Source of the DNA: a virus
Virus record (IMG/VR): IMGVR_UViG_3300023174_000003
Location: 1 to 64,000 of that record
Reading direction: 5' to 3' (one strand)
Length of the DNA: 64,000 bases
Shown here: one piece after another, positions 1-64,000 of the stretch
Position numbering within the stretch: the first letter of the stretch is position 1
Layout: each line of letters begins with the position of its first letter
Position numbers and translations under genes: made by a program
The notes under the pieces: generated by a model
Databases searched by the model: none
What the model was told of the DNA's origin: nothing
Seen by the model: the letters and a program-made list of their open reading frames with translations, nothing else

Positions 1-2
1 AT

Positions 3-521
3 GAACAAGAAGCAAATTTAATTCGTCAATCAAATGCACGAAGTCAATTTGGAAAAAATTATAAAGTAAACGGTATTGAATATGATGTAAAAACAGGACG
101 TGCAATAAACCCACCTGCCAATGTATTTATACCAGCCCGTAGTGATAGTGGTTTAGTCCCACCCGTTTCTACAGGTAGTGGCCAATCTAATGCCGCTGGT
201 ACACCAGAGCAAAGACGTAATGTATCACAACGAGCAATGATCGTTGATGCACTATCTGCGCCCCCCGTGGGTCTTCCCACTGGAGCAAATATTCCAGCCA
301 ATACCATGTCATCTGACGCTCAGTTATATCCAACTGAATTAGCAGCAAGATATGGACAAGAACAGGCCTATGGTAATGAGCTTTTGAAAGCAGGTACTTT
401 GGTTCCTAGGCTACAAGAAGCTGGAGCAACACCTGGAATGGCCCCAGAAAATTTTGCTGCATGGGCAAAAGCAAATCCTGGCCTAGCTATACGTTTACTA
501 GGACAAGCACAAGGAGGTTGA
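3..521 (+). CDS. hypothetical (likely virion) protein, 5'-truncated by window edge
   Basis: Frame is open from position 3 through the tracked 237..521 ORF. Confidence 0.7.
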   Translation, partial: EQEANLIRQSNARSQFGKNYKVNGIEYDVKTGRAINPPANVFIPARSDSGLVPPVSTGSGQSNAAGTPEQRRNVSQRAMIVDALSAPPVGLPTGANIPANTMSSDAQLYPTELAARYGQEQAYGNELLKAGTLVPRLQEAGATPGMAPENFAAWAKANPGLAIRLLGQAQGG

Positions 522-522
522 C

Positions 523-1227
523 ATGTCATTAGAAAATTGGTATACATTTTTAACGACACCTAAAATAACGCAACTTAGCAAAGGAAAAATTCCTGTATTT
601 ACAAAAGAACAAGCAGCAGGATTGCTCGGAAATTTACGAATTGAAACAGGAAGACCTGATTTTAAAAACTTAGATGTTGTAGAGGCAGGATCTGGTGCTG
701 GCCGTGGAGCAGCTCAATATACTGGAGTAAGAAGAGCTGCATATGACAAAGCTCGTCAAGCAGCTTTAAAACAAGGCATTGATCCCAATAGTACTGATTT
801 TCAACAACAATATTTTGTTAACGAGTACCTTGGTAAATATGACCCAAAACCAGGAGCAAGTTTAATTGGCTGGACACAAACTTTTGAAAAGATGCCAAAA
901 TCTGGCACTCCGGCTAGTTATGCAAAGTATTTCTCTGATCAATATTTTCGCCCAGGTGAGCCACATCTAGAGAACCGTCAAAAAGCCGCTGGAGATATTC
1001 TTAAACAAGTCTCTTCTTTTGCCACTCCCTCTACTACAACTATTTCGGCTCCCCCTCCTGTACCTACTAATCCTATAGACAAAGGGAATGATTTGGCTCG
1101 ACGTTTATTAGAAATGATTAAATTAAAAGTACCAGGTGGCCCCTTGAGTCAAGCTCCTGATAACATAGAAGAAGGGCTTAGCCCCCTAGGCAATTCCCCC
1201 CTGGATCAATATTTGTACAACATTTAA
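523..1227 (+). CDS. phage tail lysozyme-like (Phage_lysozyme2-type) virion protein
   Basis: AAGLLGNLRIETG...GAGRGAAQYTGVRR...A.YF...YFRPG.PH...R pattern. Confidence 0.7.
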   Translation: MSLENWYTFLTTPKITQLSKGKIPVFTKEQAAGLLGNLRIETGRPDFKNLDVVEAGSGAGRGAAQYTGVRRAAYDKARQAALKQGIDPNSTDFQQQYFVNEYLGKYDPKPGASLIGWTQTFEKMPKSGTPASYAKYFSDQYFRPGEPHLENRQKAAGDILKQVSSFATPSTTTISAPPPVPTNPIDKGNDLARRLLEMIKLKVPGGPLSQAPDNIEEGLSPLGNSPLDQYLYNI

Positions 1228-1228
1228 A

Positions 1229-1528
1229 ATGGCACGTTTTTCTGACTACGTAAATACAACCGATACCATTCTTCCAGGAGATGTATACAAATCTGAACGA
1301 AAATTGCTTGGTTTATCTCTTCCAGATCCGCAAACAATTTTTAATTACAATGTAAGAAAAAAAACAATTTTTAAACCAGAATCTTATTTTGGTTCTCCGG
1401 CAGCTGCACCATCTACTGATTTATTTCAAAACTTTTTAAACTTACAGCAAAACCCGGAAGCCTTGGCTAATGCTCAAATGCAAATGCCAATGACTCCCTT
1501 TGGCCCTTTATCACCAGGAATGGTGTAG
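1229..1528 (+). CDS. hypothetical protein
   Basis: ORF tightly coupled to upstream gene. Confidence 0.6.
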   Translation: MARFSDYVNTTDTILPGDVYKSERKLLGLSLPDPQTIFNYNVRKKTIFKPESYFGSPAAAPSTDLFQNFLNLQQNPEALANAQMQMPMTPFGPLSPGMV

Positions 1529-1559
1529 AATTTAAAATATAAGAATTAAGGTAAAAAAA

Positions 1560-2345
1560 TTGTCCTCAACTTCTTCAAATAAACAACCTCTGTTTATTGA
1601 CCGTCCGTTATTTGATTCGGTGCGAGTCACAACACAAACCGTTGGTAGCACCAGTACCAATACTTTGTTTGTACAAGGGGGTCAAGCTCCGTCCATCCTT
1701 GTTGATATGGATGCAACCCTTAGCGATGATATGAATAGTGGCGCTGTAGTTGACTCAATCTCTATTGTTCGCAATGATAGCTACAGGGCTGCTGATTACA
1801 CCGTAAGTGCAACTACCTCAGGCACACCAATTTCCTTGGTTAGTGGTCAAATTGTTTACGTAACAACCACTAGCAGCTTTACTGGTGCAGGTTCAGCAGC
1901 AAGCGGTCTTGGATATTACACATACACTGGAGCTACTACGTTGACAGGGGTAAACACAACTCTTGTCTACTCAGGTGGTACAGCATCTGGTTTTAATTAT
2001 GCCAACATAAGCTATGGTGTGCAACCTGCTGTAACTTTTGTGTTCTATCACACCCGTAACACAACTGTACCTATTCCAGCCAGTGGTGACTACAGACTAC
2101 TGTTTTCCAAAACAGTCCCTGCAAACAGTGGTGTAGTTGACTGTTCTGATGTGATGCCCCAACTGGCCACTCCTACCGCCTCTGCGGGCAATACCAATGG
2201 TTTGGGACCTACGGCACCTTTACGTAACAAAGGCATCTACCTGGAGCGAGGAGACCGCATCTACGTGGGTGTATTCCCTGATGGTCCCCATACAGCCGGT
2301 TATATTCCCGGTGCACAGGTCTATGCACAAGGTGGTTTCTTCTAG
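1560..2345 (+). CDS. putative virion structural protein
   Basis: S/T/G-rich beta-type sequence in late gene block. Confidence 0.55.
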   Translation: MSSTSSNKQPLFIDRPLFDSVRVTTQTVGSTSTNTLFVQGGQAPSILVDMDATLSDDMNSGAVVDSISIVRNDSYRAADYTVSATTSGTPISLVSGQIVYVTTTSSFTGAGSAASGLGYYTYTGATTLTGVNTTLVYSGGTASGFNYANISYGVQPAVTFVFYHTRNTTVPIPASGDYRLLFSKTVPANSGVVDCSDVMPQLATPTASAGNTNGLGPTAPLRNKGIYLERGDRIYVGVFPDGPHTAGYIPGAQVYAQGGFF

Positions 2346-2347
2346 AG

Positions 2348-3904
2348 ATGGGCTTTAAGGGAGCAAATAGCTTCGGGTCTTTTGAACGTAAGAAAGACTT
2401 TGTTGTTAAAAATGTTACCCCTATCACCACTGAATTTTCTAAAGGAAGTGTCCGTGGTTCTATTGCTGCTGTAAACAGAGAATCTGCTTGGACAAGATGG
2501 CGTCGTGGCTATGAGCTATCCTCGTCCAGCTCTTATGACAACGCATATCAATATAGATTTATATATGATATTCCGTTCCCTTCAGGGACAATAACACCTT
2601 CTGGCACTAATCCCGTCTCGACTGTTTCAGGTGCATTCAAAGGATTTCCAACCACAGCAAAAGAATTTGGTATGCACTGGGCTGGTGTTCGTAACCAGGG
2701 CAACATGCGTACTGATGAGTTATTTGATTCGTTGGGTGAAAGACTTTCAGTTGTAAATGTTACAGAAGACAATTATTTCTGGTACGTACAACTAAAGGGT
2801 ACTTGGAGTTCAAGCAACCCGTTACCCGCACCCTTGTATGCCACAGTCTCTGGTGTTACCACACCACTCAAACCAATGAATGGTGAGATCCTAGAGGACA
2901 GGATAATCACAGTCAGTGGCACACCAATAACAGCAACTACAATCAATCCTAATACACAAAAAAGATATGGCTATGTCCAGGCTGTGCTAGTTGACGTAAA
3001 TCAAGATGCAGGAATTCTTAAATTAAAAAAAGCTGGGTCCGTAGAAGTAACACATGACAAAGCATTTTTAACACCAGCAACTAAGCCACCTGCTATAGGG
3101 AGATTTTTAATTACTGGCAATAGATATGCTTGCACTTGTCAAGACTTCACACATAGAGATTACTTCTTTATGTCATCAATCAATAACACAACTAGAAAAT
3201 ATTTTCCGTATTCAAGTGTTACATCAATCAAACCCGGACGTTATGAAAACATCACACTAAGTGGTGAGCTTGATAACAACACAACATCATATTCATTAAA
3301 TGACAGGGTAATGAATGTTGTTGCGCCTTCAGCTACGTATCAACTATTAGATGACATTGCTATATCAGAAGTAAATCGTTTAGCAACAAGAGACAACCCC
3401 GGTGTATTTAGAGACTTTGGCGCCACTTATGTACGTAGCACAACAGACTTATCACTCCCTGGTAATACAGCGGAAGGCATGCCTGTGTACACAGACTACT
3501 CACAAGAGCAGAATGTAATTACAAGCTTGGGCGATAACTGGGCACCAGTGTTAGATGAAATGCGTTATTGCAAACATATCTATTCAATGAAGTTTCAGGA
3601 ACATGTGTTTCCCCCTGAACCTTCTGATTTTCCCGTAGGAATGGATTCAATGGCTGAGTGGGAGCAAAAACTGGTACAAGAAGCAGAAGATAATCAAAAA
3701 CAATACCAAGCATTTAACGTAACCAAAAAAGCATTAAGTTACATGGATGTTCCACCATACAACTGTCAATCTCCTGTGATGGCTCCAATGTTACAAAAGT
3801 TGTTTAACATTCCAAATCAAATTGTCAGCCTGTCAGGCTTCAGAATGATTGACAAAACGGGACATATTTACATACCAGCTTCAGGAGAAAAGCCTTCTCT
3901 GTAG
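2348..3904 (+). CDS. putative structural protein with split SWIM-like Zn motif
   Basis: CTCQDF ... YCKHIY separated by about 140 aa. Confidence 0.55.
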   Translation: MGFKGANSFGSFERKKDFVVKNVTPITTEFSKGSVRGSIAAVNRESAWTRWRRGYELSSSSSYDNAYQYRFIYDIPFPSGTITPSGTNPVSTVSGAFKGFPTTAKEFGMHWAGVRNQGNMRTDELFDSLGERLSVVNVTEDNYFWYVQLKGTWSSSNPLPAPLYATVSGVTTPLKPMNGEILEDRIITVSGTPITATTINPNTQKRYGYVQAVLVDVNQDAGILKLKKAGSVEVTHDKAFLTPATKPPAIGRFLITGNRYACTCQDFTHRDYFFMSSINNTTRKYFPYSSVTSIKPGRYENITLSGELDNNTTSYSLNDRVMNVVAPSATYQLLDDIAISEVNRLATRDNPGVFRDFGATYVRSTTDLSLPGNTAEGMPVYTDYSQEQNVITSLGDNWAPVLDEMRYCKHIYSMKFQEHVFPPEPSDFPVGMDSMAEWEQKLVQEAEDNQKQYQAFNVTKKALSYMDVPPYNCQSPVMAPMLQKLFNIPNQIVSLSGFRMIDKTGHIYIPASGEKPSL

Positions 3905-4020
3905 GTTTTTTGTAGTATAATATAACGAAGACTAATCAGTCTTAAGGAATTCAAGGGCTAGTTACATTGCACCAGGCTGGCCCGTTGGTTAAAGTCTAGG
4001 CAACAACATGCGTACTTCCC

Positions 4021-4446
4021 ATGACCTACACTGTTTCCCCTCCCCTCGACCAGAGGGTAGTTGACGATTTCTTTCATTTATTAAGAAGCCGTAAGACCAG
4101 TAAACTAGCCTGGTTTTATGGCATGCTTGCAACCTATGGGGTAAAACCAGAAAATTTAAAAGGGTTTACCTGGAACGACGACGGAACAATTAACGTCTCA
4201 AACAAAAAGAAACCTGTACGACCCATGCATCCGCAATGGGTTTTTTTGTTTCAACTCAAAGAAAAGCAACCCCCAAATCTTGAGAGTTGCTGGAGAGACG
4301 CTTGGTTACTTATCTATGAAGCCATGGCATGTAAAGAAGTTCAATGCAATGTGATTGAACTGTTACTTGCTTATAAGATGCGTAAAGCTTTCTATAAGCC
4401 TGCTAAACCATTGACTCAGACATCTCCTGTTCCCGCTTACGCATAG
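4021..4446 (+). CDS. degenerate tyrosine-recombinase-like catalytic-domain fragment
   Basis: MLATYGVKPENL..FTW resembles box I (YGLRPxE); ELLLAYKMR resembles a decayed LRHAYAxR; only 141 aa. Confidence 0.5.
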   Translation: MTYTVSPPLDQRVVDDFFHLLRSRKTSKLAWFYGMLATYGVKPENLKGFTWNDDGTINVSNKKKPVRPMHPQWVFLFQLKEKQPPNLESCWRDAWLLIYEAMACKEVQCNVIELLLAYKMRKAFYKPAKPLTQTSPVPAYA

Positions 4447-4630
4447 CACGTTGTACAGACCCACGGTTCCACAGATAACTATCCCTGGAGTAGGTCTTGC
4501 CCTTGAATGCAGCATAGTGGGGCCCCAGCTTGAGGGTGCCATCATCACGCATGCGGAATAGAGTCTGACGGTCAATGCTGAGCGCATCAGCCATTTGATT
4601 GGCTGTCACCCATTGAGCTGTTGCGGCCAT
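4403..4630 (-). CDS. excisionase/MerR-like HTH DNA-binding protein
   Basis: WVTANQMADALSIDRQTLFRMR..G.LK.G.HY winged-HTH pattern. Confidence 0.7.
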   Translation of the reverse strand: MAATAQWVTANQMADALSIDRQTLFRMRDDGTLKLGPHYAAFKGKTYSRDSYLWNRGSVQRAMRKREQEMSESMV

Positions 4631-4764
4631 GTGAAAAAACCGTGTGCATTCCTACATTACACAAAAATTTTAGCTTTGGTAGGTACTTAAGAAAGAATTC
4701 GTAAGTTTACGTTTCTTTACAGAAGCTAGGCCATCTTAAAATTAGGTAATGGCAATTATAGAGT

Positions 4765-5133
4765 ATGTTCGCAACAGAGCATGACCCTCTCGCCTTACTG
4801 ATTGAAGTCACACCAAAGTCTGCTAAACGCCGTTTCCGAGAAGAAATCTACAAGTCCTGGGACCACTGCTGTGGTTATTGCGGAGCCCCAGCCACAAGCC
4901 TGGATCACATTATACCTAGGTTTAGGTCTGGGTCAAGTAACTCTAACAATTTATTGCCATCTTGTCAGAAGTGCAACAGTAATAAAGGATCGATCAAGAT
5001 GGAAGACTGGTACCCAACACAGGATTATTTCTGTGAAGAGCGTATGAAAAAAATTAAAGAATGGATGAACCAAGAACTATTTAATATTTTCCAGTACACT
5101 GGTGATTACGTGACGTACAAGCAGGCAAGTTAA
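4765..5133 (+). CDS. HNH endonuclease
   Basis: CGYCG...SLDHIIPR..SG.....NLLPSCQKCNSNKG. Confidence 0.9.
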   Translation: MFATEHDPLALLIEVTPKSAKRRFREEIYKSWDHCCGYCGAPATSLDHIIPRFRSGSSNSNNLLPSCQKCNSNKGSIKMEDWYPTQDYFCEERMKKIKEWMNQELFNIFQYTGDYVTYKQAS

Positions 5134-7775
5134 TGGGTCTTCGTTATGATTCTAGCCAGTCAGACGGCAATAGATGGATTGTCGCAAAAGAAAAAACTGA
5201 CCATGATACACAGCAACGAACAACAGACTTGTTGGCTACAGACAACGCAGAAAAATATAGACAGGGTGTAATAGATTGGTATAACAGTATGGGCAAGCCA
5301 GTGCAATGGACCAAAGACAATCAAACACAATATTATCTTAAAGCTAATGAAGATAATATAAATAAATCAAATAACCAAACTATTTCAGAAAATAACAATT
5401 CAATAATTGCAACTAATGCTGCCAATGATGTATTAAACAGAAAAAATAGTGCAAAAAATAAATCTTATGATGCGGTCATAGATGCAGCTACAAGAGTCAA
5501 TAAAGGAGAGTATGTAGATAAAAGAGAAATAATAAGAAATGTGATTAAAGACTTACCGGATTTAACAGAAGATGAAAAAAAATCACTTCAATCCAATCTT
5601 GAAACACATTTTAAATCTTTTTATAAAACAGAAAAATTAGAAAAGTGGGATATTAATTTAGGGGCCAAACCTTTAGATGGTGATTTTGAGCCTGGCTTTT
5701 ATAAAAAACAAAATAACGGACAAGCTGCACAAGAATGGCAAAAAGCGGTAGACAATGATGATGTAGATATTGTTGACAGATATGGAGAAGAAGGTTTTTA
5801 TTTACAACACTATACAAATATTGGAAAGAAAGCAGGTGTTCGTGGCAATGCAGTAAAGCCAATAGAAGCAGCAAGCAACTATAAAGAATTAAAGCCTACC
5901 GATACAGATATTGCAGCCGTAAGAGATCTACAACTAGGTATTCCTTATGAAGCACAATCTGACAGATTGTTGAAAATAAAAGAGGTAGCTGATGCATGGG
6001 AGGCAGCAAAAAATAATGATCCATATTGGAGTAAATTAGCAAAAGAAAAATATCTTGATCCAACTGACAAAGAACAATTTACTGTTCTTTTTAGATTGTC
6101 AAACAGGCCAGAAGATAAACAAGCTGCTTTTAAATACAACTTAAATACAGGATCTGGTATCACTGAATTAGAAGACGCAATTAACCAGGCGGGGGGTGAA
6201 AAAATGCAAGTAGATGTTAAAAAGTTTTCCGTTTTAAGGCAAAATGTATTAAAAGATACCATGGCTGAAATGAAAAAAGCTAAAGCACAAGAACAGAATT
6301 TAAGTCTTTATAAAGGGTTCAGTACTTTTGGGGACATATTAAATGTTAATAAACAACTCACTGACTCTATTCTTGGTGATACGGGAGTAGGTGGAATACT
6401 CAGCCTTACCAGTGGAGGCAAAGCAGAAGAAAATCTTCAGAAAGGAATGGAAAAATTAACAGGCATAAAAAACAATGTTACATATAACTGGCAAAAATGG
6501 TTTGATGAAACTTTAAAAACAAAATATGATCAAGACCTTAGCTTAGGATACAAGGAACAAGGCATAGAAAAACAAATTAACATAGACAAAGAGTTTGCTA
6601 AAAATTATATTGACGGTTATTTAAAACCAAGATTTGATACATCACGTTCAATGGATGAATTTAACGAATATTTAGATGTTAGACAAGAAGAACAAAACCC
6701 TTTCCAAACACAAGACTTGATTAATGCTATGCAGTTAACTGCTGATACAAGAGCTAAAGCTTATTTAGACCAAGTTCAAAAAAGTGATGACAAATTTTTT
6801 GACTCTGATTTTTATTTTAATCCAGTAGGAGACAAAGCAAGAGAGACTGCCTATGCCGATCAAAAAGCAACAGTTGAAAAAGACTGGGAAGAAGCTAAAG
6901 CTGCAATTGCAGCTAACAAAGGAGACTCTTATTGGGAACAACAAGCATATAGATTTGGTGTTGATGTAAATGATAAAACACAATTTGCTCGCATGCACTT
7001 TCAAGTTAAAGGACAAGGACAAGGCTATGATGCTGCTGAAGATATACTTAATGCTAGTAAAGTAAGTGATGAAATTTACACCAAAATACTTCCTGCGTTA
7101 AAAACACAAGCAGAAAAAAGTGGCATGACACCTTGGGTAAATTTTATTAAACCAGAAGAATTTGCCGATGAAGTATTAAAAGGTGTCGATCCAACAACCA
7201 ATAAAGAAGCCTGGGACGAGATATTAAAAAGATATGGAATCAGTGACTTCAAGGGTACTGTAGATGAATTAAAATCCTATATTACTGAATCATTGCGATC
7301 AGATACAGCTACACAAATTAGAAAAGAGATAAAATATTTAAACGAAAAAAAACAAGATCCAACCCAACAATCTTTGGGAGTTACTTACATAGATAGACCA
7401 GAAGATTATAAAACAGGAACACCACCAGCAGATACAGAGTTATATAAAATTTTTCAAAAAGCAGGTTTTCAAGGTACCGAAGAAAGTTTTTATAAAGATT
7501 TTATGCCTGATGTAAATCAAGAAGACATGAAATTTTTAAACCTTGGGGCGACAAATAAATCTCTTAGTTTTTCAGGCTTTAATCCTAAAGATCCTTATGA
7601 AGCTCTTGGTACCCTGGAAAATCTTAATGAAGATACAGCGTCAACTTCTAAAAAAGAAACAACAAAAGAAGAAGATAGTCCATTTAAAATAGATATTGAC
7701 AGTACAGAAGATACCGGCTCAGACGAAAGTCAGTCCTTTCTTGGTAATTACGCCTCTTTGTTTAAAAAGAAATAA
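5133..7775 (+). CDS. large hypothetical protein (probable virion protein)
   Basis: 880-aa ORF with an internally repeated F...FY...W..A motif. Confidence 0.7.
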   Translation: MGLRYDSSQSDGNRWIVAKEKTDHDTQQRTTDLLATDNAEKYRQGVIDWYNSMGKPVQWTKDNQTQYYLKANEDNINKSNNQTISENNNSIIATNAANDVLNRKNSAKNKSYDAVIDAATRVNKGEYVDKREIIRNVIKDLPDLTEDEKKSLQSNLETHFKSFYKTEKLEKWDINLGAKPLDGDFEPGFYKKQNNGQAAQEWQKAVDNDDVDIVDRYGEEGFYLQHYTNIGKKAGVRGNAVKPIEAASNYKELKPTDTDIAAVRDLQLGIPYEAQSDRLLKIKEVADAWEAAKNNDPYWSKLAKEKYLDPTDKEQFTVLFRLSNRPEDKQAAFKYNLNTGSGITELEDAINQAGGEKMQVDVKKFSVLRQNVLKDTMAEMKKAKAQEQNLSLYKGFSTFGDILNVNKQLTDSILGDTGVGGILSLTSGGKAEENLQKGMEKLTGIKNNVTYNWQKWFDETLKTKYDQDLSLGYKEQGIEKQINIDKEFAKNYIDGYLKPRFDTSRSMDEFNEYLDVRQEEQNPFQTQDLINAMQLTADTRAKAYLDQVQKSDDKFFDSDFYFNPVGDKARETAYADQKATVEKDWEEAKAAIAANKGDSYWEQQAYRFGVDVNDKTQFARMHFQVKGQGQGYDAAEDILNASKVSDEIYTKILPALKTQAEKSGMTPWVNFIKPEEFADEVLKGVDPTTNKEAWDEILKRYGISDFKGTVDELKSYITESLRSDTATQIRKEIKYLNEKKQDPTQQSLGVTYIDRPEDYKTGTPPADTELYKIFQKAGFQGTEESFYKDFMPDVNQEDMKFLNLGATNKSLSFSGFNPKDPYEALGTLENLNEDTASTSKKETTKEEDSPFKIDIDSTEDTGSDESQSFLGNYASLFKKK

Positions 7776-8065
7776 TGTCTGACCAACACAGAAAAGCAGC
7801 AAGTGCCGCTGGCCGCTACAAAAAAGAAAGCATGCAGTGCAATAAACCTCAACGGGCTCCAGCTGGGGATACGCATAAGTGGGTTGTTAAATCATGCCAT
7901 GATGGAGAAGAAAAAATAGTTAGGTACGGCAGGCGTGGATACCAGGACTACACACAACATCACGATAAAAAACGTCGTGCTAATTTCAGGTCAAGAATGG
8001 GATGTGATAAACCAATGGATAAAAACACCCCAAGATATTGGGCATGCTCTCGGCTCTGGGGGTAA
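7775..8065 (+). CDS. small basic conserved viral protein
   Basis: KIVRYG..GYQDYTQHHD.KRR.NFRSR..C......PRYWA...LW. Confidence 0.65.
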   Translation: MSDQHRKAASAAGRYKKESMQCNKPQRAPAGDTHKWVVKSCHDGEEKIVRYGRRGYQDYTQHHDKKRRANFRSRMGCDKPMDKNTPRYWACSRLWG

Positions 8066-8110
8066 GAGTCTATGGTAAATGAATAAAAACTAACGCAATT
8101 TGGATTACTT

Positions 8111-8779
8111 ATGTATGATAGTTGTAACATGCTTACTTCCATCGTGCAGGATCTATCTACTGGCATTGAGCTAATCATGAAATATGAAGGGTTCAATGAA
8201 AAATCTTTTCCTGATCCTTCTACTGGTACAGCACCCTACACTATTGGATTTGGTAGCCAATATTATCCCAACGGTGAACCAGTAGGCAAAAGTCAGTTAT
8301 GTACGTATGAAAAAGCAGAGGAATATTTAAATCACGAAATAGATGAAATTAAAAAAGCTCTTGCAAAAGAAGTGCCTGACCTTAGTGGATACATGCTAGA
8401 AGCTTTGATTTCTTTTGTGCATTCCATTGGTTGGGAGCCTTTTCTTTATAGTGATATTTTGGATGCCATTGAAGATGAGGATCGAGAGACAGTAGCAGAC
8501 GAGATGTATCGCTGGGTTTTTGACCAGGATCATCAAGTCGTGAGCAACCTTATTTTCAGACGACGGGAAGAAATTAATCTGTTCTTAAGCAGTACTCTTG
8601 AGCAAGGACTTAATTTTGGTGGACAGCTTTTGTTAAATGCTTTTGCTCGTTATGAGAACACCTCCGGACAAAACAAAGCTATTAGGCATCTTGAAGCAGC
8701 AATCCACCCTATGGTATTAACTGAATTTATTAATCAATTTAAGTTACCAGAATTACAACAGTCTGAAATTACGGTGTAA
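8111..8779 (+). CDS. GH24 phage lysozyme
   Basis: GIELIMKYEGF...D......YTIGFG, L..RRREE; catalytic E/D/T present. Confidence 0.85.
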   Translation: MYDSCNMLTSIVQDLSTGIELIMKYEGFNEKSFPDPSTGTAPYTIGFGSQYYPNGEPVGKSQLCTYEKAEEYLNHEIDEIKKALAKEVPDLSGYMLEALISFVHSIGWEPFLYSDILDAIEDEDRETVADEMYRWVFDQDHQVVSNLIFRRREEINLFLSSTLEQGLNFGGQLLLNAFARYENTSGQNKAIRHLEAAIHPMVLTEFINQFKLPELQQSEITV

Positions 8780-8804
8780 GCTTTAGAATAGGTACAGGCA
8801 GCGC

Positions 8805-9113
8805 ATGAATTTTCCAATGGCCCCCTCTATTGAACCCCAGGATTTTGAACTTCCTTTGGAGTTCAAATTTGCTAGGCGCAAAGCAGAGCTACAAGCAGCG
8901 GAAATGACGTGGGATCAGTTGTATAGTGCTTTGTTAAATCTTTACAGCCAACGTCTAATGGAGATTACTGCCATCAAAGACATTCTAGCCGAAGAAGGTG
9001 TTAATATTGATTTTGATATCACATCAGAACTAGAACTGGAAGAACTGGCTCTGATGTGTGGCGACTACGAAGATGAAGATGAGGAAGACGAAGATAACCT
9101 TCAGCCTTTCTGA
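8805..9113 (+). CDS. nblA: NblA-like phycobilisome degradation adaptor with acidic tail
   Basis: ELPLEFKFARR...Q...MTWDQL...LLNLYSQ aligns by eye with NblA ELSLEQQF..R....Q...MS.DQ....L..LY.Q. Confidence 0.65.
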   Translation: MNFPMAPSIEPQDFELPLEFKFARRKAELQAAEMTWDQLYSALLNLYSQRLMEITAIKDILAEEGVNIDFDITSELELEELALMCGDYEDEDEEDEDNLQPF

Positions 9114-9481
9114 GAACGCTCTAGGTACCATATAGCCTTCTTAAGGGACTCATCCTGTCCTTTTGACCGTTCTCTCCAGGTGTACTTCAAAGCATTACCC
9201 TTGCAGTACCCACGAAACTCTTCAGGTGTTAATGCAGCCTGGATCGCATCAATACATTCAATATCCCCCTGGTTGTAATGAGGGGGATGATTAACCCTAT
9301 CAATTACATGCCCCGGCGCATCGCTGATAGTTTCTTCTCTTTCCCTGGTACTTGACCCAGGTCCAGCAATACTGCACCCTTCGCTAGTGGCACAGCTCCT
9401 ACTTCCATTCCCTCCTCCACACTCGGAATATATCCTGTAAGACCCGGTCGGCTGGTTTCCTGTTGCATGTTGGGTGGACAT
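9101..9481 (-). CDS. DUF3310 (SaV-like) protein; start uncertain
   Basis: VNHPPHYNQGDIECIDAI...F.GYCKGNALKY.WR...KG..ESLKKA.WYL. Confidence 0.85.
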   Translation of the reverse strand: MSTQHATGNQPTGSYRIYSECGGGNGSRSCATSEGCSIAGPGSSTREREETISDAPGHVIDRVNHPPHYNQGDIECIDAIQAALTPEEFRGYCKGNALKYTWRERSKGQDESLKKAIWYLERSQKG

Positions 9482-9702
9482 TGGTTCCCCTCTAGGGCAA
9501 GGTTTAGACGAGGGCGGCCTTCTTGCGTAGCCACCAGACCTCTATTGTACTGGTCATAAAGGGGAACGTCGTTCTCTTCGTTGTCTAATTCTGCACCAAA
9601 ATCACATTCATTCAACTGACGGCCCCCAACTTCATCAGGGTTAGGAATACCACGGCGCATGAATTCACCTAAGAAATCATCAGCATTTATTGCGTTATGC
9701 AT
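9304..9702 (-). CDS. hypothetical protein
   Basis: ORF track; overlaps 5' extension of the DUF3310 ORF. Confidence 0.6.
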   Translation of the reverse strand: MHNAINADDFLGEFMRRGIPNPDEVGGRQLNECDFGAELDNEENDVPLYDQYNRGLVATQEGRPRLNLALEGNQCPPNMQQETSRPGLTGYIPSVEEGMEVGAVPLAKGAVLLDLGQVPGKEKKLSAMRRGM

Positions 9703-9734
9703 TTGTTTAAATCTTCTTCGATTACAATATTAAC

Positions 9735-10106
9735 ATGGGACGATTCTACGAGCCACGTAAGGATTCACCAAAGGGTTATATCCCCGGTGGATATGATCCC
9801 TCAGTGGATGCTGGTACATCTGCAAGTGATACATCTGACTTAAGCCCTGGCGCAAGTTATAACGTTGATACGCGTCATTTAGATACAGAAGAACAAAAGA
9901 CAGCGGGACGTGCTGATACCAGAAATCAAAAGCAAGAAGAACGCGTACAAAAGTTCATGGCAGCAGCAAAGTCTGCAGGTAAGTTTAAGCAAAGTGCCGC
10001 TCTCCGTGAACCAACTAGCGCAGATCAAGGAGAGGTATTTTCACCCGTAGGCAGTACGCAATATTCAGCTAAGCCTAAAAGTACATACGGCCTACCCTTC
10101 GTCTAG
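9735..10106 (+). CDS. hypothetical protein
   Basis: ORF preceded by TACAAT box. Confidence 0.6.
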   Translation: MGRFYEPRKDSPKGYIPGGYDPSVDAGTSASDTSDLSPGASYNVDTRHLDTEEQKTAGRADTRNQKQEERVQKFMAAAKSAGKFKQSAALREPTSADQGEVFSPVGSTQYSAKPKSTYGLPFV

Positions 10107-10319
10107 GTAGTTACTGTAGTCTTGCATCTCCAAAGCATCTTGCAAGTGGGTAAACATTTCTTTAATTGTATTCAAGACCCACTGTACATTTTTAGTGCGA
10201 CTTCGGCTAAGAGCCGCACGTAACATATCATTCTCCTGGTGCACCACAGCATCAGTAATAATTTGTAATATTTCCAACCGTTGGTTTACATCTTCAGGGT
10301 CAAGTTTCATACTCGACAC
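10092..10319 (-). CDS. hypothetical protein
   Basis: ORF coupled to dcd. Confidence 0.55.
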   Translation of the reverse strand: MSSMKLDPEDVNQRLEILQIITDAVVHQENDMLRAALSRSRTKNVQWVLNTIKEMFTHLQDALEMQDYSNYLDEG

Positions 10320-10894
10320 GTAACAATTTCCTTAGGTTGATCCTGGTACTTACCATTGCGATCTTCGTAGGTTGTACCACAGGGATTTCCCTTGAAGAAC
10401 ATCAGTTGAATGATGCCTTCATTGGCATAAATACGGTTAAACAATGGTGTGGCATTACTAATCTCAAGGGTCAGATGGCCTTCCCACCGGGCTTCTGCTG
10501 GTGTGATATTTGTAATAATCCCTGATCGGGCATAGGTGCTTTTCCCCATTGCAATAACTGTTACATCTTCAGGAAGTGAGATGCGCTCTTCTGCTACCGC
10601 TAGGCAATATCCATAAGGAGGAATAAGAAAATATTCTCCACGCTCATCTTTAAGTAGTTCAGTGGGACGCAAGATTTCTTGGTTGAAATTCTTAGGGTCA
10701 GTTTCACCTACATCAATACGACCAAAGACAAGGCATTGCATAGGTGATAACCTGATGTCATACCCATAAGAACCTAAGCCGTAACTAAGGACACGTCGAC
10801 CATCCTCCTCTCTAACAATACGGTCCACAAATGGCTCAATCATGCCATGGTTCAAGGCAAGTTCTTTGATTTCTAGGTCGCAGAGAAGGGTCAT
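10307..10894 (-). CDS. dcd: dCTP deaminase
   Basis: SYGLGSYGYDIRL, GKSTYARSGI, EARWEGHLTLEISN, YANEGIIQ, GKYQDQ. Confidence 0.95.
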   Translation of the reverse strand: MTLLCDLEIKELALNHGMIEPFVDRIVREEDGRRVLSYGLGSYGYDIRLSPMQCLVFGRIDVGETDPKNFNQEILRPTELLKDERGEYFLIPPYGYCLAVAEERISLPEDVTVIAMGKSTYARSGIITNITPAEARWEGHLTLEISNATPLFNRIYANEGIIQLMFFKGNPCGTTYEDRNGKYQDQPKEIVTCRV

Positions 10895-10927
10895 CTGTGG
10901 GTTTCAGTCCTACTCAGTGTACCCTAC

Positions 10928-11512
10928 TTAACAAAGAATCCGACCTTTCTCAGAGTAAATATCAATAAATCTTTGTGTTGCCGCAGATGCGTCATCTTGT
11001 GGCTGAAGGTACACCACAAGTGAGGTACAGGTACGTTGTGTGCTGATTCCCTCACTTGAAAATTTAACCAGCTCTGGGCACGTCTTAAGGATACAGACAG
11101 GAAAATCAAATATTTTTTGCTCGTACCTGATCATGTCAGGACAGTTGGTAAAGTATAAACCCTGCTCAATTTCTTTATTTAGCCAGGCACGATACAACCT
11201 ATGGAACCACACCGCGTGAGATGACGTTATTGCAGTAGCGTTAGAGCGTGTCATTTTCCATTTATCTAAACGCTTGTCAAAGTAATATGAACCACTAGGA
11301 GGAAACACGTAGACTTTTCCAAACCATTCAATGTGATTCAGTCCATCATCCTGAGGCGTATAGAAGTTAGTGGCTTCTACATACGTATTGGCTAGCTTGG
11401 AGCTAGCAGCATCAAGATCAATTTCCCCCAGAAGACTGTGTGCTGCTGTGACCAGGTCTGCATTTGTAATAAGCTCCTGGTCCTCTTTACGCATATTAAA
11501 GTTGACGCCCAT
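10928..11512 (-). CDS. phage Dam-type DNA N6-adenine methyltransferase homologue with altered motif IV
   Basis: IDLDAASS..AN..V.A..FYT..DDGL...W.G.VYVFPPS (canonical NPPY). Confidence 0.7.
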   Translation of the reverse strand: MGVNFNMRKEDQELITNADLVTAAHSLLGEIDLDAASSKLANTYVEATNFYTPQDDGLNHIEWFGKVYVFPPSGSYYFDKRLDKWKMTRSNATAITSSHAVWFHRLYRAWLNKEIEQGLYFTNCPDMIRYEQKIFDFPVCILKTCPELVKFSSEGISTQRTCTSLVVYLQPQDDASAATQRFIDIYSEKGRILC

Positions 11513-11895
11513 TATTCTGTCACCTGGTTGTAGTTGATTTCAAAATAGCGTAAACCATTATGATCATTAATGATGTACCCAGCCTTTTCCGCAGGATCAA
11601 TCTTCTGAGCAGCATTTAAGATACGACGGAAGCTTTCGGCAAGATCATCATTATTAACTTCTTCACATTCTTCTTGTGCCTCATGCAATTCCCCAAGGGT
11701 CCAATAGAACATGCTTCGATCTTCCAGCTGAGGTTGGAATACCATGACCCCAGGACCTTCTTTGTCCCAGAACTCAAGATACATTTGACCCATGTCACCG
11801 AGGACAAAACGTACGGTCGTATCTAGAATCTTTGCTTTCTCAGGGGAATAATCCTTATCAAGCAGATTGGCTAGTAGGTCTTCTCGTCTAGTCAT
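11512..11895 (-). CDS. hypothetical protein
   Basis: ORF in operon. Confidence 0.65.
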   Translation of the reverse strand: MTRREDLLANLLDKDYSPEKAKILDTTVRFVLGDMGQMYLEFWDKEGPGVMVFQPQLEDRSMFYWTLGELHEAQEECEEVNNDDLAESFRRILNAAQKIDPAEKAGYIINDHNGLRYFEINYNQVTE

Positions 11896-12404
11896 GGTTG
11901 AATAAGTCCTTGTTTAGTAAGAGATTCAAGCAACTTGGGAAGCGGCTGGTACACACAGACCATCTTACCGATGATGCCTCGTTTTTTTACGAGGTTTCCA
12001 CTGTCATCTTTTAGTTTATTAAATTCTTTAGCCCGAATCAAGTACTCAGCAACACACCTTAATCTTCTCTTGAGAGATAGTTCAGCTTGCGGGAACCTAC
12101 CGCAGATTGTATCAGGTGTCATGTCAGCAAACGCTAACCGTAATCTATTGGCAAGGGTCATGCTTGAATTAGCGTCCTCTTCCTCGTAATCTCTAATGTT
12201 TAACAGATACCGCTGGAGGCATCCGTCATCAAAAGAACCAAAGGGAGGTAGGAAGAGGGTAACTTGTTTTGCTATAATACTCGGGAGTAATTGAGAATAA
12301 TTCTCAAGAGTGACGGTTGTTACGTCTAGGTCTTCTATTAGATGGGTCATATCACAAGTGGGCGCTGTGCTTGTAGACATACATGGTCTTATTTCGTAGA
12401 TCAC
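11892..12404 (-). CDS. hypothetical protein
   Basis: ORF in operon; true start probably the internal MTHL. Confidence 0.65.
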   Translation of the reverse strand: MIYEIRPCMSTSTAPTCDMTHLIEDLDVTTVTLENYSQLLPSIIAKQVTLFLPPFGSFDDGCLQRYLLNIRDYEEEDANSSMTLANRLRLAFADMTPDTICGRFPQAELSLKRRLRCVAEYLIRAKEFNKLKDDSGNLVKKRGIIGKMVCVYQPLPKLLESLTKQGLIQP

Positions 12405-12759
12405 TGGGTTCTACTGGTCGATCTTTGGAAAACGACCGGACTAATTCATTCCAAGGAATACGAATAACTGCTTTGCCACTAGCGCGAGGACAAATATTAA
12501 TATAGTGTATACCTTCTACCCACCCTGTGCCGCCTTTAGTTTTTGCTTTGCTAATCCAATTTCTAATTGTTTGATCAGAAATGCTAAGGCGCCTGGCACA
12601 TTCTTCTGTTGAAATATATTCGTCAGCGTACATCTCAGGATTCATCAGGTCCGTTTCTTCGGTTTTGTAACGAGAATGCCACATTGACCCTAGGATAGTT
12701 TTGATGCCTTTTAATTCAACGGCAATATCCTCAAGACTTTTTCTAAGACCGTGTTGCAT
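12352..12759 (-). CDS. HTH DNA-binding protein
   Basis: YISTEECARRLSISDQTIRNWI...W.EG.HY. Confidence 0.8.
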   Translation of the reverse strand: MQHGLRKSLEDIAVELKGIKTILGSMWHSRYKTEETDLMNPEMYADEYISTEECARRLSISDQTIRNWISKAKTKGGTGWVEGIHYINICPRASGKAVIRIPWNELVRSFSKDRPVEPSDLRNKTMYVYKHSAHL

Positions 12760-12803
12760 GGTGTCAATATATCTTTTTTTATGCTAGCTTTAAAACAAGC
12801 AGA

Positions 12804-13145
12804 TTGTTACCCATGGAAGAAAATCAAGTTCCCGCTAGCACACCCCCGCAAATGCCACAGATTCCTGAAGGGTATATTTCTCCAGAAATCCTGGAACAAC
12901 TCAAAGCACAAGCTCGTGCTCAAGCTATTCAGGCAACACTGAATCAAAGTGTACCCCCTGCTACCGTGCGTCCAGCACCTAGGCCTACCCCTGCCCCTGA
13001 TAGGGTTGTCTACGTTCGTCGCAATCTGACCGTAGCAGAATTGATTATTGTATTTATGCTTTCTTGTGGCCTGGTACTAGGTATTCAAGGTGGTTGGCAC
13101 CTGGCAAATAATCTTCCCCGCATTGAAGTGAAGTGGAATAAGTAA
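12804..13145 (+). CDS. membrane-anchored hypothetical protein
   Basis: Pro-rich N-terminus and a C-terminal hydrophobic helix. Confidence 0.6.
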   Translation: MLPMEENQVPASTPPQMPQIPEGYISPEILEQLKAQARAQAIQATLNQSVPPATVRPAPRPTPAPDRVVYVRRNLTVAELIIVFMLSCGLVLGIQGGWHLANNLPRIEVKWNK

Positions 13146-13187
13146 AAAGGATTTATAATCTTAATAGGGGAATTTGTTGACTATTAA

Positions 13188-15599
13188 ATGGCTAATAGAA
13201 GGATATCCGAACTACCAAGCATAGAAGGTAATCAGGTAGGTGAACAGGACCTGTTTACCTTGGTGCACGTATTTGAAGTTGATCCTAGTTTAAAAAATAA
13301 AAAAATTACCATATCAGGTTACAAGGATTACCTGAATACTTATTATTTAACAGCTACTGGCGGGACTTTGTATGGGTCTTTAGATATACAGAATAATTTA
13401 ACAGTTCAAGGCACTGCAAATATATCTGGTATTACTACGTCAGGTAGTTCAATTTTTTCTACTATTATTGTTCAAACCACTGCAACAGTCTCTGGTACTA
13501 TCAGTGGTGCCACAATTACAGGTAATAATTTAAACGTATCTAATGCTCTGATTGGTACAGGGAATTTTACCTTAGCCAGTGGGACTACAGCTAATTTTGT
13601 CACGTTGTCTGGCACAACTATTACCGGCGGCACGATAAACGTAACAACAACTAATATCACTTCAGGTATATTTGCTGCTGGCAGTGCTGCCGCACCATCA
13701 ATTGCCTTTACCGGCGACACGGATACAGGCATATATAGCACTGGTGCAAACCAACTAGCCATCTCAACTAATGGCACGGGGCGGCTGTTTGTTGATGCGA
13801 CAGGTGTAGTTGTATCGGGTACGTTAAGTAGAAACGGATTTAATGTCGTAACTGTCGGTGATGTTGGAACTGTAACTAGCACAATGATTGCTAGTGGTAC
13901 AATCATCGATGCTAATGTCAATATAAGCGGAGCTATTAATGCGACTAAGTTAAACTTCTTGCAAGCTGGCACTGGTGCAACAGCAAGGACCGTTGATTCC
14001 AAACTTAAGGAGGTTGTGTCCGTCAAGGACTTTGGAGCGGTAGGGGATGGAGTAGCTGATGACACAGCAGCTATTCAGGCCGCACTAAATTACGGTGCAA
14101 CTGGAGGCTATACCGTTACCGCTGCTGGCACTTTTAAGATTTCCAGCAAAGTAACAATTAAAGGAAATGCCGATTTTTCTAATGCAATTTTCAACGTTTA
14201 CAGCACTCCGGCCATTGCCCTAGAAATTTCCACGGGTAATGCTTCCAATCCAACCACAATACTTTATAACGCTGTAATCTACCTGCCTAAGGTTTTAAAT
14301 AATACAACTAAACCAGCAACTGGTTGGGTTGGTCAAGGAATTGGTGTTCGTACTGTCAACACTCATTCATGTCAAATCTTTTTTGGAAGAATCGTAGGAT
14401 TTGATACTGGAATTTTGTGTACTGCCTATAATACAGGAAATGTATTTACCACTCATTATTTAGGTGTTATTGAAAATAATAAACAGAATTTACGACTTGA
14501 GCCAGGTAATAGCGCTGGGTGGGTTAACTCAAATACATATATTGGTGGGGCATTAAAGTATTACTCAAGTGAAGGCGTCCGCGTAGCCGGGGCATATCAT
14601 ATTAACATTGAGAACAGTGTAACCATTTGCAATCATCACTTATTCTTAAATATAAGTGTCGAAAGTGACGTGCCCGAATACAATCTTCGTTGTGCTGGTA
14701 GTTATAACATATTTCAACAACTGCGTTGGGAGACCACTGGATTGCCGATGAGGGTTTTATTTTTTGGTACTAATGCCAATCATGGAACCAGGAACATGAT
14801 TCTCGGTGGATATGATATTGAGGCGCTTGAAGTTACATATTCTGGCACTACTGGCCTAAATAATGTACTTTTTGGGGCTGCAACAACAGTATTTGAAACA
14901 GGATCAGGTGGAGTTCCCCTTCGCTACCAAAACGTTTCATCAGCTGGTTCGCCTATCCGAAGATTTTACTCAACAACGCCGGGCGCACCTTGGGCAAATG
15001 GATCAGATTGGACAGTTTCTGAAAGTGCAATTGCGTTAGAAGGCAAACAACCTGGAGATACTTACCCACGAATTAAATTAGATTATACAAACGGTAGATT
15101 GTATGTTGGGAATGCAGCTGTAGCTTTGGCTATGTATTTTGAATCTTTGGGTTCAATTGCACTTGGAGCTTCTGCTAATTTCTGCCCAATAACTCAAAAC
15201 AACCTTAGCTTGGGTATAGACAACTACCGTTGGTCAACTGCTTATCTTTTTACCGCTCCTATCGTTACCTCTGATCAAAAGAATAAGCAAGATATTTCAA
15301 GTTTAGATGATGCTGAGCATCGTGTTGCTGTAGCCCTGAAGGGTTTAATTAAAAAGTTTCGGCTTAAAGATTCCGTACAAACCAAGGGCGATGAAGCTCG
15401 TATCCATATAGGTGTAATTGCTCAAGAGGTAATCGCAGCATTTCAAAGCGAAAGCTTAAACCCGTTTCGCTATGGCATGGTTTGCCACGATGAATGGGAT
15501 GCCACGTTTGACGAAAGTGGTTCTGAAATTTCTCCCGCTGGTGAAATCTATAGCATCCGCTACGAAGAACTATTGGCCTTTATTATTTCGGCCCTCTAA
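13188..15599 (+). CDS. tail fibre/spike with beta-helix (pectate-lyase-like) domain and C-terminal S74-type chaperone
   Basis: VSVKDFGAVGDGVADDTAAIQAA; TSD...KQDI...HIGVIAQEV...YSIRYEELLAF. Confidence 0.9.
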   Translation: MANRRISELPSIEGNQVGEQDLFTLVHVFEVDPSLKNKKITISGYKDYLNTYYLTATGGTLYGSLDIQNNLTVQGTANISGITTSGSSIFSTIIVQTTATVSGTISGATITGNNLNVSNALIGTGNFTLASGTTANFVTLSGTTITGGTINVTTTNITSGIFAAGSAAAPSIAFTGDTDTGIYSTGANQLAISTNGTGRLFVDATGVVVSGTLSRNGFNVVTVGDVGTVTSTMIASGTIIDANVNISGAINATKLNFLQAGTGATARTVDSKLKEVVSVKDFGAVGDGVADDTAAIQAALNYGATGGYTVTAAGTFKISSKVTIKGNADFSNAIFNVYSTPAIALEISTGNASNPTTILYNAVIYLPKVLNNTTKPATGWVGQGIGVRTVNTHSCQIFFGRIVGFDTGILCTAYNTGNVFTTHYLGVIENNKQNLRLEPGNSAGWVNSNTYIGGALKYYSSEGVRVAGAYHINIENSVTICNHHLFLNISVESDVPEYNLRCAGSYNIFQQLRWETTGLPMRVLFFGTNANHGTRNMILGGYDIEALEVTYSGTTGLNNVLFGAATTVFETGSGGVPLRYQNVSSAGSPIRRFYSTTPGAPWANGSDWTVSESAIALEGKQPGDTYPRIKLDYTNGRLYVGNAAVALAMYFESLGSIALGASANFCPITQNNLSLGIDNYRWSTAYLFTAPIVTSDQKNKQDISSLDDAEHRVAVALKGLIKKFRLKDSVQTKGDEARIHIGVIAQEVIAAFQSESLNPFRYGMVCHDEWDATFDESGSEISPAGEIYSIRYEELLAFIISAL

Positions 15600-15663
15600 T
15601 GACTTACCAACTCTCACCCGCCCTTAGGGGCAGCCCAGCAACCCCTACCCCCGGTGACCTCCA

Positions 15664-16008
15664 ATGACAAAACCACGCGACCTAGCCACCCTTGGTGGTG
15701 GCTTTACTCAATCAGGAACAGGCGCGATCCAGCGTACTGTTGAGAATAAACTGAAGGATACTGTTAGCGTTAAGGATTTTGGGGCTGTGGGGGATGGGGG
15801 GCGCTAAAATAGATCGAAGACAAGCGCCGACCATGGACCCCGGCACCCTCGCTTTACAGGAACTACGGCAACCTTCCTAAATATCACTGGCAGTACCCTA
15901 GCTCTTACCGCAGGATCAGGTTCTACACCAGCCCTTGTTTGTTCTGGTGTGGTATCAGGTAATGCCGGTGGTTTTATAATCCAAGGTCCATTGATTATCC
16001 TTCCTTAA
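15664..16008 (+). pseudogene. tail-fibre remnants: N-terminal spike module, in-frame TAA at 15805-15807, then a T/G-rich fibre C-terminus
   Basis: MTKPRDLATLGGGFTQSGTGAIQRTVENKLKDTVSVKDFGAVGDGGR* followed by FTGTTATFLNITGST...QGPLIILP*. Confidence 0.7.
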
Positions 16009-16046
16009 TTTATACGGTAGAATTAAAGAAATAAGATTTCAAAAAC

Positions 16047-17366
16047 ATGGCTTACGGTACCATCAAAGTTGATAACATAATTTTTACTAACGGTGGTTCT
16101 GACCAGACCGTTACCGTATCAGGCATTGTTGCTTCTACTTCAGGTAATCTAACGGTTACAGGAACTATTTCTGGCGGTACTGTCAAAGGTACATACGGCT
16201 CTTTTACAAGTCTGACGGGTGTTACAACTTCTGGTACCACAGCTAATTTTACTAACGTAAACGCTCAAAATATTGGTGTAACAACTTCATTAAGCGGGCT
16301 TGCTATTACAGGGGGTACAGCAGGTTTTACTACTGTTACTGGTACAACTGTCACAGGAACCACTGCTAATTTTGTTACAGTATCAGGCACAACTATAACC
16401 GGTAATACAGGCAGCTTTCAAACAATCACGGGTAATACTGCAGGCTTTACCACTATTACAGGTACTACCATAACGGGCACAACGGCTAATTTTGTCACGT
16501 TATCTGGTACTGCCGATGCAACAATTTACAACGTACGTATTGGACGCGGTGCAGGTGCGCAGAACAGTAACACGGTAGTAGGTAATCTTGCGCTAAATGT
16601 CAACACCACTGGCTTTCAAAATACAGCAGTTGGCGCTAATGTACTGCGCGTTAACAATGATGGTAATTACAATACTGGGGTTGGGTTGGACGCGCTTTAC
16701 AGCAACACCAACGGTAGCGCAAACGTTGCCATGGGATTAAATGCTCTTCGCGCTAACACTACCGGCGAGGGCAATACTGCTATTGGGGTAAATACTTTAC
16801 TTGTCAATGTAGGCGGCAATTACAATACTGCCATTGGACAAAACGCTCTTACTGCTAATACTGCTGGCATCAATAATACTGCCATTGGAATTAATGCTCT
16901 TGCCTCTAATGTTAGCGGCAGTTATAACGTTGGAATTGGCCCTGGCGTATCGTCGAGTAGCAGCACAGTCAGCAATGAAGTAAACATTTACAATGGTAGT
17001 ATTACTGCGCGGTTCCAAGGCGCAGCATCCGCATGGAATTTTGTGTCAGATGCGCGAGATAAAACAGACATTCTAGACTTAACGTTAGGGCTAGAGTTTA
17101 TATCGGCATTGAAACCTCGTAGGTTCAAATGGAATCTACGTCATACTGAGATTGACAAAGGTAAGCCTGCTGCTGGTTTTATTGCACAAGAATTGTTAGA
17201 AACAATTGAAGACTTTGATGCCTCTTATGTTAATCTTGTACATACTGACGACCCTGAACAATTTACTTTTGCCCAAGCTAACATGGTTCCTGTTTTAGTT
17301 AATGCTATACAAGAACTTAGTGCTATGGTAAAAGAGTTGCAATTAACAGTTTTAAAAAACACTTGA
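16047..17366 (+). CDS. tail fibre with T/G repeats, NTAxG repeats and S74-type chaperone
   Basis: GTTANF repeats, NTAIG.NAL repeats, SDARDK..I..L.LGL.FI..L.P..F.W..GFIAQE. Confidence 0.9.
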   Translation: MAYGTIKVDNIIFTNGGSDQTVTVSGIVASTSGNLTVTGTISGGTVKGTYGSFTSLTGVTTSGTTANFTNVNAQNIGVTTSLSGLAITGGTAGFTTVTGTTVTGTTANFVTVSGTTITGNTGSFQTITGNTAGFTTITGTTITGTTANFVTLSGTADATIYNVRIGRGAGAQNSNTVVGNLALNVNTTGFQNTAVGANVLRVNNDGNYNTGVGLDALYSNTNGSANVAMGLNALRANTTGEGNTAIGVNTLLVNVGGNYNTAIGQNALTANTAGINNTAIGINALASNVSGSYNVGIGPGVSSSSSTVSNEVNIYNGSITARFQGAASAWNFVSDARDKTDILDLTLGLEFISALKPRRFKWNLRHTEIDKGKPAAGFIAQELLETIEDFDASYVNLVHTDDPEQFTFAQANMVPVLVNAIQELSAMVKELQLTVLKNT

Positions 17367-17381
17367 TTAATTTTTAAAATT

Positions 17382-18473
17382 ATGACAGGCAAACTTACGG
17401 ATGCAGCAAAGTTTTACAAAGGACTTAAACAACAAGATGAAGCATTTAACTACCTCGAATCTATTACACCTACAGATAAATTAGAAGAATTTTTTATTAA
17501 ATATCGTAGTGATGCACCAGTAGACACTACCTACATTAATAACTGGGAGGGTGTTGTAACAGCAGCCAAGGTCTCTGGTGCTAAATATCCAGAGTTAGTT
17601 GCAGCGCAATGGGCATTGGAATCAAACTGGGGAAAAGATGTCTCGGGTAAAAACAACTATTTTGGACTTAAAGGAACAGGCTCTGATCGATCTACACAAG
17701 AATTTGTTAACGGTAGTTGGATCACAATTGTTGATGGGTTTATTGATTTTCCTGACCTACGGACTTGTGTTGCCTACCTTGTTGATAGATGGTACAGAGA
17801 CTACAAGACCTACAAAGGTGTTAACAACGCACCAAATCGCAACGCAGCAGCAAATCAACTCAAAGAACAAGGCTATGCCACGGACCCTAATTACCCCACA
17901 AAGCTCATCCAAATAATGGACAATAAACTTGGTACGCCAGGCGGTAACGTTTCCAAATTAAATCCGTTGCCCGTACTTTACATGAGTCAACGGGATAATT
18001 ATCGTGACGCAAGTAGAACATGTTTTAGTTCCAGTTGTGCAATGATGTTGAAATACCTCAAACCAAAAGCTATTGCTGGTGATAACGACTACGTAAAAGT
18101 AGTCTTTAGCTATGGTGATAGCACTGATAGCACTGCTCAGTTAAAAACTTTATTTCACTTTGGTGTAGAAGCAAGGTTTAATACCAAGGCAACACCTGAA
18201 TTAATTAAAAAACAAATTGATAACAACAAACCTGTACCCGTAGGTTTCTTGCATCACGGCCCTGTTAATGCACCAAGTGGTAGTGGGCACTGGCTTTGTA
18301 TCACCGGATATGATTCCACTGGTTGGTGGGTGAATGATCCATGGGGTGAATGTAATTTAATCTCTGGTACTTACATAAATGAAAATGGTTCTAAATTGCA
18401 TTACAGTTATAAAAACTTTAACCCCCGTTGGTTGGTAGATGGACCAGCCTCAGGTTGGTGCATTATTGCTTGA
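17382..18473 (+). CDS. endolysin: GH73 glucosaminidase plus C39-like peptidase
   Basis: AAQWALESNWG..NNYFGLKG..GYATDPNY; CFSSSCAM..GHW.CITGY..VNDPWG. Confidence 0.88.
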   Translation: MTGKLTDAAKFYKGLKQQDEAFNYLESITPTDKLEEFFIKYRSDAPVDTTYINNWEGVVTAAKVSGAKYPELVAAQWALESNWGKDVSGKNNYFGLKGTGSDRSTQEFVNGSWITIVDGFIDFPDLRTCVAYLVDRWYRDYKTYKGVNNAPNRNAAANQLKEQGYATDPNYPTKLIQIMDNKLGTPGGNVSKLNPLPVLYMSQRDNYRDASRTCFSSSCAMMLKYLKPKAIAGDNDYVKVVFSYGDSTDSTAQLKTLFHFGVEARFNTKATPELIKKQIDNNKPVPVGFLHHGPVNAPSGSGHWLCITGYDSTGWWVNDPWGECNLISGTYINENGSKLHYSYKNFNPRWLVDGPASGWCIIA

Positions 18474-18867
18474 TGTAATGAAATAACAAAAGGTCGTAGT
18501 CAACATGCCAATTACTAGCTTCATGCCTGGTAAACCACTTGACATAACTATTAAACTGCTTAATCTTTTCTTTAGATTCACAAGCAAAGAATATACTATC
18601 ACCCAGTGGCAGCTCCTGGATCCATGCCCGTAATTGACGTATGGCAAATCCGTGGGGCAACAATCCGGAAGTACCAGATAGTTGACTTGATAATTTCTTT
18701 GCCCTTTTATTAGGTCTTTTGTTTAACCAATCATTAAGTTGGCGTTTACTTTTACTGCACCCAAATGAAAATAACCAGATGTAATTTTGATCTACTTTTG
18801 ACCAGGGCACAAGACGTACTTTAAATATTCCCTTGTTTGTCTTACAGGTCTTAACCTTGTATCTCAT
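18463..18867 (-). CDS. hypothetical protein
   Basis: ORF track. Confidence 0.6.
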   Translation of the reverse strand: MRYKVKTCKTNKGIFKVRLVPWSKVDQNYIWLFSFGCSKSKRQLNDWLNKRPNKRAKKLSSQLSGTSGLLPHGFAIRQLRAWIQELPLGDSIFFACESKEKIKQFNSYVKWFTRHEASNWHVDYDLLLFHYIKQ

Positions 18868-19787
18868 GAATTTGTAATAAGTGAATCAAATAATACAGGT
18901 AATGAATCTTCTGGGCTTCTTTCCCGCTTCCACGCAGCTAGCCAATCAGCACGTGAGTGTTCATGAACCGAGTTAAAATCATAAGAATCAGATGGTTCAA
19001 TAATAAAGAAATCACCGCCTGACAAGATGTTTACATCTCCAACAAGCCAGGTAGAGTTATCTGGTACTGTGACAGTAGCACCTGTTCCTATTGTAGCAAG
19101 TAACAAAGTATAGGCATTAAAACCTGAAGGAATTGTATAATTTGTATTAAATACTGGGCCAATGGTGATTGTATTTGTTTCATCAAACGTAGTCTCTGTT
19201 GCCAAAAAACTATTATCTAAATCTTCTAACAAAAGCAACATTTCCTCGGAAGGAAATTCAACTACAACACCCAAGGTATAGTTAAGTAATTCATTACGTG
19301 TAGTTGATACACATATCAAATAACTTCCTCTTTCTAAGGTGAAGTAAAGATCGTCACCTCTATCTAAACTATTTGGATTAAATGTATTATAACGATCAGA
19401 AGCCGCCCCCATTACGTGGTCATTGTAAGGGTGATGAGGAATTGAATAACCAAAAGAATCATCAACACTATCTTCTTGGAATATCATCCTCCCTTGTATG
19501 GGCCCTAAGTTCAGGTCATAAGCAGATATTTGAATGTAGTTAGGACGAGGTCCGCCCTTCTTTGTAATTAACCAACAAGGTGTCGTTACATCAACCTGGA
19601 ACCAATGATTGTATGTACCACCACCAATACCACCATTTGAATATTGATTTGTATCAGCACGTCCAACAACTTTAGTTAAAGGTCCAAGGGTACCCGTCAG
19701 CTCCCGCAAAGAAGTTTGGCTAAACGTACCTAAAACTAAAGGGTTTTTCTGGGTACGTTGACGTTGGGACTGGGATACCCTACTCAT
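18864..19787 (-). CDS. hypothetical protein
   Basis: 307-aa ORF. Confidence 0.7.
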   Translation of the reverse strand: MSRVSQSQRQRTQKNPLVLGTFSQTSLRELTGTLGPLTKVVGRADTNQYSNGGIGGGTYNHWFQVDVTTPCWLITKKGGPRPNYIQISAYDLNLGPIQGRMIFQEDSVDDSFGYSIPHHPYNDHVMGAASDRYNTFNPNSLDRGDDLYFTLERGSYLICVSTTRNELLNYTLGVVVEFPSEEMLLLLEDLDNSFLATETTFDETNTITIGPVFNTNYTIPSGFNAYTLLLATIGTGATVTVPDNSTWLVGDVNILSGGDFFIIEPSDSYDFNSVHEHSRADWLAAWKRERSPEDSLPVLFDSLITNS

Positions 19788-19801
19788 TTATAATTGTTGT
19801 T

Positions 19802-20494
19802 TTATTCATTGTACTCTGAATTCTCAACCACATCCAGTGGATGAGCAATGGTTGACTTCATGTCTTTACGGATTAGTGTTTGAATATTATCTCTTAGTCT
19901 GGTCTGACCAAATAACATAAGTTGCGCTGCATCAAATTCTGTAATAAACGGAGTAATTGACGCAGGTGGTGTTTTACGGTTCCAGCTGGATACCAGATGT
20001 AAAGGATTGACACAATCTTTGGTGCCACACCAACGGGTGACAGTAAGATTACCTACGTCTCCCCAGGCGCAGTGGTAGATTGCTTTGTGGAACGAAATGT
20101 TTTCAGATTTTTGATTGCTGTAAAAAGAACGGTAAGAAGGAAAGCAAACTCTCCCTAGATTTTTACTGTTGTAAGTCTCAGCTGTCCAACAGTCAGACCA
20201 TCCTTCTGGCTCAACACGCTTCCAAAGTTGAAGAAATTTTACCTTATAGTCTTCATGTATGAAATTAATATTGAAACCACAATTGTTAGAAAGAATTTTT
20301 TCTACACAGTGGTAACACCAATGGTTCTCCATATCTCTAATGAAGTGATTGTGAGGACATTGGAACCCCTTGTAGTACCCTTGTTCTTCTAATGCTTCAG
20401 TCTCAAGTGAGTCTATGTTTGATAGGTAGCGGAAATTGGTTTGAGTCACAACAGTCCTAAGGGTTTTTGTGGGACGTAGCCTAAGGTTTGCCAT
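19802..20494 (-). CDS. His-Cys/HNH-related Zn-binding protein
   Basis: CPHNH..WCYHC; CW; FHK..Y..WG; RWCGTKDCVNPLHL. Confidence 0.65.
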   Translation of the reverse strand: MANLRLRPTKTLRTVVTQTNFRYLSNIDSLETEALEEQGYYKGFQCPHNHFIRDMENHWCYHCVEKILSNNCGFNINFIHEDYKVKFLQLWKRVEPEGWSDCWTAETYNSKNLGRVCFPSYRSFYSNQKSENISFHKAIYHCAWGDVGNLTVTRWCGTKDCVNPLHLVSSWNRKTPPASITPFITEFDAAQLMLFGQTRLRDNIQTLIRKDMKSTIAHPLDVVENSEYNE

Positions 20495-20847
20495 TAGACA
20501 GCTACTGCCTCTACCTGGCGTTTGCGTGACCGTTTTGATGGTGTACGTACGTGTAGGACTAGCTCCTTCCTGTTGTCTTTCTCCTTGTTGCTAGGCCCGT
20601 AAAGAACATCTGCGTTACCTGGATCGGTGCCAGTACGTAGGTAGTACACAAGACGGTGCGCGTGGAACTGCTCGCCATTCATACGTACCAGGTAGTAGTC
20701 CCCAGGGGTGGTCCATTTGCCCGCCATATCCCCAATCCTGTGGTAGTACGCATCTTCTAGCCATTCCAGACCACTGGGATAGGCCTCGGAAAGTTTAAGT
20801 TTTGTCTCTACGCACCACAGAGGAAGCATTGGTTTGTAAGTGCGCAC
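20494..20847 (-). CDS. degenerate HNH-endonuclease-like protein
   Basis: L....AYPSGL.W..G..AG...YY.V..NG..F.AHRLVY; the HNH His is not evident (VLYG..NK.KDN). Confidence 0.55.
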   Translation of the reverse strand: MRTYKPMLPLWCVETKLKLSEAYPSGLEWLEDAYYHRIGDMAGKWTTPGDYYLVRMNGEQFHAHRLVYYLRTGTDPGNADVLYGPSNKEKDNRKELVLHVRTPSKRSRKRQVEAVAV

Positions 20848-20896
20848 TAGAAAAAAGAATTCTTTTCAACTATAGGGCACAGGATAAGGAGGGTCA

Positions 20897-21094
20897 AGTG
20901 CAGACTATCCGACTATACCCCTTTACTCTTCTTTATAAGATGCAAATGACAAAATGACTGCAAACTGTCATTAAGTGTGACTGAACTATTACTGGCTAGT
21001 CACATCCCAGTCACATTAGATGACACAATGCATTCATTCTGTCATTTGCGTCTTACTAAGTATAAAGCACCCCCAAAGTTGCATTCTCTGCACT
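20897..21094. repeat. long imperfect inverted repeat (core 20936-21055)
   Basis: TAAGATGCAAATGACAAAATGA ... TCATTCTGTCATTTGCGTCTTA with nested TGTCAT/ATGACA and GTGACTG/CAGTCAC; outer AGTGCAGA/TCTGCACT. Confidence 0.85.
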
Positions 21095-21168
21095 AGCACT
21101 TTAGTCTCACCATAAGACTTCTTGCTACCACTACTCTCTTTTGTTTTCTTTAATATTTCAACTCAAAT

Positions 21169-21194
21169 AAAAAAGCCCCTGCCGAAGCAGAGGC
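21169..21194 (-). terminator. intrinsic terminator after the glycosyltransferase gene
   Basis: GCCUCUGC-UUCG-GCAGGGGC followed by UUUUUU on minus strand. Confidence 0.9.
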
Positions 21195-21218
21195 CAGTAA
21201 CTTCCTCACACACCTACC

Positions 21219-22481
21219 TTACATAAAGCAGGCACCTGTGGGGCAGCTACCCACCTCTGGTTCATCTTCCATTACCTCGATGACGGGTGTCTCCACAGGC
21301 TTCAGCACCTCCTGGAACTCCTGGTGGAATTGCTCAGCAATGTTGTCCCAGTTGTACTGGTCGTCCGTAGCCCGCTCATAGCACTTATCAGCGACCTCCT
21401 TCAGCTTGTCCCGGTCGTAGTACAACTCATTCAGCAGGTCCGTCAGGTGGCTATCACTGGGGCAAGGCATCTCCCTTCCGTAGTTGGTATCCACATCTAC
21501 GTGGTCACACCTAATCAGTGGGGCAGCACCCTCAAAAATTTCCTTACATGACGTGTGATTTGGCACGATCTGTGCTACGCGACAGGCGGCATGCTCATGA
21601 GAAACAAGGCCATGGCCTTCTCCCTTACAAGTGTTGACACCTATATCGACCGCATTATAAATAGTATTCAAGAACTCAACTGCTACATTAGGTGGGTTAG
21701 GAGTATTACCCGTAAAAATAATTCGATTACTTGGGTCTATTCCACGCTTGCCCATCTCCCTGGCAAACAAAGGCAAAAGATCCCACCCCTGATCTTTTAA
21801 TCCCATGTGTAGATATAACCGTGCATCAGGTTTATCTATAGCAAAGTCTGCAAACGCAGAAATTGTAATGTCTTGCCGCTTGCGAAACTGATTCCTGTTC
21901 CCATTAAACACAATAAAAATGTCGTCAGCTAACCCAAGTTTCTTACGACAAGCCGCCTTATCCTTGGGATAGAACTGAGCCTTATCAATCCCATGAGGAA
22001 TAACAGAAATAGGCCGCTGGATCCCCCCTTGAATGGATTCGTTGGCACCAAATTCTGTATAACAGATGCATGCGTCCCAAGAGTTGGCTGTATCCCCTAG
22101 GGCTCCCAGCCACCCATAAGAATCCATTGGGTAGTACCCTACAAATTTAAAGTTTTTTTGTTCATGCAAATCAGCAATACGTTTATACAGTTCGTTTATA
22201 ATCCAAATATCATTCATTACAAATACAAGATCTGGCTTTTCTATCTCAACTGCTTCCTTAATACGGTCTACACCAAAAGGCTCAGGTTGATGTCGATTGC
22301 TGGAAGGATAAATTTTGTATTTATCTTGCAAAACATTTGGATCCCCCCAAAAATTATTTCCTAGCACCACAATTTCATACTTATCTGCAAGCCGTTGCAA
22401 CACATTTTCTGTCACACGGGCAAAACCCGTCATTGCAATAATATCCCCAGACCAAAGCAGCTTGGGCTTTTTGTCAGTCAT
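21219..22481 (-). CDS. GT-B (GT4-like) glycosyltransferase
   Basis: TGFARV, IPHGID, NRNQFRKRQD, YNAVDIGVNTCKGEGHGL..HEHAAC. Confidence 0.9.
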   Translation of the reverse strand: MTDKKPKLLWSGDIIAMTGFARVTENVLQRLADKYEIVVLGNNFWGDPNVLQDKYKIYPSSNRHQPEPFGVDRIKEAVEIEKPDLVFVMNDIWIINELYKRIADLHEQKNFKFVGYYPMDSYGWLGALGDTANSWDACICYTEFGANESIQGGIQRPISVIPHGIDKAQFYPKDKAACRKKLGLADDIFIVFNGNRNQFRKRQDITISAFADFAIDKPDARLYLHMGLKDQGWDLLPLFAREMGKRGIDPSNRIIFTGNTPNPPNVAVEFLNTIYNAVDIGVNTCKGEGHGLVSHEHAACRVAQIVPNHTSCKEIFEGAAPLIRCDHVDVDTNYGREMPCPSDSHLTDLLNELYYDRDKLKEVADKCYERATDDQYNWDNIAEQFHQEFQEVLKPVETPVIEVMEDEPEVGSCPTGACFM

Positions 22482-22525
22482 TTAATTGATTAGTTAACAC
22501 TCTTGAAATATAGCAGAAATAAAGA

Positions 22526-22900
22526 CTAGCTAAATACGCACACTTCTCTTTTTGCCGCAGAAGCTCGTGTTAATGCCTTTTTATCTACTTGAGTTGCACC
22601 TAGTTCTTCAATCAAAAAGTCAGCGGCCTTCTGGGTATTAGTTGAATCTACGTTGCAGGTATAAAGATCAATTGCTGCATACCCCAGCTCTGGCCACGTA
22701 TGAATAGAGGAATGACTCTCAGACAACAATGCCAATATCGTCACCCCCTGGGGCAAAAACCGTTCACCAATAATACGGAGCACATTAGCCCCAGCTAGAC
22801 ACAAAGCTTTTTCTAGCAGCACACTCAACTGGTCATAATCATCCAAGATCTTTGGATCACAACCGTCCAGATCTAGGATTAAGTGCTGCCCTTGCTTCAT
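22526..22900 (-). CDS. speD: S-adenosylmethionine decarboxylase proenzyme (pyruvoyl type)
   Basis: GQHLILDL, F.PQGVT..LLSESHSSIHTWPE.GYAAIDLYTC. Confidence 0.92.
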   Translation of the reverse strand: MKQGQHLILDLDGCDPKILDDYDQLSVLLEKALCLAGANVLRIIGERFLPQGVTILALLSESHSSIHTWPELGYAAIDLYTCNVDSTNTQKAADFLIEELGATQVDKKALTRASAAKREVCVFS

Positions 22901-25551
22901 TCGTCTGTTGTATTTTCATCTTCTATTTTATTATTACTCTCCTTAGAATCTAATATTTCTCCATAGAATTCCTTAAACTTTTCTTTGTCCGCCGATACCT
23001 CCACAATTGATGGATATTTCTCAAATCCTGGGCCACTATCCCTGAGTGCCACATTGAATACAATCAGACCCCTTGAAGTCCTCTTGTAGAAAATATTCAT
23101 CTTCAATTGATGCTGGCAAATGTCCAAGAACAAGGGTTCAAACCTGTTCCTAGACATAATATTTACATTGGACAGCTTACAGAATTCACAATAACTGGCA
23201 TATAACCACTTATCCCAGAACACATAAGATCCACTACCACCAGGGGCCGCATGCTTAGCAAAGCCCACGGAACACTTCTCACCTGGTACATAACACAACT
23301 TATGTTCCATCCAATCCAACATGGGGCTAGACCTTAGACTTTGCGTCTTTTCATACTCCTTAAAGTACTTAACCTTATCTCCTGTCCTCATCAGGTATTC
23401 ACGCATTTCTTCTGTTGTTAGGTCCAATAACCAGTTCACCAACCCAGGCAACAAAGCAGCAAATTCCCCTTGTGGTTCACCCTTGGAATCAAACTTGATC
23501 AACTCTCGTTGCTGCCCTGGGCCACCTTCAAAAGGTCTGTCAAATGGAATAGTAAGGCGACGACGGGCAAGACCTGAGGTGTAGTCCGTTGATTGGATCG
23601 CCTCATTTGCCGTAATCATTACCAGACCATGGAATTGAAATGGCTCTGGATTCTCGCTTTGATACTTACGTTCAACCCGAATCCAGTCACCGCCAGTAAT
23701 TGCCTTCAATTTGGAAACACTACCACCCCACCTATCCATATCTTGGAATAACAGTAGTTTCTTACTCATAAAAGCAATAGTCTCAAACCTATTAGTCTCT
23801 AGATTATTAAAGTCAGTACTATAGGTATTCTGCTTACCAACCAAGGCCACAGCTAGGTTTGCGTAGGTACTCTTCCCACTCTTACCTGGTCCAATAATTT
23901 CAACAAATTTCTGCATGTCGTGGCATCCCAGAAGTACGGCCCGCAGCCAAGCCCTTAGTACCTGCACCCGCTCCCAGTCATTACGTTGTGTAAATTTTAA
24001 CCATTTAATAATGCCATCACATGTAGCTGATGGGTCATAGGCATAAGGCATACGTTGTGTGAGATATAATTTTCTGTCAAAAGGTAACAATTCTTTTGTT
24101 TCTATATTTAATACGCCATTTGCAAATAGCAAATAGTTAGTACCTTCGTACCACTTATTAAAACTCACAGCAGCTTGCAGCTGCATGAATAAGTCATTCA
24201 TTAGGTTGGCACTAAACCCATTGGGTAAATTTAAATTTTCCAATCGATGTCTAATACCACCCATCATCTCCACCTTAGTCAACGGAGACCAAAGTCCTTT
24301 ATGTTCTAGCTCGTAGAAATAAAATTGTCCGTGAGGTTGACTGTACCTTAAGTCCCCTTTGTATACCTGTAGTAATAAATCAGCAATTTCGTTTGCAGGT
24401 TGGTTGCGTTTACGTTGTTCTTTACCTTTACCTTCTACTGGTGCTTTCACTTGCTTAGCTTTAGCAGGTGGCAAGTTACCAGTCATAGCAAGGCTTTTGG
24501 ATTGCATACTATGCTCATTAGGCATGGCATTGATACCTAGATCATTTTCTAAATCAGCTAGTAGTACTGCAACTGCATCAAGCGTTTGATCATCTACGTT
24601 CATTGCTTTGTGTTCCTTGTGTTCTTGAGGAGGCTTCCAACCATGTTCCTGAGCAATATGAATAAGACTACCGACACCACGACCACCACTTTTACTAAAA
24701 GATTTCCACCTACGAAGACATTCACCTTCCTTATATTTGTCACTTTGTTTTGACCATTCATCCCATTCATCCAACAATGATTCGTCTAATGTGTGCAAAC
24801 TCTGACCAATGGTTATCCAAATGTCATAGTCATCAGCAGCATCTGGGGGCAAAGCTTTCATTGCTTCTAGTGCTAGCTTCATATCCCTCTCAAGAGATAT
24901 TTCAGTATTAATAGCAAATCCCTGGCCCACAAAACGACTATATTCTGTAGCCGGTTTGCCTTGCCTTACATTCTTATTAATAATGCTATGTATTAACCAT
25001 TTAGGTAACTCAGGTAATTTATTTGCCCACTCAAATCCTTCTCCTTTTGCCGTAAAATATCCCTCCGTCTCTGGATGTAAACCCATCAAAGCTCCTTGGT
25101 GTTTAGTCCAAAGAACTTCGAGTTGTTCACGGTTTGTTTCAGCATGCCAAACATATTTATTTCTTAAGAAATATTTCCAATTTTCTTTACGCACTTGATA
25201 TAACTTACGTGATCTACCTTCTTTACCACTGCAAATTGTTAGTGTTTTAGGTAAAGCTTCTTCTAAAGGAACTCCTGCAATTTCAACAACAAGTTGATCA
25301 ACACTTGCACCGTCAATGTCTACCCATACCAATCCATAAGGATTATTAAAAACAGGACCAGCCATTAAGCCAATAGCTTTACAGTTGTCTTCTACAAATT
25401 CTTTTTCAATTTCTGTGACGCCCAACGGTTTGTTTTGCCACGCCAAAAGATAAGGATCTTTTTTGGCGCCTAGCGGGGTAAGAGGCCAATCAAGTGGGAT
25501 GTAACTTAACCGAATTTCACCCGGTTTTAATGCTTTGGATTCATCCGTCAT
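22897..25551 (-). CDS. primase-helicase (Prim-Pol/AEP + PriCT-2 + D5-type SF3 helicase)
   Basis: VWVDIDG; DYDIWITIGQSLH...WDEWS; Walker A GPGKSGKST; LKAITGGD. Confidence 0.92.
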   Translation of the reverse strand: MTDESKALKPGEIRLSYIPLDWPLTPLGAKKDPYLLAWQNKPLGVTEIEKEFVEDNCKAIGLMAGPVFNNPYGLVWVDIDGASVDQLVVEIAGVPLEEALPKTLTICSGKEGRSRKLYQVRKENWKYFLRNKYVWHAETNREQLEVLWTKHQGALMGLHPETEGYFTAKGEGFEWANKLPELPKWLIHSIINKNVRQGKPATEYSRFVGQGFAINTEISLERDMKLALEAMKALPPDAADDYDIWITIGQSLHTLDESLLDEWDEWSKQSDKYKEGECLRRWKSFSKSGGRGVGSLIHIAQEHGWKPPQEHKEHKAMNVDDQTLDAVAVLLADLENDLGINAMPNEHSMQSKSLAMTGNLPPAKAKQVKAPVEGKGKEQRKRNQPANEIADLLLQVYKGDLRYSQPHGQFYFYELEHKGLWSPLTKVEMMGGIRHRLENLNLPNGFSANLMNDLFMQLQAAVSFNKWYEGTNYLLFANGVLNIETKELLPFDRKLYLTQRMPYAYDPSATCDGIIKWLKFTQRNDWERVQVLRAWLRAVLLGCHDMQKFVEIIGPGKSGKSTYANLAVALVGKQNTYSTDFNNLETNRFETIAFMSKKLLLFQDMDRWGGSVSKLKAITGGDWIRVERKYQSENPEPFQFHGLVMITANEAIQSTDYTSGLARRRLTIPFDRPFEGGPGQQRELIKFDSKGEPQGEFAALLPGLVNWLLDLTTEEMREYLMRTGDKVKYFKEYEKTQSLRSSPMLDWMEHKLCYVPGEKCSVGFAKHAAPGGSGSYVFWDKWLYASYCEFCKLSNVNIMSRNRFEPLFLDICQHQLKMNIFYKRTSRGLIVFNVALRDSGPGFEKYPSIVEVSADKEKFKEFYGEILDSKESNNKIEDENTTDE

Positions 25552-25739
25552 TTGATGGTAGCCCCTTCTGTCAGTCTAAATTCAAAAGGTTTTTCAGGGA
25601 ACAGATCTTTTTTAACAATTAAGAAAGCATGAACATGAGCCGTGGAGGGAAGGTGGAAACATAATGGAATATCAGCATTCTCTGACATAGTCCTAGCAAG
25701 GTATTCGATCCAGTGCCCAGTACTCACATGAACATCCAT
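25548..25739 (-). CDS. hypothetical protein
   Basis: ORF coupled to primase start. Confidence 0.5.
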   Translation of the reverse strand: MDVHVSTGHWIEYLARTMSENADIPLCFHLPSTAHVHAFLIVKKDLFPEKPFEFRLTEGATIK

Positions 25740-25800
25740 TGGTCCAGAGCAGCGTCCTCCATTCTACCGCTGATCTCTCACCCTAAACGCTAAGAACAGT

Positions 25801-26643
25801 TTAAACCAAGTCCGGATCGTAGACCCCGCACCTTTCAATTTGTGAATAATATTCTGCCACCAGTGCATACCAGTCTTCCCTCAAGCTATCCAAAAACCTT
25901 CTAGATATCTTGAATACTTGTGTACGTACGGGTGTCGATACCAAAATTGCAGCCTGCTGGACCTTCATCCCAAGAGTCTGTTCAATGCCTAGGTCGTAAG
26001 CTGCGAGCTGCTTCAACGTTTTTTTAAATTTCATGTTGCCACCTAAGAGGTCTCGCCATTCTTGCGACCCTTTTTCCACATCCTTAGGCCAATTCCGACT
26101 ATAGGGTTTAACGCTGGTCTTTAGGTCAGCTAGCGTCAGTTTTCCGCCGACCACCCCAATTAGGTCAGGAGATCCAGCCCATGCCCGATCCTCGTGGTCC
26201 TTACCCCATACCCTGCCTACCCCATCTGCTGATAAAGCGAAATGATGTTTTTCTAACAGGGGAGTTTCCGCCCAGAGTATTTCGTCAAACTGATCCAAAA
26301 TCTTGGGCATTCCCTCCCAATATTCCTTGTATTCCTCAGGTATCTCGACAGGTAATTTTTTGCAGTACGACTCCATCCCGGCGTGAATACAAGTGCCGCG
26401 TTCTGCAGCAGCCTCCTTCACCCCTGGATTATTCTTGGACCACATCTCCAATTTTTTCTTATTAGCTTCCGATGCAGTCTCAGAAAGTATTGTTGTTACC
26501 GAAGGCGCTGGTCCTGTATAGAACGGAGTGTTGTAATGGCGCTTGCCGTTGATTGTAACCCTGGAGGGCAGTTGATTTAACTGCGCGTAATCCGCACTAT
26601 AATCGGAATTAATCCGTTTTTCCCTGCTTGGTGAGACAGACAT
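25801..26643 (-). CDS. PD-(D/E)xK exonuclease
   Basis: PSVTTIL, ERGT.IH, AGSPD, LADLKTS, QLAAY. Confidence 0.88.
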   Translation of the reverse strand: MSVSPSREKRINSDYSADYAQLNQLPSRVTINGKRHYNTPFYTGPAPSVTTILSETASEANKKKLEMWSKNNPGVKEAAAERGTCIHAGMESYCKKLPVEIPEEYKEYWEGMPKILDQFDEILWAETPLLEKHHFALSADGVGRVWGKDHEDRAWAGSPDLIGVVGGKLTLADLKTSVKPYSRNWPKDVEKGSQEWRDLLGGNMKFKKTLKQLAAYDLGIEQTLGMKVQQAAILVSTPVRTQVFKISRRFLDSLREDWYALVAEYYSQIERCGVYDPDLV

Positions 26644-26814
26644 TACAGGGTTTAAACTTATATTAAATATAGTCTACACCTAGTGTTTCCATGGATCTAA
26701 TCAATATCTTAATAATGTTTTTATTATTGGACTTGGTTGTTATTACTGCCATTCTTGCTGTTCTTTATCCTGGTTGAAGTACAATCTACGTATACCTACC
26801 GACCAAATTTTCTC

Positions 26815-26961
26815 ATGGGCTGCGGCATTTCTCGATTTTATATCTGTACTGATCGAGAGGAAAATGAAGGGTACGTAATTGATTTAGTCACCGAGGATGC
26901 AGAAGAATATGAAGAAAAGCTTAAGGCAGAAGATGCTGACTACCTGCGTGTAGACCAATGA
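26815..26961 (+). CDS. small acidic hypothetical protein
   Basis: ATG-start subset of tracked ORF; ATGA overlap with the next gene. Confidence 0.5.
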   Translation: MGCGISRFYICTDREENEGYVIDLVTEDAEEYEEKLKAEDADYLRVDQ

Positions 26962-27692
26962 GCAAACTTCCTGTCATCGCAGTTCCCGTCATGGTTGACG
27001 GTGAAAAACTCATCCGCCACTTCAAAACTGTTGACGTACCCCTACGTAGGTATTTCATCTTAGATAACTCCATGGGCAGAGACCCCTCCGTAGATGAGGC
27101 CATCAAAGAAATCCTGGACACAAAACCTGACCATATTGATGAGGTAGCAATCTGCTCGGTCTACCAAAACACTGGCTTCCCTGGGGCAGTCAACCTAACC
27201 ATCCGTCAAAATACCGACTGTGATTACTGGGTCATCAGTGGATTTGACTGGTGGCCAGCCCCTGGTGAATGGCAAAAAATTCTTAATCACATCGGTGGCC
27301 TACCCCATGGAGCAACCCTGGGACTAGGGAATGATGAGATGTGCGGCATGGTAATAACCCATGACCTCCTGCAGCGCGTAGGGTACTTTGACGAGAACTT
27401 CTTTCCCGGATACTTTGAAGATAATGATTACCGTTATCGCCTAAAACTTACCAACACAAAGATTGGTTCTATACCTTTAGCCAGTGAACATGCCACTAGT
27501 AGTACACTGAATAGTGCAGAATCATTCCAAAAAAAGAACTCTGTTTCATTCCAAGAGAATTACAACTATTATGTAAGGAAGTGGGGTGGACCTCCTAGCC
27601 GAGAAACTTATGTTACGCCGTTTAACCAAAATGTTCCAGTCGATTACTGGAGATACAACCCAGCTCGGACCCAAGCCCTTCGTTGGGCCTGA
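26958..27692 (+). CDS. GT-A (GT2-like) glycosyltransferase
   Basis: ILDNS, N.GF.GAVN, VGYFDENFFPGYFEDNDY.YR. Confidence 0.85.
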   Translation: MSKLPVIAVPVMVDGEKLIRHFKTVDVPLRRYFILDNSMGRDPSVDEAIKEILDTKPDHIDEVAICSVYQNTGFPGAVNLTIRQNTDCDYWVISGFDWWPAPGEWQKILNHIGGLPHGATLGLGNDEMCGMVITHDLLQRVGYFDENFFPGYFEDNDYRYRLKLTNTKIGSIPLASEHATSSTLNSAESFQKKNSVSFQENYNYYVRKWGGPPSRETYVTPFNQNVPVDYWRYNPARTQALRWA

Positions 27693-28854
27693 GGAGGTCT
27701 TACTTGATCTGGGCTTACAGCCCCTAGTCAATAACCTCTGCACTACCAAAGATGAGTCGTTGTCTATTGAGAAGTACAAACTCAGAGCAACTATTGATAA
27801 GGACCTAGTAATCAAACTGGATACTACAGTCCCATCAGATAAACTGTATAAGAATTACTTATATTACTCAGGGGTTAACAAGCCGTACATTAACCACTGC
27901 CGCCTTCTTTGGCACGAGCTTAAACACCTCAAGCATGACACCATTATTGACATTGGTGGTAACGATGGCACTCTCCTTAAAGTTTTCCAAGGACAAACTA
28001 ATGACAAGCTACGTTTAATTAATGTAGATGCCAGTGAGTCTTTTAAAGAAGATAACTATCTTTCCAACATTGAATATGTCAATGCATATTTTAATAAAAA
28101 TTTAGATCTGCCCAAGGCAGACATGATTATTTCTACTAATGTATTGCAGCATACGCCTGACGTACACAGGTTTGTAGAAGGTATTAAACAACATCTGGAC
28201 GGCGTCTGGATCCTGGAATTTCCATATACCCTAAATACAATTAAAACTTTGCAATTCGACCAGTTTTACCATGAGCATTACTACTACTGGCTAGTCACGC
28301 CCCTTGAAAAAATCTTTAAAGAGTATGGCCTTACCATTTTTCATGCCCAAGAAAAACCTATTCATGGCGGAACAATGCGCCTATGGATTACCAATAAGAC
28401 TACCTACGCTGGTACTAATGCCCATCTTAGGTACATAGAAAAAGAAAAGGAATTTGACTATAGCCAGTATTGCTCCAAGGTAAATGTCAAGATCCTTAGA
28501 GACACAGTCTTCCTCAATAACCTGGAAGGCACCACTGCTTACTTTGGTGCAGCAGCAAAAGGTTGTGTGTACCTCAACGCTTTAGGCGTCAGTACTGCAA
28601 CAGATTCCAATGCATATGTTGTTGATGATACCGAGGCTAAGCAAGGATTATATGTCCCTGGCACCGGGATGCAAATCTTAAATCGCAATTATCTATACAA
28701 AAACAAACCTGATAATCTCATTATTCTTGCTCATAACTACAGAGATTATCTCATTCAGGACCTACGGTCCCACTATGAAGGTCGAATCATCACAATGCTA
28801 CCGTCCATTGAGATTGACATGTATGATGACAACAGGTCTTACTTTCAACAATGA
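27586..28854 (+). CDS. NDP-sugar C-methyltransferase-like SAM methyltransferase; start uncertain (ATG 27631 plausible)
   Basis: LDLGLQPL.N, IDIGGNDGTLL, QFDQFYHEH, HGGTMR, FGAAAKG, KQGLYVPG. Confidence 0.85.
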   Translation: MDLLAEKLMLRRLTKMFQSITGDTTQLGPKPFVGPEEVLLDLGLQPLVNNLCTTKDESLSIEKYKLRATIDKDLVIKLDTTVPSDKLYKNYLYYSGVNKPYINHCRLLWHELKHLKHDTIIDIGGNDGTLLKVFQGQTNDKLRLINVDASESFKEDNYLSNIEYVNAYFNKNLDLPKADMIISTNVLQHTPDVHRFVEGIKQHLDGVWILEFPYTLNTIKTLQFDQFYHEHYYYWLVTPLEKIFKEYGLTIFHAQEKPIHGGTMRLWITNKTTYAGTNAHLRYIEKEKEFDYSQYCSKVNVKILRDTVFLNNLEGTTAYFGAAAKGCVYLNALGVSTATDSNAYVVDDTEAKQGLYVPGTGMQILNRNYLYKNKPDNLIILAHNYRDYLIQDLRSHYEGRIITMLPSIEIDMYDDNRSYFQQ

Positions 28855-29504
28855 ACCAACTCTGGCACATCCCCTCACAAGAGATTAATGCAATCCTTAA
28901 TAAGCATGAGGTCAATGGGTTTGAAGCCGTTGGTGGCACCGATAAAAATACCATTCATAACTATACCGGAATCTATCAGCATGTCTTGCAACCTTACCGC
29001 AAGCTCCCTGGTACCCTACTGGAGTTAGGTGTACAACACGGCGGATCTTCTTTGCTGTGGCATGACTATCTTCCCAACTTCCAACTACACCTGGTAGACA
29101 TTACCAACATTGCTCCCAGTAAAATCTGGGATAGCATGAATGCAGATCGTTATACTTTCTACAATATTGATGGGTATACCGATACAACAGTACAGAAGTT
29201 TAAAGAAGAAGTACCTGATGGGTTTGATGTCATTATTGATGATGGTCCCCATACCCTACAGAGTCAAATCTTTGCTGTTAACTCTTACTTCCCAATGCTC
29301 AAGCCTGGTGGCATCTTGATTATTGAAGACATACAAGACAGTAATCATCTGGACATTCTTACTGATTGCCTGGATGATCGATGCTTTGATGATGTACGTA
29401 CATTTGACGTACGTCGTACTAAGGGTCGATATGACGATTTAATCTGGACGGTTACCAAACCTGATACTGTCGGTTCTCCGATCCAAGGGTGTCTGCTCAA
29501 CTGA
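28851..29504 (+). CDS. class I SAM-dependent methyltransferase
   Basis: TDK...HNY, LLELGVQHGGS, FDVIIDDGPH, LKPGGILIIEDI. Confidence 0.88.
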   Translation: MNQLWHIPSQEINAILNKHEVNGFEAVGGTDKNTIHNYTGIYQHVLQPYRKLPGTLLELGVQHGGSSLLWHDYLPNFQLHLVDITNIAPSKIWDSMNADRYTFYNIDGYTDTTVQKFKEEVPDGFDVIIDDGPHTLQSQIFAVNSYFPMLKPGGILIIEDIQDSNHLDILTDCLDDRCFDDVRTFDVRRTKGRYDDLIWTVTKPDTVGSPIQGCLLN

Positions 29505-29585
29505 CATCCTTTGTGTCATACTATTGATACCAGCAATTGTTTCATGTACATCTACCCTATACTTAGAAAACCCAAGGCATCTGAA

Positions 29586-29786
29586 ATGGCACTATCAAAA
29601 CAAGTCAAAGATTCAGTACAAGAAGCAGGCGCCAGCTTGCGTAATGCACTAGCCTTTGCTGCCCGTGGGGAACACCCCATTATTATTCAGGGCTTGGCTG
29701 AGATTCTAATGAAGCTTGACGCCCTAGAAACCATTGATGAATTCATGGCTAAGATGGGTGACCACAAGATGTGCGGACCCTTTTGA
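29586..29786 (+). CDS. small cyanophage-type hypothetical protein
   Basis: MALSKQV..S..EA..SLRNALAFAAR.E.P. Confidence 0.6.
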   Translation: MALSKQVKDSVQEAGASLRNALAFAARGEHPIIIQGLAEILMKLDALETIDEFMAKMGDHKMCGPF

Positions 29787-29793
29787 TACCTAG

Positions 29794-29994
29794 TTATTTT
29801 TTCTTAGGTGTCCTTGCTTTCTTGCTAGCTTTTTTAGCTGCTTCTGTGTTGGGTACAAATTGCTTGTTTTGTTTGCTACCAGCTTTCTTCTTGGCATCTG
29901 TCTTGGCACGTTCCTCTTTTGAAAGAGAAGCCCACGCCTTCTCTGGTAGATAACGCTTAGTACCGTCTGGTGTAATTGCTTTATCAGCTGTCAT
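29794..29994 (-). CDS. basic protein, C-terminal-half homologue of the DUF5872-like family
   Basis: GTKRYLPEKAW..LS.EE...TD.KK..GS....QFVPNT. Confidence 0.6.
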   Translation of the reverse strand: MTADKAITPDGTKRYLPEKAWASLSKEERAKTDAKKKAGSKQNKQFVPNTEAAKKASKKARTPKKK

Positions 29995-29995
29995 T

Positions 29996-30196
29996 TTAGT
30001 TTCTTGGGATAACACTAAGGATTGTTTGTTTGACTTCAGGAGAGTAATTGCTATTGGCTAAGTCTTCAACACGAAAAGGGTATTGATATGTTAAAAAAGC
30101 ATCTCTTAATTCTGGGTTGCTTGTTTGGCTTGCTAGTTTATGCATTAAACTTTGACTTGGAAAAGCGTTAGGAATATACTTACCTGCTAATTCCAT
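29996..30196 (-). CDS. small protein, MELAGKY N-terminus
   Basis: ORF track. Confidence 0.6.
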   Translation of the reverse strand: MELAGKYIPNAFPSQSLMHKLASQTSNPELRDAFLTYQYPFRVEDLANSNYSPEVKQTILSVIPRN

Positions 30197-30199
30197 TAC

Positions 30200-30397
30200 T
30201 TACTTTCCTTGTTTAATGTATGCATCAACTACTGTAGCTGGATCAACATTTAAAGCCATAGCTGCCGGAATAATACGAGCTACCATTTCACTTTCAATAT
30301 CACCTCCTGCTAGCTGTCTTGAATCTTTCTGCATATAATTTTTTGCTAATGCAATGACATTATTAAAAGATGTTGCATATTTACCAGCTAATTCCAT
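30200..30397 (-). CDS. small protein, MELAGKY N-terminus
   Basis: ORF track. Confidence 0.6.
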   Translation of the reverse strand: MELAGKYATSFNNVIALAKNYMQKDSRQLAGGDIESEMVARIIPAAMALNVDPATVVDAYIKQGK

Positions 30398-30681
30398 TAC
30401 TTACTCTCCTTGTATTTTTTAGCCGCAGCTTTAGCTTTACCACGTTTTTCATATTCATCTTTTGTTTGCCACTTTTCCTTACCCCATTTCTCTAGTGATT
30501 TTTGCCTAGAGTCTTTACCGCCTTGGTACCCACCACCAGCCTTTTCATATTCTTGCACAAGAAGTTGAGACTTTCTAGCGCTCCATTGACCGGGCTTACC
30601 TCCCTTGTCACCAGCCATTATACGATCTTTAATACGTTCACGTAACTCAGGCTTAGTATATTTGTTAGTATCTTGTGACAT
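30397..30681 (-). CDS. DUF5872-like basic protein (N-terminal half)
   Basis: YTKPELRERIK..I.AGDKGGKPGQWSARK.QL...EYEKAGGGY. Confidence 0.7.
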   Translation of the reverse strand: MSQDTNKYTKPELRERIKDRIMAGDKGGKPGQWSARKSQLLVQEYEKAGGGYQGGKDSRQKSLEKWGKEKWQTKDEYEKRGKAKAAAKKYKESK

Positions 30682-30690
30682 AATTATTTA

Positions 30691-32235
30691 TTAACGAAAA
30701 AATAAACCTTTGGCTTCTGATATGCCCAATTCAGGAATAGTCACTTGTCCAAAAGGTGTGGGAAATTTCCATTTACCACCACGTTGTCTAGCAGCTTCTG
30801 CTTGTTTAAATTTAGTTTTGCGTAATTGATTTTCATAGGCTTCTTGTCTTGGAGTTATTTTAGAAGATCCTCCAAGTTGAGAAACTACTGCAATAGGATT
30901 AGCCGTTCTTGCAATACCTAATCCACCAGTCACAATACGAGCAGCTTGTGGACTAACCTTGCTTAAGATACCTGCACCCACACCAATAATAGGAGCAGTA
31001 GCTGCACCTGTTACATAGTCTCTTGCTATCAGTTGTGCTGTTTTACCAAGATCACCTCGTTCAGTAGCACTTCTAAATTCTGGATCAAATAAAGGTATAG
31101 ATCCTGCAATATTAGAAGCAGTATTAAAACCTGCGCCCAAAGGACCACGTTCTTGTAATATGTTTTTTCCAATTAAATAATTTCTAGTCCCAATTGTTTT
31201 TTGTAAAGTAGTAAAATCTGCAGCAGGTGTGGTATTTAAAGCACTTGGTTTAGATGCATCATACTTATTTAAAAATTCAGTATAAGGTTGAATAGGAAGT
31301 AACCGTTCATTCCCTCTGGTAAACATTTGTACATTTCCTGTACTTGGCCCATAAGCACCCCTTACACTGACTTCTGTCATAGGCCCTGCCAAGCCTGTTT
31401 TTTCATATAAATTAGCTCGCCAATCAGAATCACCTCCAGGACGTACGTTTTCATAACTTTCTCTAACTGGAGTTAATTGTGACACAGAACCAAAAGGTTT
31501 TTCTGCTTGCATAATTTCAGATTTAAATCTTTCTAATGTTTCATTTTTTAAATTTGAAGGTATCTCAAAACCTTTTTCATTTTTCCAATCACTTGGAGTT
31601 AACATTTTTCCACTCATTCGTGTGTATGGCACAGCTCTAGCGCGAATTCTTTCAATGTCTTCTTGAGTACTTTGACGAAGTGGTCCAGAATTTGAAAGAG
31701 GTGTTCCTGCATCTTCAGCTAAAAATGCAGCCCTTGAATCAACATAACTTCTAGGTTCGTTAAGTAATGCTGTGATTTCTTTTGTATTTAAATCAATAAC
31801 ATTTGGAGAAGTTTCAAAACCATAATCAACAGTATTTCCAGTAGGCACTCGAAAATCTTTTAGAAAACGTTGAGCAGCAACAGTTGGAGTTCCACTACCA
31901 GGGAAAGGAAGTGTTTCAAACTTCATTTGCCATGGGTTTTTAGTATTTGGATCAATAGATCCTTCAAGATTAATTAATTGTTCTTCTCCACCACTTAATC
32001 CCATTAGGTCAGATTGTATAATTTCTCGTTTAATATGTGGTCTTTCTCCAGGTAATTTATGACTCTCAGCTACTTCACTTATAACAGCGCCTGGAGTATT
32101 TAATATTCCTTTGCGTCCAATAATATTTCCTTCTCCATAAAAATCAAGAATCTCTTGATCTGTAGTTGTATTACGAAGATAGTCTGTTAAAAACTCATCA
32201 GCTTTTTGTTGTAAATTTGTAAATGGATTTGACAT
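30691..32235 (-). CDS. hypothetical protein (possible internal virion protein)
   Basis: 514-aa ORF. Confidence 0.7.
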   Translation of the reverse strand: MSNPFTNLQQKADEFLTDYLRNTTTDQEILDFYGEGNIIGRKGILNTPGAVISEVAESHKLPGERPHIKREIIQSDLMGLSGGEEQLINLEGSIDPNTKNPWQMKFETLPFPGSGTPTVAAQRFLKDFRVPTGNTVDYGFETSPNVIDLNTKEITALLNEPRSYVDSRAAFLAEDAGTPLSNSGPLRQSTQEDIERIRARAVPYTRMSGKMLTPSDWKNEKGFEIPSNLKNETLERFKSEIMQAEKPFGSVSQLTPVRESYENVRPGGDSDWRANLYEKTGLAGPMTEVSVRGAYGPSTGNVQMFTRGNERLLPIQPYTEFLNKYDASKPSALNTTPAADFTTLQKTIGTRNYLIGKNILQERGPLGAGFNTASNIAGSIPLFDPEFRSATERGDLGKTAQLIARDYVTGAATAPIIGVGAGILSKVSPQAARIVTGGLGIARTANPIAVVSQLGGSSKITPRQEAYENQLRKTKFKQAEAARQRGGKWKFPTPFGQVTIPELGISEAKGLFFR

Positions 32236-32786
32236 TAGTTATGCCTTAATGTAGCTTTTAAAAACCAAGTGGCTTTAAAAGTTTCTCCTGCTAGTTCTGC
32301 TGCATAATTTTCAATATCAATAGCTTCAACTTCTCTGGCAACCATAGCAAGATCTTTGGATTTCATAGCAAAGTCTTCTAGGTTTTTAAGATATGTCATC
32401 AGCATTGACCTGCCATCATAACTAGTGACATTGTCAAAGTCAGGATGTGCTTCCCTTAATCCACATGCACACATAGGCATGAGGTAGTCCATGCTACGCG
32501 TGAACTCAGCTAGCTTATCAAACTGTTCAACATGTGCTTCGTATTGTTCTTTTAAAAACTCATGGATAGAAAAGAAGTTACTGGCTTCATAGTTAAGATG
32601 ATTTAGATGAGCTTGGGTATAAAGTTGATTTGCGTAAGAAGCATGGCCAATCAACTGTTGAATAAAGGTAGGAATATCAGGCTTGGCTACTACAGCTTTA
32701 GTCTTTTTAGTTTTAGGTTCTACAACCTTAGGTTCCACCTGGGGCGCAGGAACATATTGTACGGGGGGTTGACCAGAGGTATACAT
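32235..32786 (-). CDS. Dps/ferritin-like protein
   Basis: AHLNHLN....NFFSIHEFL.EQYE......D.LAE ... K..WFL. Confidence 0.8.
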   Translation of the reverse strand: MYTSGQPPVQYVPAPQVEPKVVEPKTKKTKAVVAKPDIPTFIQQLIGHASYANQLYTQAHLNHLNYEASNFFSIHEFLKEQYEAHVEQFDKLAEFTRSMDYLMPMCACGLREAHPDFDNVTSYDGRSMLMTYLKNLEDFAMKSKDLAMVAREVEAIDIENYAAELAGETFKATWFLKATLRHN

Positions 32787-32863
32787 AAGTCTTTATCAAT
32801 ATGTATAGTCTATCAAACCTTATTTTAAAAATCTTAAATTAGAATAATAAAAAAGAGTTTGTT

Positions 32864-33199
32864 ATGGCTAACACAGAAAGTTTCTTTGTTACATACGATA
32901 CATTAACAGCACCTGGATCTGGAGTTGCAACACCTGTTCAACTAGGTAGTTCTATTAGTACAAGGAATTATGTTTTGTTTGTTACTGTTGCAGCTGTTAA
33001 CACTAACGTCATTGTTGCGTTAGAAGGTTCTATTGATGGTACAAATTATTCAAAAATAATTGCTAACAATACTATTACTGCTAATGGTACAACTCATTAC
33101 AATATTGCCAACCACCCAGTTAAATTTGTACAGCCTGTCTTTGTATCTGAATCAGGTGGTACAGCAGCTACTGTATTGTTTAGTGTAGGGGCAAATTAA
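32864..33199 (+). CDS. small beta-rich putative structural protein
   Basis: VALEGSIDGTNY motif; upstream TAGAAT box. Confidence 0.55.
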   Translation: MANTESFFVTYDTLTAPGSGVATPVQLGSSISTRNYVLFVTVAAVNTNVIVALEGSIDGTNYSKIIANNTITANGTTHYNIANHPVKFVQPVFVSESGGTAATVLFSVGAN

Positions 33200-33848
33200 T
33201 TTCTTGTTCTTTTATTGTATTCCAAAAGTAATCAGTCTCATCACCTAAAGCAAGACGATCATATGTGTTTTCTACTTGGTAATACTGAGTAGATACTTTA
33301 AAGTCAGGTGTTTTTGGTTCTGCTGGTGTCAAACTATTATCATAGATTCTTATTCTGTTATTAGGGTAAAGAGCATATTGACCATTCTCTAACTCAATTA
33401 AATTAAAAGATTTATGCTCAGCAGGGCTTTCACTGGTAGCATAATCAATTACATCAGGATCTTGATGATAATTATCTATAGTACAAAGATAAATTCCTTT
33501 TTGGTTTCCATGATCACGAGTATGAATCTCATAATCCATTGAACCAATAAATTGTTTCTGTACAACAGTTATTCCATAGTCCATACAATTCCAAAACTGT
33601 AAGTTTGGAAGACTCATATCAGGAGAAGGCGTAGCAGGTAATGAAGTGAATGCACTGATAGGCAACTTATCATACATAGCTGCATACTCAGGTAGATAAG
33701 TTTCAAAATAAAAGGTGCGTCCAGGCATTGACTTAACAGATACCCACACACCTTTAACAAATTCACCCCATCCACCTTGGTGATCCATCAAATATTCTTT
33801 ACGTACCCATACTTCTTGTGATGGAAGATTAGCAATCAAACAAGCCAT
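33180..33848 (-). CDS. conserved phage hypothetical protein
   Basis: L.ANLP...VWVRKEYL.DH, KLPISAF, EHKSFN.I.L.NGQ.ALYPNNR. Confidence 0.7.
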   Translation of the reverse strand: MACLIANLPSQEVWVRKEYLMDHQGGWGEFVKGVWVSVKSMPGRTFYFETYLPEYAAMYDKLPISAFTSLPATPSPDMSLPNLQFWNCMDYGITVVQKQFIGSMDYEIHTRDHGNQKGIYLCTIDNYHQDPDVIDYATSESPAEHKSFNLIELENGQYALYPNNRIRIYDNSLTPAEPKTPDFKVSTQYYQVENTYDRLALGDETDYFWNTIKEQEINLPLH

Positions 33849-33871
33849 CTGTATCTTTTAGCTATATCTTA

Positions 33872-34018
33872 TTAGTCTATAAGATCATTTGTAAAAACAT
33901 CAAGGTCTTTACCCTGGATACCAGCGCAGGCTTTCTGATAAAAGTAACAGTCAGTTTTACCAGCCGCCTCCAAGGCGGCTTTAACTTTTTTCCATTTAAT
34001 AATTTGTTCTTCTTCCAT
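33872..34018 (-). CDS. 48-aa cyanophage-type small protein (below ORF-track cutoff)
   Basis: MEEEQIIKWKKVKAALEAAGKTDCYFYQKACAGIQGKD... Confidence 0.65.
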   Translation of the reverse strand: MEEEQIIKWKKVKAALEAAGKTDCYFYQKACAGIQGKDLDVFTNDLID

Positions 34019-34353
34019 CAGAATACAAAAGGTTGGGGAAGGGTTTCTTTAAAAAACACTGAATGTATTTCTTCAGCAATTCTTTGTTCTTTATTGGTGC
34101 GCTTGAGTTCATCTTCTATTACCCGTTTGAATTCCTCATAGTATTCTTCTGGGGTCAATTGATTTTCACTTACAAATTCAATATAGATGTCATACAAACA
34201 TTCATATAAACGTTTCTTATATGTTTCTTTATTAGTCTTTAAATACGTGCTTGTTTCCCTTGCATCTTTAGCCCCTAAAGAACCCCAAGCTTGGTTGCGT
34301 TCCTTCTCTGCCTTTGCCAGCAATTCAGAAAAAGACATAATAATACTTGTCAT
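34018..34353 (-). CDS. hypothetical protein
   Basis: ORF track. Confidence 0.55.
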   Translation of the reverse strand: MTSIIMSFSELLAKAEKERNQAWGSLGAKDARETSTYLKTNKETYKKRLYECLYDIYIEFVSENQLTPEEYYEEFKRVIEDELKRTNKEQRIAEEIHSVFFKETLPQPFVF

Positions 34354-34425
34354 AGCAATACTTTTTCAGGATAATGCAAATTTGACATTTTATGAAAATT
34401 CAATAACAAAGAAATTCTATAGCTT

Positions 34426-34680
34426 TTAAATAATTGTTTTAGTAGTATCCGCTACTTCTTTTTTACCTGGCCGTTCATACCCATACTGGACCAACCAATC
34501 CCTAAATGCCTCACCCGTAGGTGTTTTTACTGGCCATGCCACCCATTTAACCAATGCTTTTACATCAATAAACAACCCTGTGACATGGGGTTTCCATGCA
34601 ATGAATACCAAAGGGGGACCTTCTCTGGATACCTCAACTTTTACTGATAGTCCCCCAGCTTTAAACTCATCTTCTTTCAT
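34426..34680 (-). CDS. hypothetical protein
   Basis: ORF in coupled run. Confidence 0.6.
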   Translation of the reverse strand: MKEDEFKAGGLSVKVEVSREGPPLVFIAWKPHVTGLFIDVKALVKWVAWPVKTPTGEAFRDWLVQYGYERPGKKEVADTTKTII

Positions 34681-34949
34681 CGATCAAATTCAGGTTCTTG
34701 TACCTGAGCAGCTTCTTCTTCTGCTAAAGCCTGGGCCGCAGCTTGCCGTAGTGCCACATCCAAATTAAAATCTTCAATAAATTTTAACCTTTGAAAGTAT
34801 TCATCTCTGCAATGGACAGCTGCTTCATCTTTAAATTTCTCCCATAAACCTGTGTACAATCCATTACCAGGCTGGTACACATCATAGATGTGGTCCATGA
34901 AGTCAGCCTTCTGTTGTTCTTTTATAGAATCAATAAACATTGCTTTCAT
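34677..34949 (-). CDS. hypothetical protein
   Basis: ORF in coupled run. Confidence 0.6.
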   Translation of the reverse strand: MKAMFIDSIKEQQKADFMDHIYDVYQPGNGLYTGLWEKFKDEAAVHCRDEYFQRLKFIEDFNLDVALRQAAAQALAEEEAAQVQEPEFDR

Positions 34950-35133
34950 CTACATTGGTAATATTTGTGAACACACCTTGGACATCAGGTGTCAACTCAA
35001 AGAGCAGGTCAGCAATCTTATCCTGAAGCAGCTCACCTACTTCTGTTGTAGTACGCCCATTGAATGGGTCATAGATTATTTCAAGGTCAACAGCAAATGA
35101 AATTGTAATGATGGGCTTGGGATCGGTTTTCAT
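34930..35133 (-). CDS. hypothetical protein
   Basis: ORF in coupled run. Confidence 0.55.
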   Translation of the reverse strand: MKTDPKPIITISFAVDLEIIYDPFNGRTTTEVGELLQDKIADLLFELTPDVQGVFTNITNVDESNVY

Positions 35134-35159
35134 CTCTTAAATGAGAGTACTCAGAAAGT

Positions 35160-35387
35160 CTAGCTTCCTTTTGGAGGATTGGAACCAATACCAATCAGTG
35201 TTGCTAATAGTGCTGACAAGGTTCCTGCTGCTCGTTCCCCTGGTGCTTTACAGACTGACAAGGATTGATCAGCTGCATTACCGCGTGGTATTAGATAGAA
35301 CATACATGCTGCCCAGTCAGCAACCGATAAACTTGCACTGGTAACCACCACTGCCAGAATACAAGTAGACAACCATTTAGCCATCAC
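35160..35387 (-). CDS. small two-TM membrane protein
   Basis: two hydrophobic segments. Confidence 0.55.
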   Translation of the reverse strand: MMAKWLSTCILAVVVTSASLSVADWAACMFYLIPRGNAADQSLSVCKAPGERAAGTLSALLATLIGIGSNPPKGS

Positions 35388-35644
35388 CCCTCCAGCAAAC
35401 GTTCTAAGGTATTAACCTGTTGCTGCTGGTACACACCCAACCGTTCTTCAATTAGATTGTTATAAGCAATGGCAGCATCAACTAACTCAGCTGGTTCAGA
35501 CTGAGAACATACTGAGTCATTAGCAAGAAGTGCAGCAACCAAAATGGTTACCCGCATCTCTTGCTTAGTACCAATCAATGCTGGCAACGGGGTGCCACCA
35601 TTGGTAAATGCTTCTAACAGATTGTACAAATGTTGAATGTCCAC
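35384..35644 (-). CDS. hypothetical protein
   Basis: ORF track. Confidence 0.6.
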   Translation of the reverse strand: MDIQHLYNLLEAFTNGGTPLPALIGTKQEMRVTILVAALLANDSVCSQSEPAELVDAAIAYNNLIEERLGVYQQQQVNTLERLLEG

Positions 35645-35734
35645 AGTAAGTAAGCAGAAGAAGATGGCCTGAACGTAATATAACTCAAGGTTATAACAGG
35701 GGTTCAGGCTCTATCTCTTCTACTTTAACACCTA

Positions 35735-36202
35735 CTACTTCTCTGCTTTTACCATGTGATACCAATAAGCCCTTGCTGCTGTTAGGTGAAAACGTTTGCC
35801 ACCTAATAACTTATACTTTTTATTTTCTGTTTCCTCTAGCTCATCTTCTTGGTACGGTAGGACTTCATCTTCAGCTAGACGTGAACGATTGATCTCATTC
35901 ATTTCTATCTGTAAACCAAAGTCTTCTGCCGCATGGTAATGACACGACATCTTAATATGTGCATCATCAACACTAGTAGGAGGTTCAATCTTGTAATAAA
36001 AGTTCTCCGTTACATTCGGATGCTTCCACTTCCAGCCGTTTAGATGTGAGTAGTCTTTTTGGTCGGACTGAGTATTCTTGGACAATTTTGATTCCATAGG
36101 GAATTGCTTGGCCTGCTTGGTAAGAGTTTCGGAGTGCATCAAGGTTAGGTAGTATTTCAGATTTAGTTTTAGGCTCAGTTTTCTCTTCGAGAACTGATCC
36201 AT
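35735..36202 (-). CDS. hypothetical protein (start uncertain)
   Basis: ORF track; overlaps upstream gene. Confidence 0.55.
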   Translation of the reverse strand: MDQFSKRKLSLKLNLKYYLTLMHSETLTKQAKQFPMESKLSKNTQSDQKDYSHLNGWKWKHPNVTENFYYKIEPPTSVDDAHIKMSCHYHAAEDFGLQIEMNEINRSRLAEDEVLPYQEDELEETENKKYKLLGGKRFHLTAARAYWYHMVKAEK

Positions 36203-36695
36203 CCATGGATCGTACCACGGTTTGTTTTGTTGTTGTGACCTCTTGAATCAAACAGAATTTTTGCTGTTCCTCTGGGGTCCAATCATCTACGTTACTATTG
36301 ATGGTAACTGTGAGAGCTGGTTTTCGTACAAGAACAAACTCATAGTTGCGACCTGTAATTCTGTTTTCTTTAATGACGCCTGATCGACGTATCCAATTAA
36401 GTAGTCCTTTGAGTCCAGTGAGCTGGGTCTCGTGATGTTTCTTTGCTGTTGACAGCAGCTCTTGTTCTTTTTTGACACGCTCTAAAGCATCCTCATGGGC
36501 AGACATTGCATAATAGATGCGATCAATCTTATCTGATCGCAGGTTAGCAGTTTGTTCTAGCTCTGCTTTACATAAGACTTGTGACTCTGGTGTAAGCAAA
36601 GGTAGGCTACGCTCTAGAACTTGATAGTGTTCATATAGCTTTAGTACATTGAGTTGATCAAGTTTAGTTGCTGTAACTTGAGTTGAGTTAGTCAT
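35985..36695 (-). CDS. Gp157/Mu Gam-like coiled-coil protein
   Basis: KIDRI.Y.......L...KKE...L...KK..E.....LK; PNLDALR.....G..IP.G. Confidence 0.6.
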   Translation of the reverse strand: MTNSTQVTATKLDQLNVLKLYEHYQVLERSLPLLTPESQVLCKAELEQTANLRSDKIDRIYYAMSAHEDALERVKKEQELLSTAKKHHETQLTGLKGLLNWIRRSGVIKENRITGRNYEFVLVRKPALTVTINSNVDDWTPEEQQKFCLIQEVTTTKQTVVRSMDGSVLEEKTEPKTKSEILPNLDALRNSYQAGQAIPYGIKIVQEYSVRPKRLLTSKRLEVEASECNGELLLQD

Positions 36696-36701
36696 TGTTG
36701 T

Positions 36702-36815
36702 TTAAGCAAACTGTGATTTGATTTTGTTTAAAGCCCAAGTAATAGCAATAGCACTTACCATAAGTAATAGGTCTTTGCAAACAGAACAAACAATAGGAAA
36801 CAAGAAGTCAAACAT
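36702..36815 (-). CDS. 37-aa hydrophobic peptide (below cutoff)
   Basis: MFDFLFPIVCSVCKDLLLMVSAIAITWALNKIKSQFA directly after a family-1 element. Confidence 0.55.
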   Translation of the reverse strand: MFDFLFPIVCSVCKDLLLMVSAIAITWALNKIKSQFA

Positions 36816-36836
36816 TGGAGTAAGTAATGAGTGGAT

Positions 36837-36862
36837 AACAGTTTAACGTCTTGTTTAGGACG
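36837..36862 (-). promoter_or_regulatory. family-1 pseudoknot leader element, copy 1
   Basis: CGUC-CUAAACAA-GACG-UUAAAC-UGUU. Confidence 0.8.
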
Positions 36863-36872
36863 ATAAATACTT

Positions 36873-37808
36873 TTAAGTTGTTTTGTAAGAAAGTTGAGGA
36901 AGACTGGTGCCAGGGAATGGAACAAACCCTGCATTTAGCATAGCGTCAAACAGATCCCATGCATCATCTGCAGTGTAGTGTTCCTGTGGTTTGTACGTAC
37001 GCCAGTGCGACATAGGTGCCATAGATCCCGACTTGGTATACAAGACAAGGAACCGACCCTTTGACTTATGGTCTTCTGGTGGAGCATACCACCAAGCTGC
37101 AGCGTTATCAGGAGCAGACCCTCTGTACTGATCACGTACCTCAGAGCGTTTAACCAATAGCTCACGATACTTCTTGAACCAAGTTAAATGAATGCACCAC
37201 GGCTTATAGTCTTGGATCTCTTGCTGGAACTCAGACAGGTCTGTTAGCTGCCGCTGGAATGAACCACAAGAACAATAAGGTTCTTTGACTTTTTGTTGTG
37301 CAGTAACTTCTTCTAGATCAGAGTCCATATCTACTTCCTCATCAGGATCATAGAATCCTTCTGGTGCAATCAAGTGGCCAAGATCTGTATGCTCACTTTG
37401 CAACATAGCCTTAAGCTTGTCTTTACTCTTAAGGTAAATGAACTTATCAATCCATTCTCTTTGGAGTAACGCTTGACCAGTCTTGTGACTTAGCTGGTGT
37501 TGATAATGCCAACCTTTTAGCATTACGTAAGAGTTGTTATGCCAGATACCAGGACCTCTATAGTTAGGACCAAGGTATGCAAAGAAGTTTTTAAGACGAC
37601 CAGTAAATTGTTGGTGTGCATTAATTACACTTTGCTTAGGCACTAATAGCTCAGTGCCATCTTGATGTACTACAACAATATTGTTATCACGTAGATAGAT
37701 CCCACTTACAGTGGTCTCATCAAACTCTGGTAGTGCACGTCTAATATTGCTAATAGAATAGATTTGTTTTTGTGCAGAATTGAATTGGTCTTGAATTAGA
37801 TTGTTCAT
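36873..37808 (-). CDS. SWIM Zn-finger protein
   Basis: CSCGSF...WCIH. Confidence 0.7.
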   Translation of the reverse strand: MNNLIQDQFNSAQKQIYSISNIRRALPEFDETTVSGIYLRDNNIVVVHQDGTELLVPKQSVINAHQQFTGRLKNFFAYLGPNYRGPGIWHNNSYVMLKGWHYQHQLSHKTGQALLQREWIDKFIYLKSKDKLKAMLQSEHTDLGHLIAPEGFYDPDEEVDMDSDLEEVTAQQKVKEPYCSCGSFQRQLTDLSEFQQEIQDYKPWCIHLTWFKKYRELLVKRSEVRDQYRGSAPDNAAAWWYAPPEDHKSKGRFLVLYTKSGSMAPMSHWRTYKPQEHYTADDAWDLFDAMLNAGFVPFPGTSLPQLSYKTT

Positions 37809-37829
37809 TGGTTAAAATTGAGTTGATGA

Positions 37830-38045
37830 TTAGATGAACAGGTCGTCCTGCTCTGCCGGAATCTTAGCAGAGCTAGGGGCAGAGTCGTAGGCCCTCTTAC
37901 CAATTCTTAATAAACCATAGGCAAGCATCCCCCACGTAACAGGGTTAGCAAGTGATGCTGCAAGGAGTGTTCCCCCTACGGCATAGGGTGCCGTGTGTTT
38001 GATAGCAGCTTTTAGTTTTGTGTTCATGGTGGTAGCATTGAGCAA
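37830..38045 (-). CDS. small membrane protein
   Basis: hydrophobic segment. Confidence 0.5.
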   Translation of the reverse strand: MLNATTMNTKLKAAIKHTAPYAVGGTLLAASLANPVTWGMLAYGLLRIGKRAYDSAPSSAKIPAEQDDLFI

Positions 38046-38047
38046 AG

Positions 38048-38320
38048 TTGTTCAGGCTTATGGAAATCAAAGTCATGCCCTTAAGTAAATTAGAACTTGA
38101 CCCAGGGTTAGGTGATTTGTTCTGGAAAGAAAAAGTACAACGAGAGATTAACGAGAATACCTCAGTCAATGAACTAAGACAGTACGCATCTCTGTTGTTG
38201 TCTCTTGCAGTACAACGTCAAGGAATAATAAAAGGACTTGCAAAAGAATTGCTCACTATCAAACATCTATTGATAGATGATAGTGAGCTTGCCAATCCTG
38301 AGATTACACCAGAGGGTTAG
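38048..38320 (+). CDS. helical hypothetical protein, possibly a divergent NblA-like
   Basis: lone plus-strand ORF; L.D.F...K.QREI.....NELR..A.LL pattern. Confidence 0.5.
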   Translation: MFRLMEIKVMPLSKLELDPGLGDLFWKEKVQREINENTSVNELRQYASLLLSLAVQRQGIIKGLAKELLTIKHLLIDDSELANPEITPEG

Positions 38321-38811
38321 ATGAGTGAATCATCTATTTTTAAATACTTATTACGATATAAAGAATTATGTATTTTTAAATATTTAGTTACGGTATAAGT
38401 ACAACAACCCATTTCAGCTGCAACATTAACACGAGATAAACCTTGAGATTTAAGTCTTAAAATTTTTTCTTGTTGTTCATTGGTTAATTTCCAAGGATGT
38501 TGACCAAGTTTTGCACGATTGCGGTCATGCATATCTTTAATATTATCTGTTTGAGTTCCAGGCAATAAATGCAATGGGTTGCAACAAGATCTATTATCAC
38601 AAGTATGCCGAATAATAATCTTTGGAGTTAATGCAATATTATAATGATGCTCATAACTCCAGCGATGTGCAAGCATTGCTTTTTGGTTGCGTTTTGGATA
38701 ACCATACCCATCTTTATGCCAGCGTTTACCTATGTACGGCCAACAAGAATTAAGACCCCCGAAGGGGTCAATCATTGCTAGCAAACTAATAGAGTTGTTT
38801 GCTATTGTCAT
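38317..38811 (-). CDS. HNH homing endonuclease with C-terminal HTH
   Basis: CWPY.G....DGYG...AHR.SY...IRHTCDNRSCCNPLHL..GT..DN..DM. Confidence 0.9.
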   Translation of the reverse strand: MTIANNSISLLAMIDPFGGLNSCWPYIGKRWHKDGYGYPKRNQKAMLAHRWSYEHHYNIALTPKIIIRHTCDNRSCCNPLHLLPGTQTDNIKDMHDRNRAKLGQHPWKLTNEQQEKILRLKSQGLSRVNVAAEMGCCTYTVTKYLKIHNSLYRNKYLKIDDSLI

Positions 38812-39881
38812 TAGATTAATCCATCATCCTCTCCAGTAACGGGATCCCTGGCACTAGGCAAAGCAGTTACATCAACTTCTTTGGTGTTACGTAGTTCAGG
38901 TAGTATCTCTACTCCCTCTCGTATTCCATAGGCACCACCAAGCTTTGCAGCATCCTGCTTAGCATGTTGATTGATATAGTCCTGGAACATTACCTGGTAC
39001 TTCCAAGTTGATTCCCGATCTTCATCAGGAATACTCATTGCATTTAATGATTCAACGGCGGCTTCTTGTGTGCTGTAATCAGGGATATCAAACCCTTCAA
39101 TAGCACATATCTCAACGTTATTAGCGCCGCGCATGTCATTAACAAGCTGAGGTGCAAATACTGTTGTTGCATAAAACTTCTCGTTAAACATCAGTGGAAT
39201 CTCAGAGTCAAGTGCCTTGCTCAAACACTTAGACATCTCCTTCTCATACAACTTAATCTTCTCGGCTGCATCAGTACCATTAAGTCCTTTTAAGGTAAGG
39301 ACCATAGGTAGCTTATGTGCCCGTTGATTTTCTGTAGTAAGGATAAAGATTAAGTATTTGGTACGTACACTGTACTTACGTTTGTACATCTCGCCTTTAC
39401 TGTTAGCAAGATCAGCAGCAACCTTGTCATTATCCCAGAGGGATTTGACTTGATCGTTGTCAAACGTACCAATTGTTTGCCTCATCCCTGTGGTTTCCTC
39501 AACCATGAGGGGAGAACGTAGAAGGACTTGAACTCTAGGCTGAGTGAAATTGAGTCCTTCTTCAATTGAAGTATTGGGAGCCATACCGAAAGTCTGCTTG
39601 TAGTTCCAGATAACAGAACCCTTAGCAAATTGATCTTCAGTTGCGCTCCATCCGCAAGTATCCAGGTCTGATATCCGCACGAACCAACCTCTTGTCTTAG
39701 ATTTGTTGAGGGGTTGGATTGTGACGAAGTTCTGGTATCCTGAAACAAATTCTTTAGATTGAAATAACGCAAAAGATTCCAAGCCACGTGTTGCAATAGC
39801 AGAAGTTTTTTTCATAGCCATGGTCGAGGTTAGTTTCGTAGTAGGTGAGTTGGTCGTGGTGTCAAACAAAGTGCTAGTCAT
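38811..39881 (-). CDS. conserved replication/recombination-region protein (DUF5895-like, tentative)
   Basis: PRVQVLLRSPL, R..YLIF.L..N..AHK.P.VLTLKG; start reset to the ATG after family-1 copy 2. Confidence 0.6.
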   Translation of the reverse strand: MTSTLFDTTTNSPTTKLTSTMAMKKTSAIATRGLESFALFQSKEFVSGYQNFVTIQPLNKSKTRGWFVRISDLDTCGWSATEDQFAKGSVIWNYKQTFGMAPNTSIEEGLNFTQPRVQVLLRSPLMVEETTGMRQTIGTFDNDQVKSLWDNDKVAADLANSKGEMYKRKYSVRTKYLIFILTTENQRAHKLPMVLTLKGLNGTDAAEKIKLYEKEMSKCLSKALDSEIPLMFNEKFYATTVFAPQLVNDMRGANNVEICAIEGFDIPDYSTQEAAVESLNAMSIPDEDRESTWKYQVMFQDYINQHAKQDAAKLGGAYGIREGVEILPELRNTKEVDVTALPSARDPVTGEDDGLI

Positions 39882-39901
39882 TTGAGTAGCGAGGTTGGAC
39901 A

Positions 39902-39930
39902 CAGGCAGTTTAGCGTCATGCCTGAGGACG
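39902..39930 (-). promoter_or_regulatory. family-1 element, copy 2
   Basis: CGUC-CUCAGGCAU-GACG-CUAAAC-UGCCUG. Confidence 0.8.
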
Positions 39931-39949
39931 GGCCAGCTATCTTAACAAT

Positions 39950-40750
39950 TCAGAAAGGTGCGTTGGCATCGTTGGAGTCAAAGCGCCCAGGTAGATCAGG
40001 CAAGTTGTTACCTACGTTCTGTCCCCAGGGCTCAGCAATTTCATCAGCAGTCTTACCACCCCATAGGCTTTGAGGTGCATCAGATGAGGTTGTGGTCTGT
40101 GCTTTGATACCACCAGAAGACTCTTGGACCTTGGGTGCTAGTGTCATTGATACCAACTGGATCTTGGTATTAGATTTACGTTCTTTAGTTTCTTTATCTA
40201 ACCAAGAATCAGTAATCAATCTTCCCTGGATCGTAAGCCCAGTTCCTTTCCTTGTCATGTTTGCTAGTAGTTCAGCTTGATTAAATCTGTCAGTAGCTGA
40301 GTTAATAGCATAGAAGTTAAACAGGTCAGCTTGACCTTTACCAGTGCTAACAGATAGTGATTGATTAACAATCATTAAACCTTCTGCAGTTGTTCTGAAT
40401 GAACGTTCATCTTCTTGGTTAATATCTTTTACACAGCGACCACTAAGGATAACTGTATTTAAGATAGGGAATGATTCATTAACAATAGCTATTACGCCAC
40501 CATGTAATGAGAATGTGCGTGACTCTAAATCATGACGTAGCTTTGCACCATGGATATAGATGTGTGATCCCTTAGGAGTCTTTAGAAAACGCTCTGAACT
40601 TTTACCGTAGACATTTAGTTCAATAGCCGTTGCCGACTTATTGCCTACTGGAGGTAGTAGTACAGGACAACGTACGGCTGTATTAGTAGCCGATATGTAA
40701 ACCTCAGTTGGTTCTTGAGTTGTTTGTGCGCAAAGACTTGCAAAGTTCAT
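39950..40750 (-). CDS. ssb: single-stranded DNA-binding protein (tandem OB-fold)
   Basis: NTVILSGR...KGTGLTIQGRL..DSW.DKET.E.KS; acidic APF C-terminus; start reset to ATG 40750. Confidence 0.8.
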   Translation of the reverse strand: MNFASLCAQTTQEPTEVYISATNTAVRCPVLLPPVGNKSATAIELNVYGKSSERFLKTPKGSHIYIHGAKLRHDLESRTFSLHGGVIAIVNESFPILNTVILSGRCVKDINQEDERSFRTTAEGLMIVNQSLSVSTGKGQADLFNFYAINSATDRFNQAELLANMTRKGTGLTIQGRLITDSWLDKETKERKSNTKIQLVSMTLAPKVQESSGGIKAQTTTSSDAPQSLWGGKTADEIAEPWGQNVGNNLPDLPGRFDSNDANAPF

Positions 40751-40771
40751 GGAATTAAAAAGAAAAGTGGA

Positions 40772-40798
40772 AGACAGTTTAACGTCATGCCTAGGACG
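40772..40798 (-). promoter_or_regulatory. family-1 element, copy 3
   Basis: CGUC-CUAGGCAU-GACG-UUAAAC-UGUCU. Confidence 0.8.
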
Positions 40799-40803
40799 GA
40801 TCC

Positions 40804-42630
40804 TTAGTGGCAATCCAGCCAAGTATAACCTACCTTTGCATCCCCTTCTATAAGGCAACGAAAGTTAAAGGTTTGCTGCGCCTGGGGGAAAGCAGCCAGT
40901 GCTTGCTCCTTAACTTTTTCTACATGTTCAGGTAGACAAGCAAGCTGGACCTCGTCATGAACCATGGCAAGCTGCATCCAATCCTTGTCATAGAACAAGT
41001 CAATGTTATTTAAATTGTTATGGATATTGACAACAACTTGTTTCATAAGTATTGCGCCAGCTGATTGCAATAGTACATTCAATCCTTTAAATGCAGAACG
41101 ACAATAGAGTTGCCGACGATCAAGGCCAATAAGATATCCCCTGGTATCAATGTTATCTTGTATCTGTTGTTTAAGTAACTTAAGTGCAGGCACACCATTC
41201 ATGAATGAATTTATTGCAGTACTTCCTATGTCCTTAAGAACTGTTGCATCTTTTTCATTCGGATCAATAATGGTACCAGCCTTGACACCACCACATCCAT
41301 ACAACAATCCATAGAGTAAACGCTTAGATATATCCCTGGTACTTACACCAAATTGTTCTTGGTTATAAGTATGGATATCAACGTCTGGGTTAATGACCAT
41401 ATTACCGTACTCACCATTATCCCAACAAGCCAAGTAACCAGCAAGACATCTAAGCTCCAATGCTTTTGCATCAACACCAATAAGTACATAACCTTTTGGT
41501 GCATGGAATAAGTCACGGCATTCTTTACCGTAAGGACTATATGCCCCTGGCACCTGAGCCATGTTAGGTTCTTTATGACTACATCTTCCAGTGACACATC
41601 CATTTGTATTCATGCTGCCATGCATCTTGTTATCTTCTTTGCTTACAAGTTTTAACCAAGCATTTTGACCATCAGCTATTTGCCCTAGCCTTTTCTTAAT
41701 CAACTGGTACTCAGCTAATAGCTTAGCTTCTGGAAATGGTAAGGCTTCTAGTACATCATCATCAAGTGATGCATTGCCTTTGTCTGTTGTTTTATCAGGC
41801 TGCCAACCATACTTAGTATGTAACCGTTCGACTACCTGCTTGCGTGAACCAGGATTAAATTTGTTTTCTATTTGTTTAGTAAATGGTACACCTGCAACAT
41901 ACCCACGGCCTTTATTGTTTACTTTCGGAATGAATACAGACTCTTCCGTAATAGGCGGAAAAGCTTTTTGTAATGCCTCCTCAAGTTCTTCTTGTCTTTG
42001 CCTAAGCGTATCCACCAGATCAAGAGCTTTGTCCACATCAAATGGAAAGCCAGTAATAATCTGGTCGTTAATTGCTTCAGCAAATTCATGTTCAAGTTTA
42101 AGAGACGACTCAGGGTAGTTCTTAGATTGAATGAAGTTAAACAACTTGTAAGTAACACTTACATCTTGTCTACAGTATTCTGCCATCTCCTCTGAGTATG
42201 CAGAGAAATCTTTGAATTCAATCTTGTTATCAGATAGTCTATAACCCCAAGCTTTAAGTGATGCAGATCCTCTAAGCTTTATTGGTACCTCAGGATACAC
42301 ACTAAGATCAAGATCATACAAGACTTCGCGTGGCCAGATAAGCCTGGTGCATACCAAGGTATCAATAAGTCGAGCCGCTCTAAAGGTATAGAATGGATAA
42401 AGTTTTCTTATGACTGGGATGTCATAGAAGATTAAGTTATGTCCAATTAAAACATTAGCCTTAGCCATGTGCTGCAGGCCGTCAGCAATAGCATCAGGCC
42501 CGTAAGTAAAAGTTTGTTTTCTCTGGACATCATATATAACAATGCAGAAGATTTCCTCTACTTTATCATAGAGCCCATTGGTTTCAATATCTATGACATA
42601 AATCTTTTCATTTGCGGTAAAGTTGTTCAT
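40804..42630 (-). CDS. polA: family A DNA polymerase with 3'-5' exonuclease (T7-like)
   Basis: DIET exo I; DAKALELR motif A; KRLLYGLLYG motif B; VHDEVQ motif C. Confidence 0.97.
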   Translation of the reverse strand: MNNFTANEKIYVIDIETNGLYDKVEEIFCIVIYDVQRKQTFTYGPDAIADGLQHMAKANVLIGHNLIFYDIPVIRKLYPFYTFRAARLIDTLVCTRLIWPREVLYDLDLSVYPEVPIKLRGSASLKAWGYRLSDNKIEFKDFSAYSEEMAEYCRQDVSVTYKLFNFIQSKNYPESSLKLEHEFAEAINDQIITGFPFDVDKALDLVDTLRQRQEELEEALQKAFPPITEESVFIPKVNNKGRGYVAGVPFTKQIENKFNPGSRKQVVERLHTKYGWQPDKTTDKGNASLDDDVLEALPFPEAKLLAEYQLIKKRLGQIADGQNAWLKLVSKEDNKMHGSMNTNGCVTGRCSHKEPNMAQVPGAYSPYGKECRDLFHAPKGYVLIGVDAKALELRCLAGYLACWDNGEYGNMVINPDVDIHTYNQEQFGVSTRDISKRLLYGLLYGCGGVKAGTIIDPNEKDATVLKDIGSTAINSFMNGVPALKLLKQQIQDNIDTRGYLIGLDRRQLYCRSAFKGLNVLLQSAGAILMKQVVVNIHNNLNNIDLFYDKDWMQLAMVHDEVQLACLPEHVEKVKEQALAAFPQAQQTFNFRCLIEGDAKVGYTWLDCH

Positions 42631-42841
42631 CTTGAATTGATAGGCCATGCTTTGACAATTGTTCATCGTTTTCTTGAATCCATTTAAGTATACTGATGAT
42701 CCCTGTTTTTTGAGGATGAGATAACACCTTACTTAAATCTGTTTCACTTAGTACAGGAATCAGATGGAACTTGTTGTTCTCTTGGTCTGCTTGGATGGCA
42801 TGGGGTGTACCATTCAAGATGCAGCTAATGACATAAGCCAT
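42608..42841 (-). CDS. hypothetical protein
   Basis: ORF track. Confidence 0.55.
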   Translation of the reverse strand: MAYVISCILNGTPHAIQADQENNKFHLIPVLSETDLSKVLSHPQKTGIISILKWIQENDEQLSKHGLSIQDEQLYRK

Positions 42842-42934
42842 GGAGGTTAAGACTAATAATCAAGGTGTTTTCCTGGTACTCCCCCAGGGGTCTGGGGGAA
42901 GCACAAGAACATCTAAATGATAACCAGTTTTATT

Positions 42935-43717
42935 TTATTTGCAACCAACTAGTTCCTTTACCTTCTTAACGGTATTATAACCAACAAACTTACCTTGCTT
43001 CTTGCGTAGCTGTATCGCTTTGCTTGCATTAGAGCCAGCCCTCTGGGACCCATGGACCAATAGTGCAAAGGGCTTAGTGCCAAGGCAATGGCTATCATCA
43101 TGGTCTATCTCTAGGCCTTGGGCCGCTGCCTCTTCCTCTGTGTACACAACGTATGCCCTACGGGTAAAGATATGTTCACGCCCTGGAATCAAGCTGTCAA
43201 GTTGACCGCCTATTGATGCAGTCAAGAAGAAGTTACTTGGTATGTTCTCAGCTTGGTTCAACCACATGTTAAGTGATTTAGTAAATGCATAGAAGGTTTT
43301 ATTAAGACGTTGCCTTGCTACCTCCATCCATGCCATAAGATATTGCTCTGTCCAGAAGTCACCTGACTCATGGACTCTTACAAGATCCTCATCATATGGA
43401 TCAATAGAAGCCAAGATAAGTGCAGCCATATTATCTACGGCATGCTTTGAATCAGTATAGGCTGCATCACGTAATAGATCCCAGTTATACCAACGGGCAT
43501 CACGTACGTTAGGCCTAGTCTCTGCCATAGCAGCAAAGCATCTGTACTCTGCAACGTCTTCAATTAGTGCAGCAAGACTATCATTGATCTTACCTGTGTG
43601 CCGGTCAGCAAATGTTCTGCATACACCAGCGCCAGGACATGCATAGCCAGCAGGTAAACTAAAGATTAGTCTTTTGCTGAGCTTAGCATTACCACGGGAA
43701 AACTTGAGAAGGTTCAT
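42935..43717 (-). CDS. GP88-like protein
   Basis: GNAKL...FSLPAG.ACPGA..C, CFA, VRVHESGDF, FYAFTKS. Confidence 0.75.
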   Translation of the reverse strand: MNLLKFSRGNAKLSKRLIFSLPAGYACPGAGVCRTFADRHTGKINDSLAALIEDVAEYRCFAAMAETRPNVRDARWYNWDLLRDAAYTDSKHAVDNMAALILASIDPYDEDLVRVHESGDFWTEQYLMAWMEVARQRLNKTFYAFTKSLNMWLNQAENIPSNFFLTASIGGQLDSLIPGREHIFTRRAYVVYTEEEAAAQGLEIDHDDSHCLGTKPFALLVHGSQRAGSNASKAIQLRKKQGKFVGYNTVKKVKELVGCK

Positions 43718-43741
43718 TGTTCAGTTGAATGTGAGTTGGAT

Positions 43742-43767
43742 AGCAGTTTAACGTCATGCTTAGGACG
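43742..43767 (-). promoter_or_regulatory. family-1 element, copy 4
   Basis: CGUC-CUAAGCAU-GACG-UUAAAC-UGCU. Confidence 0.8.
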
Positions 43768-43786
43768 CGGTAAAACCTACATTGGC

Positions 43787-43981
43787 CTATGCTAAGAGTT
43801 CCATTAGGAATAACAGACGTTTGTTGCAGGCTTCTGATAGCTTGATCTGTTCCTCGGTCATAGGAGTCTGTTGATTGTACAGTGATTCACCTATGTCACC
43901 CATAAGCTTTACATTAGTTAACTTCTTGCGCAGCCTTGCTTTTTCGGCTTGGCTTAGTCGCTGGTACAGAGGCAGCATCAT
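43787..43981 (-). CDS. hypothetical protein
   Basis: ORF track. Confidence 0.5.
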   Translation of the reverse strand: MMLPLYQRLSQAEKARLRKKLTNVKLMGDIGESLYNQQTPMTEEQIKLSEACNKRLLFLMELLA

Positions 43982-44216
43982 GTGAGTTCAGTTGATTGGT
44001 GAGTTGTTTAATACCAGTTACAAAATAAGCATAGTCCCTAGTTTCTGTAATGATTGTAAGTTTGTCACATACATTACATATACCAGTCCAGCATGATGAA
44101 CATCCTACAGAATACACACCATACTTATCGCCACAATCACTGCATGTTACATAGGCATCTTTTAGTTTTTTAATGAGTTGTTTGATTTGTTTCTTGGTCA
44201 TGTCACATGCCTCCAT
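43914..44216 (-). CDS. Cys-rich hypothetical protein
   Basis: C..CG.KYG.YSVGCSS.W.G.C.VC. Confidence 0.6.
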   Translation of the reverse strand: MEACDMTKKQIKQLIKKLKDAYVTCSDCGDKYGVYSVGCSSCWTGICNVCDKLTIITETRDYAYFVTGIKQLTNQLNSHDAASVPATKPSRKSKAAQEVN

Positions 44217-44548
44217 GCTTTACGTAGAATGATTCGGTTAATAGTAGCAGAAGATAACCCATATTTTTCTGCAATTGTTTTTTGCATTATTCCTGTACGT
44301 GCCAAGGTACGGATGTCACGTACGTTATTCTCAGTAAGAATTGCATTTTGATTTGCAGATCCTACATTCTTTATGGCACCCTTGGACCCAAGCTTAGGAC
44401 CAGGCTTGTTGATTGCATAGGTACAAATGGTTTTAAACCTGGTACCACAATCCAAACATCTACGATACTGCCACATCTGATCAATGTGATCTTGATGTTG
44501 AGTGCAGGTAACCCTTGTGTTTTTGCTACGGCAGTTACGACACTTCAC
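44198..44548 (-). CDS. Zn-ribbon (NrdR N-terminal-like) plus HTH protein
   Basis: MKCRNC.S.NTRV...RRCLDCG.RF.T; QKTIAEKYGLS..TI.RI. Confidence 0.75.
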   Translation of the reverse strand: MKCRNCRSKNTRVTCTQHQDHIDQMWQYRRCLDCGTRFKTICTYAINKPGPKLGSKGAIKNVGSANQNAILTENNVRDIRTLARTGIMQKTIAEKYGLSSATINRIILRKAWRHVT

Positions 44549-45065
44549 TGTACTCTCCTACTTTTGCATAACATGCACAATCTTTTCCATCAAGCTCAGT
44601 GAATCCCATGGTGCACTTACGTTCCCAGTGAACACAGCCTGCTGAATAACAACGTGATACTTTATATATTTTTGTTCCATCTTTCTTTTTCATTTTATCT
44701 TTTGTCCATAAAACATTACGGACTATCTTACCTACAGTAGAACGATGGATGCCTAGCTCAACAGCTAGTGCCTTTTGATTCTCACCATTACTTACGCGTT
44801 CTCTAATTTGTGTAGCTAACTCAAATGTAAGTGGTGAATATTGTCTAGGCATTTTATATTCTTCTGGCAAATAACCAATAGTCTGATGTGTTTCCCCTGG
44901 TAATTGATAAGTAGAAAAACGTTGTTGACAGTAAGCACATAGTCGTGATCTCATAATGACACCACTAGAATGATGGTTGGCACGTAGTGTTGTGCAGTGA
45001 TCGTGATCACAGCAAGGACATTTAATAGTCATTGTTTTCAGTAGCAGAAAGAACTTGTTTGGCAA
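44535..45065 (-). CDS. Zn-ribbon plus HTH protein (paralogous architecture)
   Basis: CPCC...RSRLCAYC.QRFST; QKALA.ELGIHRSTV.KIV. Confidence 0.7.
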   Translation of the reverse strand: MPNKFFLLLKTMTIKCPCCDHDHCTTLRANHHSSGVIMRSRLCAYCQQRFSTYQLPGETHQTIGYLPEEYKMPRQYSPLTFELATQIRERVSNGENQKALAVELGIHRSTVGKIVRNVLWTKDKMKKKDGTKIYKVSRCYSAGCVHWERKCTMGFTELDGKDCACYAKVGEYSEVS

Positions 45066-45216
45066 GCGGAATGTTTAATGCTATGCGTAGTGTGTCATTT
45101 TCAAATGCCAACATGCGCACCATGTCTACTGTGGTAATTTCACAAGTAGGAAATCGACTATACATTATTCCCGCAATTTCAAAATATGCGGTGCGGTAAT
45201 CCATTTCTTCAGTCAT
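45022..45216 (-). CDS. hypothetical protein
   Basis: ORF track. Confidence 0.5.
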   Translation of the reverse strand: MTEEMDYRTAYFEIAGIMYSRFPTCEITTVDMVRMLAFENDTLRIALNIPLAKQVLSATENNDY

Positions 45217-45474
45217 AGTACCTACAGCTCCTCAGAGTATTCAGTAAAAAATTCAAAAGCAATAGATTGTTTGTTGTTATTAAGTTCTATGGAAAAAAAA
45301 GAACAGGCAAGAAAAGAAAGTAACACATGAATTCCACCAGAAGCAAAGAATTGATATGTAGGATTTTGATACTTTACCCAGAGCAATGAGGTATTCTTGG
45401 CAATACCAAACTGCCAAAGGCGATCTACATTGCCATCATCCCAAACTTTTTTATCGTATTGAAAAAGTTTCATT

Positions 45475-47786
45475 TCAGTTGGTACCCTCCAGTTCGTCGG
45501 CGATGTCGAGCAGGCCAGTGCGTACACATTCCTCAGCTTCCCACACTCCTCTTTCGTAATCATTTAGATAAGAACGAAGCGTCTTTGGCGGCACTATTTG
45601 ATCAGCAGCAGCACGTAGGGCGGTTGCCAGTGCAGGACCAGCTAGGTCATTGTTGGTGCTGTAGTATGCTTTACGCACCGCTTGCGCTGCGGGGGAAAGT
45701 TCAGTCATGGACGGTGGCCTCATATCCTTCAGCCATTAGCGATGCTGACAATGCCATTGCTAATTGCTTGGTGTACCGCTTTGTGCCGCCAGCGACCATA
45801 TCGGTCACGGTCCAGCGTGTGTGGTTTGTCCAGACGACAATGCGCTCATTGCCTTTCTGAAAGAAGACTGATCGGGGCTTACTCATTGGTGGTCTCGGGA
45901 ATGGGTTGGTACTGTGGCAGCCATTGGCCGTGCTTGTCGGTAAAGCCAGCCTCATACAGGAACTGTTTAGCGGCGATGGCGTCACCGGCCATAGCACGTT
46001 CCATCAGGGTTGGAGCGGTAATGGCGTCTGCCATGTCTTCAAGGGTGCTGGCTGGAACGGCATAGAACGATTCCATGTCGTCGTATTGGGCCTCGGTATC
46101 GGCTAGGTGGCGCAGAACAGCGGCAATGCCGTGATGAATGCTGTATCCCTCGTAAGAGCTGGCAGCTTGCTCAAACTCGTCAACTAGGCGTTGGGCGCGA
46201 GAGTCGCTAGTCACGGGGCCTCGGGGATGTATAGGGCGTTGGCTGGTAGCCAGTGGGTGTAGTCATACATCTCAGCTCTTGTTCTAGTTCGGATGTAGAT
46301 CCAACGCCACATCTGTCCATCGTTATCCCATAACCAACAGTAACCATCTTTGTTAACATCTTTTGGACCGGGCAATCTGCTGTCAAATGGAATAGGAAAA
46401 AACTCATCCGTGGGCTCCACCGGATCCTCAGTCATGGCTGCTCCCCAGCGGAGATGATTGGTGATCTTGTTGCGACGTTTCTGCGTCTGCCAGACGAGCG
46501 TGAGGTAAGCGTTTATGACAGAAGCGGCAAGTAGGCGATCTTTCATGTCAAAGCAAGCATCTTTTGATGCGTACCTGAGAGCGTGCTCCAAGTCAATAAG
46601 TCTGTCTCCAGGGATGGGCCACGCTGTTCCGTCAAAGTGAACGAACGGGCTACCATCGGGAATGGTGATGTCAGTCATTAGATCTCCTCTCCAGTGTTGT
46701 TGGCAAGTGAACTATCTGGTTTGACCGGATAGTTGCCCCAGCGGGCAAGTACAGCGCGGGCGTAGTCGAGGGCGCCTGTGTTCAAGCTGACACGGAATAT
46801 GCCAGGCTTGACTTGGCCGCCAGTTGCATCACTGCAGACTTTGGCTGCGTAGCTGAACTCATCCAGCATTGTTTCGGGCATTAGTTTTAGCAGCTCTTCA
46901 TCAGTCGGCACCACCGGCTCGGGCAACTTGTAAGGCAAACTTACAGGTCGCTTGGCCAAGTTGTAACAACGGCGGCCAAAATCCACAAGATCGCTGTCAA
47001 ATGTGGGACCGTGGATTGACCAAGCCAATCGCAACAGCTCTTCATCAGTCGGCACCACCGGCTCGGGTTGGGCTAGGACAGCGCGGGCATCCTCGACGGA
47101 CTGAAACAGCGCCTGTTCATGGTGGTCGGGCCACTTCCCGCCATGTTCTTCATACGCCTCCACCAGTCGCTGTAGTTCGGAGCGGTAGTCGGGGTTAGTC
47201 ATTGAGGGCCTCCAGTGCGCGGCGGATGGTGTCCATTGCAGTGTCGTCCAAGTAAGGCTTGTTGCTGTTGACCAATGCCAGCGCCTGCTCCTTCAAACTC
47301 GGCGGCTCAGCCAGGGCGGCGCGGGCGCGGCACAAAAGAGGACCGCACTCTTGATAAGTCAGGGGTAGTGATTTAACTACTACTTTTGCCTCTAGCGTTG
47401 CGCAAAGCTCAGCGCACAGGGCGCGGAAGTCAGTCATTGAGGGCCTCCAGTGCGCGGCGGATGGTGTCGTAGGTGGTGTCGTCAATCTTGTCTCTGTCGT
47501 AAGCATCAGCAAGCTCGTGAAGCGCCTGCTCCTTCAAGTTTGGCGGCTTGGGGCGGCGGGCGGCGCGGAGCCTGTCGGACGCCGGCTCATAACCTGGGTG
47601 GTAGATGTGCTTGTCAATCCACTCACAACACGCCTCCAGCTCCTGGTCGGCACCCCATTGGGAAGCTTTAGTAATAGCTTCTCTAAATGTTTTTGAATTT
47701 AGGAGGTTGTGAGTAGGATCAGTCTTAAACTGATTCCAGATTGAATCCACCAGCTCAGGCGGTGGGGTGATTGGGTCGTTAGTCAT
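45475..47786 (-). other. GC-richer mosaic island of short coupled ORFs (45475-45723, 45879-46214, 46211-46678, 46678-47202, 47195-47437, 47430-47786)
   Basis: visibly higher G+C; overlapping start/stop coupling; exact internal repeats. Confidence 0.65.
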
Positions 47787-47817
47787 TAGATTTATTTGAT
47801 TTGAGTAAGGTGGATAA

Positions 47818-47851
47818 GCTGGACTTACATAAGTAAATACTTAATGCCAGC
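47818..47851 (-). promoter_or_regulatory. family-5 bulged stem-loop leader, copy 1
   Basis: GCUGG-CA-[hairpin]-GUAAGU-CCAGC. Confidence 0.7.
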
Positions 47852-47872
47852 ACAATATAACGTTAGTATTAT

Positions 47873-48208
47873 CTAACACCCATAGTAGTCAAGTATTAGC
47901 TCAGCCAACTTAATGGCTAATACTTTAGATGGGATAGTAAGTATTGAGCTTAATCCCCATTTACTGGTAGCTTCTTTTACTTTTTCTTGGTAGTTCAAGT
48001 CAATACCACTATCATCAAAATTAATTATTAACTTAGCAATGTATGATGTTGTTGTTTCATCATCTTCAGGAAGTTCAATGTCATGGGTCACAGTAACTGA
48101 ACTTGCAATTACCTTAGGTTCTGGTTGTGATAGTTCTTCTGCCCATGATGTAAATGGTTTGCCGTTCAAGAAAACTTTATTAGCTGGTTGTTGGAGTGCC
48201 ATGATCAA
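47873..48208 (-). CDS. hypothetical protein
   Basis: ORF track. Confidence 0.55.
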   Translation of the reverse strand: MIMALQQPANKVFLNGKPFTSWAEELSQPEPKVIASSVTVTHDIELPEDDETTTSYIAKLIINFDDSGIDLNYQEKVKEATSKWGLSSILTIPSKVLAIKLAELILDYYGC

Positions 48209-48507
48209 TAGATGTCGTTAGTGGGAGTAAGTTCTAGATCTGAGGACAGAAGCATAATGCCTGCCTCAGCAATAAGCTTGCGAGTTGCATCTTGTCCAAA
48301 AAATTTAAGTAGATCTTGCAACATACTTTTTTTATCATCTGTGTATCCAGTTTCAAATATCAATGCACAAAGGGTAAGCAATTTAGCAACAGGTAGTTGT
48401 CCTATTATTTCATCAGCAGCCAATGGAATTAGATCATCCCATTTGTCCTCAGGTATTGCAGCATACAATGCATCAACTTGTTCTTGATAGTCAGCAGAAA
48501 TTTCCAT
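48205..48507 (-). CDS. hypothetical protein
   Basis: ORF track. Confidence 0.55.
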   Translation of the reverse strand: MEISADYQEQVDALYAAIPEDKWDDLIPLAADEIIGQLPVAKLLTLCALIFETGYTDDKKSMLQDLLKFFGQDATRKLIAEAGIMLLSSDLELTPTNDIY

Positions 48508-48582
48508 GGTGTTGAATGAATGGACAAGGATAGTGTAGTGGAACTAAGGCCAGTGGTTAGCTGACCTTAGCTTTATTTAATG

Positions 48583-48948
48583 TTATGTTACAGGCGTAGC
48601 TTGAGTCTCATGAGTCTCACCCATCATGCCATTCTCCTTGAGGCGATCAAGCATTTGACACATGATCGTTGCATGCTCATGGGTTTTATCCATAAATGCC
48701 TGAGCACGGGCAGCTGATATAGTATGGACTGTACCGTTGGCTTCTACATAAGCCCAACTTCCGTCAGGCTGTGGCTGCCCCTGGAGCGCAAGCCGTTCTG
48801 AGTTACGTACATAACGTAGCTCTAGATTGTGACGGTCAGTTAATCCTTCGTTATCAATCCAGGTTGCACCTAGGTTATAACGTTTGTCATCATCCATGTA
48901 GGCATGGACTTGTGGAATGAGGCCAGTAAAGCAAGATAAAATTGACAT
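48583..48948 (-). CDS. hypothetical protein
   Basis: ORF track. Confidence 0.6.
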   Translation of the reverse strand: MSILSCFTGLIPQVHAYMDDDKRYNLGATWIDNEGLTDRHNLELRYVRNSERLALQGQPQPDGSWAYVEANGTVHTISAARAQAFMDKTHEHATIMCQMLDRLKENGMMGETHETQATPVT

Positions 48949-48970
48949 GAGTTAAGTGCAGTGGAATGTC

Positions 48971-49003
48971 TGGGGCTTACGTCAGGTTGGCGCTGACTGC
49001 CCA
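48971..49003 (-). promoter_or_regulatory. family-5 element, copy 2
   Basis: UGGG-CA-GUCAG..CUGAC-GUAAGC-CCCA. Confidence 0.7.
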
Positions 49004-49011
49004 ATGGTTGG

Positions 49012-50715
49012 TCAGTTAGATACTAGGTCCTTCTCACGGATCTGTAAAGCTTCTTGGAATATACCTTGATATTTCTCACGTTCTATAGATGTCAATGATC
49101 TGTTACTTGGTCCTGCAATCTGTTCTACATGCATGGTGCCATTGGATACCTTGAGTTGTATTGTGAATACAGGCTTGTTGTCAACCATACATAAGACAAT
49201 GAATTGTTTCTTAGCTTTTATAAGATTGGCATATGTTGATGATGCACCTACACAATTACGTACTGCTTGCCCCCATTGTGCAAGCTGATGAGTATCTATG
49301 GGTTGAATGAATGTCCAGATCTCATCAGCAAGTTTTACTTTGACAGGAACAGGGAATAAATCCTGTGGTAGTTTTTGGTTTGGGTTACTTATCTTCCAGG
49401 CTTCTGCTTGTACATGATCATGGAACTCAGTGTAACGCCAACGCCTAGGCGGAGTAAGTTCTTTACCTGCAGCTAATACATTATTAATCATGTCCATTGT
49501 ATCTCTAAATAAATAGAATGTAAGCATATAACAATTCAGTTGATTATCTTTATGCCTATTACTTGGCTTTTCATCTTCTATATATTTGTTTAGCATATTA
49601 AATAATGATGCCACTGGTAGGTTGGTTGCTAGCCATTTCTTTGCTAACGAATCAGTTTTATAATAAGCGATTGAATGGATACGGCCAATAGATAAAAACA
49701 TATTGGTTTGTATTCCAGTCTGTAAATAATCCATAGGGCAGTCAGGATATATATCAAGGATATCTAGAATCCAAGCCAAAGTATGTATAAGTTTTTTGTG
49801 TATAGAACTAATTTCTTTCTTGGACTTAGTGGCTGGATCATTGAACGTATTAATAATTAATTGACATTGCTCATTGATGTAACGTTTAAACCATGGCTTA
49901 CCAAGTTTCTCTTGCATAACAGTAAATGATCTATCTAAATTTTGGGTATACCGTAGCCTTAGTATTTCTATATACAATTCAAAGCTAGGCACAATGTTTT
50001 GATTCTTTGGTATTGATGTATGATGTAATTCTAATAGTTCATGGTAATTATTTTTAGCCGTATCTATTCTGTCCCATACACCACCATCAGTATAAGTAGG
50101 TATTGAATTTATAATGGCTTCTCTGAATGGTTGTATTACACTTGGTCTTATCTCTTTACCTTTTGTATTGTATCCTTTGAAGTTACCATGTTCCCAATAG
50201 TGTGATTGACATCCATTAGATATATCTTCTGCTGTTACAAACTTTGTATAGACATTGAACTCTATGCGTCCATACTTTTTGATAGTAGTATCTTTTCTAT
50301 TTATGTCTCTAATGTATACCTGTTTGCATGTAGTTTCTGTATTCTTAAATGCATAAGTAAACCCATAGATATAATCTTCACCTGGGTTAGGTAACCATGC
50401 TGCAATCCACAAGGATTCGTAGTGGTACACAACAGCTTTAAGTTTTGTTGTGGCTACCATATCTTTATCATATGTAACACGACTAAAAGTATGATAGCGA
50501 TATGGAACTTCTTCTTGGTTAATAGCAATTATTGCTGCAAGTAAATTGCTAGGCATAACAATGTGTGCAGGGATAATATCATTAGGCAAGCCAAGATGAA
50601 AGCGTGGTTTCTTAGGCTTGCTTACAGGAGTAGTAGCAGCTTTAGCCAAAGCTTTTAACTTTGGATCATAAGCTAATAGTTCTGTGCGCAGGTTGGCGGG
50701 TAGTTGGAATTGCAT
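49012..50715 (-). CDS. PcfJ-like domain protein
   Basis: EFHDH...P.DTHQLAQWGQAVRNCVG...Y......TIQL...VEQI.G..N. Confidence 0.8.
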   Translation of the reverse strand: MQFQLPANLRTELLAYDPKLKALAKAATTPVSKPKKPRFHLGLPNDIIPAHIVMPSNLLAAIIAINQEEVPYRYHTFSRVTYDKDMVATTKLKAVVYHYESLWIAAWLPNPGEDYIYGFTYAFKNTETTCKQVYIRDINRKDTTIKKYGRIEFNVYTKFVTAEDISNGCQSHYWEHGNFKGYNTKGKEIRPSVIQPFREAIINSIPTYTDGGVWDRIDTAKNNYHELLELHHTSIPKNQNIVPSFELYIEILRLRYTQNLDRSFTVMQEKLGKPWFKRYINEQCQLIINTFNDPATKSKKEISSIHKKLIHTLAWILDILDIYPDCPMDYLQTGIQTNMFLSIGRIHSIAYYKTDSLAKKWLATNLPVASLFNMLNKYIEDEKPSNRHKDNQLNCYMLTFYLFRDTMDMINNVLAAGKELTPPRRWRYTEFHDHVQAEAWKISNPNQKLPQDLFPVPVKVKLADEIWTFIQPIDTHQLAQWGQAVRNCVGASSTYANLIKAKKQFIVLCMVDNKPVFTIQLKVSNGTMHVEQIAGPSNRSLTSIEREKYQGIFQEALQIREKDLVSN

Positions 50716-50738
50716 GTGAGTGAATAATGAGTGGGATG

Positions 50739-50767
50739 CAGGCAGTTTAACGTCATGCCTGAGGACG
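50739..50767 (-). promoter_or_regulatory. family-1 element, copy 5
   Basis: CGUC-CUCAGGCAU-GACG-UUAAAC-UGCCUG. Confidence 0.8.
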
Positions 50768-50938
50768 TGGACCTAGTCGTATTCGATACCGAATTGCACC
50801 CGTTCTTGGTACGTAGTATGGAACTTGGTTAGCTTAGGTAAGCGCTTAGCAAATCCAAAGGCTAGGTATATGCGTCCCCGTGGTCCACGGAAGACAAGAT
50901 ACCAAGGCCTGAACTCAATAATGAATCCAATCATTCCG

Positions 50939-51220
50939 TTAGATCTCCGATAGGTCGACATCGATCCAGTCAATGTCTTGTTCACGTACCCATGCTACTA
51001 ACTCACTGAACGCAACTTTGTTATCAGTGGTTTCAAGTTTGTCTGGGTCAGTGGGAGGTTGGACCTCTACAACAAAGTTAGCATGGCATAGGCCAGGCTT
51101 GAACTCTGCTGGTTCCTCCCACGTGGCAGGACTTACCTGGATCCTATCATCAATCCATGCTTCCACATAAACGAAGTACTCGCCATCTAATGGAATGACA
51201 TCAATGTTCTCAATGATCAT
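50939..51220 (-). CDS. acidic hypothetical protein
   Basis: ATWEEPAEF.PGLC. Confidence 0.6.
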   Translation of the reverse strand: MIIENIDVIPLDGEYFVYVEAWIDDRIQVSPATWEEPAEFKPGLCHANFVVEVQPPTDPDKLETTDNKVAFSELVAWVREQDIDWIDVDLSEI

Positions 51221-51222
51221 GA

Positions 51223-51435
51223 TCAGACCTCCTGTAGTTGTTGTGTAGCCACAGCCACTGGCTGCTGAAACGCAGAGCCAGGACCATAGCGTTGGACTAG
51301 ATCTGGGAATGCACCTAGGATACGTTGACGGTTAGTGGGATCAGCATACCGTAGTGCGTTGGCCATAGTACTGACGAACTTGCCGCCGTACTTGGTCATG
51401 GTCTCGGTCATGTGATAAATCTCAGTGCTGGTCAT
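51223..51435 (-). CDS. small phage protein (YGG.FV..LA.A...AD..N...I..AFP type)
   Basis: start reset to the ATG after family-1 copy 6. Confidence 0.65.
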   Translation of the reverse strand: MTSTEIYHMTETMTKYGGKFVSTMANALRYADPTNRQRILGAFPDLVQRYGPGSAFQQPVAVATQQLQEV

Positions 51436-51456
51436 GAGTTGAGTTGCGGTGGGACA

Positions 51457-51485
51457 CAGGCAGTTTAACGTCATGCCTGAGGACG
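51457..51485 (-). promoter_or_regulatory. family-1 element, copy 6
   Basis: identical to copy 7 over 55 bp (51431-51485 = 52817-52871). Confidence 0.85.
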
Positions 51486-51496
51486 GGTCAGCTTAG

Positions 51497-51733
51497 TTAC
51501 AGAATCTTTATGTTGCGTTTGCTTAGGCCAGTACCAGGCAATCCAATGGATGCATGGACGCCTGACTCACGAGCATTCAGTGTGAGTTGCAATGGACCTA
51601 ACTGGAATGATTTAGAGAATGACTTGATGCCATTCTCCGTAATGTTGATACCATTCCAAGTCTTGTCAAAGTTGAACAATGATTTCTTGTGAGCCATCTT
51701 AGATACCTTCAATGCATGGGTGGATGTTGTCAT
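51497..51733 (-). CDS. DUF4236-like protein
   Basis: INITENGIKSFS.....G....N....G..ASIGLPGTGLS. Confidence 0.65.
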   Translation of the reverse strand: MTTSTHALKVSKMAHKKSLFNFDKTWNGINITENGIKSFSKSFQLGPLQLTLNARESGVHASIGLPGTGLSKRNIKIL

Positions 51734-51902
51734 CGTTCATATTTGTCATGGTAAATTTTTCACCAGTGACAGGATCAATGAAGCCTCCAACGAATCCGAT
51801 CCCATTACGGTCAGCGGATTCTTTCATTAGTGCCACAAACCTCATCGCTTCAAGACGACGTAAGCTTGTGGCATCAGGCACAGTCAGATCAGAGTTAGAC
51901 AT
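51699..51902 (-). CDS. hypothetical protein
   Basis: ORF track. Confidence 0.55.
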   Translation of the reverse strand: MSNSDLTVPDATSLRRLEAMRFVALMKESADRNGIGFVGGFIDPVTGEKFTMTNMNDDNIHPCIEGI

Positions 51903-51934
51903 TGGATGGGGAAGTTAAGGTTTGATTAATGAAC

Positions 51935-52243
51935 TTAGGATTTTACTAGATTCTGTTTGACATCCATACTAAATATCATGTCAGCATCAGTGGGATCTTC
52001 ATATCCTGTAACATCGATAGGATCAATGTCAGGAAAGCAGACCGGCTGGTCGAATTCAACATTGACTAGTACCGTCAGATGTTCCTTGGACAGGCTTACC
52101 CAATCTTCAGTCAACCAATTGATGGCATGTTGCTTGTTCACCAGATATACGGTGCGATCATGCCATACGTCATCGTTCTTGATCTTGTAATCAATGATGG
52201 CACCGAAGTGTGTACCACCGATAGGCAGTGGGGCATTAGTCAT
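51935..52243 (-). CDS. hypothetical protein
   Basis: ORF track. Confidence 0.55.
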   Translation of the reverse strand: MTNAPLPIGGTHFGAIIDYKIKNDDVWHDRTVYLVNKQHAINWLTEDWVSLSKEHLTVLVNVEFDQPVCFPDIDPIDVTGYEDPTDADMIFSMDVKQNLVKS

Positions 52244-52279
52244 TAGCTTTCGTGGTGATGGTGGACAGGGGTGAGGGGA

Positions 52280-52579
52280 CTATGCGAATGGCGTAAAGCC
52301 TGGTGCATCTATCAACTCTTGTAGTGTGCATACAGCATCTGCTGCTAGCTCACTGAACACAACCTTGTTATCAGTGACATATTCATTTGACTGATCCTCT
52401 ACTACTTCACATCCGCTATCTTCTAGCTCATCGCAGAACTCATCCCATGTCATGTGCTTGCCATAGACATGAGCGTATCTGCCCGTGGCATCTGCCACTA
52501 ATGCAACATAGTGATTCATTGTACTCATTTCAGGGGTGGTTGTACTCATTACTTGTGTAGCTCCTGGTGTTGTTGCCAA
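52280..52579 (-). CDS. acidic hypothetical protein (start uncertain)
   Basis: ORF track. Confidence 0.55.
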   Translation of the reverse strand: MATTPGATQVMSTTTPEMSTMNHYVALVADATGRYAHVYGKHMTWDEFCDELEDSGCEVVEDQSNEYVTDNKVVFSELAADAVCTLQELIDAPGFTPFA

Positions 52580-52821
52580 TGGGCAGCATGAATCTCTGCT
52601 GCTGTAACAGCGGACTCACCTCCGGTGTTGTCATAGAGATACTCAGGTGTTGGGTCATAGCCCGTCACCTCTTCTAATGCATCGATGCAGTCTGAGATAG
52701 TATCCAGCATCCACTGTGGTGCAGAATACATTTGGTCTTTGGCTTCCTCTTGTTTGAGGACAGCGTTCATCTTTTTGATCCAGCGTTCGCATGCGCACTC
52801 TGGAGTCTTGTCTAAAGTCAT
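52549..52821 (-). CDS. hypothetical protein
   Basis: start reset to the ATG after family-1 copy 7. Confidence 0.6.
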   Translation of the reverse strand: MTLDKTPECACERWIKKMNAVLKQEEAKDQMYSAPQWMLDTISDCIDALEEVTGYDPTPEYLYDNTGGESAVTAAEIHAAHWQQHQELHK

Positions 52822-52842
52822 GAGTTGAGTTGCGGTGGGACA

Positions 52843-52871
52843 CAGGCAGTTTAACGTCATGCCTGAGGACG
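52843..52871 (-). promoter_or_regulatory. family-1 element, copy 7
   Basis: CGUC-CUCAGGCAU-GACG-UUAAAC-UGCCUG. Confidence 0.85.
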
Positions 52872-52944
52872 AGCTATTAGGTTTCAGTATTTTGTGGCAT
52901 TTCAACATTTGTTGAAAGCCTATAGTAGTACTGATGTATTACCG

Positions 52945-53298
52945 TTAGATCATTCCTAAGAGTGACAGCCAGCTATCAGGGTGATCTGGTTCCACCTCAT
53001 CGTAGGTAGGTGTCAGGCAAATGGAATCAAACGTCCATTCCTCTATGTCTTCCATTGTTGGCACCTCGTACCAACCAATGAGATCATCTTGTTCATCTTT
53101 GTAGTTACGTCCTTTGGGTATCCAATAGTACATGAGTACTCCCTTCTTATTCTTACGGACAGCACCGTTATACGGCAGCTGACCTTTCAGTGGATCCTGG
53201 AAGCAGCACTCGACAGGATATTGTTCCTGTCCATCTGCTTCTGTCAATGGCTCGTAGCCTAGTGCTGTGGCCATCTGTTGCTGTTCAGGTAATAGCAT
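52945..53298 (-). CDS. conserved phage hypothetical protein
   Basis: PT.EDIEEW.FDS.C.TP..D.VEPDHPDSWL..LG.I. Confidence 0.65.
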   Translation of the reverse strand: MLLPEQQQMATALGYEPLTEADGQEQYPVECCFQDPLKGQLPYNGAVRKNKKGVLMYYWIPKGRNYKDEQDDLIGWYEVPTMEDIEEWTFDSICLTPTYDEVEPDHPDSWLSLLGMI

Positions 53299-53319
53299 GG
53301 TGTGAATGCGATTGGATGT

Positions 53320-53345
53320 CTGCGTTGTAAGGATGCGCAGCCCCC
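53320..53345 (-). promoter_or_regulatory. family-2 leader element, copy 1
   Basis: GGGGG-CUGCG-CAUCCUUACAA-CGCAG. Confidence 0.7.
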
Positions 53346-53353
53346 TGTTAATC

Positions 53354-53737
53354 TTATTTAAGTTGTTGTTTTCTGGTACGTGTACGTGGTACCTTTGCTG
53401 GTGTAGCTACCGGCTCTGGTACATCTGCAACGTACTCTAGATTCCAGTTAGCAATAGTATCTATTGCATTAATAAACTTGCCACAATACTGTGTAAAGCT
53501 TATAACAAATTCTTCGCCGTGGTCAGCTTGCCACTGACGATAGGTCTTGATGCTCCACTGGACCACAGCAATGATTACTGCTGTGATAGTTACCAGTGTC
53601 ATAACAATGTTGTAGGCGACACGTCGCCAATTAACTTTCTGTATCTGTGTCAGTGCATCATCCACTGGTGGAAAGCTGTAGGTCATGTTAGTCATGGTGA
53701 ATCTCCTGTGGGTGTGATTGTAGTTGTGTGATGTCAA
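53354..53737 (-). CDS. membrane hypothetical protein
   Basis: single TM segment. Confidence 0.55.
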   Translation of the reverse strand: MTSHNYNHTHRRFTMTNMTYSFPPVDDALTQIQKVNWRRVAYNIVMTLVTITAVIIAVVQWSIKTYRQWQADHGEEFVISFTQYCGKFINAIDTIANWNLEYVADVPEPVATPAKVPRTRTRKQQLK

Positions 53738-53924
53738 TACCTGCGGCTGCCATTACGACAGTTGCAATAATAAATGTCATCAACACAAAGGTTGTGGCAT
53801 CTAATACTTTGCCGAGCATTTTTGAGCTCAATACTTTTCTAAGCATTTTTAAGTGCATGATAGATTTGCGTTGGTACGAATCAAGTTCAACGTAACGGCC
53901 TACAATTTTATGGTAGTTCTTCAT
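53688..53924 (-). CDS. membrane hypothetical protein
   Basis: single TM segment. Confidence 0.5.
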   Translation of the reverse strand: MKNYHKIVGRYVELDSYQRKSIMHLKMLRKVLSSKMLGKVLDATTFVLMTFIIATVVMAAAGIDITQLQSHPQEIHHD

Positions 53925-54118
53925 TACATTCCATATAGTATGTCACTGTCTTCGTCCTCGTTAATAAGCTCAAATTGAGACCACAAACGATAAGTTTCTA
54001 TAGTGTTTGCAATGCCGTGGGTGTGGCTTGCATATTTTCGTGCTTCATTTATATCGTTAAAACATGTATCAATGTTCTTGTCAACAGGGTGATACACAAT
54101 GTGAACGTAGTTAGCCAT
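53924..54118 (-). CDS. hypothetical protein
   Basis: follows family-2 copy 2. Confidence 0.55.
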   Translation of the reverse strand: MANYVHIVYHPVDKNIDTCFNDINEARKYASHTHGIANTIETYRLWSQFELINEDEDSDILYGM

Positions 54119-54145
54119 TAGATTCTCCGTTGTAGTTGTGAATGC

Positions 54146-54171
54146 CTGCGTTGTTAGGATGCGCAGCCCCC
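54146..54171 (-). promoter_or_regulatory. family-2 element, copy 2
   Basis: GGGGG-CUGCG-CAUCCUAACAA-CGCAG. Confidence 0.7.
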
Positions 54172-54188
54172 TCGTGTTAGATTAACTT

Positions 54189-54490
54189 GGGGTGAAGAAG
54201 AACCGTGTCAGCCCCTTCATACAAGGGAACCAGGATTTTTACGGTCTCTCCTGGTTGGTAACAGACGAGCTGTGCCACTGATCATGGGGCAGCTCCTCCC
54301 TTATCTTAATTCTTGCAGACATGTATAGGGTCAGGACGCAATAGTCCTTCAGCTCGTGCGGCGGGCGCCCTATGCCTGCTACAACTTTAGGTTCATCACG
54401 CCTAAAGAAGTTTGTTGGAACTCTTCTGAGTTCCTAGACGAGTCAACTCCTGGCCAGGAGGGTCAGCTGAACCCTCCAAAGCATAGCAGG
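54189..54490 (+). ncRNA. candidate structured ncRNA (about 300 nt)
   Basis: ORF-free; at least 7 consecutive stems; wobble pairs are G-U on the plus strand. Confidence 0.55.
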
Positions 54491-54495
54491 TTTAA

Positions 54496-54750
54496 CTAAT
54501 CTTCGATGCCATACTCCTGCTCATATTTAAGCAAGAGTGCGTTTCGGTCAACACACTTCTTGAGGAATTGTGCCAATGGATGCAAAGCATCCCACTCTAA
54601 TGCACCGTCTTGCCACTGGAAGTACATCTCCAGTAGCTCGGTACGTTTCTGTTCAATAGACCAATCAACACAAGGGTGTTGAACAGTCGAGTCTCGCCTG
54701 GCAAGCAGACGTGCATCTTTTATGATGCGTTCAACCGTAGCACTGGTCAT
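54496..54750 (-). CDS. hypothetical protein
   Basis: start reset to the ATG after the leader structure. Confidence 0.6.
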   Translation of the reverse strand: MTSATVERIIKDARLLARRDSTVQHPCVDWSIEQKRTELLEMYFQWQDGALEWDALHPLAQFLKKCVDRNALLLKYEQEYGIED

Positions 54751-54755
54751 GATTG

Positions 54756-54831
54756 TGAGTAAGCCACACTCAGTGTGTGGCAATAACTGGACCAGGGTTT
54801 GCACCTGGTCACCCGCTTTAACGGATCAGCT
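54756..54831 (-). promoter_or_regulatory. T-loop three-way junction (54785-54831) plus pseudoknot-like unit (54756-54784)
   Basis: AGCUG-AUCCG(UUAAAG)CGGGU-GACCAGG(UGCAAAC)CCUGGUC-CAGUU then AUUGCCACAC-AC-UGAG-UGUGGC-UUA-CUCA. Confidence 0.7.
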
Positions 54832-54987
54832 TGCTTGACGCATCTCCACTAATAGCTCAACCAGTATCTGGTTGTAACTTTTACTAGATTCTTTGGAGTG
54901 ATATTCTGCTATCACTTGTGCATCATCTAACTCTTTGTTGCTGAAGGTGCCCATAAACTTGAACAGTTGTTCGTAAGTAAGTGTCAT
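54826..54987 (-). CDS. 53-aa hypothetical protein (below cutoff)
   Basis: MTLTYEQLFKFMG...EMRQAS*; its stop lies in the junction stem. Confidence 0.55.
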   Translation of the reverse strand: MTLTYEQLFKFMGTFSNKELDDAQVIAEYHSKESSKSYNQILVELLVEMRQAS

Positions 54988-54996
54988 TAAATTGAT

Positions 54997-55077
54997 GCTG
55001 TGCAGGTGCCCATCTCCTGCGGACTAGGCAATACTGAGTAGGGGATTCGATCCCCCGGCATCACGCCTGGTACTCAG
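54997..55077 (-). promoter_or_regulatory. tRNA-like junction (55034-55077) plus family-3 unit (54997-55032)
   Basis: CUGAGUA..GGC(GUGAU)GCC.GGGG(AUCGAAU)CCCC-UACUCAG then AUUGCCUAGUCCGCAGGAGAUGGGCACCUGC. Confidence 0.7.
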
Positions 55078-55244
55078 AACGGAATCTCATCAAACGACTC
55101 CACACATGAATCAGTAGCTGGATCATCAATGACCCAGCCTTCTTCCTCTGCTTCTGCTTCTAACACCCATTGAGGTGTGTTATTTGCTAACCAGATATCA
55201 TGAAGGAGTTGTTCTTGATGAATGTTGCTAGGTTGAATACGCAT
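55074..55244 (-). CDS. 56-aa acidic protein ending FDEIPF (below cutoff)
   Basis: MRIQPSNIHQEQLLHDIWL...DSCVESFDEIPF*. Confidence 0.6.
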   Translation of the reverse strand: MRIQPSNIHQEQLLHDIWLANNTPQWVLEAEAEEEGWVIDDPATDSCVESFDEIPF

Positions 55245-55254
55245 TTAACTGTGA

Positions 55255-55336
55255 GCTGTGCAGGTGCCCATCTCCTGCGGACTAGGCAATGACTGTGGGA
55301 GGGTTTGCACCTCCCAACCCGCTTTAACGGATCAGC
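55255..55336 (-). promoter_or_regulatory. T-loop junction (55292-55336) plus family-3 unit (55255-55290)
   Basis: GCUG-AUCCG(UUAAAG)CGGGU-UGGGAGG(UGCAAAC)CCUCCCA-CAGU; 36-bp exact repeat of 54997-55032. Confidence 0.72.
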
Positions 55337-55559
55337 AACCAAGCATCTCGTCCACGTAGGACTTGATGACTTGGAGTTGGTCTCGGTTAAGTGTCTGGCT
55401 ACGGCCATACTCCAAAAGGTCAAGGACCTGGAGCATGACGCTTTCGCCAGCCTCTTCACGAGACGGTACGCCACACATGTCGAAGATCTCATTACGAGAC
55501 ATCTCAGTGATGTCAACGCAATCGATCTTACGAACGGTGGCGATGGTGGTCTTAGTCAC
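55332..55559 (-). CDS. hypothetical protein
   Basis: ORF track; its stop lies in the junction stem. Confidence 0.6.
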   Translation of the reverse strand: MTKTTIATVRKIDCVDITEMSRNEIFDMCGVPSREEAGESVMLQVLDLLEYGRSQTLNRDQLQVIKSYVDEMLGC

Positions 55560-55579
55560 GGTGTTACTCCGTAGGTGAG

Positions 55580-55613
55580 CTTGGACTTACACTGCTGAAG
55601 TGCAGCTGCCAAG
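55580..55613 (-). promoter_or_regulatory. family-5 element, copy 3
   Basis: CUUGG-CA-GCUGC..GCAGU-GUAAGU-CCAAG. Confidence 0.7.
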
Positions 55614-55638
55614 ATCGTGACTGACCACCGAGTTGTCT

Positions 55639-55663
55639 GCTGCGTTTAACGTCCAGCTCGACG
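55639..55663 (-). promoter_or_regulatory. family-1 element, divergent copy 8
   Basis: CGUC-GAGCUG-GACG-UUAAACG-CAGC. Confidence 0.65.
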
Positions 55664-55814
55664 CCTAATCTATTGGTGAATCTAGAACCTAACTCTCGTA
55701 CATGAACGAAAGCTACCGATTCTAGCACCACCTAACCTAGGATGATACGTATTCGTATTATAAATGTTACAATACGTGTTAATATCACCACAGGTTAGTG
55801 GTGTGTGGCAACAG

Positions 55815-56084
55815 TCAGTTAACTTGCTTAGCACTGGCAATCGCTTTGCCATTCTTCACAAGTACTGATAACTTATACTCAGGCGAGCAGCTATCTTCTA
55901 GGCAATCACTTGGGTCGTAACACTCAACTGCAATTGCATTGTGGAGATCCACAAGCCATTGCTTAACGTTCGTATCAAACTGACCCAAGACTTCAAGGTG
56001 AATGCTCACCTTCTTGCCTCTCATCAGATACTCTGCTGCCTGGTCGCAACGAGCAAAATACACTTCAGCTTGTGATAGTTGCAT
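55815..56084 (-). CDS. hypothetical protein (first gene of the early block)
   Basis: follows family-2 copy 3. Confidence 0.6.
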   Translation of the reverse strand: MQLSQAEVYFARCDQAAEYLMRGKKVSIHLEVLGQFDTNVKQWLVDLHNAIAVECYDPSDCLEDSCSPEYKLSVLVKNGKAIASAKQVN

Positions 56085-56108
56085 GATTTGAATGCGAGTG
56101 TGTACAAC

Positions 56109-56133
56109 CTGCGTTGCAAGGATGCGCAGCCCC
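56109..56133 (-). promoter_or_regulatory. family-2 element, copy 3
   Basis: GGGG-CUGCG-CAUCCUUGCAA-CGCAG. Confidence 0.7.
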
Positions 56134-56143
56134 CTATATATAC

Positions 56144-56168
56144 GAACTACCCCGTAGTTCTTTTTTTT
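56144..56168 (+). terminator. terminator-like hairpin
   Basis: GAACTAC-CCC-GTAGTTC followed by T8. Confidence 0.55.
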
Positions 56169-56287
56169 CTCCCCACATTCTGTTACTTGTGGGTGGTAGG
56201 AGAACAGTCAGAAAATTTGCACCCCAATTAAAGATTGTATAGGGTGTTTTTGTATGTAAAATCCCTACTTAGCCCAAAAATTTAGAC

Positions 56288-56317
56288 AAAAAAGCCGGGT
56301 TTAATCCCGGTGTTTTT
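56288..56317. terminator. possible bidirectional terminator after 56338..56550
   Basis: A-run, CCGGG-TTTAAT-CCCGG, T-run. Confidence 0.55.
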
Positions 56318-56337
56318 GTAAATTTTAAAAATATTTA

Positions 56338-56550
56338 TTATTGATTTTTACTTTGCTTATATTTTAGTGTTGCATTCATAGCTTTGTTGAATGCCTCTTG
56401 ATCTGGCAGCTCGTAAGCTAGGTGTTTCTTGGATTCTGTTACAAAATCACGTACCTCTAGAGAGTCATGACCTTTTTTAGCCATTTCTACAGCTTTATTT
56501 TTTATTGCCTCTAGTCCTTCTACTCTTTTTTGCCGTGTTCCAGCGTCCAT
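56338..56550 (-). CDS. hypothetical protein
   Basis: ORF track. Confidence 0.6.
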   Translation of the reverse strand: MDAGTRQKRVEGLEAIKNKAVEMAKKGHDSLEVRDFVTESKKHLAYELPDQEAFNKAMNATLKYKQSKNQ

Positions 56551-56641
56551 TTATAGGTAAAATTAGTTTCCTTCTTTTACTATAACCTAGATTAATCAAC
56601 ATTAGAATATTTACAGAACAAAATTAAGACAATAAACTCTA

Positions 56642-59600
56642 ATGCCTCTTTCATCTACTGATTTTTACGCATATAGCCGTGCTACTGGGACACCTTACCC
56701 CGAAGATGCAGAAGAAAGAGCTGATTTAGCTCCTGAAGTTTACGAATATCGTCAAAATCAATTAAAAGGACAGGACGAAGGTTTTAATTTAACAAATGCC
56801 CTGGGTGTTGGTGCAGCTTTGGCCGGTGTTGGCGCTGGTGGATATGCTTTATCTCGTGCTCTAGGACGCAAAGTACCTGCCACTGCAACATCAACGTCTC
56901 GTGCAGCTAATGAAGGACTTGTTCGTACTAATCTTGACAGGGTTCGCACTGAACCTACTTTTAATCGGGTAGAAACAGAAGTTGTTAAACCCTCTAAAAC
57001 AGTTGATACTACTCAAAATTTTACACCTAGGCAATATATTGAAAACCAAGGTGCTGTTGAACCAGATCCCTGGTACATAAAAACAAATAGAGTACGTTCT
57101 CCCAGAGCTCAAGTGGAGCGGCCCCAGGCGCAGCTCCTTCTTCCTGGGATGACAGAACTAGAAGAGTCTTTAGAAGGGTCTACGTATAGCAAGTACTTTA
57201 CAAATAAACCTGCAGGATCAGTTGCTGCCATGGCAACACAATCAGCCAGGGAGCAAATAACAAAAGCAGAAGATCAATTAAATAGGACTAACCCAGAATC
57301 AGAATCTTATATTTCAAGACTAAGGTCAATGCGAGAAACTAAATCAGAACAAGCTCAAGACCTAGCTAATAGTGTCCTCAGGGCTCTTCAAGCTGGAACA
57401 GAACAAGAACACTATGCTCTAGACACACGTCAAGAAGATGTTCTTGCTACACATTCACAAGAAGCCCTAGATAGAGCCAAACAAGGGATGCCTGCTCCTA
57501 AACCAGCAGCAATTTCAAAAGATTGGAGCAATAAGTTATTTAATCAAAATGGGATGCTTCGTGACGATGTCTTGTTAAATGTTATCGGTGATGCCAACGT
57601 ACTTCCTCTTGATATCTCAAAAGCATTATTAGAAAGCAGTTCTGTTAATCCCCGAGACAGCTTTAAAGGTAGACCCTACAAAAATATACAACAAACCCAG
57701 GGAAGGTATGATCCTAAAGCAGTTTTTGCTGCTACAAAACATATTCGCGAAAATTTACTTACAGAAGATTATCAAGACACGATTAAAAACTATTTGATTA
57801 CTGGTAACATTCAACCATTGCAAAGTAGGGGTTTTGGTTATACCACTCAGAGTCCAACAAGAACTCAGTTATTGGTTATTTCTAAGGGAAAAGAAGGAGA
57901 ACCTAAATTCCAAGCAAAAGTAGCTGCCCCAGCCCGTTATTCAAGAAGCGACCTGGAGCCATTGTTCCAAGATAAAACAACAGGAGAAATGGTTACAGCT
58001 CAGCAACTTGCTGCAAACGTAGCAAAATTTAATTCTGAAGCTGCGGAAGCAGGCACAGGTTATGGAGCTGAAATTGGACAAGCTGTTGCATTTGTACCAA
58101 GGGAACCAATTGCCCCCTTTGGATCTCTGCCCGGAGTTTCAGCTAGTGGGCCAATAAAGAATAAAAATACTGGCGTAGATTATGCAATTGGAGGCATAAA
58201 AGAATACGGCTCTACACCTGGGGCAGAAGATTTTTCAGGTGCTAACCCGCTGCCAACGTATTCAACAACACAAGAATATTTAGATGCAGAGCACATAGGC
58301 GTAACTAAATATGGAAAATTATATGCCAAAGTTAAACCTGTTTCTTTAAGCACTAGCCCATATAGCAATAGGATGAATATGGATTATGGAAATATTTTTC
58401 ATAAAAATCCAATAAGCGGACAACCCTGGTCCAGTGAACAAGATGTTGCACAATTTGTGCATAACATGCATTCTAATTTTAATGCTAAAGTAGCCACTGC
58501 TTCTGAACGTCAATATGGCACAGATCTTTTTCATGAGCCCTTCTTGGTTACTTTACATGGCACAGACGAAAAAGGAAGAACGCGTCAAACTTTATTAGAT
58601 CCTTATGAGCCAGTAGGATCTCAAGGAACACTAGCGTCTCAGATGCAAGACGCATTATTACAAAAAGGTATTATTCAAGAAGTACATACGGAAGAAGGTG
58701 CATCTTATCTCAGGCAAGCAAGATATGATGTTCCAATTCCAGAAGGGGAAAGAACGCCCGTTTTAGGTTTTGGCGACATTGGAAAACATCAACAAACAAT
58801 AGGAAAAGGAACAGCAAATCATTATGAATATCTGCAAAATGTGCAAGATTTATATGAAAGACAAACAGGTAATAAATTAGCAGACATTCAAGTTGCTCTT
58901 GACCTGGCCAAGACAAACGCAGGCCCTTACCTTGGTGGACCGTCTTCTAATCCATTCTTGAATCGGGCTCTTACCACTGCCAATACTCTTACTCAGATAT
59001 CTGAACCTACTCGTTTACGGATGCGTGAACCAGGCCAGGGAGAGTCTGCAGCAGAACGTTATGGTGTTGGCACAAGAGCAATGACTCCCCCATCTGAAGC
59101 TGAAAGAGCAGCAACTGCAGCAAGAGAGTCTAGAACACTTTCTTTCCTGGAACAAAATCCCGAAATGATGGCTCGGCTGTATCCAGAAAAAACAGCTGGT
59201 CTCGCGGCAAAACAACAACTTGCAAAACGACAAGGTCAAAAAGTTGCCCCCGCTAATGAATGGGCTGATACACGTAATGTTTCTGCATCAGAAGCCCAAG
59301 CTTTATATGAAGGATCAAAAGGCCTTTCAGAATATGAAGAATCACAAATCTATCCTGAAGCAACAGCACGTCCAGAGGAACCAGTTGAAAGGCGTCAACA
59401 AACATATACTCCTGCTTTTGAAGACATAGCTGTTCAGGGTCCAGGCCTTTCTTTGACACGAGCTGAAGCAAAAGCTGTACAACGCCCCGGTGGTGACTTG
59501 AGCCAACAGATTCAAGGACGCGCCCTGGAGCAAGCACGTGAACGTGGACGCATGGCAAGAGCAGCAGCCCTTTCTCCCGCTGGTACTGTTGAAAGAGGAG

Positions 59601-60037
59601 CATTAAGAGTTTCCCCTGGAACGTACTTAGAAACAGGATTAGGTGGATTAACTGAATCTGAAGTTATCAGTCGTTATGGACGCACCTCAAGTCAATTAGC
59701 ACAAGAAGCAAATCGAGCAATGTATCAAGCTGCAAGACAGCAAGGATTACCGTCAATGCCTGCTAGTATAAGAACACAAGTTCCAAGACCAGGTATGAAT
59801 AGTCCTACAGGTGGAGTAACTCAACCGTTTATTCCAGGTATTCTAGAAACAAGTCCCAAAATTACTCCTGGTTACGCTGATGAGCTTGCATCATATATGG
59901 CAAAACGTGCTCCATCAAGAATGGAACAAAGCATTAGGCAAAATGTAGCTCAATCAAAACAAGCACGTCTTGCATCTGATTTCCCTAATGCATTTAAAGC
60001 TGCAATACAAAAACAATTAAGATTACCAATCTTTTGA
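56642..60037 (+). CDS. large putative internal virion protein
   Basis: 1131 aa, A/Q/E-rich with a GxxxG-like segment; heads a late block. Confidence 0.65.
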   Translation: MPLSSTDFYAYSRATGTPYPEDAEERADLAPEVYEYRQNQLKGQDEGFNLTNALGVGAALAGVGAGGYALSRALGRKVPATATSTSRAANEGLVRTNLDRVRTEPTFNRVETEVVKPSKTVDTTQNFTPRQYIENQGAVEPDPWYIKTNRVRSPRAQVERPQAQLLLPGMTELEESLEGSTYSKYFTNKPAGSVAAMATQSAREQITKAEDQLNRTNPESESYISRLRSMRETKSEQAQDLANSVLRALQAGTEQEHYALDTRQEDVLATHSQEALDRAKQGMPAPKPAAISKDWSNKLFNQNGMLRDDVLLNVIGDANVLPLDISKALLESSSVNPRDSFKGRPYKNIQQTQGRYDPKAVFAATKHIRENLLTEDYQDTIKNYLITGNIQPLQSRGFGYTTQSPTRTQLLVISKGKEGEPKFQAKVAAPARYSRSDLEPLFQDKTTGEMVTAQQLAANVAKFNSEAAEAGTGYGAEIGQAVAFVPREPIAPFGSLPGVSASGPIKNKNTGVDYAIGGIKEYGSTPGAEDFSGANPLPTYSTTQEYLDAEHIGVTKYGKLYAKVKPVSLSTSPYSNRMNMDYGNIFHKNPISGQPWSSEQDVAQFVHNMHSNFNAKVATASERQYGTDLFHEPFLVTLHGTDEKGRTRQTLLDPYEPVGSQGTLASQMQDALLQKGIIQEVHTEEGASYLRQARYDVPIPEGERTPVLGFGDIGKHQQTIGKGTANHYEYLQNVQDLYERQTGNKLADIQVALDLAKTNAGPYLGGPSSNPFLNRALTTANTLTQISEPTRLRMREPGQGESAAERYGVGTRAMTPPSEAERAATAARESRTLSFLEQNPEMMARLYPEKTAGLAAKQQLAKRQGQKVAPANEWADTRNVSASEAQALYEGSKGLSEYEESQIYPEATARPEEPVERRQQTYTPAFEDIAVQGPGLSLTRAEAKAVQRPGGDLSQQIQGRALEQARERGRMARAAALSPAGTVERGALRVSPGTYLETGLGGLTESEVISRYGRTSSQLAQEANRAMYQAARQQGLPSMPASIRTQVPRPGMNSPTGGVTQPFIPGILETSPKITPGYADELASYMAKRAPSRMEQSIRQNVAQSKQARLASDFPNAFKAAIQKQLRLPIF

Positions 60038-60059
60038 TTTATAATAAAAAATAAACGTT

Positions 60060-60278
60060 ATGGCCGAAAAAAAGAAAAAAGATAAAAAGTTTATCCAAAA
60101 TATGGATATGAAAGAAGGTGCGTTTACGGCCAAGGCCAAGAAACGTGGCATTACAACTGCTCAACTCCAAGAGAATGTATTGTCTGAGCCTGATAAGTAT
60201 GATGAAAAAACAGTGAAACAAGCTAATTTACGTAAAACCCTGGTAAGCTTACACAAAGATAAAAAGAGTAAAGGTTAA
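60060..60278 (+). CDS. small Lys-rich protein
   Basis: FIQ...MKEGAFTAKAK.....T.KQANL.KTL. Confidence 0.65.
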   Translation: MAEKKKKDKKFIQNMDMKEGAFTAKAKKRGITTAQLQENVLSEPDKYDEKTVKQANLRKTLVSLHKDKKSKG

Positions 60279-60281
60279 GCA

Positions 60282-60917
60282 ATGGCTAAAGACGCACGGC
60301 TTGACCTTGGTCGTTACATTACAAACCCTTTTAATCGCAACGGGTTTTCTAATAAGAAATTATCTTTTGATGATTTATTTTCAAGCAAGCCAGAAAGTGG
60401 TAACCCACCGTGGGTGCCTTCACGATTTAACGAAAAAGATTTGTTAAATCGTGTAATGACAAAGAAACTTAATTTGAATCCTGATTTAAATTTTGTTTCT
60501 AACTCACCGTTTTTTGATGATAATTCAAAAACAAACGAACATTACGATATGTTCGGTCTGGGTACTTTTAATCGTCCTGATGATTATGATTTCAATGAGG
60601 GACGCGCCCTTACAGCGCAACGCCCACAAGAGCAACCTGATTTTAATCCTAAATGGGTAGAAGCATATAAATTAAGTCCCACACTTAACCCACAAAAAGC
60701 AGCTAAGAATCCAATGCCTCGGATGAGAAATCCAGATCCTCATGGATTCCTTATGGCAACTGCAGAGAACCAAGCTAAATCTGAAGTAGAAAATACACCA
60801 AGTGTTGCTGATCTATTAAAAAGAAAAGAAGAAGTTACAAAAGATCAAGAAGAAGCACAAGGCACTAAAATTCCAACAGAAGAACAAAAACAACCAATAG
60901 CTCCTACCCAGGTTTAA
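60282..60917 (+). CDS. hypothetical protein
   Basis: ORF track. Confidence 0.65.
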   Translation: MAKDARLDLGRYITNPFNRNGFSNKKLSFDDLFSSKPESGNPPWVPSRFNEKDLLNRVMTKKLNLNPDLNFVSNSPFFDDNSKTNEHYDMFGLGTFNRPDDYDFNEGRALTAQRPQEQPDFNPKWVEAYKLSPTLNPQKAAKNPMPRMRNPDPHGFLMATAENQAKSEVENTPSVADLLKRKEEVTKDQEEAQGTKIPTEEQKQPIAPTQV

Positions 60918-60949
60918 GTCAAATATAATAAAGATAAAGTAATACTAAT

Positions 60950-61537
60950 ATGGCAATAGGAAACTTACTATCAAGACTTGGTCAGTTTTTTACCGCCCAC
61001 CCAGGTGCTGTAGACGTAGCTAAAACTGTGGCACCCGGCGCGGCTTTAAACGCAGTAATGGGTGGTGTTGTAGGTGGCTGGAAGGGTGCTGCAGGATATA
61101 GTGCTGGTGATTTTTTATTAAATTATCCACTTGTGGCACTAGCAAGAAAAATTGCCCCAGAAGTAGAAGAACAAGTAGTAATAAAAAATGCAAAAAACAT
61201 AGATGAAATAATCACACGCAAAAGACCGTCCGGATTAGAAACTGCTGCTAATTTAGGTGGCTCAATGTTATCAGCTCCTTTAACTGACTTGGTTACTGGT
61301 GGAGCGCTCTTGCCACAAGAGCAAGTTGTTCCAACAAACGAATCGCAGCCGCAACAAATCTACCAACAGTTAACACAAAGAGACAAAGTAAATAACCTAC
61401 AACGTCAAGCCCTGTCTCCAAATACAATGTATCAAATGCAGGGCATTGAACACACTGCTCATATACCAGGGATTACTTTATTGCCGGAACAAGCTGCATT
61501 ATTAGAACAACAATTACAAACATTGGGGATAGCCTAA
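60950..61537 (+). CDS. putative virion protein
   Basis: Gly/Ala hydrophobic segment, Q-rich tail. Confidence 0.6.
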   Translation: MAIGNLLSRLGQFFTAHPGAVDVAKTVAPGAALNAVMGGVVGGWKGAAGYSAGDFLLNYPLVALARKIAPEVEEQVVIKNAKNIDEIITRKRPSGLETAANLGGSMLSAPLTDLVTGGALLPQEQVVPTNESQPQQIYQQLTQRDKVNNLQRQALSPNTMYQMQGIEHTAHIPGITLLPEQAALLEQQLQTLGIA

Positions 61538-62544
61538 TGGCAAAAACTCCATGGGCCTATGAACAATATATTCGTAAACCAGGAGAAGTTACTGGGCTGA
61601 GACAAGGCGCGGCTATTGGTGCCCGCTTAAAAGAACAGATTGCCCAAGAAAAGGGTTATGGACAAGGTGTTAAAGATCCAGCATTTTACCAACGACTGCG
61701 TACGGCTGGTGTTACGCCAAGACAAACACCTCTCGCCTTCCTTGGTGCCTATAGCGCAAATATCTTAGGTGATGTAGTCAACGATGAAACAAGACGTTTT
61801 TATTGGAAATACAACCACCCTGGTGCAATTGCTGATGAATTAGCGCAAAAGCTTGTTGACCCAGAGGACCGCCTAGGACCTTACGGAAGAGCTGCCGTAG
61901 GGTTTGTTGCTATACAACCAGCAGCAGCCCTTACAGGGGCATACGACCCCCTTAACATTGCACAATTAGGTCGGCCAGCGGGCTACAAACAAAATGAACC
62001 TAGTGAGGAAGATTACAGAGAAACATCTGATCCCGCAGCTGAGTTATTTGAGCGTTTCTTCCAGGGTCGCAGGGGACGTCCTTTGAAGTACGAAGATGCC
62101 AAAAAAGAAATTCCTAGCCTTACTCATGAGAGATATGCTAATTATATGGGATTCTTATACAATGATCCCGGCATTCCTGGCACCATGGGTTCAGTTAAAG
62201 TAACAGGTGAAAATTTAGAAGGTAAGCCAGAGATCAGATTGATGGGTAATCCTATTAGCATTCCTTCTATTACAGCGTTAGCTGGTGGCTTAGCTGGAGC
62301 AAGATATGGTGTGACGCAGGTAGATAGAACCCGTGGCCCCATACAGCTTGATTTACTGGGTAAACCACAAGTACTTAAAGGAGAAGTACAAAGAGGAGGT
62401 AGAATAGGACGTGGTATTGCAGGGGCAGGTGTTGGTGCTTTAACTGGTGCTGCTATTGGCTTACTTGTCAATGAAGCAATTGCATCTGCAAATAGACCAC
62501 AACTTCCTCGTTTAGCTGAGTATCAACCGCAAGATAATATCTGA
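61537..62544 (+). CDS. putative virion (ejection-type) protein
   Basis: glycine-zipper segments GIAGAGVGALTGAAIG. Confidence 0.6.
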   Translation: MAKTPWAYEQYIRKPGEVTGLRQGAAIGARLKEQIAQEKGYGQGVKDPAFYQRLRTAGVTPRQTPLAFLGAYSANILGDVVNDETRRFYWKYNHPGAIADELAQKLVDPEDRLGPYGRAAVGFVAIQPAAALTGAYDPLNIAQLGRPAGYKQNEPSEEDYRETSDPAAELFERFFQGRRGRPLKYEDAKKEIPSLTHERYANYMGFLYNDPGIPGTMGSVKVTGENLEGKPEIRLMGNPISIPSITALAGGLAGARYGVTQVDRTRGPIQLDLLGKPQVLKGEVQRGGRIGRGIAGAGVGALTGAAIGLLVNEAIASANRPQLPRLAEYQPQDNI

Positions 62545-62585
62545 TAGAATTTTAAATATAGATAGACAAACAGCTAAAAATAAAA

Positions 62586-63623
62586 ATGGCCGATTACACA
62601 GAAGAACAACTTAAAAATCTTGCGCGTATTAGAGAGCTTAAAGCGACAAACGATCGAATGGCATCAGTGTTGCCTCCTATAACAGGGTCTACTTCAACTC
62701 AAGCAACTGTACCAGGTACTAATCCAGGGGGTTTTGAAGGCTTTCTAAATATGCTTAGAGGCCAAGCTGGCAAAGCCTCTGAAGCTACAACACAAGCAGC
62801 ACAACGAGCGGCACAAACTCCATTGGGACAAGCTGTTGCGCAAGGACCTGAAAGTGCTTTCCGGTTTGCTACTGAAGTCCCTGGTAGACCCGGCGTTGTC
62901 CGTGGTGCAGGACAAAGCCTTTTGGGCGGCGGCATTACAGGTGGAGCACTTTCTGGCCTAGATCCACTTCTTAAAGGCAACTTACCCGGCGCTGTAGTAG
63001 CCGCAGGAGCAGGTGCAGCCACTGGTGCAGTACTGAATCCAATTGCAAATGTTCTTACAGAGGGAATGATTAGAAACGGTCCCCTGCCAGTTAAAGCCTT
63101 AGGATATGCAGGTCGATTTTTAGCACCAGGTATTTTAGCCGCAGCAGCAGGCGGAGCAGCGCAAAGAGCTATTGCACCTAATGCAGGAGAAGAGTCCAGC
63201 TTCCCTGATCCCGCTGCTGCATCACTTCCATTGTCAGTAGCTGGTATACCATTAAATAAGGCGGCTGCAGAAGAAGCCAAGACACTGAGAGATGCACGTC
63301 TTCAACAGCAGATTCGTAATGAATCAATGAGTGCAGAGATGGCCAACCTAAAAGATTTAATAAATTTTAACAATGTAGCTCAAGTGCAACAAGCAAAAGC
63401 TCTTGATCCCTTGGTGCAAGCATCACTAGACAAGTCTCTTGCTAGGCAGCAAGCTATGGTGAATCTGCAAACAAATAGTTATGCTCGCCTAGGTACTTTG
63501 TCAATGGCTGGTAATCTTGCGGAAGGGGCTCAAAGCGAAACAGGTGCATTAATGCGTACTATTGCAAGCACTAATCCTTATGCAGGATCCACAATACAAG
63601 CTCCTGCCATTCGCTTTGGTTAA
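62586..63623 (+). CDS. putative virion (ejection/pilot-type) protein
   Basis: Gly/Ala-rich N-half and Q/A-rich coiled C-half. Confidence 0.6.
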   Translation: MADYTEEQLKNLARIRELKATNDRMASVLPPITGSTSTQATVPGTNPGGFEGFLNMLRGQAGKASEATTQAAQRAAQTPLGQAVAQGPESAFRFATEVPGRPGVVRGAGQSLLGGGITGGALSGLDPLLKGNLPGAVVAAGAGAATGAVLNPIANVLTEGMIRNGPLPVKALGYAGRFLAPGILAAAAGGAAQRAIAPNAGEESSFPDPAAASLPLSVAGIPLNKAAAEEAKTLRDARLQQQIRNESMSAEMANLKDLINFNNVAQVQQAKALDPLVQASLDKSLARQQAMVNLQTNSYARLGTLSMAGNLAEGAQSETGALMRTIASTNPYAGSTIQAPAIRFG

Positions 63624-63628
63624 TAATC

Positions 63629-64000
63629 ATGGGCACATCTTTTGGCACTTTTCCTAAACAGGTTCCTTCCTATGGGAATAAGCCTTTTTATAATGTAAAT
63701 TTTGAAGGGATACTCCCTGGTGCGCAACAACAGTCTTATTATGGAGCACCTGATAAAGGACAGTCTTTTCAAGATTTAATAAACTCTACTAAAGGTATGG
63801 ATCCTAAAGATAGAGCTAGTATTATTTTTGCTCACACAATGAGCAAGCCTCAGTATTCACTAGCTGAGCTTGCTGATTTTAGAAAGAAAGAAGCAGCTGA
63901 AGCCCAGAGGTTAGGTAAAGAATCTGCTGCTGAAGCTTGGAAATATAATATGATAGGTAAAGGTGTAGATGCCCTAGCCTCAGGCATTAAGACAGCAGTG
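63629..64000 (+). CDS. hypothetical protein, 3'-truncated by window edge
   Basis: MGTSFGTFPKQ... open to the end of the window. Confidence 0.65.
   Translation, partial: MGTSFGTFPKQVPSYGNKPFYNVNFEGILPGAQQQSYYGAPDKGQSFQDLINSTKGMDPKDRASIIFAHTMSKPQYSLAELADFRKKEAAEAQRLGKESAAEAWKYNMIGKGVDALASGIKTAV

What the first reader, a model, noticed from the sequence alone, without database searches (positions are those of the whole stretch)
36837..56133. Candidate system: a toolkit of about 20 interchangeable structured-RNA leader cassettes punctuating the early/middle transcript
Seen: five unrelated short sequence families occupy equivalent minus-strand slots. They are family 1 x8, family 2 x3, family 3 x2 plus one analogue, family 5 x3 and T-loop junctions x3. 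Most start within about 20 nt of (or overlap) the upstream stop and end roughly 5-30 nt before the next start codon. The spacer is C/A/U-rich, lacks a Shine-Dalgarno sequence and often begins with UCC(C)A. Three families keep base-pairing while changing sequence, which argues for RNA structure rather than a DNA operator. Established: cyanobacteria have the 5'-3' exoribonuclease RNase J, and T4-type phages have dispersed promoter stem-loop cassettes (PeSL) linked to modular gene shuffling. Inference: a phage post-transcriptional system, either mRNA processing with 5'-end protection (xrRNA-like) or SD-independent (re)initiation, whose repeats also act as recombination joints for swapping small genes.
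Basis: partly seen in the sequence, partly recalled or inferred. Interest (0 to 1): 0.92.

Follow-up and report, generated by a model that had tools for sequence, protein, structure and literature searches.

The report
Coremin-like pseudoknots and tRNA-like spacers in phage
The gaps between the early and replication genes of this freshwater phage hold several conserved folded-RNA modules, and the commonest one carries the core sequence of the plant-virus "coremin" RNA that stops a 5'-to-3' exonuclease, which suggests phages cut and stabilise their multi-gene messages with RNA structure.

Summary
The minus-strand intergenic spacers at 36.8-56.1 kb carry recurring structured modules, each followed by a G-poor leader without a Shine-Dalgarno sequence. 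None matches Rfam 15.

- **Family 1** has 7 intact copies and 1 degenerate copy, and occurs nowhere else in the 79.8-kb genome. It is an H-type pseudoknot: NGUC-CU-[S2a]-N-GACN'-UUAAAC-[S2b]. Both helices covary in more than 100 viral contigs. G.U pairs outnumber A.C pairs 60 to 7, so it folds in the sense RNA.
- **Link to coremin:** its invariant letters (GUCC...GACGUUAAACU) are those of the plant-virus coremin Xrn1-resistant RNA. Its fold is the Watson-Crick coremin variant previously known from a screen and one natural virus.
- **Distribution:** it also occurs in prophages and mobile elements of Firmicutes, Saccharibacteria, Chloroflexota and Phytoplasma. RNase J was found in 4 of 5 such genomes tested. 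No hit came from Pseudomonadota, and nothing convincing from 5,426 E. coli genomes.
- **T-loop modules:** two of these (D8, TL) are tRNA-like three-way junctions whose closing stem contains the upstream stop codon.
- **Other modules:** PKB is a second covarying pseudoknot. hpB and D4 are conserved hairpins.
- **Module exchange:** modules are swapped at exact module edges among related phages.

Best reading (inferred, not shown): cis-acting RNA punctuation, in which roadblocks and processing signals give each cistron its own stable 5' end. The coremin feature hp2 is absent here.

The parts
52843..52871 (-). Family 1 coremin-like pseudoknot; 27 nt after UUAAAC comes the ATG of a 90-aa ORF (52821..52549)
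51457..51485 (-). Family 1 pseudoknot upstream of a 70-aa ORF (51435..51223)
50739..50767 (-). Family 1 pseudoknot; upstream stop TAG plus a 5-nt spacer; upstream of the 567-aa PcfJ-like gene (50715..49012)
43740..43767 (-). Family 1 pseudoknot (S2 AGCA/UGCU) upstream of the GP88-family gene (43717..42935)
40771..40798 (-). Family 1 pseudoknot (S2 with G.U) upstream of the SSB gene (40750..39950); upstream stop TAA plus a 5-nt spacer. The isolate S-EIV1 has a copy in the same place.
39902..39930 (-). Family 1 pseudoknot (GACGCUAAAC variant) upstream of the DUF5895 gene (39881..38811)
36835..36862 (-). Family 1 pseudoknot (S2 AACA/UGUU) upstream of a 37-aa ORF (36815..36702)
55639..55663 (-). 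Degenerate family-1 copy (L1 is GA instead of CU, 4-bp S2). It sits at the 55668 breakpoint of a 1.5-kb presence/absence variant.
56102..56136 (-). D4 module (G-run + CUGCG hairpin with CAUCC loop) at the head of the minus-strand gene array, before the 89-aa ORF 56084..55815
54139..54173 (-). D4 module before the 64-aa ORF 54118..53924. Its 5' edge (54172) is the other breakpoint of the 1.5-kb variant.
53313..53347 (-). D4 module before the 117-aa ORF 53298..52945
55285..55339 (-). D8 tRNA-like three-way junction. P0 contains the upstream stop UGA, P1 is CCG/CGG, and P2 is 7 bp with a UGCAAAC loop. It ends in AUUGCC.
54779..54833 (-). D8 three-way junction, second copy (P2 stem entirely different, loop identical)
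55027..55078 (-). TL tRNA-like module. The acceptor-like stem CUGAGUA/UACUCAG holds the stop UGA; it is followed by the GGC-GUGAU-GCC mini-hairpin and the GGGGG-AUCGAAU-CCCCU T-arm.
55257..55287 (-). PKB pseudoknot (S1 GCCUA/UGGGC, S2 GCAGG/CCUGC) between D8 and the 56-aa ORF 55244..55074
54999..55029 (-). PKB pseudoknot, identical second copy, between TL and the 53-aa ORF 54987..54826
54763..54781 (-). hpB hairpin (GCCACAC-ACUGA-GUGUGGC) between D8 and the 84-aa ORF 54750..54496. The stem covaries in relatives.
48972..49002 (-). Conserved irregular hairpin followed by UUCCAC and a G-poor leader, before ORF 48948..48583. It is kept with compensatory changes in L004 and L089.
48543..48571 (-). 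12-bp hairpin (z = -4.5) followed by UCCAC and a G-poor leader, before ORF 48507..48205; conserved in L004
47818..47851 (-). Weak hairpin followed by AUCCAC and a leader, before ORF 47786..47430. This is the least certain member.
42879..42901 (-). Core of a strong extended hairpin (z = -4.2) in the spacer before ORF 42841..42608

Best explanation
The spacers of a long minus-strand early/replication gene array carry cis-acting structured RNA modules that act on the sense transcript.

Shown: the modules are conserved, sense-strand RNA folds.

Family 1 is a compact H-type pseudoknot. S1 is NGUC/GACN'. L1 is C(U). S2 is 5-6 variable base pairs. L3 is UUAAAC. It is the Watson-Crick form of the coremin exoribonuclease-resistant RNA.

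Inferred: the pseudoknot is a directional mechanical roadblock. Decay by the host's 5'-to-3' exonuclease RNase J starts after an upstream cut and stops just 5' of S1. This leaves a downstream cistron whose 5' end is buried in the knot and whose 20-22-nt G-poor leader stays free for SD-independent initiation. The packing fits a knot that is meant to stay folded: the stop codon is never closer than 5 nt, and the ATG lies 25-28 nt after UUAAAC, so neither the terminating nor the initiating ribosome has to melt it.

The D8 and TL modules are tRNA-like three-way junctions with an acceptor-like stem stacked on a T-arm-like hairpin, about 11-12 bp in all. They probably mark endonucleolytic processing sites, by RNase Z or RNase P type recognition. 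The PKB, hpB and D4 structures that follow would then cap the new 5' end. Because each module is self-contained, the modules also serve as homology patches at which genes and modules are exchanged.
For: Structure:
- S2 is 94% paired, with 133 double-change cells against 41 in shuffles, and 0 of 500 shuffles reach the observed value.
- The outer S1 pair covaries C-G, U-A, A-U and G-C.
- G.U pairs number 60 against 7 A.C.

Identity with coremin:
- The shared letters are GUCC..GACGUUAAACU.
- Natural variation falls on U13/U14 and the paired N'. These are positions that tolerate change in coremin mutagenesis. AAAC and the L1 C are nearly invariant; one copy reads AAUC (PMC6546385).
- A Watson-Crick S2 after AAAC was shown to give Xrn1 resistance and ribosome stalling (PMC10321173).
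- A flaviviral xrRNA blocks RNase J1 in vitro (PMC5760640).

Distribution:
- There are more than 115 viral loci.
- The 53 genome loci lie in Firmicutes, Saccharibacteria, Chloroflexota and Phytoplasma, with none in Pseudomonadota.
- RNase J scores over the curated cut-off in 4 of 5 such genomes.
- Nothing convincing was found in 5,426 E. coli genomes.
- The motif is present in the isolate S-EIV1, which infects Synechococcus.

Geometry:
- The upstream ORF stop has a hard limit at -8, which is also the mode (29 of 105); only 1 of 105 lies closer upstream (at -7), and 3 are placed inside the motif (+5).
- The ATG peaks 25-28 nt after UUAAAC (49 of 96).

Contexts without an ORF:
- Three tandem copies are each followed by a hairpin and a U-run (L101).
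- Some copies are followed by a terminator (L135, L157).
- Some copies lie directly 5' of type III hammerheads (L164, L137, L301).
- These link the knot to RNA processing and stability rather than to initiation.

tRNA-like modules:
- RNAalifold gives a three-way junction with 11 of 17 pairs showing double changes.
- P0 is 94.5% canonical and P2 is 99.7% canonical with 17 distinct stems.
Against: - No RNA 5' or 3' ends are available. The only RNA runs are contigs of relatives and cannot show ends.
- Coremin and its Watson-Crick variant both need a downstream hairpin (hp2) for Xrn1 resistance in vitro. The window's leaders are unstructured, and only 22% of 253 unique copies have a stable hairpin within 35 nt.
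- The loop is 8-9 nt, not the 4 or 6 nt of tested coremins.
- In the hammerhead tandems the knot ends up on the upstream cleavage product, which a simple model of 'protect the downstream cistron' does not predict.
- The tight knot-to-ATG spacing is equally what a translational element would show.
- One of five host genomes tested lacks RNase J (a Bacteroidetes MAG).
- The invariance of GUCC/GACG/UAAAC in alignment A1 was imposed by the search pattern.
- The phage's host is inferred only from distant kinship to S-EIV1.
- RNase Z or P action on D8 and TL is pure inference. RNase P cleavage would remove the stop codon from the upstream ORF.
Confidence: 0.5

Rival explanations
1. The modules are translation elements. 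In this reading the pseudoknot and the other folds position or recruit the 30S subunit onto the SD-less, G-poor leader, acting as a standby or docking site. Alternatively, they insulate the leader and block post-termination ribosomes, so that each cistron is initiated independently. Nuclease resistance would be incidental.
For: In 62% of 253 unique family-1 copies an ORF starts 15-44 nt after UUAAAC, with a sharp peak at 25-28 nt. Cassette-led starts lack SD, whereas starts without a module that abut or overlap the preceding ORF often have one. Coremin blocks scanning ribosomes and drives -1 frameshifting, and the Watson-Crick form does so without hp2 (PMC10520033 and PMC10321173). The D8 and TL stems contain the upstream stop codon at a fixed place (89 of 92 for D8), which ties folding to termination.
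Against: The same knot occurs 55-110 nt upstream of SD-led genes in Firmicute prophages. It also occurs before hammerheads and before terminators with no ORF. A motif whose sequence is conserved from plant RNA viruses to phages of many phyla is unlikely to dock on a specific ribosomal site. Bacterial ribosomes do not scan from a 5' end. No complementarity to 16S rRNA was noted by eye; this was not searched systematically.
Confidence: 0.25
2. The modules are operators for trans-acting proteins. The candidates are a phage regulator in the manner of T4 RegA or gp32, or a host RNA-binding protein. The protein would nucleate on the fold and spread over the unstructured leader to repress a regulon of early genes.
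For: The layout of a pseudoknot followed by an unstructured leader mirrors the T4 gene 32 operator. A copy precedes the SSB gene here and in S-EIV1. Multi-copy identical cores would give coordinate control.
Against: The knot's core is the same in unrelated phages, in an ICE-like element of Saccharibacteria, and in plant viruses (PMC6546385). No shared protein partner is evident. No RNA-binding family was found among the 29 window proteins scanned.
Confidence: 0.1
3. The modules are selfish or neutral repeats. In this reading they are miniature mobile cassettes or gene-conversion tracts that spread with small genes, perhaps aided by the homing HNH endonucleases in the region, and they have no role in expression.
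For: Modules sit at gene-content breakpoints and are swapped among relatives. Some copies are 100% identical within the genome (PKB). Assembly contigs break at them.
Against: Compensatory covariation in five module types, strand-specific G.U pairs, fixed distances to stop and start codons, and conservation across phyla all indicate selection on the RNA fold.
Confidence: 0.07
4. The modules are DNA-level signals: promoters for a phage or modified host RNA polymerase (N4-like hairpin promoters), stoperator-like repressor sites, or single-strand DNA structures.
For: The motifs are repeated, oriented and intergenic, and no sigma-70 promoters are evident in the 20-kb array. G.T wobble would also be allowed in single-stranded DNA of the same strand.
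Against: Covariation preserves pairing, not sequence, in the variable helices. The pseudoknot topology has no precedent as a promoter. The core equals an RNA element characterised in RNA viruses. One contig from an RNA library (X20) of a related phage crosses the 36.8-kb copy, so no transcript start is seen there; this is weak evidence, because DNA carry-over in that library cannot be excluded.
Confidence: 0.04

Closest known systems
Coremin motif (xrRNA_C) of beny-, cucumo- and other plant RNA viruses
   Same: It shares the letters GUCC...GACGUUAAACU. It has the GUC/GAC stem with a Y-R closing pair, a pyrimidine as the first loop nucleotide, and an essential AAAC. U13/U14 are variable in both. 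Tandem copies and intergenic placements exist in both.
   Different: Coremin has a 4- or 6-nt loop (YGAD/YGNNAD), a fixed CUAC after AAAC with no obvious Watson-Crick partner, and needs hp2. The phage form has an 8-9-nt loop whose centre pairs with 5-6 nt after AAAC, and usually has no hp2. It sits in mRNAs made from dsDNA phages and mobile elements of bacteria, where the relevant nuclease would be RNase J, not Xrn1.
Watson-Crick coremin (xrRNA_WCC; selected in a frameshift screen, one natural case in Sanxia picorna-like virus 5; PMC10321173)
   Same: It is the same idea: hp1, then GUUAAAC, then an antiparallel pseudoknot between the loop and the following nucleotides. It lies a few nucleotides downstream of an ORF stop (8 nt in SPlV5, at least 5 nt here).
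   Different: S2 is 3 bp there and 5-6 bp here. hp2 is still required for Xrn1 resistance there. Here there are hundreds of natural copies with covariation.
Luteoviral -1 frameshift pseudoknots (BWYV, PLRV)
   Same: They share the compact H-type dimensions: a short S1, a 1-2-nt L1 starting with C, an extruded junction nucleotide, and an A-rich L3 suited to an S1 minor-groove triplex.
   Different: No slippery heptamer precedes the phage knots, which follow stop codons. BWYV knots do not stall Xrn1.
T7 early-mRNA RNase III sites; 5' stabilisers of Bacillus mRNAs (SP82, aprE, Stab-SD) (from general knowledge)
   Same: These are structured elements between or ahead of phage cistrons that define processed ends and differential stability.
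   Different: Those are long irregular hairpins cut by RNase III, or 5'-terminal hairpins and ribosome-binding sites. None is a pseudoknot roadblock, and none is shared across phyla.
tRNA punctuation, plant mitochondrial t-elements, MALAT1 mascRNA (from general knowledge)
   Same: D8 and TL have an acceptor-like stem stacked on a T-arm-like hairpin with a 7-nt T-loop-like loop. They lie exactly at cistron boundaries.
   Different: There is no anticodon arm. ARAGORN and Rfam tRNA models do not score them. The stop codon lies inside the acceptor-like stem. Cleavage is untested.
T4 PeSL cassettes; mycobacteriophage SAS/ESAS and stoperators (from general knowledge)
   Same: These are dispersed, oriented intergenic repeats in phage genomes that are linked to modular gene exchange or lie just upstream of starts.
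   Different: Those are DNA promoters or operators, or conserved SD-containing sequences. Here selection acts on RNA pairing.

Membership tests
Coremin xrRNA (xrRNA_C) | hp1 stem GUC/GAC with a pyrimidine-purine closing pair | tested here: met
   GUC/GAC is present in all 7 window copies and in all model hits. An extra outer pair covaries.
Coremin xrRNA (xrRNA_C) | hp1 loop of 4 nt (YGAD) or 6 nt (YGNNAD) | tested here: not met
   The loop is 8-9 nt. It starts with C (Y) and ends with A then mostly U or A, but its centre is a helix strand.
Coremin xrRNA (xrRNA_C) | Conserved 10-nt spacer GUUAAACUAC | tested here: inconclusive
   G/N'-UUAAAC-U is kept (8 of 10). The last positions are variable because they pair with the loop. 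Natural changes fall at U13/U14, as tolerated in mutagenesis.
Coremin xrRNA (xrRNA_C and WCC) | Stable hairpin hp2 directly downstream (needed for Xrn1 resistance in vitro) | tested here: not met
   The window leaders fold at 0 to -1.2 kcal/mol. 55 of 253 copies elsewhere have a hairpin within 35 nt.
Watson-Crick coremin (xrRNA_WCC) | Antiparallel Watson-Crick pseudoknot between the hp1 loop and the nucleotides after AAAC | tested here: met
   S2 is 5-6 bp and 94% paired, with 5 of 6 pairs showing double changes; 0 of 500 shuffles reach the observed covariation.
Any xrRNA | Halts a 5'-to-3' exoribonuclease at a defined site without protein | not testable with these tools
   This needs enzyme assays or end mapping. 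The RNA contigs laid cannot show ends.
tRNA / tRNA-like element (D8, TL) | Acceptor stem stacked on a T arm (about 12 bp) with a T-loop | tested here: inconclusive
   In D8, P0 (5 bp) plus P2 (7 bp) are contiguous. TL has 6-7 plus 4-5 bp. The loops UGCAAAC and AUCGAAU fit part of the T-loop pattern. There is no 3D test.
tRNA / tRNA-like element (D8, TL) | Recognised by tRNA gene finders or the Rfam tRNA clan | tested here: not met
   ARAGORN finds 0 genes in the window. There is no tRNA-clan hit at E up to 5 over 53280-56350.
Rfam families in general (riboswitches, pistol, hammerhead, GP20 motifs) | Score at or above gathering, or any suggestive E-value | tested here: not met
   There are 0 gathering hits in the window and only noise at E up to 10.
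-1 frameshift signal | Slippery heptamer 5-9 nt upstream of the knot | tested here: not met
   The 12 nt upstream hold stop codons, not X XXY YYZ.
Sigma-70 promoter / PeSL-type promoter cassette | -35/-10 hexamers at the repeats | tested here: not met
   37 promoter-like sites were found against 45.9 expected, and none lies at the modules.

The most novel reading that the evidence does not exclude
Phages and other mobile elements of bacteria that have RNase J use a coremin-class exoribonuclease-resistant pseudoknot, the same RNA fold and core letters as in plant RNA viruses. They use it together with tRNA-like junctions to cut operon transcripts into separately stabilised cistrons. This would be the first natural xrRNA system in prokaryotes. 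It would supply hundreds of covarying natural sequences that fix the long-unsolved coremin pseudoknot architecture. It would also imply either very old common origin or repeated convergence on one minimal roadblock fold.
Probability: 0.4. Interest if true: 0.92.

Novelty: new variant of a known kind. Interest (0 to 1): 0.85.

Why it matters
The papers read here treat xrRNAs as devices of eukaryotic RNA viruses. One of them states that RNase J1 is an enzyme xrRNAs never naturally meet (PMC5760640). Searches of the held library for xrRNA or exoribonuclease-resistant RNA together with phage or RNase J found no natural prokaryotic case.

A coremin-type knot that is multi-copy in a dsDNA phage and spread through prophages and conjugative elements of RNase J-bearing phyla would extend the concept to bacteria. 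It would also give a direct, cheap test, namely RNase J assays and 5'-end mapping in the cultivable S-EIV1/Synechococcus pair.

The natural covariation settles a structural question left open by the coremin papers: whether the loop pairs with the nucleotides after AAAC. It also suggests that a longer S2 may replace hp2.

The tRNA-like junctions that embed the stop codon, and the mix-and-match A+B architecture, point to an unrecognised layer of operon design in phages of hosts with weak SD usage. They also offer compact parts for stabilising or insulating cistrons in synthetic operons.

Tried and rejected
- **Rfam:** a gathering search of the whole window, E-value searches on the modules and a search of 18 bacterial loci found no family for any module. 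Only hammerhead type III and tRNAs were found in neighbouring loci.
- **tRNA/tmRNA finder:** none in the window.
- **Promoter and terminator scan:** no enrichment.
- **Riboswitch reading (preQ1-I-like):** rejected. There is a single junction nucleotide, no pocket-forming loop, 7 copies before unrelated genes, and no sequestering of the start.
- **Pistol ribozyme:** it shares ACGUUAAA after P1, but P2, P3 and the GU cleavage site are absent.
- **Frameshift or readthrough signal:** there is no slippery site, and the distance from stop to next ATG is not in a constant frame.
- **The AUG inside PKB as a start codon:** rejected as a general feature, because about a third of homologues read AUA there.
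- **CAGU/ACUG pairing between the linker and the hpB loop:** not supported by variants.
- **A pseudoknot between the G-run and the CAUCC loop of D4:** it cannot be tested, because both segments are invariant.
- **RNA evidence:** the two metatranscriptome runs hold only contigs of relatives at 85-95% identity. One crosses the 36.8-kb knot. They show no ends, no strand and no proof of transcription.
- **BLAST of the 33-37-nt motif against cultured phages and E. coli:** this is insensitive. It found S-EIV1, a Nostoc phage and a Moorella phage. In E. coli it found one 22-nt partial match in a plasmid gene, taken as chance.
- **Earlier findings of this scan:** nothing returned.
- **Supplement of the 10,006-csRNA paper:** not held, so I cannot say whether any module is among those unnamed candidates.
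- **PHROGs and Pfam on 29 window proteins:** no RNA-binding or nuclease partner appeared beyond HNH endonucleases.

Full report
**What the window is.** The window is part of a complete 79,791-bp virus record with direct terminal repeats. DNA runs that hold it come from lake and freshwater metagenomes. Its only match among cultured phages is Synechococcus phage S-EIV1, covering 4% of the region at 79% identity. From about 56.6 kb down to 36.7 kb the genes run on the minus strand. They include a family A DNA polymerase, an SSB, GP88, DUF5895 and PcfJ-like proteins, two HNH endonucleases and many small ORFs.

Gene junctions there are of two kinds: overlapping or nearly touching, or separated by spacers of 21 to about 380 nt, of which those of about 50 nt or more hold a structured element and end in a G-poor leader.

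**Checking the observation.** The repeats exist at the stated places and on the stated strand.

- Family 1 matches a strict pattern 7 times, against 0.00 expected from shuffles.
- A covariance model built from homologues finds those 7 at 42-47 bits and nothing else in the genome.
- The other families are D4 (3 copies), D8 (2), a tRNA-like analogue TL (1), PKB (2 identical copies) and hpB (1), plus four further hairpins.
- Leaders after family 1 have 6% G against 21% overall and do not fold.
- SD-like motifs occur at 9 of 46 starts. Eight of these are starts with no module and a short or overlapping junction with the preceding ORF; the ninth is the D4-led start at 54118.
- There is no excess of sigma-70-like promoters, no tRNA and no Rfam match at gathering or permissive thresholds.

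In 109 unique copies, the five to six nucleotides after UUAAAC pair with the centre of the hairpin loop. Helix 2 is 94% paired. There are 133 cells with changes on both sides against 41 in shuffles, and no shuffle or slid register comes close.

The search pattern fixed helix 1, but lower-scoring model hits show its outer pair changing. C-G becomes U-A, A-U, G-C or U.G, while GUC/GAC stays. G.U pairs outnumber A.C by 60 to 7, so the fold belongs to the transcript of the coding strand.

The architecture is S1 of 4 bp, L1 of C(U), S2 of 5-6 bp, one junction nucleotide, and L3 of UUAAAC.

**Geometry.** Across 138 unique copies the stop codon of the upstream ORF shows a hard limit. Its first base is at -8 (a 5-nt spacer) in 29 of 105 cases. 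The counts tail off further upstream. Only one case (-7) lies closer upstream, and three are placed inside the motif at +5.

The next ATG peaks 25-28 nt after UUAAAC, in 49 of 96 cases. From what is known of ribosome footprints, these are about the closest distances at which a terminating ribosome upstream and an initiating 30S downstream need not unwind the knot. That link is an inference.

**What family 1 resembles.** A literal search of the paper library for GACGUUAAAC led to the coremin motif of plant viruses. Coremin reads GUCCGAAGACGUUAAACUAC followed by a hairpin, hp2. The papers report the following.

- It stalls Xrn1 one nucleotide 5' of hp1, blocks scanning ribosomes and promotes -1 frameshifting (PMC6546385, PMC10520033, PMC10321173).
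- Mutagenesis shows that the first loop nucleotide must be a pyrimidine, and that AAA and the following C are essential.
- U13U14 can be changed.
- A pseudoknot was suspected but not demonstrable.
- A screen produced a Watson-Crick version (xrRNA_WCC), for which the authors found a single natural example.

The phage element has the same core letters, the same tolerated and untolerated positions in its natural variation, and a clear Watson-Crick S2. It differs in having an 8-9-nt loop, a longer S2 and, in this phage, no hp2. The papers state that hp2 is required for Xrn1 resistance in vitro, though not for ribosome stalling. I therefore file it as a new variant, not a proven member.

**Where else it occurs.** A more specific pattern scan of 185,579 species genomes gave 53 loci. 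They lie in Enterococcus, Finegoldia, Butyrivibrio, Selenomonadaceae, Erysipelotrichaceae, Megasphaera, Kurthia, many Saccharibacteria, Chloroflexota and a Phytoplasma. There are scattered hits in other phyla, including one Bacteroidetes MAG, and none in Pseudomonadota.

RNase J scores above the curated cut-off in four of five such genomes tested; the exception is the single Bacteroidetes MAG. A BLAST of the motif against 5,426 complete E. coli genomes found nothing convincing. The cultured S-EIV1 has six model hits, and the best lies just upstream of its SSB gene, as in the window.

Contexts vary.

- In Enterococcus and related prophages the knot follows a terminator-like U-run and lies 55-110 nt upstream of SD-led scaffold-like genes.
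- In Saccharibacteria it lies 7 nt after a DUF7249 gene, in a relaxase-bearing element.
- In L101 three tandem copies are each followed by a hairpin and a U-run.
- In L164 (four times), L137 and L301 it lies directly 5' of a type III hammerhead ribozyme.

A flaviviral xrRNA blocks RNase J1 in vitro (PMC5760640). No paper in the library reports a natural xrRNA in a phage or bacterium.

**The other modules.**

- **D8 distribution:** D8 occurs in 84 viral loci.
- **D8 fold:** with 8 nt of upstream flank, RNAalifold folds 70 copies into a three-way junction in which 11 of 17 pairs show double changes.
- **P0:** 5 bp, 94.5% canonical in 106 unique copies. It includes the first two bases of the upstream stop codon and covaries with it: CUG/CAG, UUA/UAA, UUG/CAA. 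A stop triplet sits at that exact position in 89 of 92 copies.
- **P2:** 7 bp with 17 different stems and a constant UGCAAAC loop, 99.7% canonical. It abuts the 3' strand of P0, giving 12 contiguous base pairs.
- **TL:** it has the same plan. An acceptor-like stem CUGAGUA/UACUCAG holds the stop codon, followed by a 3-bp mini-hairpin and a GGGGG-AUCGAAU-CCCCY arm, with compensatory variants.
- **What follows D8 and TL:** both are followed by (U)AUUGCC and then by PKB or hpB. PKB is a pseudoknot in which both helices covary. hpB is a hairpin whose stem covaries.
- **D4:** it occurs in at least 119 viral loci. It lies next to SD-less leaders in S-EIV1-like phages and directly before SD-led starts elsewhere. 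Only its two outer stem pairs vary, and they do so compensatorily.

**Modularity.** The same gene is preceded by different A-modules in different relatives. One gene has D8+hpB in the window and in L236, and TL+hpB in L004. Another has D8+PKB in the window and D4+PKB in L204.

Alignment shows that window 55663..55288 (the degenerate knot, a small ORF and D8) is replaced in L204 by a 30-nt D4. Homology resumes at 97% exactly where PKB begins. A related joint, 54172 to 55668 at the 5' edge of a D4 copy, appears in DNA contigs of two independent studies.

**How it most likely works.**

*Shown:* these are conserved, strand-specific RNA folds placed at fixed distances from stop and start codons. 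One of them carries the sequence core and fold type of a characterised exonuclease and ribosome roadblock.

*Inferred:*

- Family 1 halts 5'-to-3' decay by RNase J at the head of a cistron.
- D8 and TL are tRNA-mimic processing signals.
- PKB, hpB and D4 cap the new 5' ends.
- The G-poor leaders allow SD-independent initiation.

Together these would turn a long transcript into cistrons with individually set stability.

The main rival is a translational role: docking, insulation or coupling control. It explains the spacing and the embedded stop codons equally well, but it does not easily explain the ORF-less and ribozyme-linked contexts. The absence of hp2, and the position of the knot on the upstream product of hammerhead cleavage, are the chief unexplained points.

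**Limits.**

- Pattern searches impose the invariance of the letters they specify.
- Many homologous copies are not independent.
- The host is inferred.
- No experiment or end-resolved RNA data were available.

Noticed in passing
L164:2089-2176(-), L164:3071-3158(-), also L137:2258-2340(+), L301 (- strand): The family-1 pseudoknot sits immediately 5' of type III hammerhead ribozymes (Rfam RF00008, 50-51 bits). There are four such tandems within 8 kb of one Firmicute contig. After self-cleavage the knot would end the upstream product.
   Followed up: partly
L123:4531-5446(+) and the same locus in about 10 Saccharibacteria MAGs: A single, highly conserved copy of the knot lies 7 nt after a DUF7249 gene. 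About 210 nt of conserved non-coding sequence and a DUF3768 gene follow, next to a Replic_Relax gene. So it is in an ICE/plasmid-like element, not a phage.
   Followed up: partly
window 54119-54495 (-): This is a 377-nt spacer with several hairpins. One echoes the GGCGUGAUG mini-hairpin of TL. It also holds a 24-codon mini-ORF with a good SD (GGGAGGAG, 7 nt, AUG). DNA variants replace 54133-54186 with 18-22 other letters.
   Followed up: no
window 54999-55029 and 55257-55287 (-): In both window copies the AUG inside PKB opens an 8-codon frame that stops at a UAA overlapping or abutting the next gene's AUG (UAAUG, UAAAUG). About a third of homologues have AUA instead, so this is probably incidental.
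   Followed up: partly
window 46000-48000: This is a GC-rich island (0.53 against about 0.41). It has internal duplications: 55-nt and 28-33-nt repeats at 46743-47099, 46891-47067, 47194-47248/47429-47483 and 47280-47548. They suggest paralogous small genes of recent, possibly foreign, origin. It has no RNA modules, and its genes overlap.
   Followed up: no
window 38028-38811 (-): An HNH endonuclease gene (phrog_1872, 1.7e-26) starts where the DUF5895 gene ends. A 289-nt spacer without a recognised module follows. A second HNH-like or zinc-ribbon protein lies at 44535-45032. Homing endonucleases could contribute to the mosaicism.
   Followed up: no
window 56085-56641: This is the divergent control region between the minus-strand array and a 1131-aa plus-strand ORF with no Pfam or PHROG match. 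It holds a bidirectional terminator-like hairpin at 56294-56311 and a hairpin plus T-run at 56144-56168 that faces the array on the plus strand.
   Followed up: no
leaders in the window and in L004, L052, L086, L089: Within the S-EIV1-like group many family-1 leaders share UCCCAYUGCAAYUCAACYC before the AUG. The motif UCCA(C) also follows unrelated modules (D4 and the hairpins at 48.9, 48.5 and 47.8 kb). It recalls a tRNA NCCA end but is not conserved in other phage groups.
   Followed up: partly
L165, L171, L156, L174, L048 (Firmicute prophages): Downstream of the knot is a further conserved stretch (UUGCGUGUCUGGGC ... GGUCAGAUGUGCUAA) ahead of scaffold-like genes (MTFEEVK...). It is not matched by Rfam GP20-a/b at gathering score and may be another structured motif.
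   Followed up: no

What the first reader, a model, noticed from the sequence alone, without database searches (positions are those of the whole stretch)
36837..55663. Family 1: eight copies of a 25-29 nt H-type pseudoknot with compensatory changes
Seen at 36837, 39902, 40772, 43742, 50739, 51457, 52843 and 55639 (minus strand). Invariant stem 1 CGUC/GACG, then (U/C)UAAAC, then a segment always complementary to the loop. The pairs are CAGGCA/UGCCUG (x4), AGGCA/UGUCU (G-U), AGCA/UGCU, AACA/UGUU and GCUG/CAGC. It precedes both core genes (ssb, the adjacent replication-region gene, GP88-like, PcfJ-like) and tiny ORFs. Established: an A-rich loop 3 docking in the stem-1 minor groove is typical of compact pseudoknots, and CGU..ACG-UUAAA resembles the P1+linker of pistol ribozymes, but the pistol catalytic P2/P3 is absent. 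Inference: stability element, translation enhancer or binding site for a phage protein (compare the T4 gene 32 pseudoknot autoregulation of an SSB).
Basis: partly seen in the sequence, partly recalled or inferred. Interest (0 to 1): 0.88.

Follow-up and report, generated by a model that had tools for sequence, protein, structure and literature searches.

The report
Coremin-like RNA pseudoknots between cyanophage genes
Seven of the eight repeats (the eighth is atypical) are copies of a tiny knotted RNA fold that this lake cyanophage, many unrelated phages and some bacteria place between genes; its core matches the plant-virus 'coremin' RNA that blocks RNA-degrading enzymes, so it probably shields or insulates the message behind it, which is untested in bacteria.

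Summary
All eight copies lie at the stated coordinates on the minus (coding) strand. Seven share one geometry: stem 1 (CGUC/GACG), a C, stem 2 strand a, one base, then YUAAAC, then stem 2 strand b. The copy at 55639-55663 is atypical.

Across S-EIV1-like relatives both stems covary, G-U far outnumbers A-C, and every copy is on the sense strand. It is therefore an RNA H-type pseudoknot, not a DNA site.

It is not private to this phage. The same element occurs in more than 100 IMG/VR contigs and in GenBank phages of Staphylococcus, Mycobacterium, Bacillus, Vibrio and cyanobacteria. It also occurs in many bacterial phyla and inside CRISPR spacers. Rfam 15 has no family for it.

Its fixed core equals the coremin motif (xrRNA-C) of plant and fungal RNA viruses. 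Its natural variation mirrors the published coremin mutagenesis.

Most likely it is a protein-independent mechanical barrier that protects and insulates the downstream cistron. This is inferred, not shown. The gene-32-like operator and pistol readings are not supported.

This scan's follow-up agents reached the same coremin reading on at least 27 other genomes. I found no paper that reports it in phages.

The parts
52843..52871 (-). Pseudoknot copy with a 9-nt hairpin loop and a 6-bp stem 2. The ATG of a 90-aa ORF lies at 52821, 27 nt after the linker.
   Evidence: covariance-model hit 39.2 bits
51457..51485 (-). Pseudoknot copy with a 6-bp stem 2. The ATG of a 70-aa ORF lies at 51435. The knot and its 27-nt leader are identical to those of the 52871 copy, so the cassette was duplicated or homogenised.
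50739..50767 (-). Pseudoknot copy with a 6-bp stem 2. The ATG of the 567-aa PcfJ-like gene lies at 50715. An upstream ORF stops 5 nt before stem 1.
43740..43767 (-). Pseudoknot copy with an 8-nt loop and a 4-bp stem 2. The ATG of the GP88-like gene lies at 43717.
   Evidence: 52.3 bits
40771..40798 (-). Pseudoknot copy with a 5-bp stem 2 that includes one G-U. It starts 5 nt after the stop codon of the family-A DNA polymerase gene. The ssb ATG lies at 40750. This site is conserved before ssb in S-EIV1 and in other relatives, with a different stem 2.
39902..39930 (-). Pseudoknot copy with the linker CUAAAC and a 6-bp stem 2. The ATG of the DUF5895 gene lies at 39881.
36835..36862 (-). Pseudoknot copy with a 4-bp, A-U-rich stem 2. 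The ATG of a 37-aa hydrophobic ORF lies at 36815.
   Evidence: 50.7 bits
55639..55663 (-). Atypical copy at the head of the early arm. It has the same stem 1 and linker, but a 6-nt loop whose first base is G, a 4-bp stem 2 shifted by one base, and no ATG behind it. Membership is uncertain.
   Evidence: not found by model R1; orthologue at L019:12-51
36813..52842 (-). The G-poor, unstructured leaders without a Shine-Dalgarno sequence (about 20 nt each) that join each canonical knot to its ATG. There is one leader per copy within this span.
   Evidence: leader G 5.5%, 0 of 40 with SD-like words; no stable hairpin after the knot

Best explanation
The repeats are transcribed as part of the long leftward early/replication message. 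Each folds into a 28-29-nt H-type RNA pseudoknot:
- stem 1 of 4 bp (CGUC/GACG);
- loop 1, an invariant C;
- stem 2 of 4-6 Watson-Crick or G-U pairs, formed between the hairpin loop and the bases just after the linker;
- one junction base;
- loop 3, YUAAAC.

This is a Watson-Crick form of the coremin fold (xrRNA-C) known from plant and fungal RNA viruses.

By analogy, I infer that the knot acts without a dedicated protein, as a mechanical barrier to machines that move 5' to 3' along RNA. Candidates are RNase J, RNase E tracking in from a 5' end, and ribosomes arriving from the upstream cistron.

In this phage lineage it is typically placed 5-7 nt after the upstream stop codon and 24-28 nt before the next ATG. 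In that position it would cut the polycistronic message into units, each keeping its own protected 5' edge and an unstructured ribosome landing zone.

Shown: the fold, its RNA-strand specificity, its wide distribution and its sequence identity to the coremin core. Inferred: the barrier and stabiliser function, and the enzymes that it blocks.
For: Fold:
- On 73 distinct copies from the window, S-EIV1 and 14 IMG/VR relatives, 93% of cells pair. Seven of 10 pairs show double changes, and 0 of 500 shuffles reach the covariation score.
- Stem 1's bottom pair is C-G 60, U-A 7, G-C 5, A-U 1. No cell is unpaired.
- In a set chosen without regard to stem 1, 33 of 39 non-consensus stems still pair 4 of 4.

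RNA level:
- G-U 21 against A-C 2 in stem 2.
- All 76 model hits lie on the gene-sense strand.

Same site, different stem 2: the copies before ssb, GP88, PcfJ and a small MFE... ORF carry different paired sequences in different phages.

Coremin link:
- BNYVV coremin has the same stem 1, the same first loop base C and the same UUAAACU spacer start (PMC10520033, PMC6546385).
- Positions fixed in the phage copies are those whose mutation abolishes Xrn1 stalling: the three A, the C and U after them, loop-1 C and the closing C-G.
- Positions that vary are those reported as tolerated: the first two linker bases, including the natural U-to-A and U-to-C variants, the second pair from the loop (U-A to A-U in 3 copies) and the bottom pair. 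The third pair, whose swap coremin tolerates, never varies here.
- An engineered Watson-Crick coremin stalls Xrn1 and stimulates frameshifting, and the screen that found it ran in E. coli (PMC10321173).

Breadth argues for a self-contained fold:
- 141 of 150 pattern matches in IMG/VR have stem 2 paired.
- 49 of 121 matches in bacterial genomes do, against about 8 expected by chance.
- It is found in GenBank phages of many hosts.

Context fits demand for expression: before ssb here, and before capsid scaffolding genes in Enterococcus, Ruminococcus, Finegoldia and Staphylococcus (pro)phages.
Against: - No RNA 5'-end data. The only RNA runs found are assembled contigs and say nothing about ends.
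- Coremin and its Watson-Crick variant need a second hairpin right after the spacer to stall Xrn1. The window copies have none (downstream folding energy about 0 to -1.3 kcal/mol in most, -4.7 at two).
- The coremin loop rule (Y, G ... A, D) is not met at its second base.
- A bona fide copy sits in a Vibrio phage. From general knowledge, gamma-proteobacteria lack RNase J, so RNase J cannot be the only target.
- The very tight spacing to the ATG in this lineage (median 27 nt, sd 4) hints at a translation-linked role that a pure barrier does not require.
- The 5-nt mode after stop codons could reflect an effect on terminating ribosomes instead.
Confidence: 0.5

Rival explanations
1. Translation-initiation element. 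The knot marks the 5' edge of an unstructured standby site and helps 30S or S1 binding on genes that lack a Shine-Dalgarno sequence.
For: - In the S-EIV1-like set the ATG lies 24-28 nt after the linker in 34 of 40 copies.
- None of the 40 has an SD-like word, and the leader is 5.5% G (median 27, sd 4).
- The 3' edge of the knot falls about where a 30S footprint would end (inference).
Against: - In other phages and bacteria the distance to the next ATG runs from 9 to about 90 nt. SD sequences and hairpins can lie in between, and some copies have no gene behind them.
- Only about 20% of all genes in this window have SD-like words, so the lack of SD is not special to these genes.
- Other genes of the same arm have the same C/A-rich leader behind different structures.
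Confidence: 0.2
2. Operator for a trans-acting RNA-binding protein: a phage regulator, or the phage SSB as in T4 gene 32 autoregulation. It would define an early-gene regulon.
For: - Loop and stem-1 bases are invariant.
- The copies stand before ssb and other replication genes.
- Seven or eight copies per genome looks like a regulon.
Against: - The same core occurs in unrelated phages of Firmicutes, Actinobacteria, cyanobacteria and Vibrio, in many bacterial phyla, and in eukaryotic RNA viruses (PMC10520033). No shared phage protein is expected across these (inference).
- The invariant bases are the ones needed for protein-free Xrn1 stalling by coremin.
- The genes behind the copies are unrelated: scaffold proteins, ferritin, UDG-exonuclease.
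Confidence: 0.1
3. Modulator of terminating ribosomes. The knot sits at the mRNA entry channel when the upstream stop codon is in the A site, and it affects termination, recoding or re-initiation.
For: - The commonest distance from the upstream stop to stem 1 is 5 nt (21 of 65), with 13 more at 6-7 nt. That is the spacer range of frameshift and readthrough stimulators (general knowledge).
- Coremin stimulates -1 frameshifting and blocks scanning ribosomes (PMC10321173, PMC10520033).
Against: - I saw no slippery heptamer before the two 5-nt-spaced stops I read by eye (polA and the ORF before PcfJ) and no useful in-frame extension behind the polA stop; this was not scanned systematically (sequences).
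- Spacers range up to 130 nt.
- Many of the 5-nt cases are orthologous sites and so are not independent.
Confidence: 0.05
4. A DNA-level signal: a promoter for a phage or host RNA polymerase, a hairpin promoter, or a recombination site.
For: - It is repeated, in one orientation, just upstream of genes.
- Two cassettes are identical, which suggests exchange at the DNA level.
Against: - G-U 21 against A-C 2.
- Covariation in two interleaved stems.
- Some copies start 5 nt after a stop codon, inside a 55-60-nt gap.
- Sigma-70-like sites in the arm are no more frequent than in shuffles.
- The same core works as RNA in RNA viruses.
Confidence: 0.03
5. A small riboswitch (preQ1-I-like) or a self-cleaving ribozyme (pistol-like).
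For: - It has the size and shape of the smallest pseudoknot aptamers.
- The loops are invariant.
Against: - No Rfam family matches at E<=10 on the 20-kb arm, or at E<=1 on six other loci that carry the motif.
- There is no expression platform: no start-site sequestration and no terminator in the window copies.
- There are no P2/P3 elements.
- The genes behind the copies are unrelated.
Confidence: 0.03

Closest known systems
[quoted passage not shown] 2019, PMC6546385; 2023, PMC10520033)
   Same: - Hairpin 1 has the same stem (C)GUC/GAC(G) with a closing C-G.
- The first loop base is C.
- The spacer starts UUAAACU.
- The same natural spacer variants occur (first U to C, second U to A).
- Tandem copies occur in both.
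- The positions fixed in the phage copies are those essential for Xrn1 stalling.
   Different: - Coremin has a 4-8-nt loop that starts CG and follows YGAD or YGNNAD. Its loop-spacer contact is non-canonical and unresolved.
- Coremin needs a second hairpin directly after a 10-nt spacer.
- Coremin lies mostly in 3' UTRs of eukaryotic RNA viruses.
- The phage element has an 8-9-nt loop that starts CU or CC, and a 4-6-bp Watson-Crick stem 2 beginning right after UUAAAC.
- The phage element has no second hairpin in this window and sits between genes of a dsDNA phage.
Watson-Crick coremin (xrRNA-WCC), selected in an E. coli frameshift screen and found in Sanxia picorna-like virus 5 (Dilweg et al. 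2023, PMC10321173)
   Same: - It has the coremin hairpin 1 and spacer, with a canonical antiparallel stem 2 between the loop and the 3' part of the spacer.
- It stimulates frameshifting without the second hairpin.
   Different: - WCC has a 4-nt loop and only about 3 pairs, which start one base earlier (at the C of UUAAAC).
- WCC still needs hairpin 2 for Xrn1 resistance.
- The phage stem 2 is 4-6 bp, with a one-base junction.
Luteovirid-type frameshifting pseudoknots such as that of BWYV (compared with coremin in PMC10321173)
   Same: - A compact H-type knot with a short stem 1 and a 1-2-nt loop 1 containing C.
- An A-rich loop 3 ending ...AAAC.
- A single junction base.
   Different: - Those knots lie 5-8 nt after a slippery heptamer inside overlapping reading frames.
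- A BWYV knot with an added hairpin does not stall Xrn1.
- The copies here lie in intergenic gaps, with no slippery site seen at the upstream stops I read (not scanned systematically).
T4 gene 32 leader pseudoknot (translational operator for the phage SSB; from general knowledge)
   Same: A 5' pseudoknot followed by an unstructured leader in front of a phage ssb gene.
   Different: - In T4 there is one copy per genome, specific to gene 32, and it nucleates cooperative gp32 binding.
- Here there are seven or eight copies before unrelated genes, and the element is shared with unrelated phages, bacteria and RNA viruses.
Bacterial 5' mRNA stabilisers, such as 5' stem-loops and stalled-ribosome stabilisers in E. 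coli and B. subtilis (from general knowledge)
   Same: The proposed role is the same: a structure at the 5' edge of a cistron that blocks 5'-end-dependent decay.
   Different: Those are simple hairpins or ribosome-binding sites without a conserved sequence. This is one conserved knotted fold reused across phyla.
Pistol self-cleaving ribozyme (Rfam family; Harris et al. 2015, PMC4604425)
   Same: - Short P1 hairpin whose loop pairs with a downstream segment.
- Phage-associated.
   Different: - Pistol has P2, P3 and a cleavage junction, and its pseudoknot partner lies between P2 and P3. None of that is present here.
- No Rfam match.
- The similarity of the linker sequence rests on memory only and was not verified.

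Membership tests
Coremin / xrRNA-C | Hairpin 1: a 3-5-bp stem (C)GUC/GAC(G) with a closing pyrimidine-purine (C-G) pair | tested here: met
   Closing C-G in 73 of 73 copies and the next pair G-C in 73 of 73. The stem is CGUC/GACG in 60 of 73. The bottom pair covaries. Definition taken.
Coremin / xrRNA-C | Loop 1 consensus YGAD (or YGNNAD for 6-nt loops) | tested here: not met
   The first base is C (73 of 73) and the last two are A followed by U, A or C. The second base is U or C, not G, and the loop is 8-9 nt long and Watson-Crick paired.
Coremin / xrRNA-C | Conserved spacer UUAAACUAC, in which the AAACUA part is essential | tested here: met
   YUAAAC followed by U in 70-73 of 73 copies. The next bases vary, because they pair with the loop. 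The match therefore holds for the first seven positions only.
Coremin / xrRNA-C | A second hairpin directly downstream of the spacer (required for Xrn1 resistance) | tested here: not met
   The window copies are followed by G-poor sequence with folding energy of about 0 to -1.3 kcal/mol in most, -4.7 at two. A hairpin does follow in some other phages (L113, L042, L136).
Coremin / xrRNA-C | Stalls a 5'-3' exoribonuclease one nucleotide upstream of hairpin 1 | not testable with these tools
   This needs an enzyme assay or 5'-end mapping. The RNA runs available were contigs only.
xrRNA-WCC (Watson-Crick coremin) | Canonical antiparallel pairing between loop 1 and the 3' part of the spacer | tested here: met
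   Five of 6 stem-2 pairs show double changes and 89% of cells pair. The register differs by one base from the published WCC.
Pistol ribozyme | P1, P2 and P3, a pseudoknot between the P1 loop and the P2-P3 junction, and 10 conserved nucleotides | tested here: not met
   cmscan against Rfam 15 found no match at E<=10 on 36000-56600. There are no P2/P3 elements downstream.
preQ1-I and other small pseudoknot riboswitches | A match to the family model, and an expression platform that overlaps the ribosome-binding site or a terminator | tested here: not met
   No Rfam match. The knot ends about 20 nt before the ATG, and no terminator follows it.
T4 gene 32-type SSB operator | A single operator specific to the ssb leader of one phage group | tested here: not met
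   Seven or eight copies stand before unrelated genes, and the element is present in unrelated phages and bacteria.
-1 frameshift stimulator | A slippery heptamer 5-9 nt upstream, and an overlapping -1 frame | tested here: inconclusive
   The copies lie in intergenic gaps after stop codons. No slippery site was seen by eye at the polA stop or the stop before PcfJ, but the seven upstream regions were not scanned for slippery heptamers or -1 frames.

The most novel reading that the evidence does not exclude
The phage and bacterial element is the natural, fully Watson-Crick form of the coremin fold. It would be a universal, protein-independent 5'-to-3' roadblock that works against bacterial RNase J, 5'-end-dependent RNase E and ribosomes. 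It would be shared, by descent or by repeated invention, between prokaryotic dsDNA viruses, bacteria and eukaryotic RNA viruses. Its abundant covariation would then settle the unresolved pseudoknot architecture of coremin.
Probability: 0.35. Interest if true: 0.9.

Novelty: new variant of a known kind. Interest (0 to 1): 0.78.

Why it matters
Exoribonuclease-resistant RNAs are so far known only from eukaryotic RNA viruses, and the fold of the smallest one, coremin, is still unsolved.

A covarying relative, present many times in phages and bacteria, would do three things. It would give the pairing scheme that mutagenesis could not settle. It would point to a new and very compact class of bacterial mRNA stabiliser or insulator. 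And it would offer a 28-nt part for controlling the stability of single cistrons in operons.

For cyanophage biology, it suggests how a 20-kb early/replication message without Shine-Dalgarno sites is cut into independently expressed units.

Because hosts carry CRISPR spacers against it, it is also a conserved weak point of many phages.

Tried and rejected
- **Rfam.** Gathering thresholds on the whole window, E<=10 on the arm, and E<=1 on six other motif-bearing loci gave nothing relevant. There were only tRNAs and a chance U6atac hit.
- **RNA evidence.** One search for sequencing runs found 18 runs guessed to be DNA (lake and freshwater metagenomes among them) that hold the stretch. It also found two fish-gut metatranscriptome runs with a small share of it. 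Laid on 36500-56400, those two are contigs of a 90-97% relative. They show no starts, ends or strand and may contain DNA. There is therefore no verdict on expression or processing.
- **MAFFT alignment of all 52 copies.** It misplaced the gap inside stem 1. I used gap-free subsets and a model-based alignment instead.
- **Pistol linker similarity.** I could not verify it from the two pistol papers read.
- **Terminator association.** Strict terminator-like sites lie within 70 nt upstream in 7 of 147 copies and within 80 nt downstream in 3 of 147, against 1 and 0 in the controls. This is a minor feature, not a rule.
- **Promoter scan of the arm.** Sites are no more frequent than in shuffles.
- **tRNA-like or RNase P mimic** (CCA-like words after stem 2). 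Considered and dropped: the spacing is variable in C/A-rich sequence.
- **Type III toxin-antitoxin RNA arrays.** Considered for the tandem copies in L113 and dropped: the gene behind them encodes 736 aa, not a small toxin.

Full report
**What the window is.** The window is the first 64 kb of a 79,791-bp IMG/VR virus record with terminal repeats. It is syntenic with Synechococcus phage S-EIV1. Bases 36.7-56.5 kb form a leftward arm of about 45 closely packed genes. Among them are a family-A DNA polymerase, SSB, and DUF5895, GP88-like and PcfJ-like genes.

**The observation.** GACGYTAAAC occurs eight times in the record. All eight lie in this arm, on the coding strand, at the coordinates given. 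About 0.25 matches are expected by chance (my arithmetic).

Seven copies share one geometry: CGUC, then C, then U or UC, then five loop bases, one base, GACG, YUAAAC, and a tail complementary to the loop. Each of these sits 25-29 nt before an ATG. The eighth copy (55639-55663) keeps only stem 1 and the linker. It has another loop and register and no ATG, and my model does not find it. I count it as doubtful.

**Is the structure real?** I fetched 17 loci from relatives through the polymerase and PcfJ-like proteins, and also used S-EIV1 itself.
- A regex found 52 distinct copies.
- A covariance model built on a gap-free alignment found 76 copies, of which 73 are distinct. All lie on the gene-sense strand.
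- On these, 93% of cells pair, and five of six stem-2 pairs show changes on both sides.
- Sliding the partners by one to three columns drops pairing to 17-49%. No shuffle in 500 reaches the covariation score.
- Stem 1, invariant in the window, does vary elsewhere. Its bottom pair is C-G 60, U-A 7, G-C 5 and A-U 1. Its second pair from the loop (third from the bottom) is U-A 70 and A-U 3. It is never unpaired.
- In 200 copies chosen without any condition on stem 1, 33 of 39 non-consensus stems still pair fully.
- In a set chosen without any condition on stem 2, G-U outnumbers A-C by 21 to 2. So the sense strand folds, as RNA.
- At orthologous sites (before ssb, GP88, PcfJ and a small hydrophobic ORF), stem 2 differs between phages but stays paired.

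The H-type pseudoknot is therefore well supported.

**Layout in this lineage.**
- The ATG follows the linker at a median of 27 nt (sd 4).
- The upstream ORF most often stops exactly 5 nt before stem 1 (21 of 65 cases, with 13 more at 6-7 nt; the range runs to 130 nt).
- The leaders are 5.5% G, carry no SD-like word (0 of 40) and have essentially no fold.
- Lack of SD is general in this phage: about 20% of genes have SD-like words.
- Other genes of the arm have similar leaders behind other structures.

**It is not private to this phage.**
In 141 of 150 matches, stem 2 pairs at four or five of five positions.
- Contexts differ. Some copies have C/A-rich leaders as here. In others an SD and ATG follow directly, or hairpins follow, or the copies stand in tandem (L065, L130, and three in L113).
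- In one-genome-per-species bacterial contigs, 49 of 121 matches pair, against about 8 expected. These come from many phyla.
- Two of the bacterial matches are spacers inside large CRISPR arrays.
- BLAST of a 32-nt copy against GenBank phages found it in 83 Staphylococcus records. It also found it in Mycobacterium, Arthrobacter, Bacillus, Lactobacillus, Streptococcus, Moorella, Nostoc, Microcystis, T4-like Synechococcus phages and Vibrio phages.
- In Staphylococcus phage SA13 it lies between the head-morphogenesis gene and the scaffold gene, and stem 1 there has a swapped pair.
- In Vibrio phage D456 stem 1 is changed at two pairs and still pairs.
- Of ten genes downstream of non-cyanophage copies, three encode capsid scaffolding proteins. 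Others encode a ferritin and a UDG-exonuclease fusion.

**What it resembles.** No Rfam 15 family matches.

A full-text search for the invariant decamer led to the coremin motif, or xrRNA-C. This is a 20-nt element of beny-, cucumo- and many other RNA viruses. It stalls Xrn1 one base before its first hairpin, blocks scanning ribosomes and stimulates -1 frameshifting (PMC6546385, PMC10520033, PMC10321173).

BNYVV coremin has the same stem 1, the same first loop base and the same start of the spacer. The match goes beyond sequence identity, as this comparison shows:

| Behaviour in the 73 phage copies | Positions | Coremin mutagenesis |
|---|---|---|
| Never or almost never vary | three linker A's, the C and U after them, loop-1 C, the closing C-G pair | mutation abolishes stalling |
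| Vary | first two linker bases (including the U-to-C and U-to-A variants also seen in natural coremins), the bottom pair of stem 1, the second pair from the loop | change is tolerated |

One position does not follow the pattern: the third pair from the loop never varies here, although coremin tolerates its swap.

Dilweg and colleagues suspected a pseudoknot in coremin but could not define it. They then selected an artificial Watson-Crick version. The phage element is a natural Watson-Crick version with a longer loop and a 4-6-bp stem 2.

It fails two coremin criteria: the loop rule at the second base, and the need for a second hairpin. I therefore call it a structural relative, not a member.

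**Mechanism.** I propose that the knot is a self-contained mechanical barrier at gene boundaries. Its conserved bases are explained by its own tertiary fold, not by a partner protein. This fits its presence in unrelated phages, in bacteria and in RNA viruses.

In cyanobacteria, Firmicutes and Actinobacteria the obvious target is the 5'-exonuclease RNase J (general knowledge). Where RNase J is absent, as in Vibrio, entry of RNase E from a 5' end would be the counterpart.

Placement just beyond the reach of a terminating ribosome and about 20 nt before the next start would leave each cistron with a protected 5' edge and an open landing zone. The position before ssb and before scaffold genes, which need high output, fits this.

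All of this is inference. There are no end-mapping data, the window copies lack the second hairpin, and the fixed spacing to the ATG leaves room for a translation role.

**Rivals.** The rivals are a translation element (0.2), a protein operator (0.1), a modulator of termination (0.05), a DNA signal (0.03), and a riboswitch or ribozyme (0.03).

**Earlier work.** After I had reached the coremin link, I looked up this scan's notes. Follow-up agents had reported the same coremin-like family on at least 27 other genomes, with the same reading. These notes are not independent evidence.

My searches found no paper that reports coremin-like or other exoribonuclease-resistant RNAs in phages or bacteria. 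The library lacks most subscription journals.

Noticed in passing
window 53240-53300, 54060-54120, 56030-56090 (minus strand): A second repeated leader element stands before the ATGs at 53298, 54118 and 56084. It is a G-run followed by a hairpin with a CGC/GCG-type stem and a loop of about 11 nt, and each is again followed by a C/A-rich leader.
   Followed up: no
L148, L170, L185, L259 and others (bacterial contigs): In several distant bacterial phyla the pseudoknot overlaps the stop codon of a conserved tiny ORF (about 22-27 aa, reading MKRF..PR.AHCS.GC...). This could be a leader peptide or a small Cys-rich peptide gene. The stop falls at motif base 14 or 20.
   Followed up: partly
L160 (34 repeats) and L211 (64 repeats): Two bacterial CRISPR arrays each hold a spacer that contains a complete copy of the pseudoknot. 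Hosts therefore target this conserved phage element.
   Followed up: partly
L113:4619-4800: Three tandem copies about 75 nt apart lie in a divergent intergenic region. The first two are each followed at once by a short G-C hairpin and a U-run. This layout resembles the hairpin-1 / spacer / hairpin-2 layout of coremin, or a small stable RNA.
   Followed up: partly
window 55774-56162: Contigs of a close relative in two metatranscriptome runs skip 383-387 bases here. This is an indel between strains at the head of the early arm.
   Followed up: no
window 56294-56311: A bidirectional terminator-like hairpin with U-runs on both strands lies between the gene at 56338-56550 and the early arm.
   Followed up: no
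window 51449-51491 and 52835-52877: The two cassettes are identical from the knot through the first five coding bases. The leader cassette has therefore been copied or homogenised within the genome.
   Followed up: partly
L265:795-860 (Synechococcus phage S-H35): A T4-like cyanomyovirus carries a copy (stem 1 UGUC/GACA, linker AUAAAC) with the same C/A-rich leader and an ATG that is not annotated as a gene.
   Followed up: no

What the first reader, a model, noticed from the sequence alone, without database searches (positions are those of the whole stretch)
47818..55613. Family 5: bulged stem-loop with invariant CA / GUAAGY core and fully exchanged arms
Seen at 47818-47851, 48971-49003 and 55580-55613 (33-34 nt each). 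The outer stem varies (GCUGG/CCAGC, UGGG/CCCA, CUUGG/CCAAG). The inner hairpin is unrelated in sequence (UAAGUA/UACUUA, GUCAG/CUGAC, GCUGC/GCAGU). The junction GG-CA...GUAAGY-CC is constant. This is the signature of a protein- or ligand-recognised internal loop, or a nuclease site. Copy 3 is in tandem with family-1 copy 8.
Basis: seen in the sequence. Interest (0 to 1): 0.75.

Follow-up and report, generated by a model that had tools for sequence, protein, structure and literature searches.

The report
Cyanophage intercistronic bulged-hairpin RNA module
The three look-alike hairpins are real copies of an undescribed folded RNA module that freshwater cyanophages place about 28 bases ahead of early genes and directly ahead of a tRNA gene. 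It most likely guards or insulates the RNA behind it, but this is untested.

Summary
Observation confirmed. All three copies exist, on the minus (sense) strand at 47818-47851, 48970-49004 and 55580-55613. Each lies in an intergenic spacer 20-31 nt upstream of the next start codon. A descriptor finds exactly these 3 in the 79.8-kb genome; shuffles give a mean of 0.19.

The phage is an S-EIV1-like freshwater cyanophage. A covariance model built from 8 copies finds 279 matches in 79 related contigs, 277 of them on the sense strand. In complete genomes all strong (28 bits or more) matches lie in one 8-10 kb early block.

- **Structure:** the outer helix is 99.4% paired, and its third pair is G-C, U-A or A-U but never mismatched. 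The loop letters C and UAAG and the flanking GG/CC are essentially invariant. The inner hairpin varies from 9 to about 60 nt.
- **Strand:** G.U outnumbers A.C 23 to 1 in the inner stem, so the fold is on the sense strand, i.e. RNA.
- **Databases:** there is no Rfam match, no paper, and no copy in 185,579 prokaryote genomes.
- **Context:** the module also sits 1-4 nt ahead of tRNA-Leu genes. It is near-mutually exclusive with a coremin-like pseudoknot that occupies the same slot.

Best reading (about 0.4): a self-contained RNA roadblock or insulator at the 5' edge of each expression unit. A nuclease- or protein-recognition site is the main rival.

This scan already reported the same motif on another genome (e1-5908208).

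The parts
47818..47851 (-). Copy 1 of the module. It has a 5-bp outer stem, a CA bulge, a 6-bp inner hairpin flanked by a U/U mismatch, and a GUAAGU bulge.
   Evidence: The covariance models score it at 51 bits and 37 bits. An identical copy is present in relative G001.
48970..49004 (-). Copy 2 of the module. It starts 7 nt after the stop codon of the 567-aa PcfJ-like gene. Its bulge reads GUAAGC.
   Evidence: Orthologous copies with compatible changes (C-G to U.G, U-A to U.G) occur in G001 and G002.
55580..55613 (-). Copy 3 of the module. It lies upstream of a 75-aa gene that starts with GTG and has a GGAG Shine-Dalgarno sequence.
   Evidence: The same slot is occupied in many distant relatives, with different inner hairpins.
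47787..47817 (-). G-poor unstructured leader running from copy 1 to the ATG at 47786.
   Evidence: Leaders behind the module average 7% G, against 15% for other genes.
48949..48969 (-). G-poor leader running from copy 2 to the ATG at 48948.
55560..55579 (-). Leader running from copy 3 to the GTG at 55559. It contains GGAG.
55639..55663 (-). It is context for the finding, not part of the motif.
   Evidence: It carries GACGUUAAAC, identical to 10 consecutive letters of the coremin motif as printed in PMC10520033.

Best explanation
The three sites are copies of an undescribed, self-contained structured RNA module in the polycistronic early transcript of an S-EIV1-like freshwater cyanophage.

**Anatomy (shown).**
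- A 5-10 bp outer helix that always ends in two G-C pairs.
- An asymmetric internal loop: C-A on the 5' strand and (G/A)-U-A-A-G-(U/C) on the 3' strand.
- An inner hairpin of any sequence and of 9 to about 60 nt.
- A G-poor single-stranded leader of about 25-37 nt up to the start codon, or only 1-4 nt up to a tRNA gene.

**Function (inferred).** The module marks and protects the 5' edge of the RNA unit behind it. It would act as a structural roadblock or insulator against 5'-end-dependent decay, meaning RNase J 5'-3' exonuclease or RNase E scanning from upstream ends. It would also keep the leader independent of whatever gene lies upstream. The conserved loop would build a compact tertiary fold rather than serve as a sequence tag.

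**Secondary consequence (inferred).** The conserved core acts as a portable junction at which gene cassettes are gained and lost.
For: **RNA, not DNA.**
- 277 of 279 model matches are on the sense strand.
- G.U against A.C in inner pairs 1-3 is 23 to 1.
- The spacing between the two conserved halves varies from 9 to 61 nt, which excludes a -35/-10 type duplex site.

**Selected structure.**
- The outer helix is 99.4% paired. Its third pair is G-C 67, U-A 37, A-U 5, with 0 mismatches.
- The second inner pair is C-G 71, U-A 34, U.G 4, with 0 mismatches.
- 0 of 500 shuffles reach the observed covariation.

**Tied to the downstream unit.**
- Distance to the next start: median 28 nt, interquartile range 25-37.
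- Distance from the upstream stop is far more variable: interquartile range 5-162 nt.

**Not translation-specific.** In 9 of 10 relatives tested, a tRNA-Leu(UAA) gene begins 1-4 nt after the copy that follows the PcfJ-like gene.

**Generic rather than factor-specific.**
- The orthologous junction in relative G003 holds a coremin-like pseudoknot instead.
- That pseudoknot has the same strand bias (247:11) and the same distance to starts (median 24 nt).
- The two modules rarely co-occur: only 8 of 194 family-5 copies have a pseudoknot within 90 nt.
- Coremin is an experimentally proven exonuclease and ribosome roadblock (PMC6546385 and PMC10520033).

**Self-contained.** No conserved sequence lies outside the module. 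There is no excess pairing of the bulge or of the apical loop with flanking RNA.

**Confined to early genes.** All strong (28 bits or more) matches in four 98-100% complete genomes fall in one 8-10 kb block.

**Cassette junction.** A 1.4-kb insertion in G002 is bracketed by two copies, and homology breaks at the module's 3' edge.
Against: - Protection is therefore entirely inferred.
- The module has no pseudoknot, whereas the structurally solved exonuclease-resistant RNAs work by a pseudoknotted ring (PMC12397905).
- Its predicted stability is modest, and minimal copies have an inner stem of only 2-3 bp.
- Strict conservation of C, UAAG and GG/CC across phages whose marker protein is only 37-44% identical is equally what a protein- or nuclease-recognition site would show.
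- In copy 3 and its orthologues the module sits in tandem behind the pseudoknot, which would be redundant if both did the same job. Tandem xrRNAs do, however, exist in flaviviruses.
- The coremin likeness of the neighbouring module is itself untested in bacteria.
Confidence: 0.4

Rival explanations
1. The module is a recognition site for a specific endoribonuclease or RNA-binding regulator, host or phage. That factor would cut the early polycistronic RNA into units or shut it off. It would work like the T7 RNase III sites or T4 RegB targets.
For: - The single-stranded letters C and UAAG and the closing pairs are invariant while the helices vary. This is the classic signature of a protein site.
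- Copies are intergenic, on the sense strand only, and restricted to the early block.
- The module lies immediately 5' of both mRNAs and tRNAs.
- It is absent from host-type genomes, which fits a phage-specific signal.
Against: - About 48 ORFs of this phage were scanned and none has an RNase, RNA-binding or Cas6-like domain.
- Total helix length is 7-11 bp in most copies, too short for RNase III.
- An unrelated pseudoknot fills the same slot. That would need a second factor, or one factor that reads two different folds.
Confidence: 0.25
2. The module is a translation element for Shine-Dalgarno-less initiation. It would dock the 30S subunit or a ribosomal protein, or fence off a standby site about 28 nt upstream of the start codon.
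For: - The distance to starts is fixed.
- The leaders are G-poor and unstructured.
- Only 8% of the following starts have an SD-like motif.
- The 3' half plus closing pairs (GGG...UAAGUCCC) resembles the universal 16S rRNA hairpin GGG-UUAAGU-CCC. This resemblance is from memory and was not tested.
Against: - The same module sits 1-4 nt before tRNA genes, where translation is irrelevant.
- SD-like motifs are equally rare (8%) before genes without the module, so it does not substitute for an SD.
- Copy 3 has a good GGAG.
Confidence: 0.15
3. The module acts at the DNA level, either as a hairpin-type promoter (like phage N4 early promoters) or as a folded single-strand recombination site (like integron attC) that moves gene cassettes.
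For: - It lies at the 5' edge of every unit, including tRNAs.
- A cassette insertion is flanked by two copies.
- It is strand-specific, and its terminal structure varies in length as in attC.
Against: - Wobble statistics put the fold on the sense (non-template) strand, whereas the N4 polymerase reads a template-strand hairpin.
- No integrase and no recognisable phage RNA polymerase was found in the ORFs scanned.
- There are no attC core sites.
- The slot-sharing partner is a pseudoknot, which is an RNA-only fold.
- Chimeric outer stems, expected from recombination inside the site, are never seen: 0 mismatches in 109.
Confidence: 0.07
4. The module is a selfish or neutral repeat that spread by duplication and has no function.
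For: There are multiple copies per genome, and they sit at cassette junctions.
Against: - The arms are fully exchanged while the loop letters are kept, in phages as distant as 37% protein identity.
- Copies have a strict orientation and a strict distance to starts.
Confidence: 0.03

Closest known systems
Coremin motif (xrRNA_C) of beny- and cucumoviruses, and its pseudoknotted look-alike in these phages
   Same: It is small, with about 20 conserved letters around helices of free sequence. It is sense-strand only. In these phages the coremin-like knot occupies the same slot 21-28 nt before starts, and it replaces family 5 at an orthologous junction.
   Different: Family 5 has no YGAD-type loop, no GUUAAAC spacer and no second hairpin or pseudoknot. 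Coremin's function was shown with eukaryotic Xrn1 and scanning ribosomes (PMC6546385, PMC10520033), not with bacterial enzymes.
Class 3 plant-virus xrRNAs (dianthovirus, polerovirus, ST9a)
   Same: Both have a P1 helix, a 2-nt 5' bulge, a P2 helix and a conserved purine-rich 3' element that includes A-G-Y (PMC12397905).
   Different: In class 3 the AGY lies 3' of P1, and a pseudoknot between the apical loop and downstream RNA closes the ring. In family 5 the AGY lies between P2 and P1. Loop-to-downstream pairing is no better than in shuffles: 3.34 against 3.23.
RNase III processing sites of the phage T7 early operon
   Same: Both are repeated intercistronic stem-loops with an asymmetric internal loop. 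Both lie a few tens of nt before the next start in a single-strand early operon.
   Different: T7 sites are about 50-60 nt with roughly 20 bp of helix (from my own knowledge). Family 5 usually has 7-11 bp, and its loop letters are far more strictly conserved.
PeSL (promoter-early stem-loop) cassettes of T4-type phages (Arbiol et al. 2010)
   Same: Both are repeated regulatory modules between small early ORFs that also serve as junctions for modular gene shuffling. Compare the G002 insertion bracketed by two copies.
   Different: A PeSL carries a sigma-70 promoter. No conserved -10/-35 element lies in or near family 5.
Integron attC sites
   Same: Both are strand-specific folded sites with conserved unpaired bases, a variable terminal structure and a position at cassette boundaries.
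   Different: Family 5 has no R'/R'' core sequences. No integrase was found. The fold is on the mRNA-sense strand, and its distance to the start codon is fixed.

Membership tests
Any Rfam 15 family | Covariance-model match at the gathering score, or at least E<=5 | tested here: not met
   No hit at gathering score in the whole window. In 45500-56700 at E<=5 the only hit was an irrelevant U6atac match elsewhere.
Coremin / xrRNA_C | A 3-5 bp hairpin with a YGAD or YGNNAD loop, followed by the conserved spacer GUUAAACUAC | tested here: not met
   The family-5 consensus has neither feature. The neighbouring 'family 1' element does carry GACGUUAAAC.
Coremin / xrRNA_C | Stalls a 5'-3' exoribonuclease in vitro | not testable with these tools
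   This needs an enzyme assay.
Class 3 plant-virus xrRNA | A pseudoknot between the apical loop and downstream sequence that closes a ring | tested here: not met
   Best loop-to-downstream complementarity is 3.34 nt against 3.23 in shuffles, over 149 copies. Bulge-to-downstream CUUAC is present in 22 of 187 copies against 13 expected.
Class 3 plant-virus xrRNA | P1 helix, 2-nt J1/2 bulge, P2 helix | tested here: met
   Outer helix, CA bulge and inner helix are all present.
RNase III site (T7 type) | About two turns (roughly 20 bp) of double-stranded RNA | tested here: not met
   The window copies have 5 + 5-6 bp. Minimal relatives have 5 + 2-3 bp.
Kink-turn | A 3-nt bulge followed by tandem sheared G.A / A.G pairs | tested here: not met
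   The short strand is C-A, not G-A. The long strand reads A-G where G-A is required. This was checked by sequence inspection of the consensus.
Sigma-70 promoter / PeSL | -35 and -10 hexamers 16-18 bp apart | tested here: not met
   The conserved halves are 9-61 nt apart. There is no conserved box up- or downstream. Promoter-like sites are not enriched: 24 against 19.9 expected.
N4-type hairpin promoter | A template-strand DNA hairpin of 5-7 bp with a 3-nt loop, plus a virion RNA polymerase | tested here: not met
   The architecture differs. Wobble pairs place the fold on the sense strand, 23 to 1. No polymerase was recognised; that protein search was only partial.
Integron attC | RYYYAAC / GTTRRRY core sites and an IntI-type integrase | tested here: not met
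   The cores are absent from the consensus. No integrase domain was found in about 48 ORFs scanned; not every ORF was scanned.
Riboswitch (ligand-sensing) | An aptamer of sufficient complexity plus an expression platform | tested here: inconclusive
   Minimal copies are about 28 nt with no alternative pairing to the leader. Ligand binding itself cannot be tested here.

The most novel reading that the evidence does not exclude
Family 5 is a new, pseudoknot-free class of nuclease-resistant RNA used by DNA phages of bacteria. Together with the coremin-like knot, it forms an interchangeable toolkit that caps every early cistron and tRNA precursor against RNase J or RNase E. This would be the first programmed 'xrRNA' system outside eukaryotic RNA viruses.
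Probability: 0.3. Interest if true: 0.85.

Novelty: new variant of a known kind. Interest (0 to 1): 0.6.

Why it matters
This is a compact RNA module of 28-60 nt under very strong selection, with hundreds of copies in an abundant but poorly understood lineage of freshwater cyanophages. It has no database entry and no literature.

- **If it blocks bacterial 5'-end-dependent nucleases,** programmed exonuclease resistance would extend from eukaryotic RNA viruses to phages.
- **It could explain gene expression in these phages.** Phages that lack Shine-Dalgarno sequences and recognisable promoters between genes would have a way to keep individual early messages alive.
- **It could be a tool.** It would give synthetic biology a tiny portable insulator for cyanobacteria.
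- **If it is instead a nuclease or protein site,** it points to an unknown early-gene switch.

The cultured isolate S-EIV1 carries two good copies, so either reading is directly testable.

Tried and rejected
- **Duplex sigma-70 or sigma-54-like promoter** (TTGGCA ... GTAAGT). Rejected because the spacing varies from 9 to 61 nt.
- **Pseudoknot of GUAAGU with a downstream ACUUAC.** Seen in some leaders, but not enriched: 22 of 187 against 13 expected.
- **Pseudoknot of the apical loop with the leader.** No excess complementarity.
- **Kink-turn, loop E, UAA/GAN and 11-nt tetraloop-receptor readings of the loop.** The sequence or the strand polarity does not fit. This was by inspection against remembered consensus only.
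- **Host origin.** The commonest exact forms are absent from 185,579 prokaryote species genomes. The exception is one 2.5-kb MAG contig (L109) that looks like phage; 8 other hits lack the inner hairpin.
- **Fourth window site at 51129.** It is coding sequence conserved in frame in relatives, so it is a chance match.
- **Megablast of the region against GenBank phages.** No match.
- **Literature search for the core sequences.** Only unrelated primer hits.
- **IMG/VR scan with a 16-base pattern**. Too unspecific to count copies, so not used.
- **Search for a partner protein.** Pfam and PHROGs on about 48 ORFs, and PDB sequence searches on the 1131-aa and 880-aa ORFs, gave no RNase, RNA-binding protein, integrase or RNA polymerase.

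Full report
**What is there.**

On the window's + strand the three sites read as the reverse complement, and on the minus strand they match the description.
- Copy 1, 47818-47851: a 5-bp outer stem, C-A, a 6-bp inner hairpin, G-U-A-A-G-U, then the outer stem.
- Copy 3, 55580-55613: the same plan.

The minus strand is the coding strand here. A run of small ORFs extends leftward from about 56550, facing a rightward block that starts at 56642. Each copy lies in an intergenic spacer, 31, 21 and 20 nt before the next start codon. Copy 2 begins 7 nt after the stop of a 567-aa PcfJ-like gene.

**Is it more than chance?**

A descriptor requiring both stems, CA and GUAAGY finds exactly these three sites in the whole genome, all on one strand. 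That genome is 79,791 bp, an IMG/VR record with 127-bp terminal repeats. 300 Markov shuffles gave a mean of 0.19 and never 3. A fourth GGACTTAC at 51129 lies in a reading frame conserved in relatives and is a chance match. Folding energies of the single copies are unremarkable, so the argument has to come from comparison.

**Relatives.**

The DNA polymerase is 65.5% identical to that of Synechococcus phage S-EIVl, and the gene order is the same. The phage is therefore an S-EIV1-like freshwater cyanophage.

The PcfJ-like protein first gave three close relatives. As a five-sequence alignment it then gave 79 IMG/VR loci at 31-92% identity, all oriented sense-up.

A covariance model built from 8 copies found 279 matches at E<=1 in these 1.48 Mb. 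Of these, 277 were on the sense strand. A second model built from the 150 best found the following:
- 6-9 matches at E<=0.1 per genome in genomes that are 98-100% complete. All matches of 28 bits or more lie on one strand inside a single 8-10 kb block; two matches of 20-25 bits are the exceptions, one just past the block and one on the opposite strand.
- Only the known three in this genome.
- Two strong copies in the cultured isolate S-EIV1, both in annotated intergenic spacers.

**Structure.**

Counts are over 109 distinct sequences.
- The outer helix is 99.4% paired.
- Its two innermost pairs are G-C in all 109.
- The third pair is G-C in 67, U-A in 37 and A-U in 5, never mismatched.
- The second inner pair is C-G in 71, U-A in 34 and U.G in 4, never mismatched.
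- No shuffle of 500 reaches the observed covariation, and sliding the partners by one column destroys it.

This alignment was fitted to the model, which inflates pairing somewhat. Independent regex-anchored counts give the same picture.

The first inner position is usually a U/U mismatch that alternates with G-C, C-G or G.U. The bulged C and UAAG are essentially invariant. The A of CA and the first and last letters of the 6-nt bulge vary occasionally. The inner insert ranges from 9 to 61 nt.

**RNA or DNA?**

Three results point to RNA.
- The strand bias is extreme.
- In inner pairs 1-3, G.U occurs 23 times and A.C once. The fold is therefore read on the sense strand.
- The variable spacing between the conserved halves rules out a duplex promoter of the -35/-10 kind.

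No conserved box lies up- or downstream of the module. Sigma-70-like sites are not enriched in the region.

**Position and context.**

The distance from the module to the next start has a median of 28 nt and an interquartile range of 25-37. The distance from the preceding stop has an interquartile range of 5-162 nt. The module therefore belongs to the downstream unit.

The intervening leader is G-poor, 7% G against 15% before other genes. It shows no pairing with the module. Shine-Dalgarno-like motifs are equally rare (8%) with and without the module, so the module is not an SD substitute.

In 9 of 10 relatives tested, the copy that follows the PcfJ-like gene is followed within 1-4 nt by a tRNA-Leu(UAA) gene, and another copy then precedes the next ORF. 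A purely translational role is thus unlikely.

**An interchangeable partner.**

At the junction after the PcfJ-like gene, relative G003 carries a small H-type pseudoknot with ...GACC-UUAAAC... instead of family 5. A descriptor for this knot gives the following results:
- 247 sense against 11 antisense hits in the same loci.
- A median of 24 nt to the next start.
- Six copies in this genome, including the one 25 nt upstream of copy 3.

Only 8 of 194 family-5 copies have such a knot within 90 nt, and all 8 are orthologues of copy 3. The two modules are therefore alternatives for one slot.

Earlier notes of this scan (e1-5895015, e1-5910933) likened the knot to the plant-virus coremin motif. I checked this. 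The motif printed in PMC10520033 shares ten consecutive letters, GACGUUAAAC, with the window's knots. Coremin has been shown to stall Xrn1 and scanning ribosomes (PMC6546385, PMC10520033). Family 5 itself meets none of coremin's defining features. It also lacks the pseudoknot that closes the ring in class 3 xrRNAs (PMC12397905).

**Reading.**

Two unrelated folds share one slot at the 5' edge of mRNAs and tRNAs. This argues for a generic, structure-based job rather than one specific binding protein.

I therefore favour, at about 0.4, a roadblock or insulator that shields the downstream RNA from 5'-end-dependent decay and keeps its leader independent of the upstream gene. Cyanobacteria have RNase J and RNase E; this is established knowledge. 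The TIGR00649 (RNase J family) control search listed Synechococcus elongatus among 13 genomes with a match, without saying whether it passed the curated cut-off.

The main rival, at about 0.25, is a site recognised by a nuclease or regulator, as in the T7 RNase III sites or T4 RegB targets. The invariance of the loop fits that reading equally well. No candidate partner protein was found among about 48 ORFs scanned. Translation-docking and DNA-level readings are less likely, for the reasons given above.

**A secondary role as a cassette junction.**

In G002 a 1.4-kb insertion between the PcfJ-like gene and the 121-aa gene is bracketed by two copies. Homology to this genome breaks at the module's 3' edge. 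This is reminiscent of PeSL-mediated shuffling in T4-type phages.

**Novelty and limits.**

- No Rfam family matches.
- No paper holds the core sequence.
- Prokaryote genomes lack the module.
- This scan had already reported the same motif on another genome (e1-5908208), with a similar tentative reading. My analysis was done independently up to and agrees with it.
- Transcript-end evidence, which would decide between the readings, could not be obtained.

Noticed in passing
window 55639-55663, 52843-52871, 51457-51485, 50739-50767, 43742-43767, 36837-36862 (all minus strand): Six copies of a small H-type pseudoknot carrying GACGUUAAAC, the 3' half of the plant-virus coremin motif. In the 79 relatives' loci plus this genome, the descriptor hits 247 sense against 11 antisense sites, at a median of 24 nt before starts.
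   Followed up: partly
window 53331-53345, 54157-54171, 56120-56134 (minus strand): A third leader family with three exact copies of a 15-nt core, GGGGGCUGCGCAUCC. The core opens a CUGCG/CGCAG hairpin 25-35 nt before start codons. One copy precedes the ORF at 55815-56084, the first one after the 56295-56310 terminator.
   Followed up: no
window 56294-56311: A bidirectional intrinsic-terminator-like hairpin with T runs on both sides. It lies right after the first leftward ORF (56338-56550), so the remaining early genes would need read-through or their own promoters.
   Followed up: no
window 54119-54495: A 377-nt ORF-free, hairpin-dense stretch in the early block, with a predicted minus-strand fold of -131.8 kcal/mol.
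   Followed up: no
window 54805-54825, 54988-55073, 55245-55331 (minus strand): Repeated intergenic units. One is UGAUCCGUUAAAGCGGGU, which begins on the upstream stop codon. The other is a shared 36-nt AUUGCCUAGUCCGCAGGAG... element before two small ORFs.
   Followed up: no
L005 11703-13125 (relative G002) compared with window 48949-49011: A 1.4-kb gene insertion in a close relative is bracketed by two family-5 copies. One has CU instead of CA. The homology breakpoints lie at the module's 3' edge.
   Followed up: partly
L041 11990-12065 and the same slot in 8 other relatives: tRNA-Leu(UAA) genes start 1-4 nt after a family-5 copy. This window has no tRNA gene at all.
   Followed up: partly
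window 56642-60037 (+): A 1131-aa ORF at the head of the rightward block has no Pfam, PHROG, PDB-sequence or GenBank-phage match.
   Followed up: partly
L026 35516-35541 (+), i.e. KJ410740 65516-65541: A weak (15.5 bits) family-5-like hairpin with a UUCG loop lies in a late-region intergenic spacer of the isolate S-EIV1. It is the only hint of a copy outside the early block.
   Followed up: no
window 47818-47851 (minus strand): In copy 1 the 5' arm of the inner stem (UAAGUA) resembles the conserved bulge. As a result, the minimum-energy fold pairs the inner 3' arm with the GUAAGU bulge instead. This alternative is seen only in this copy and its G001 twin.
   Followed up: no
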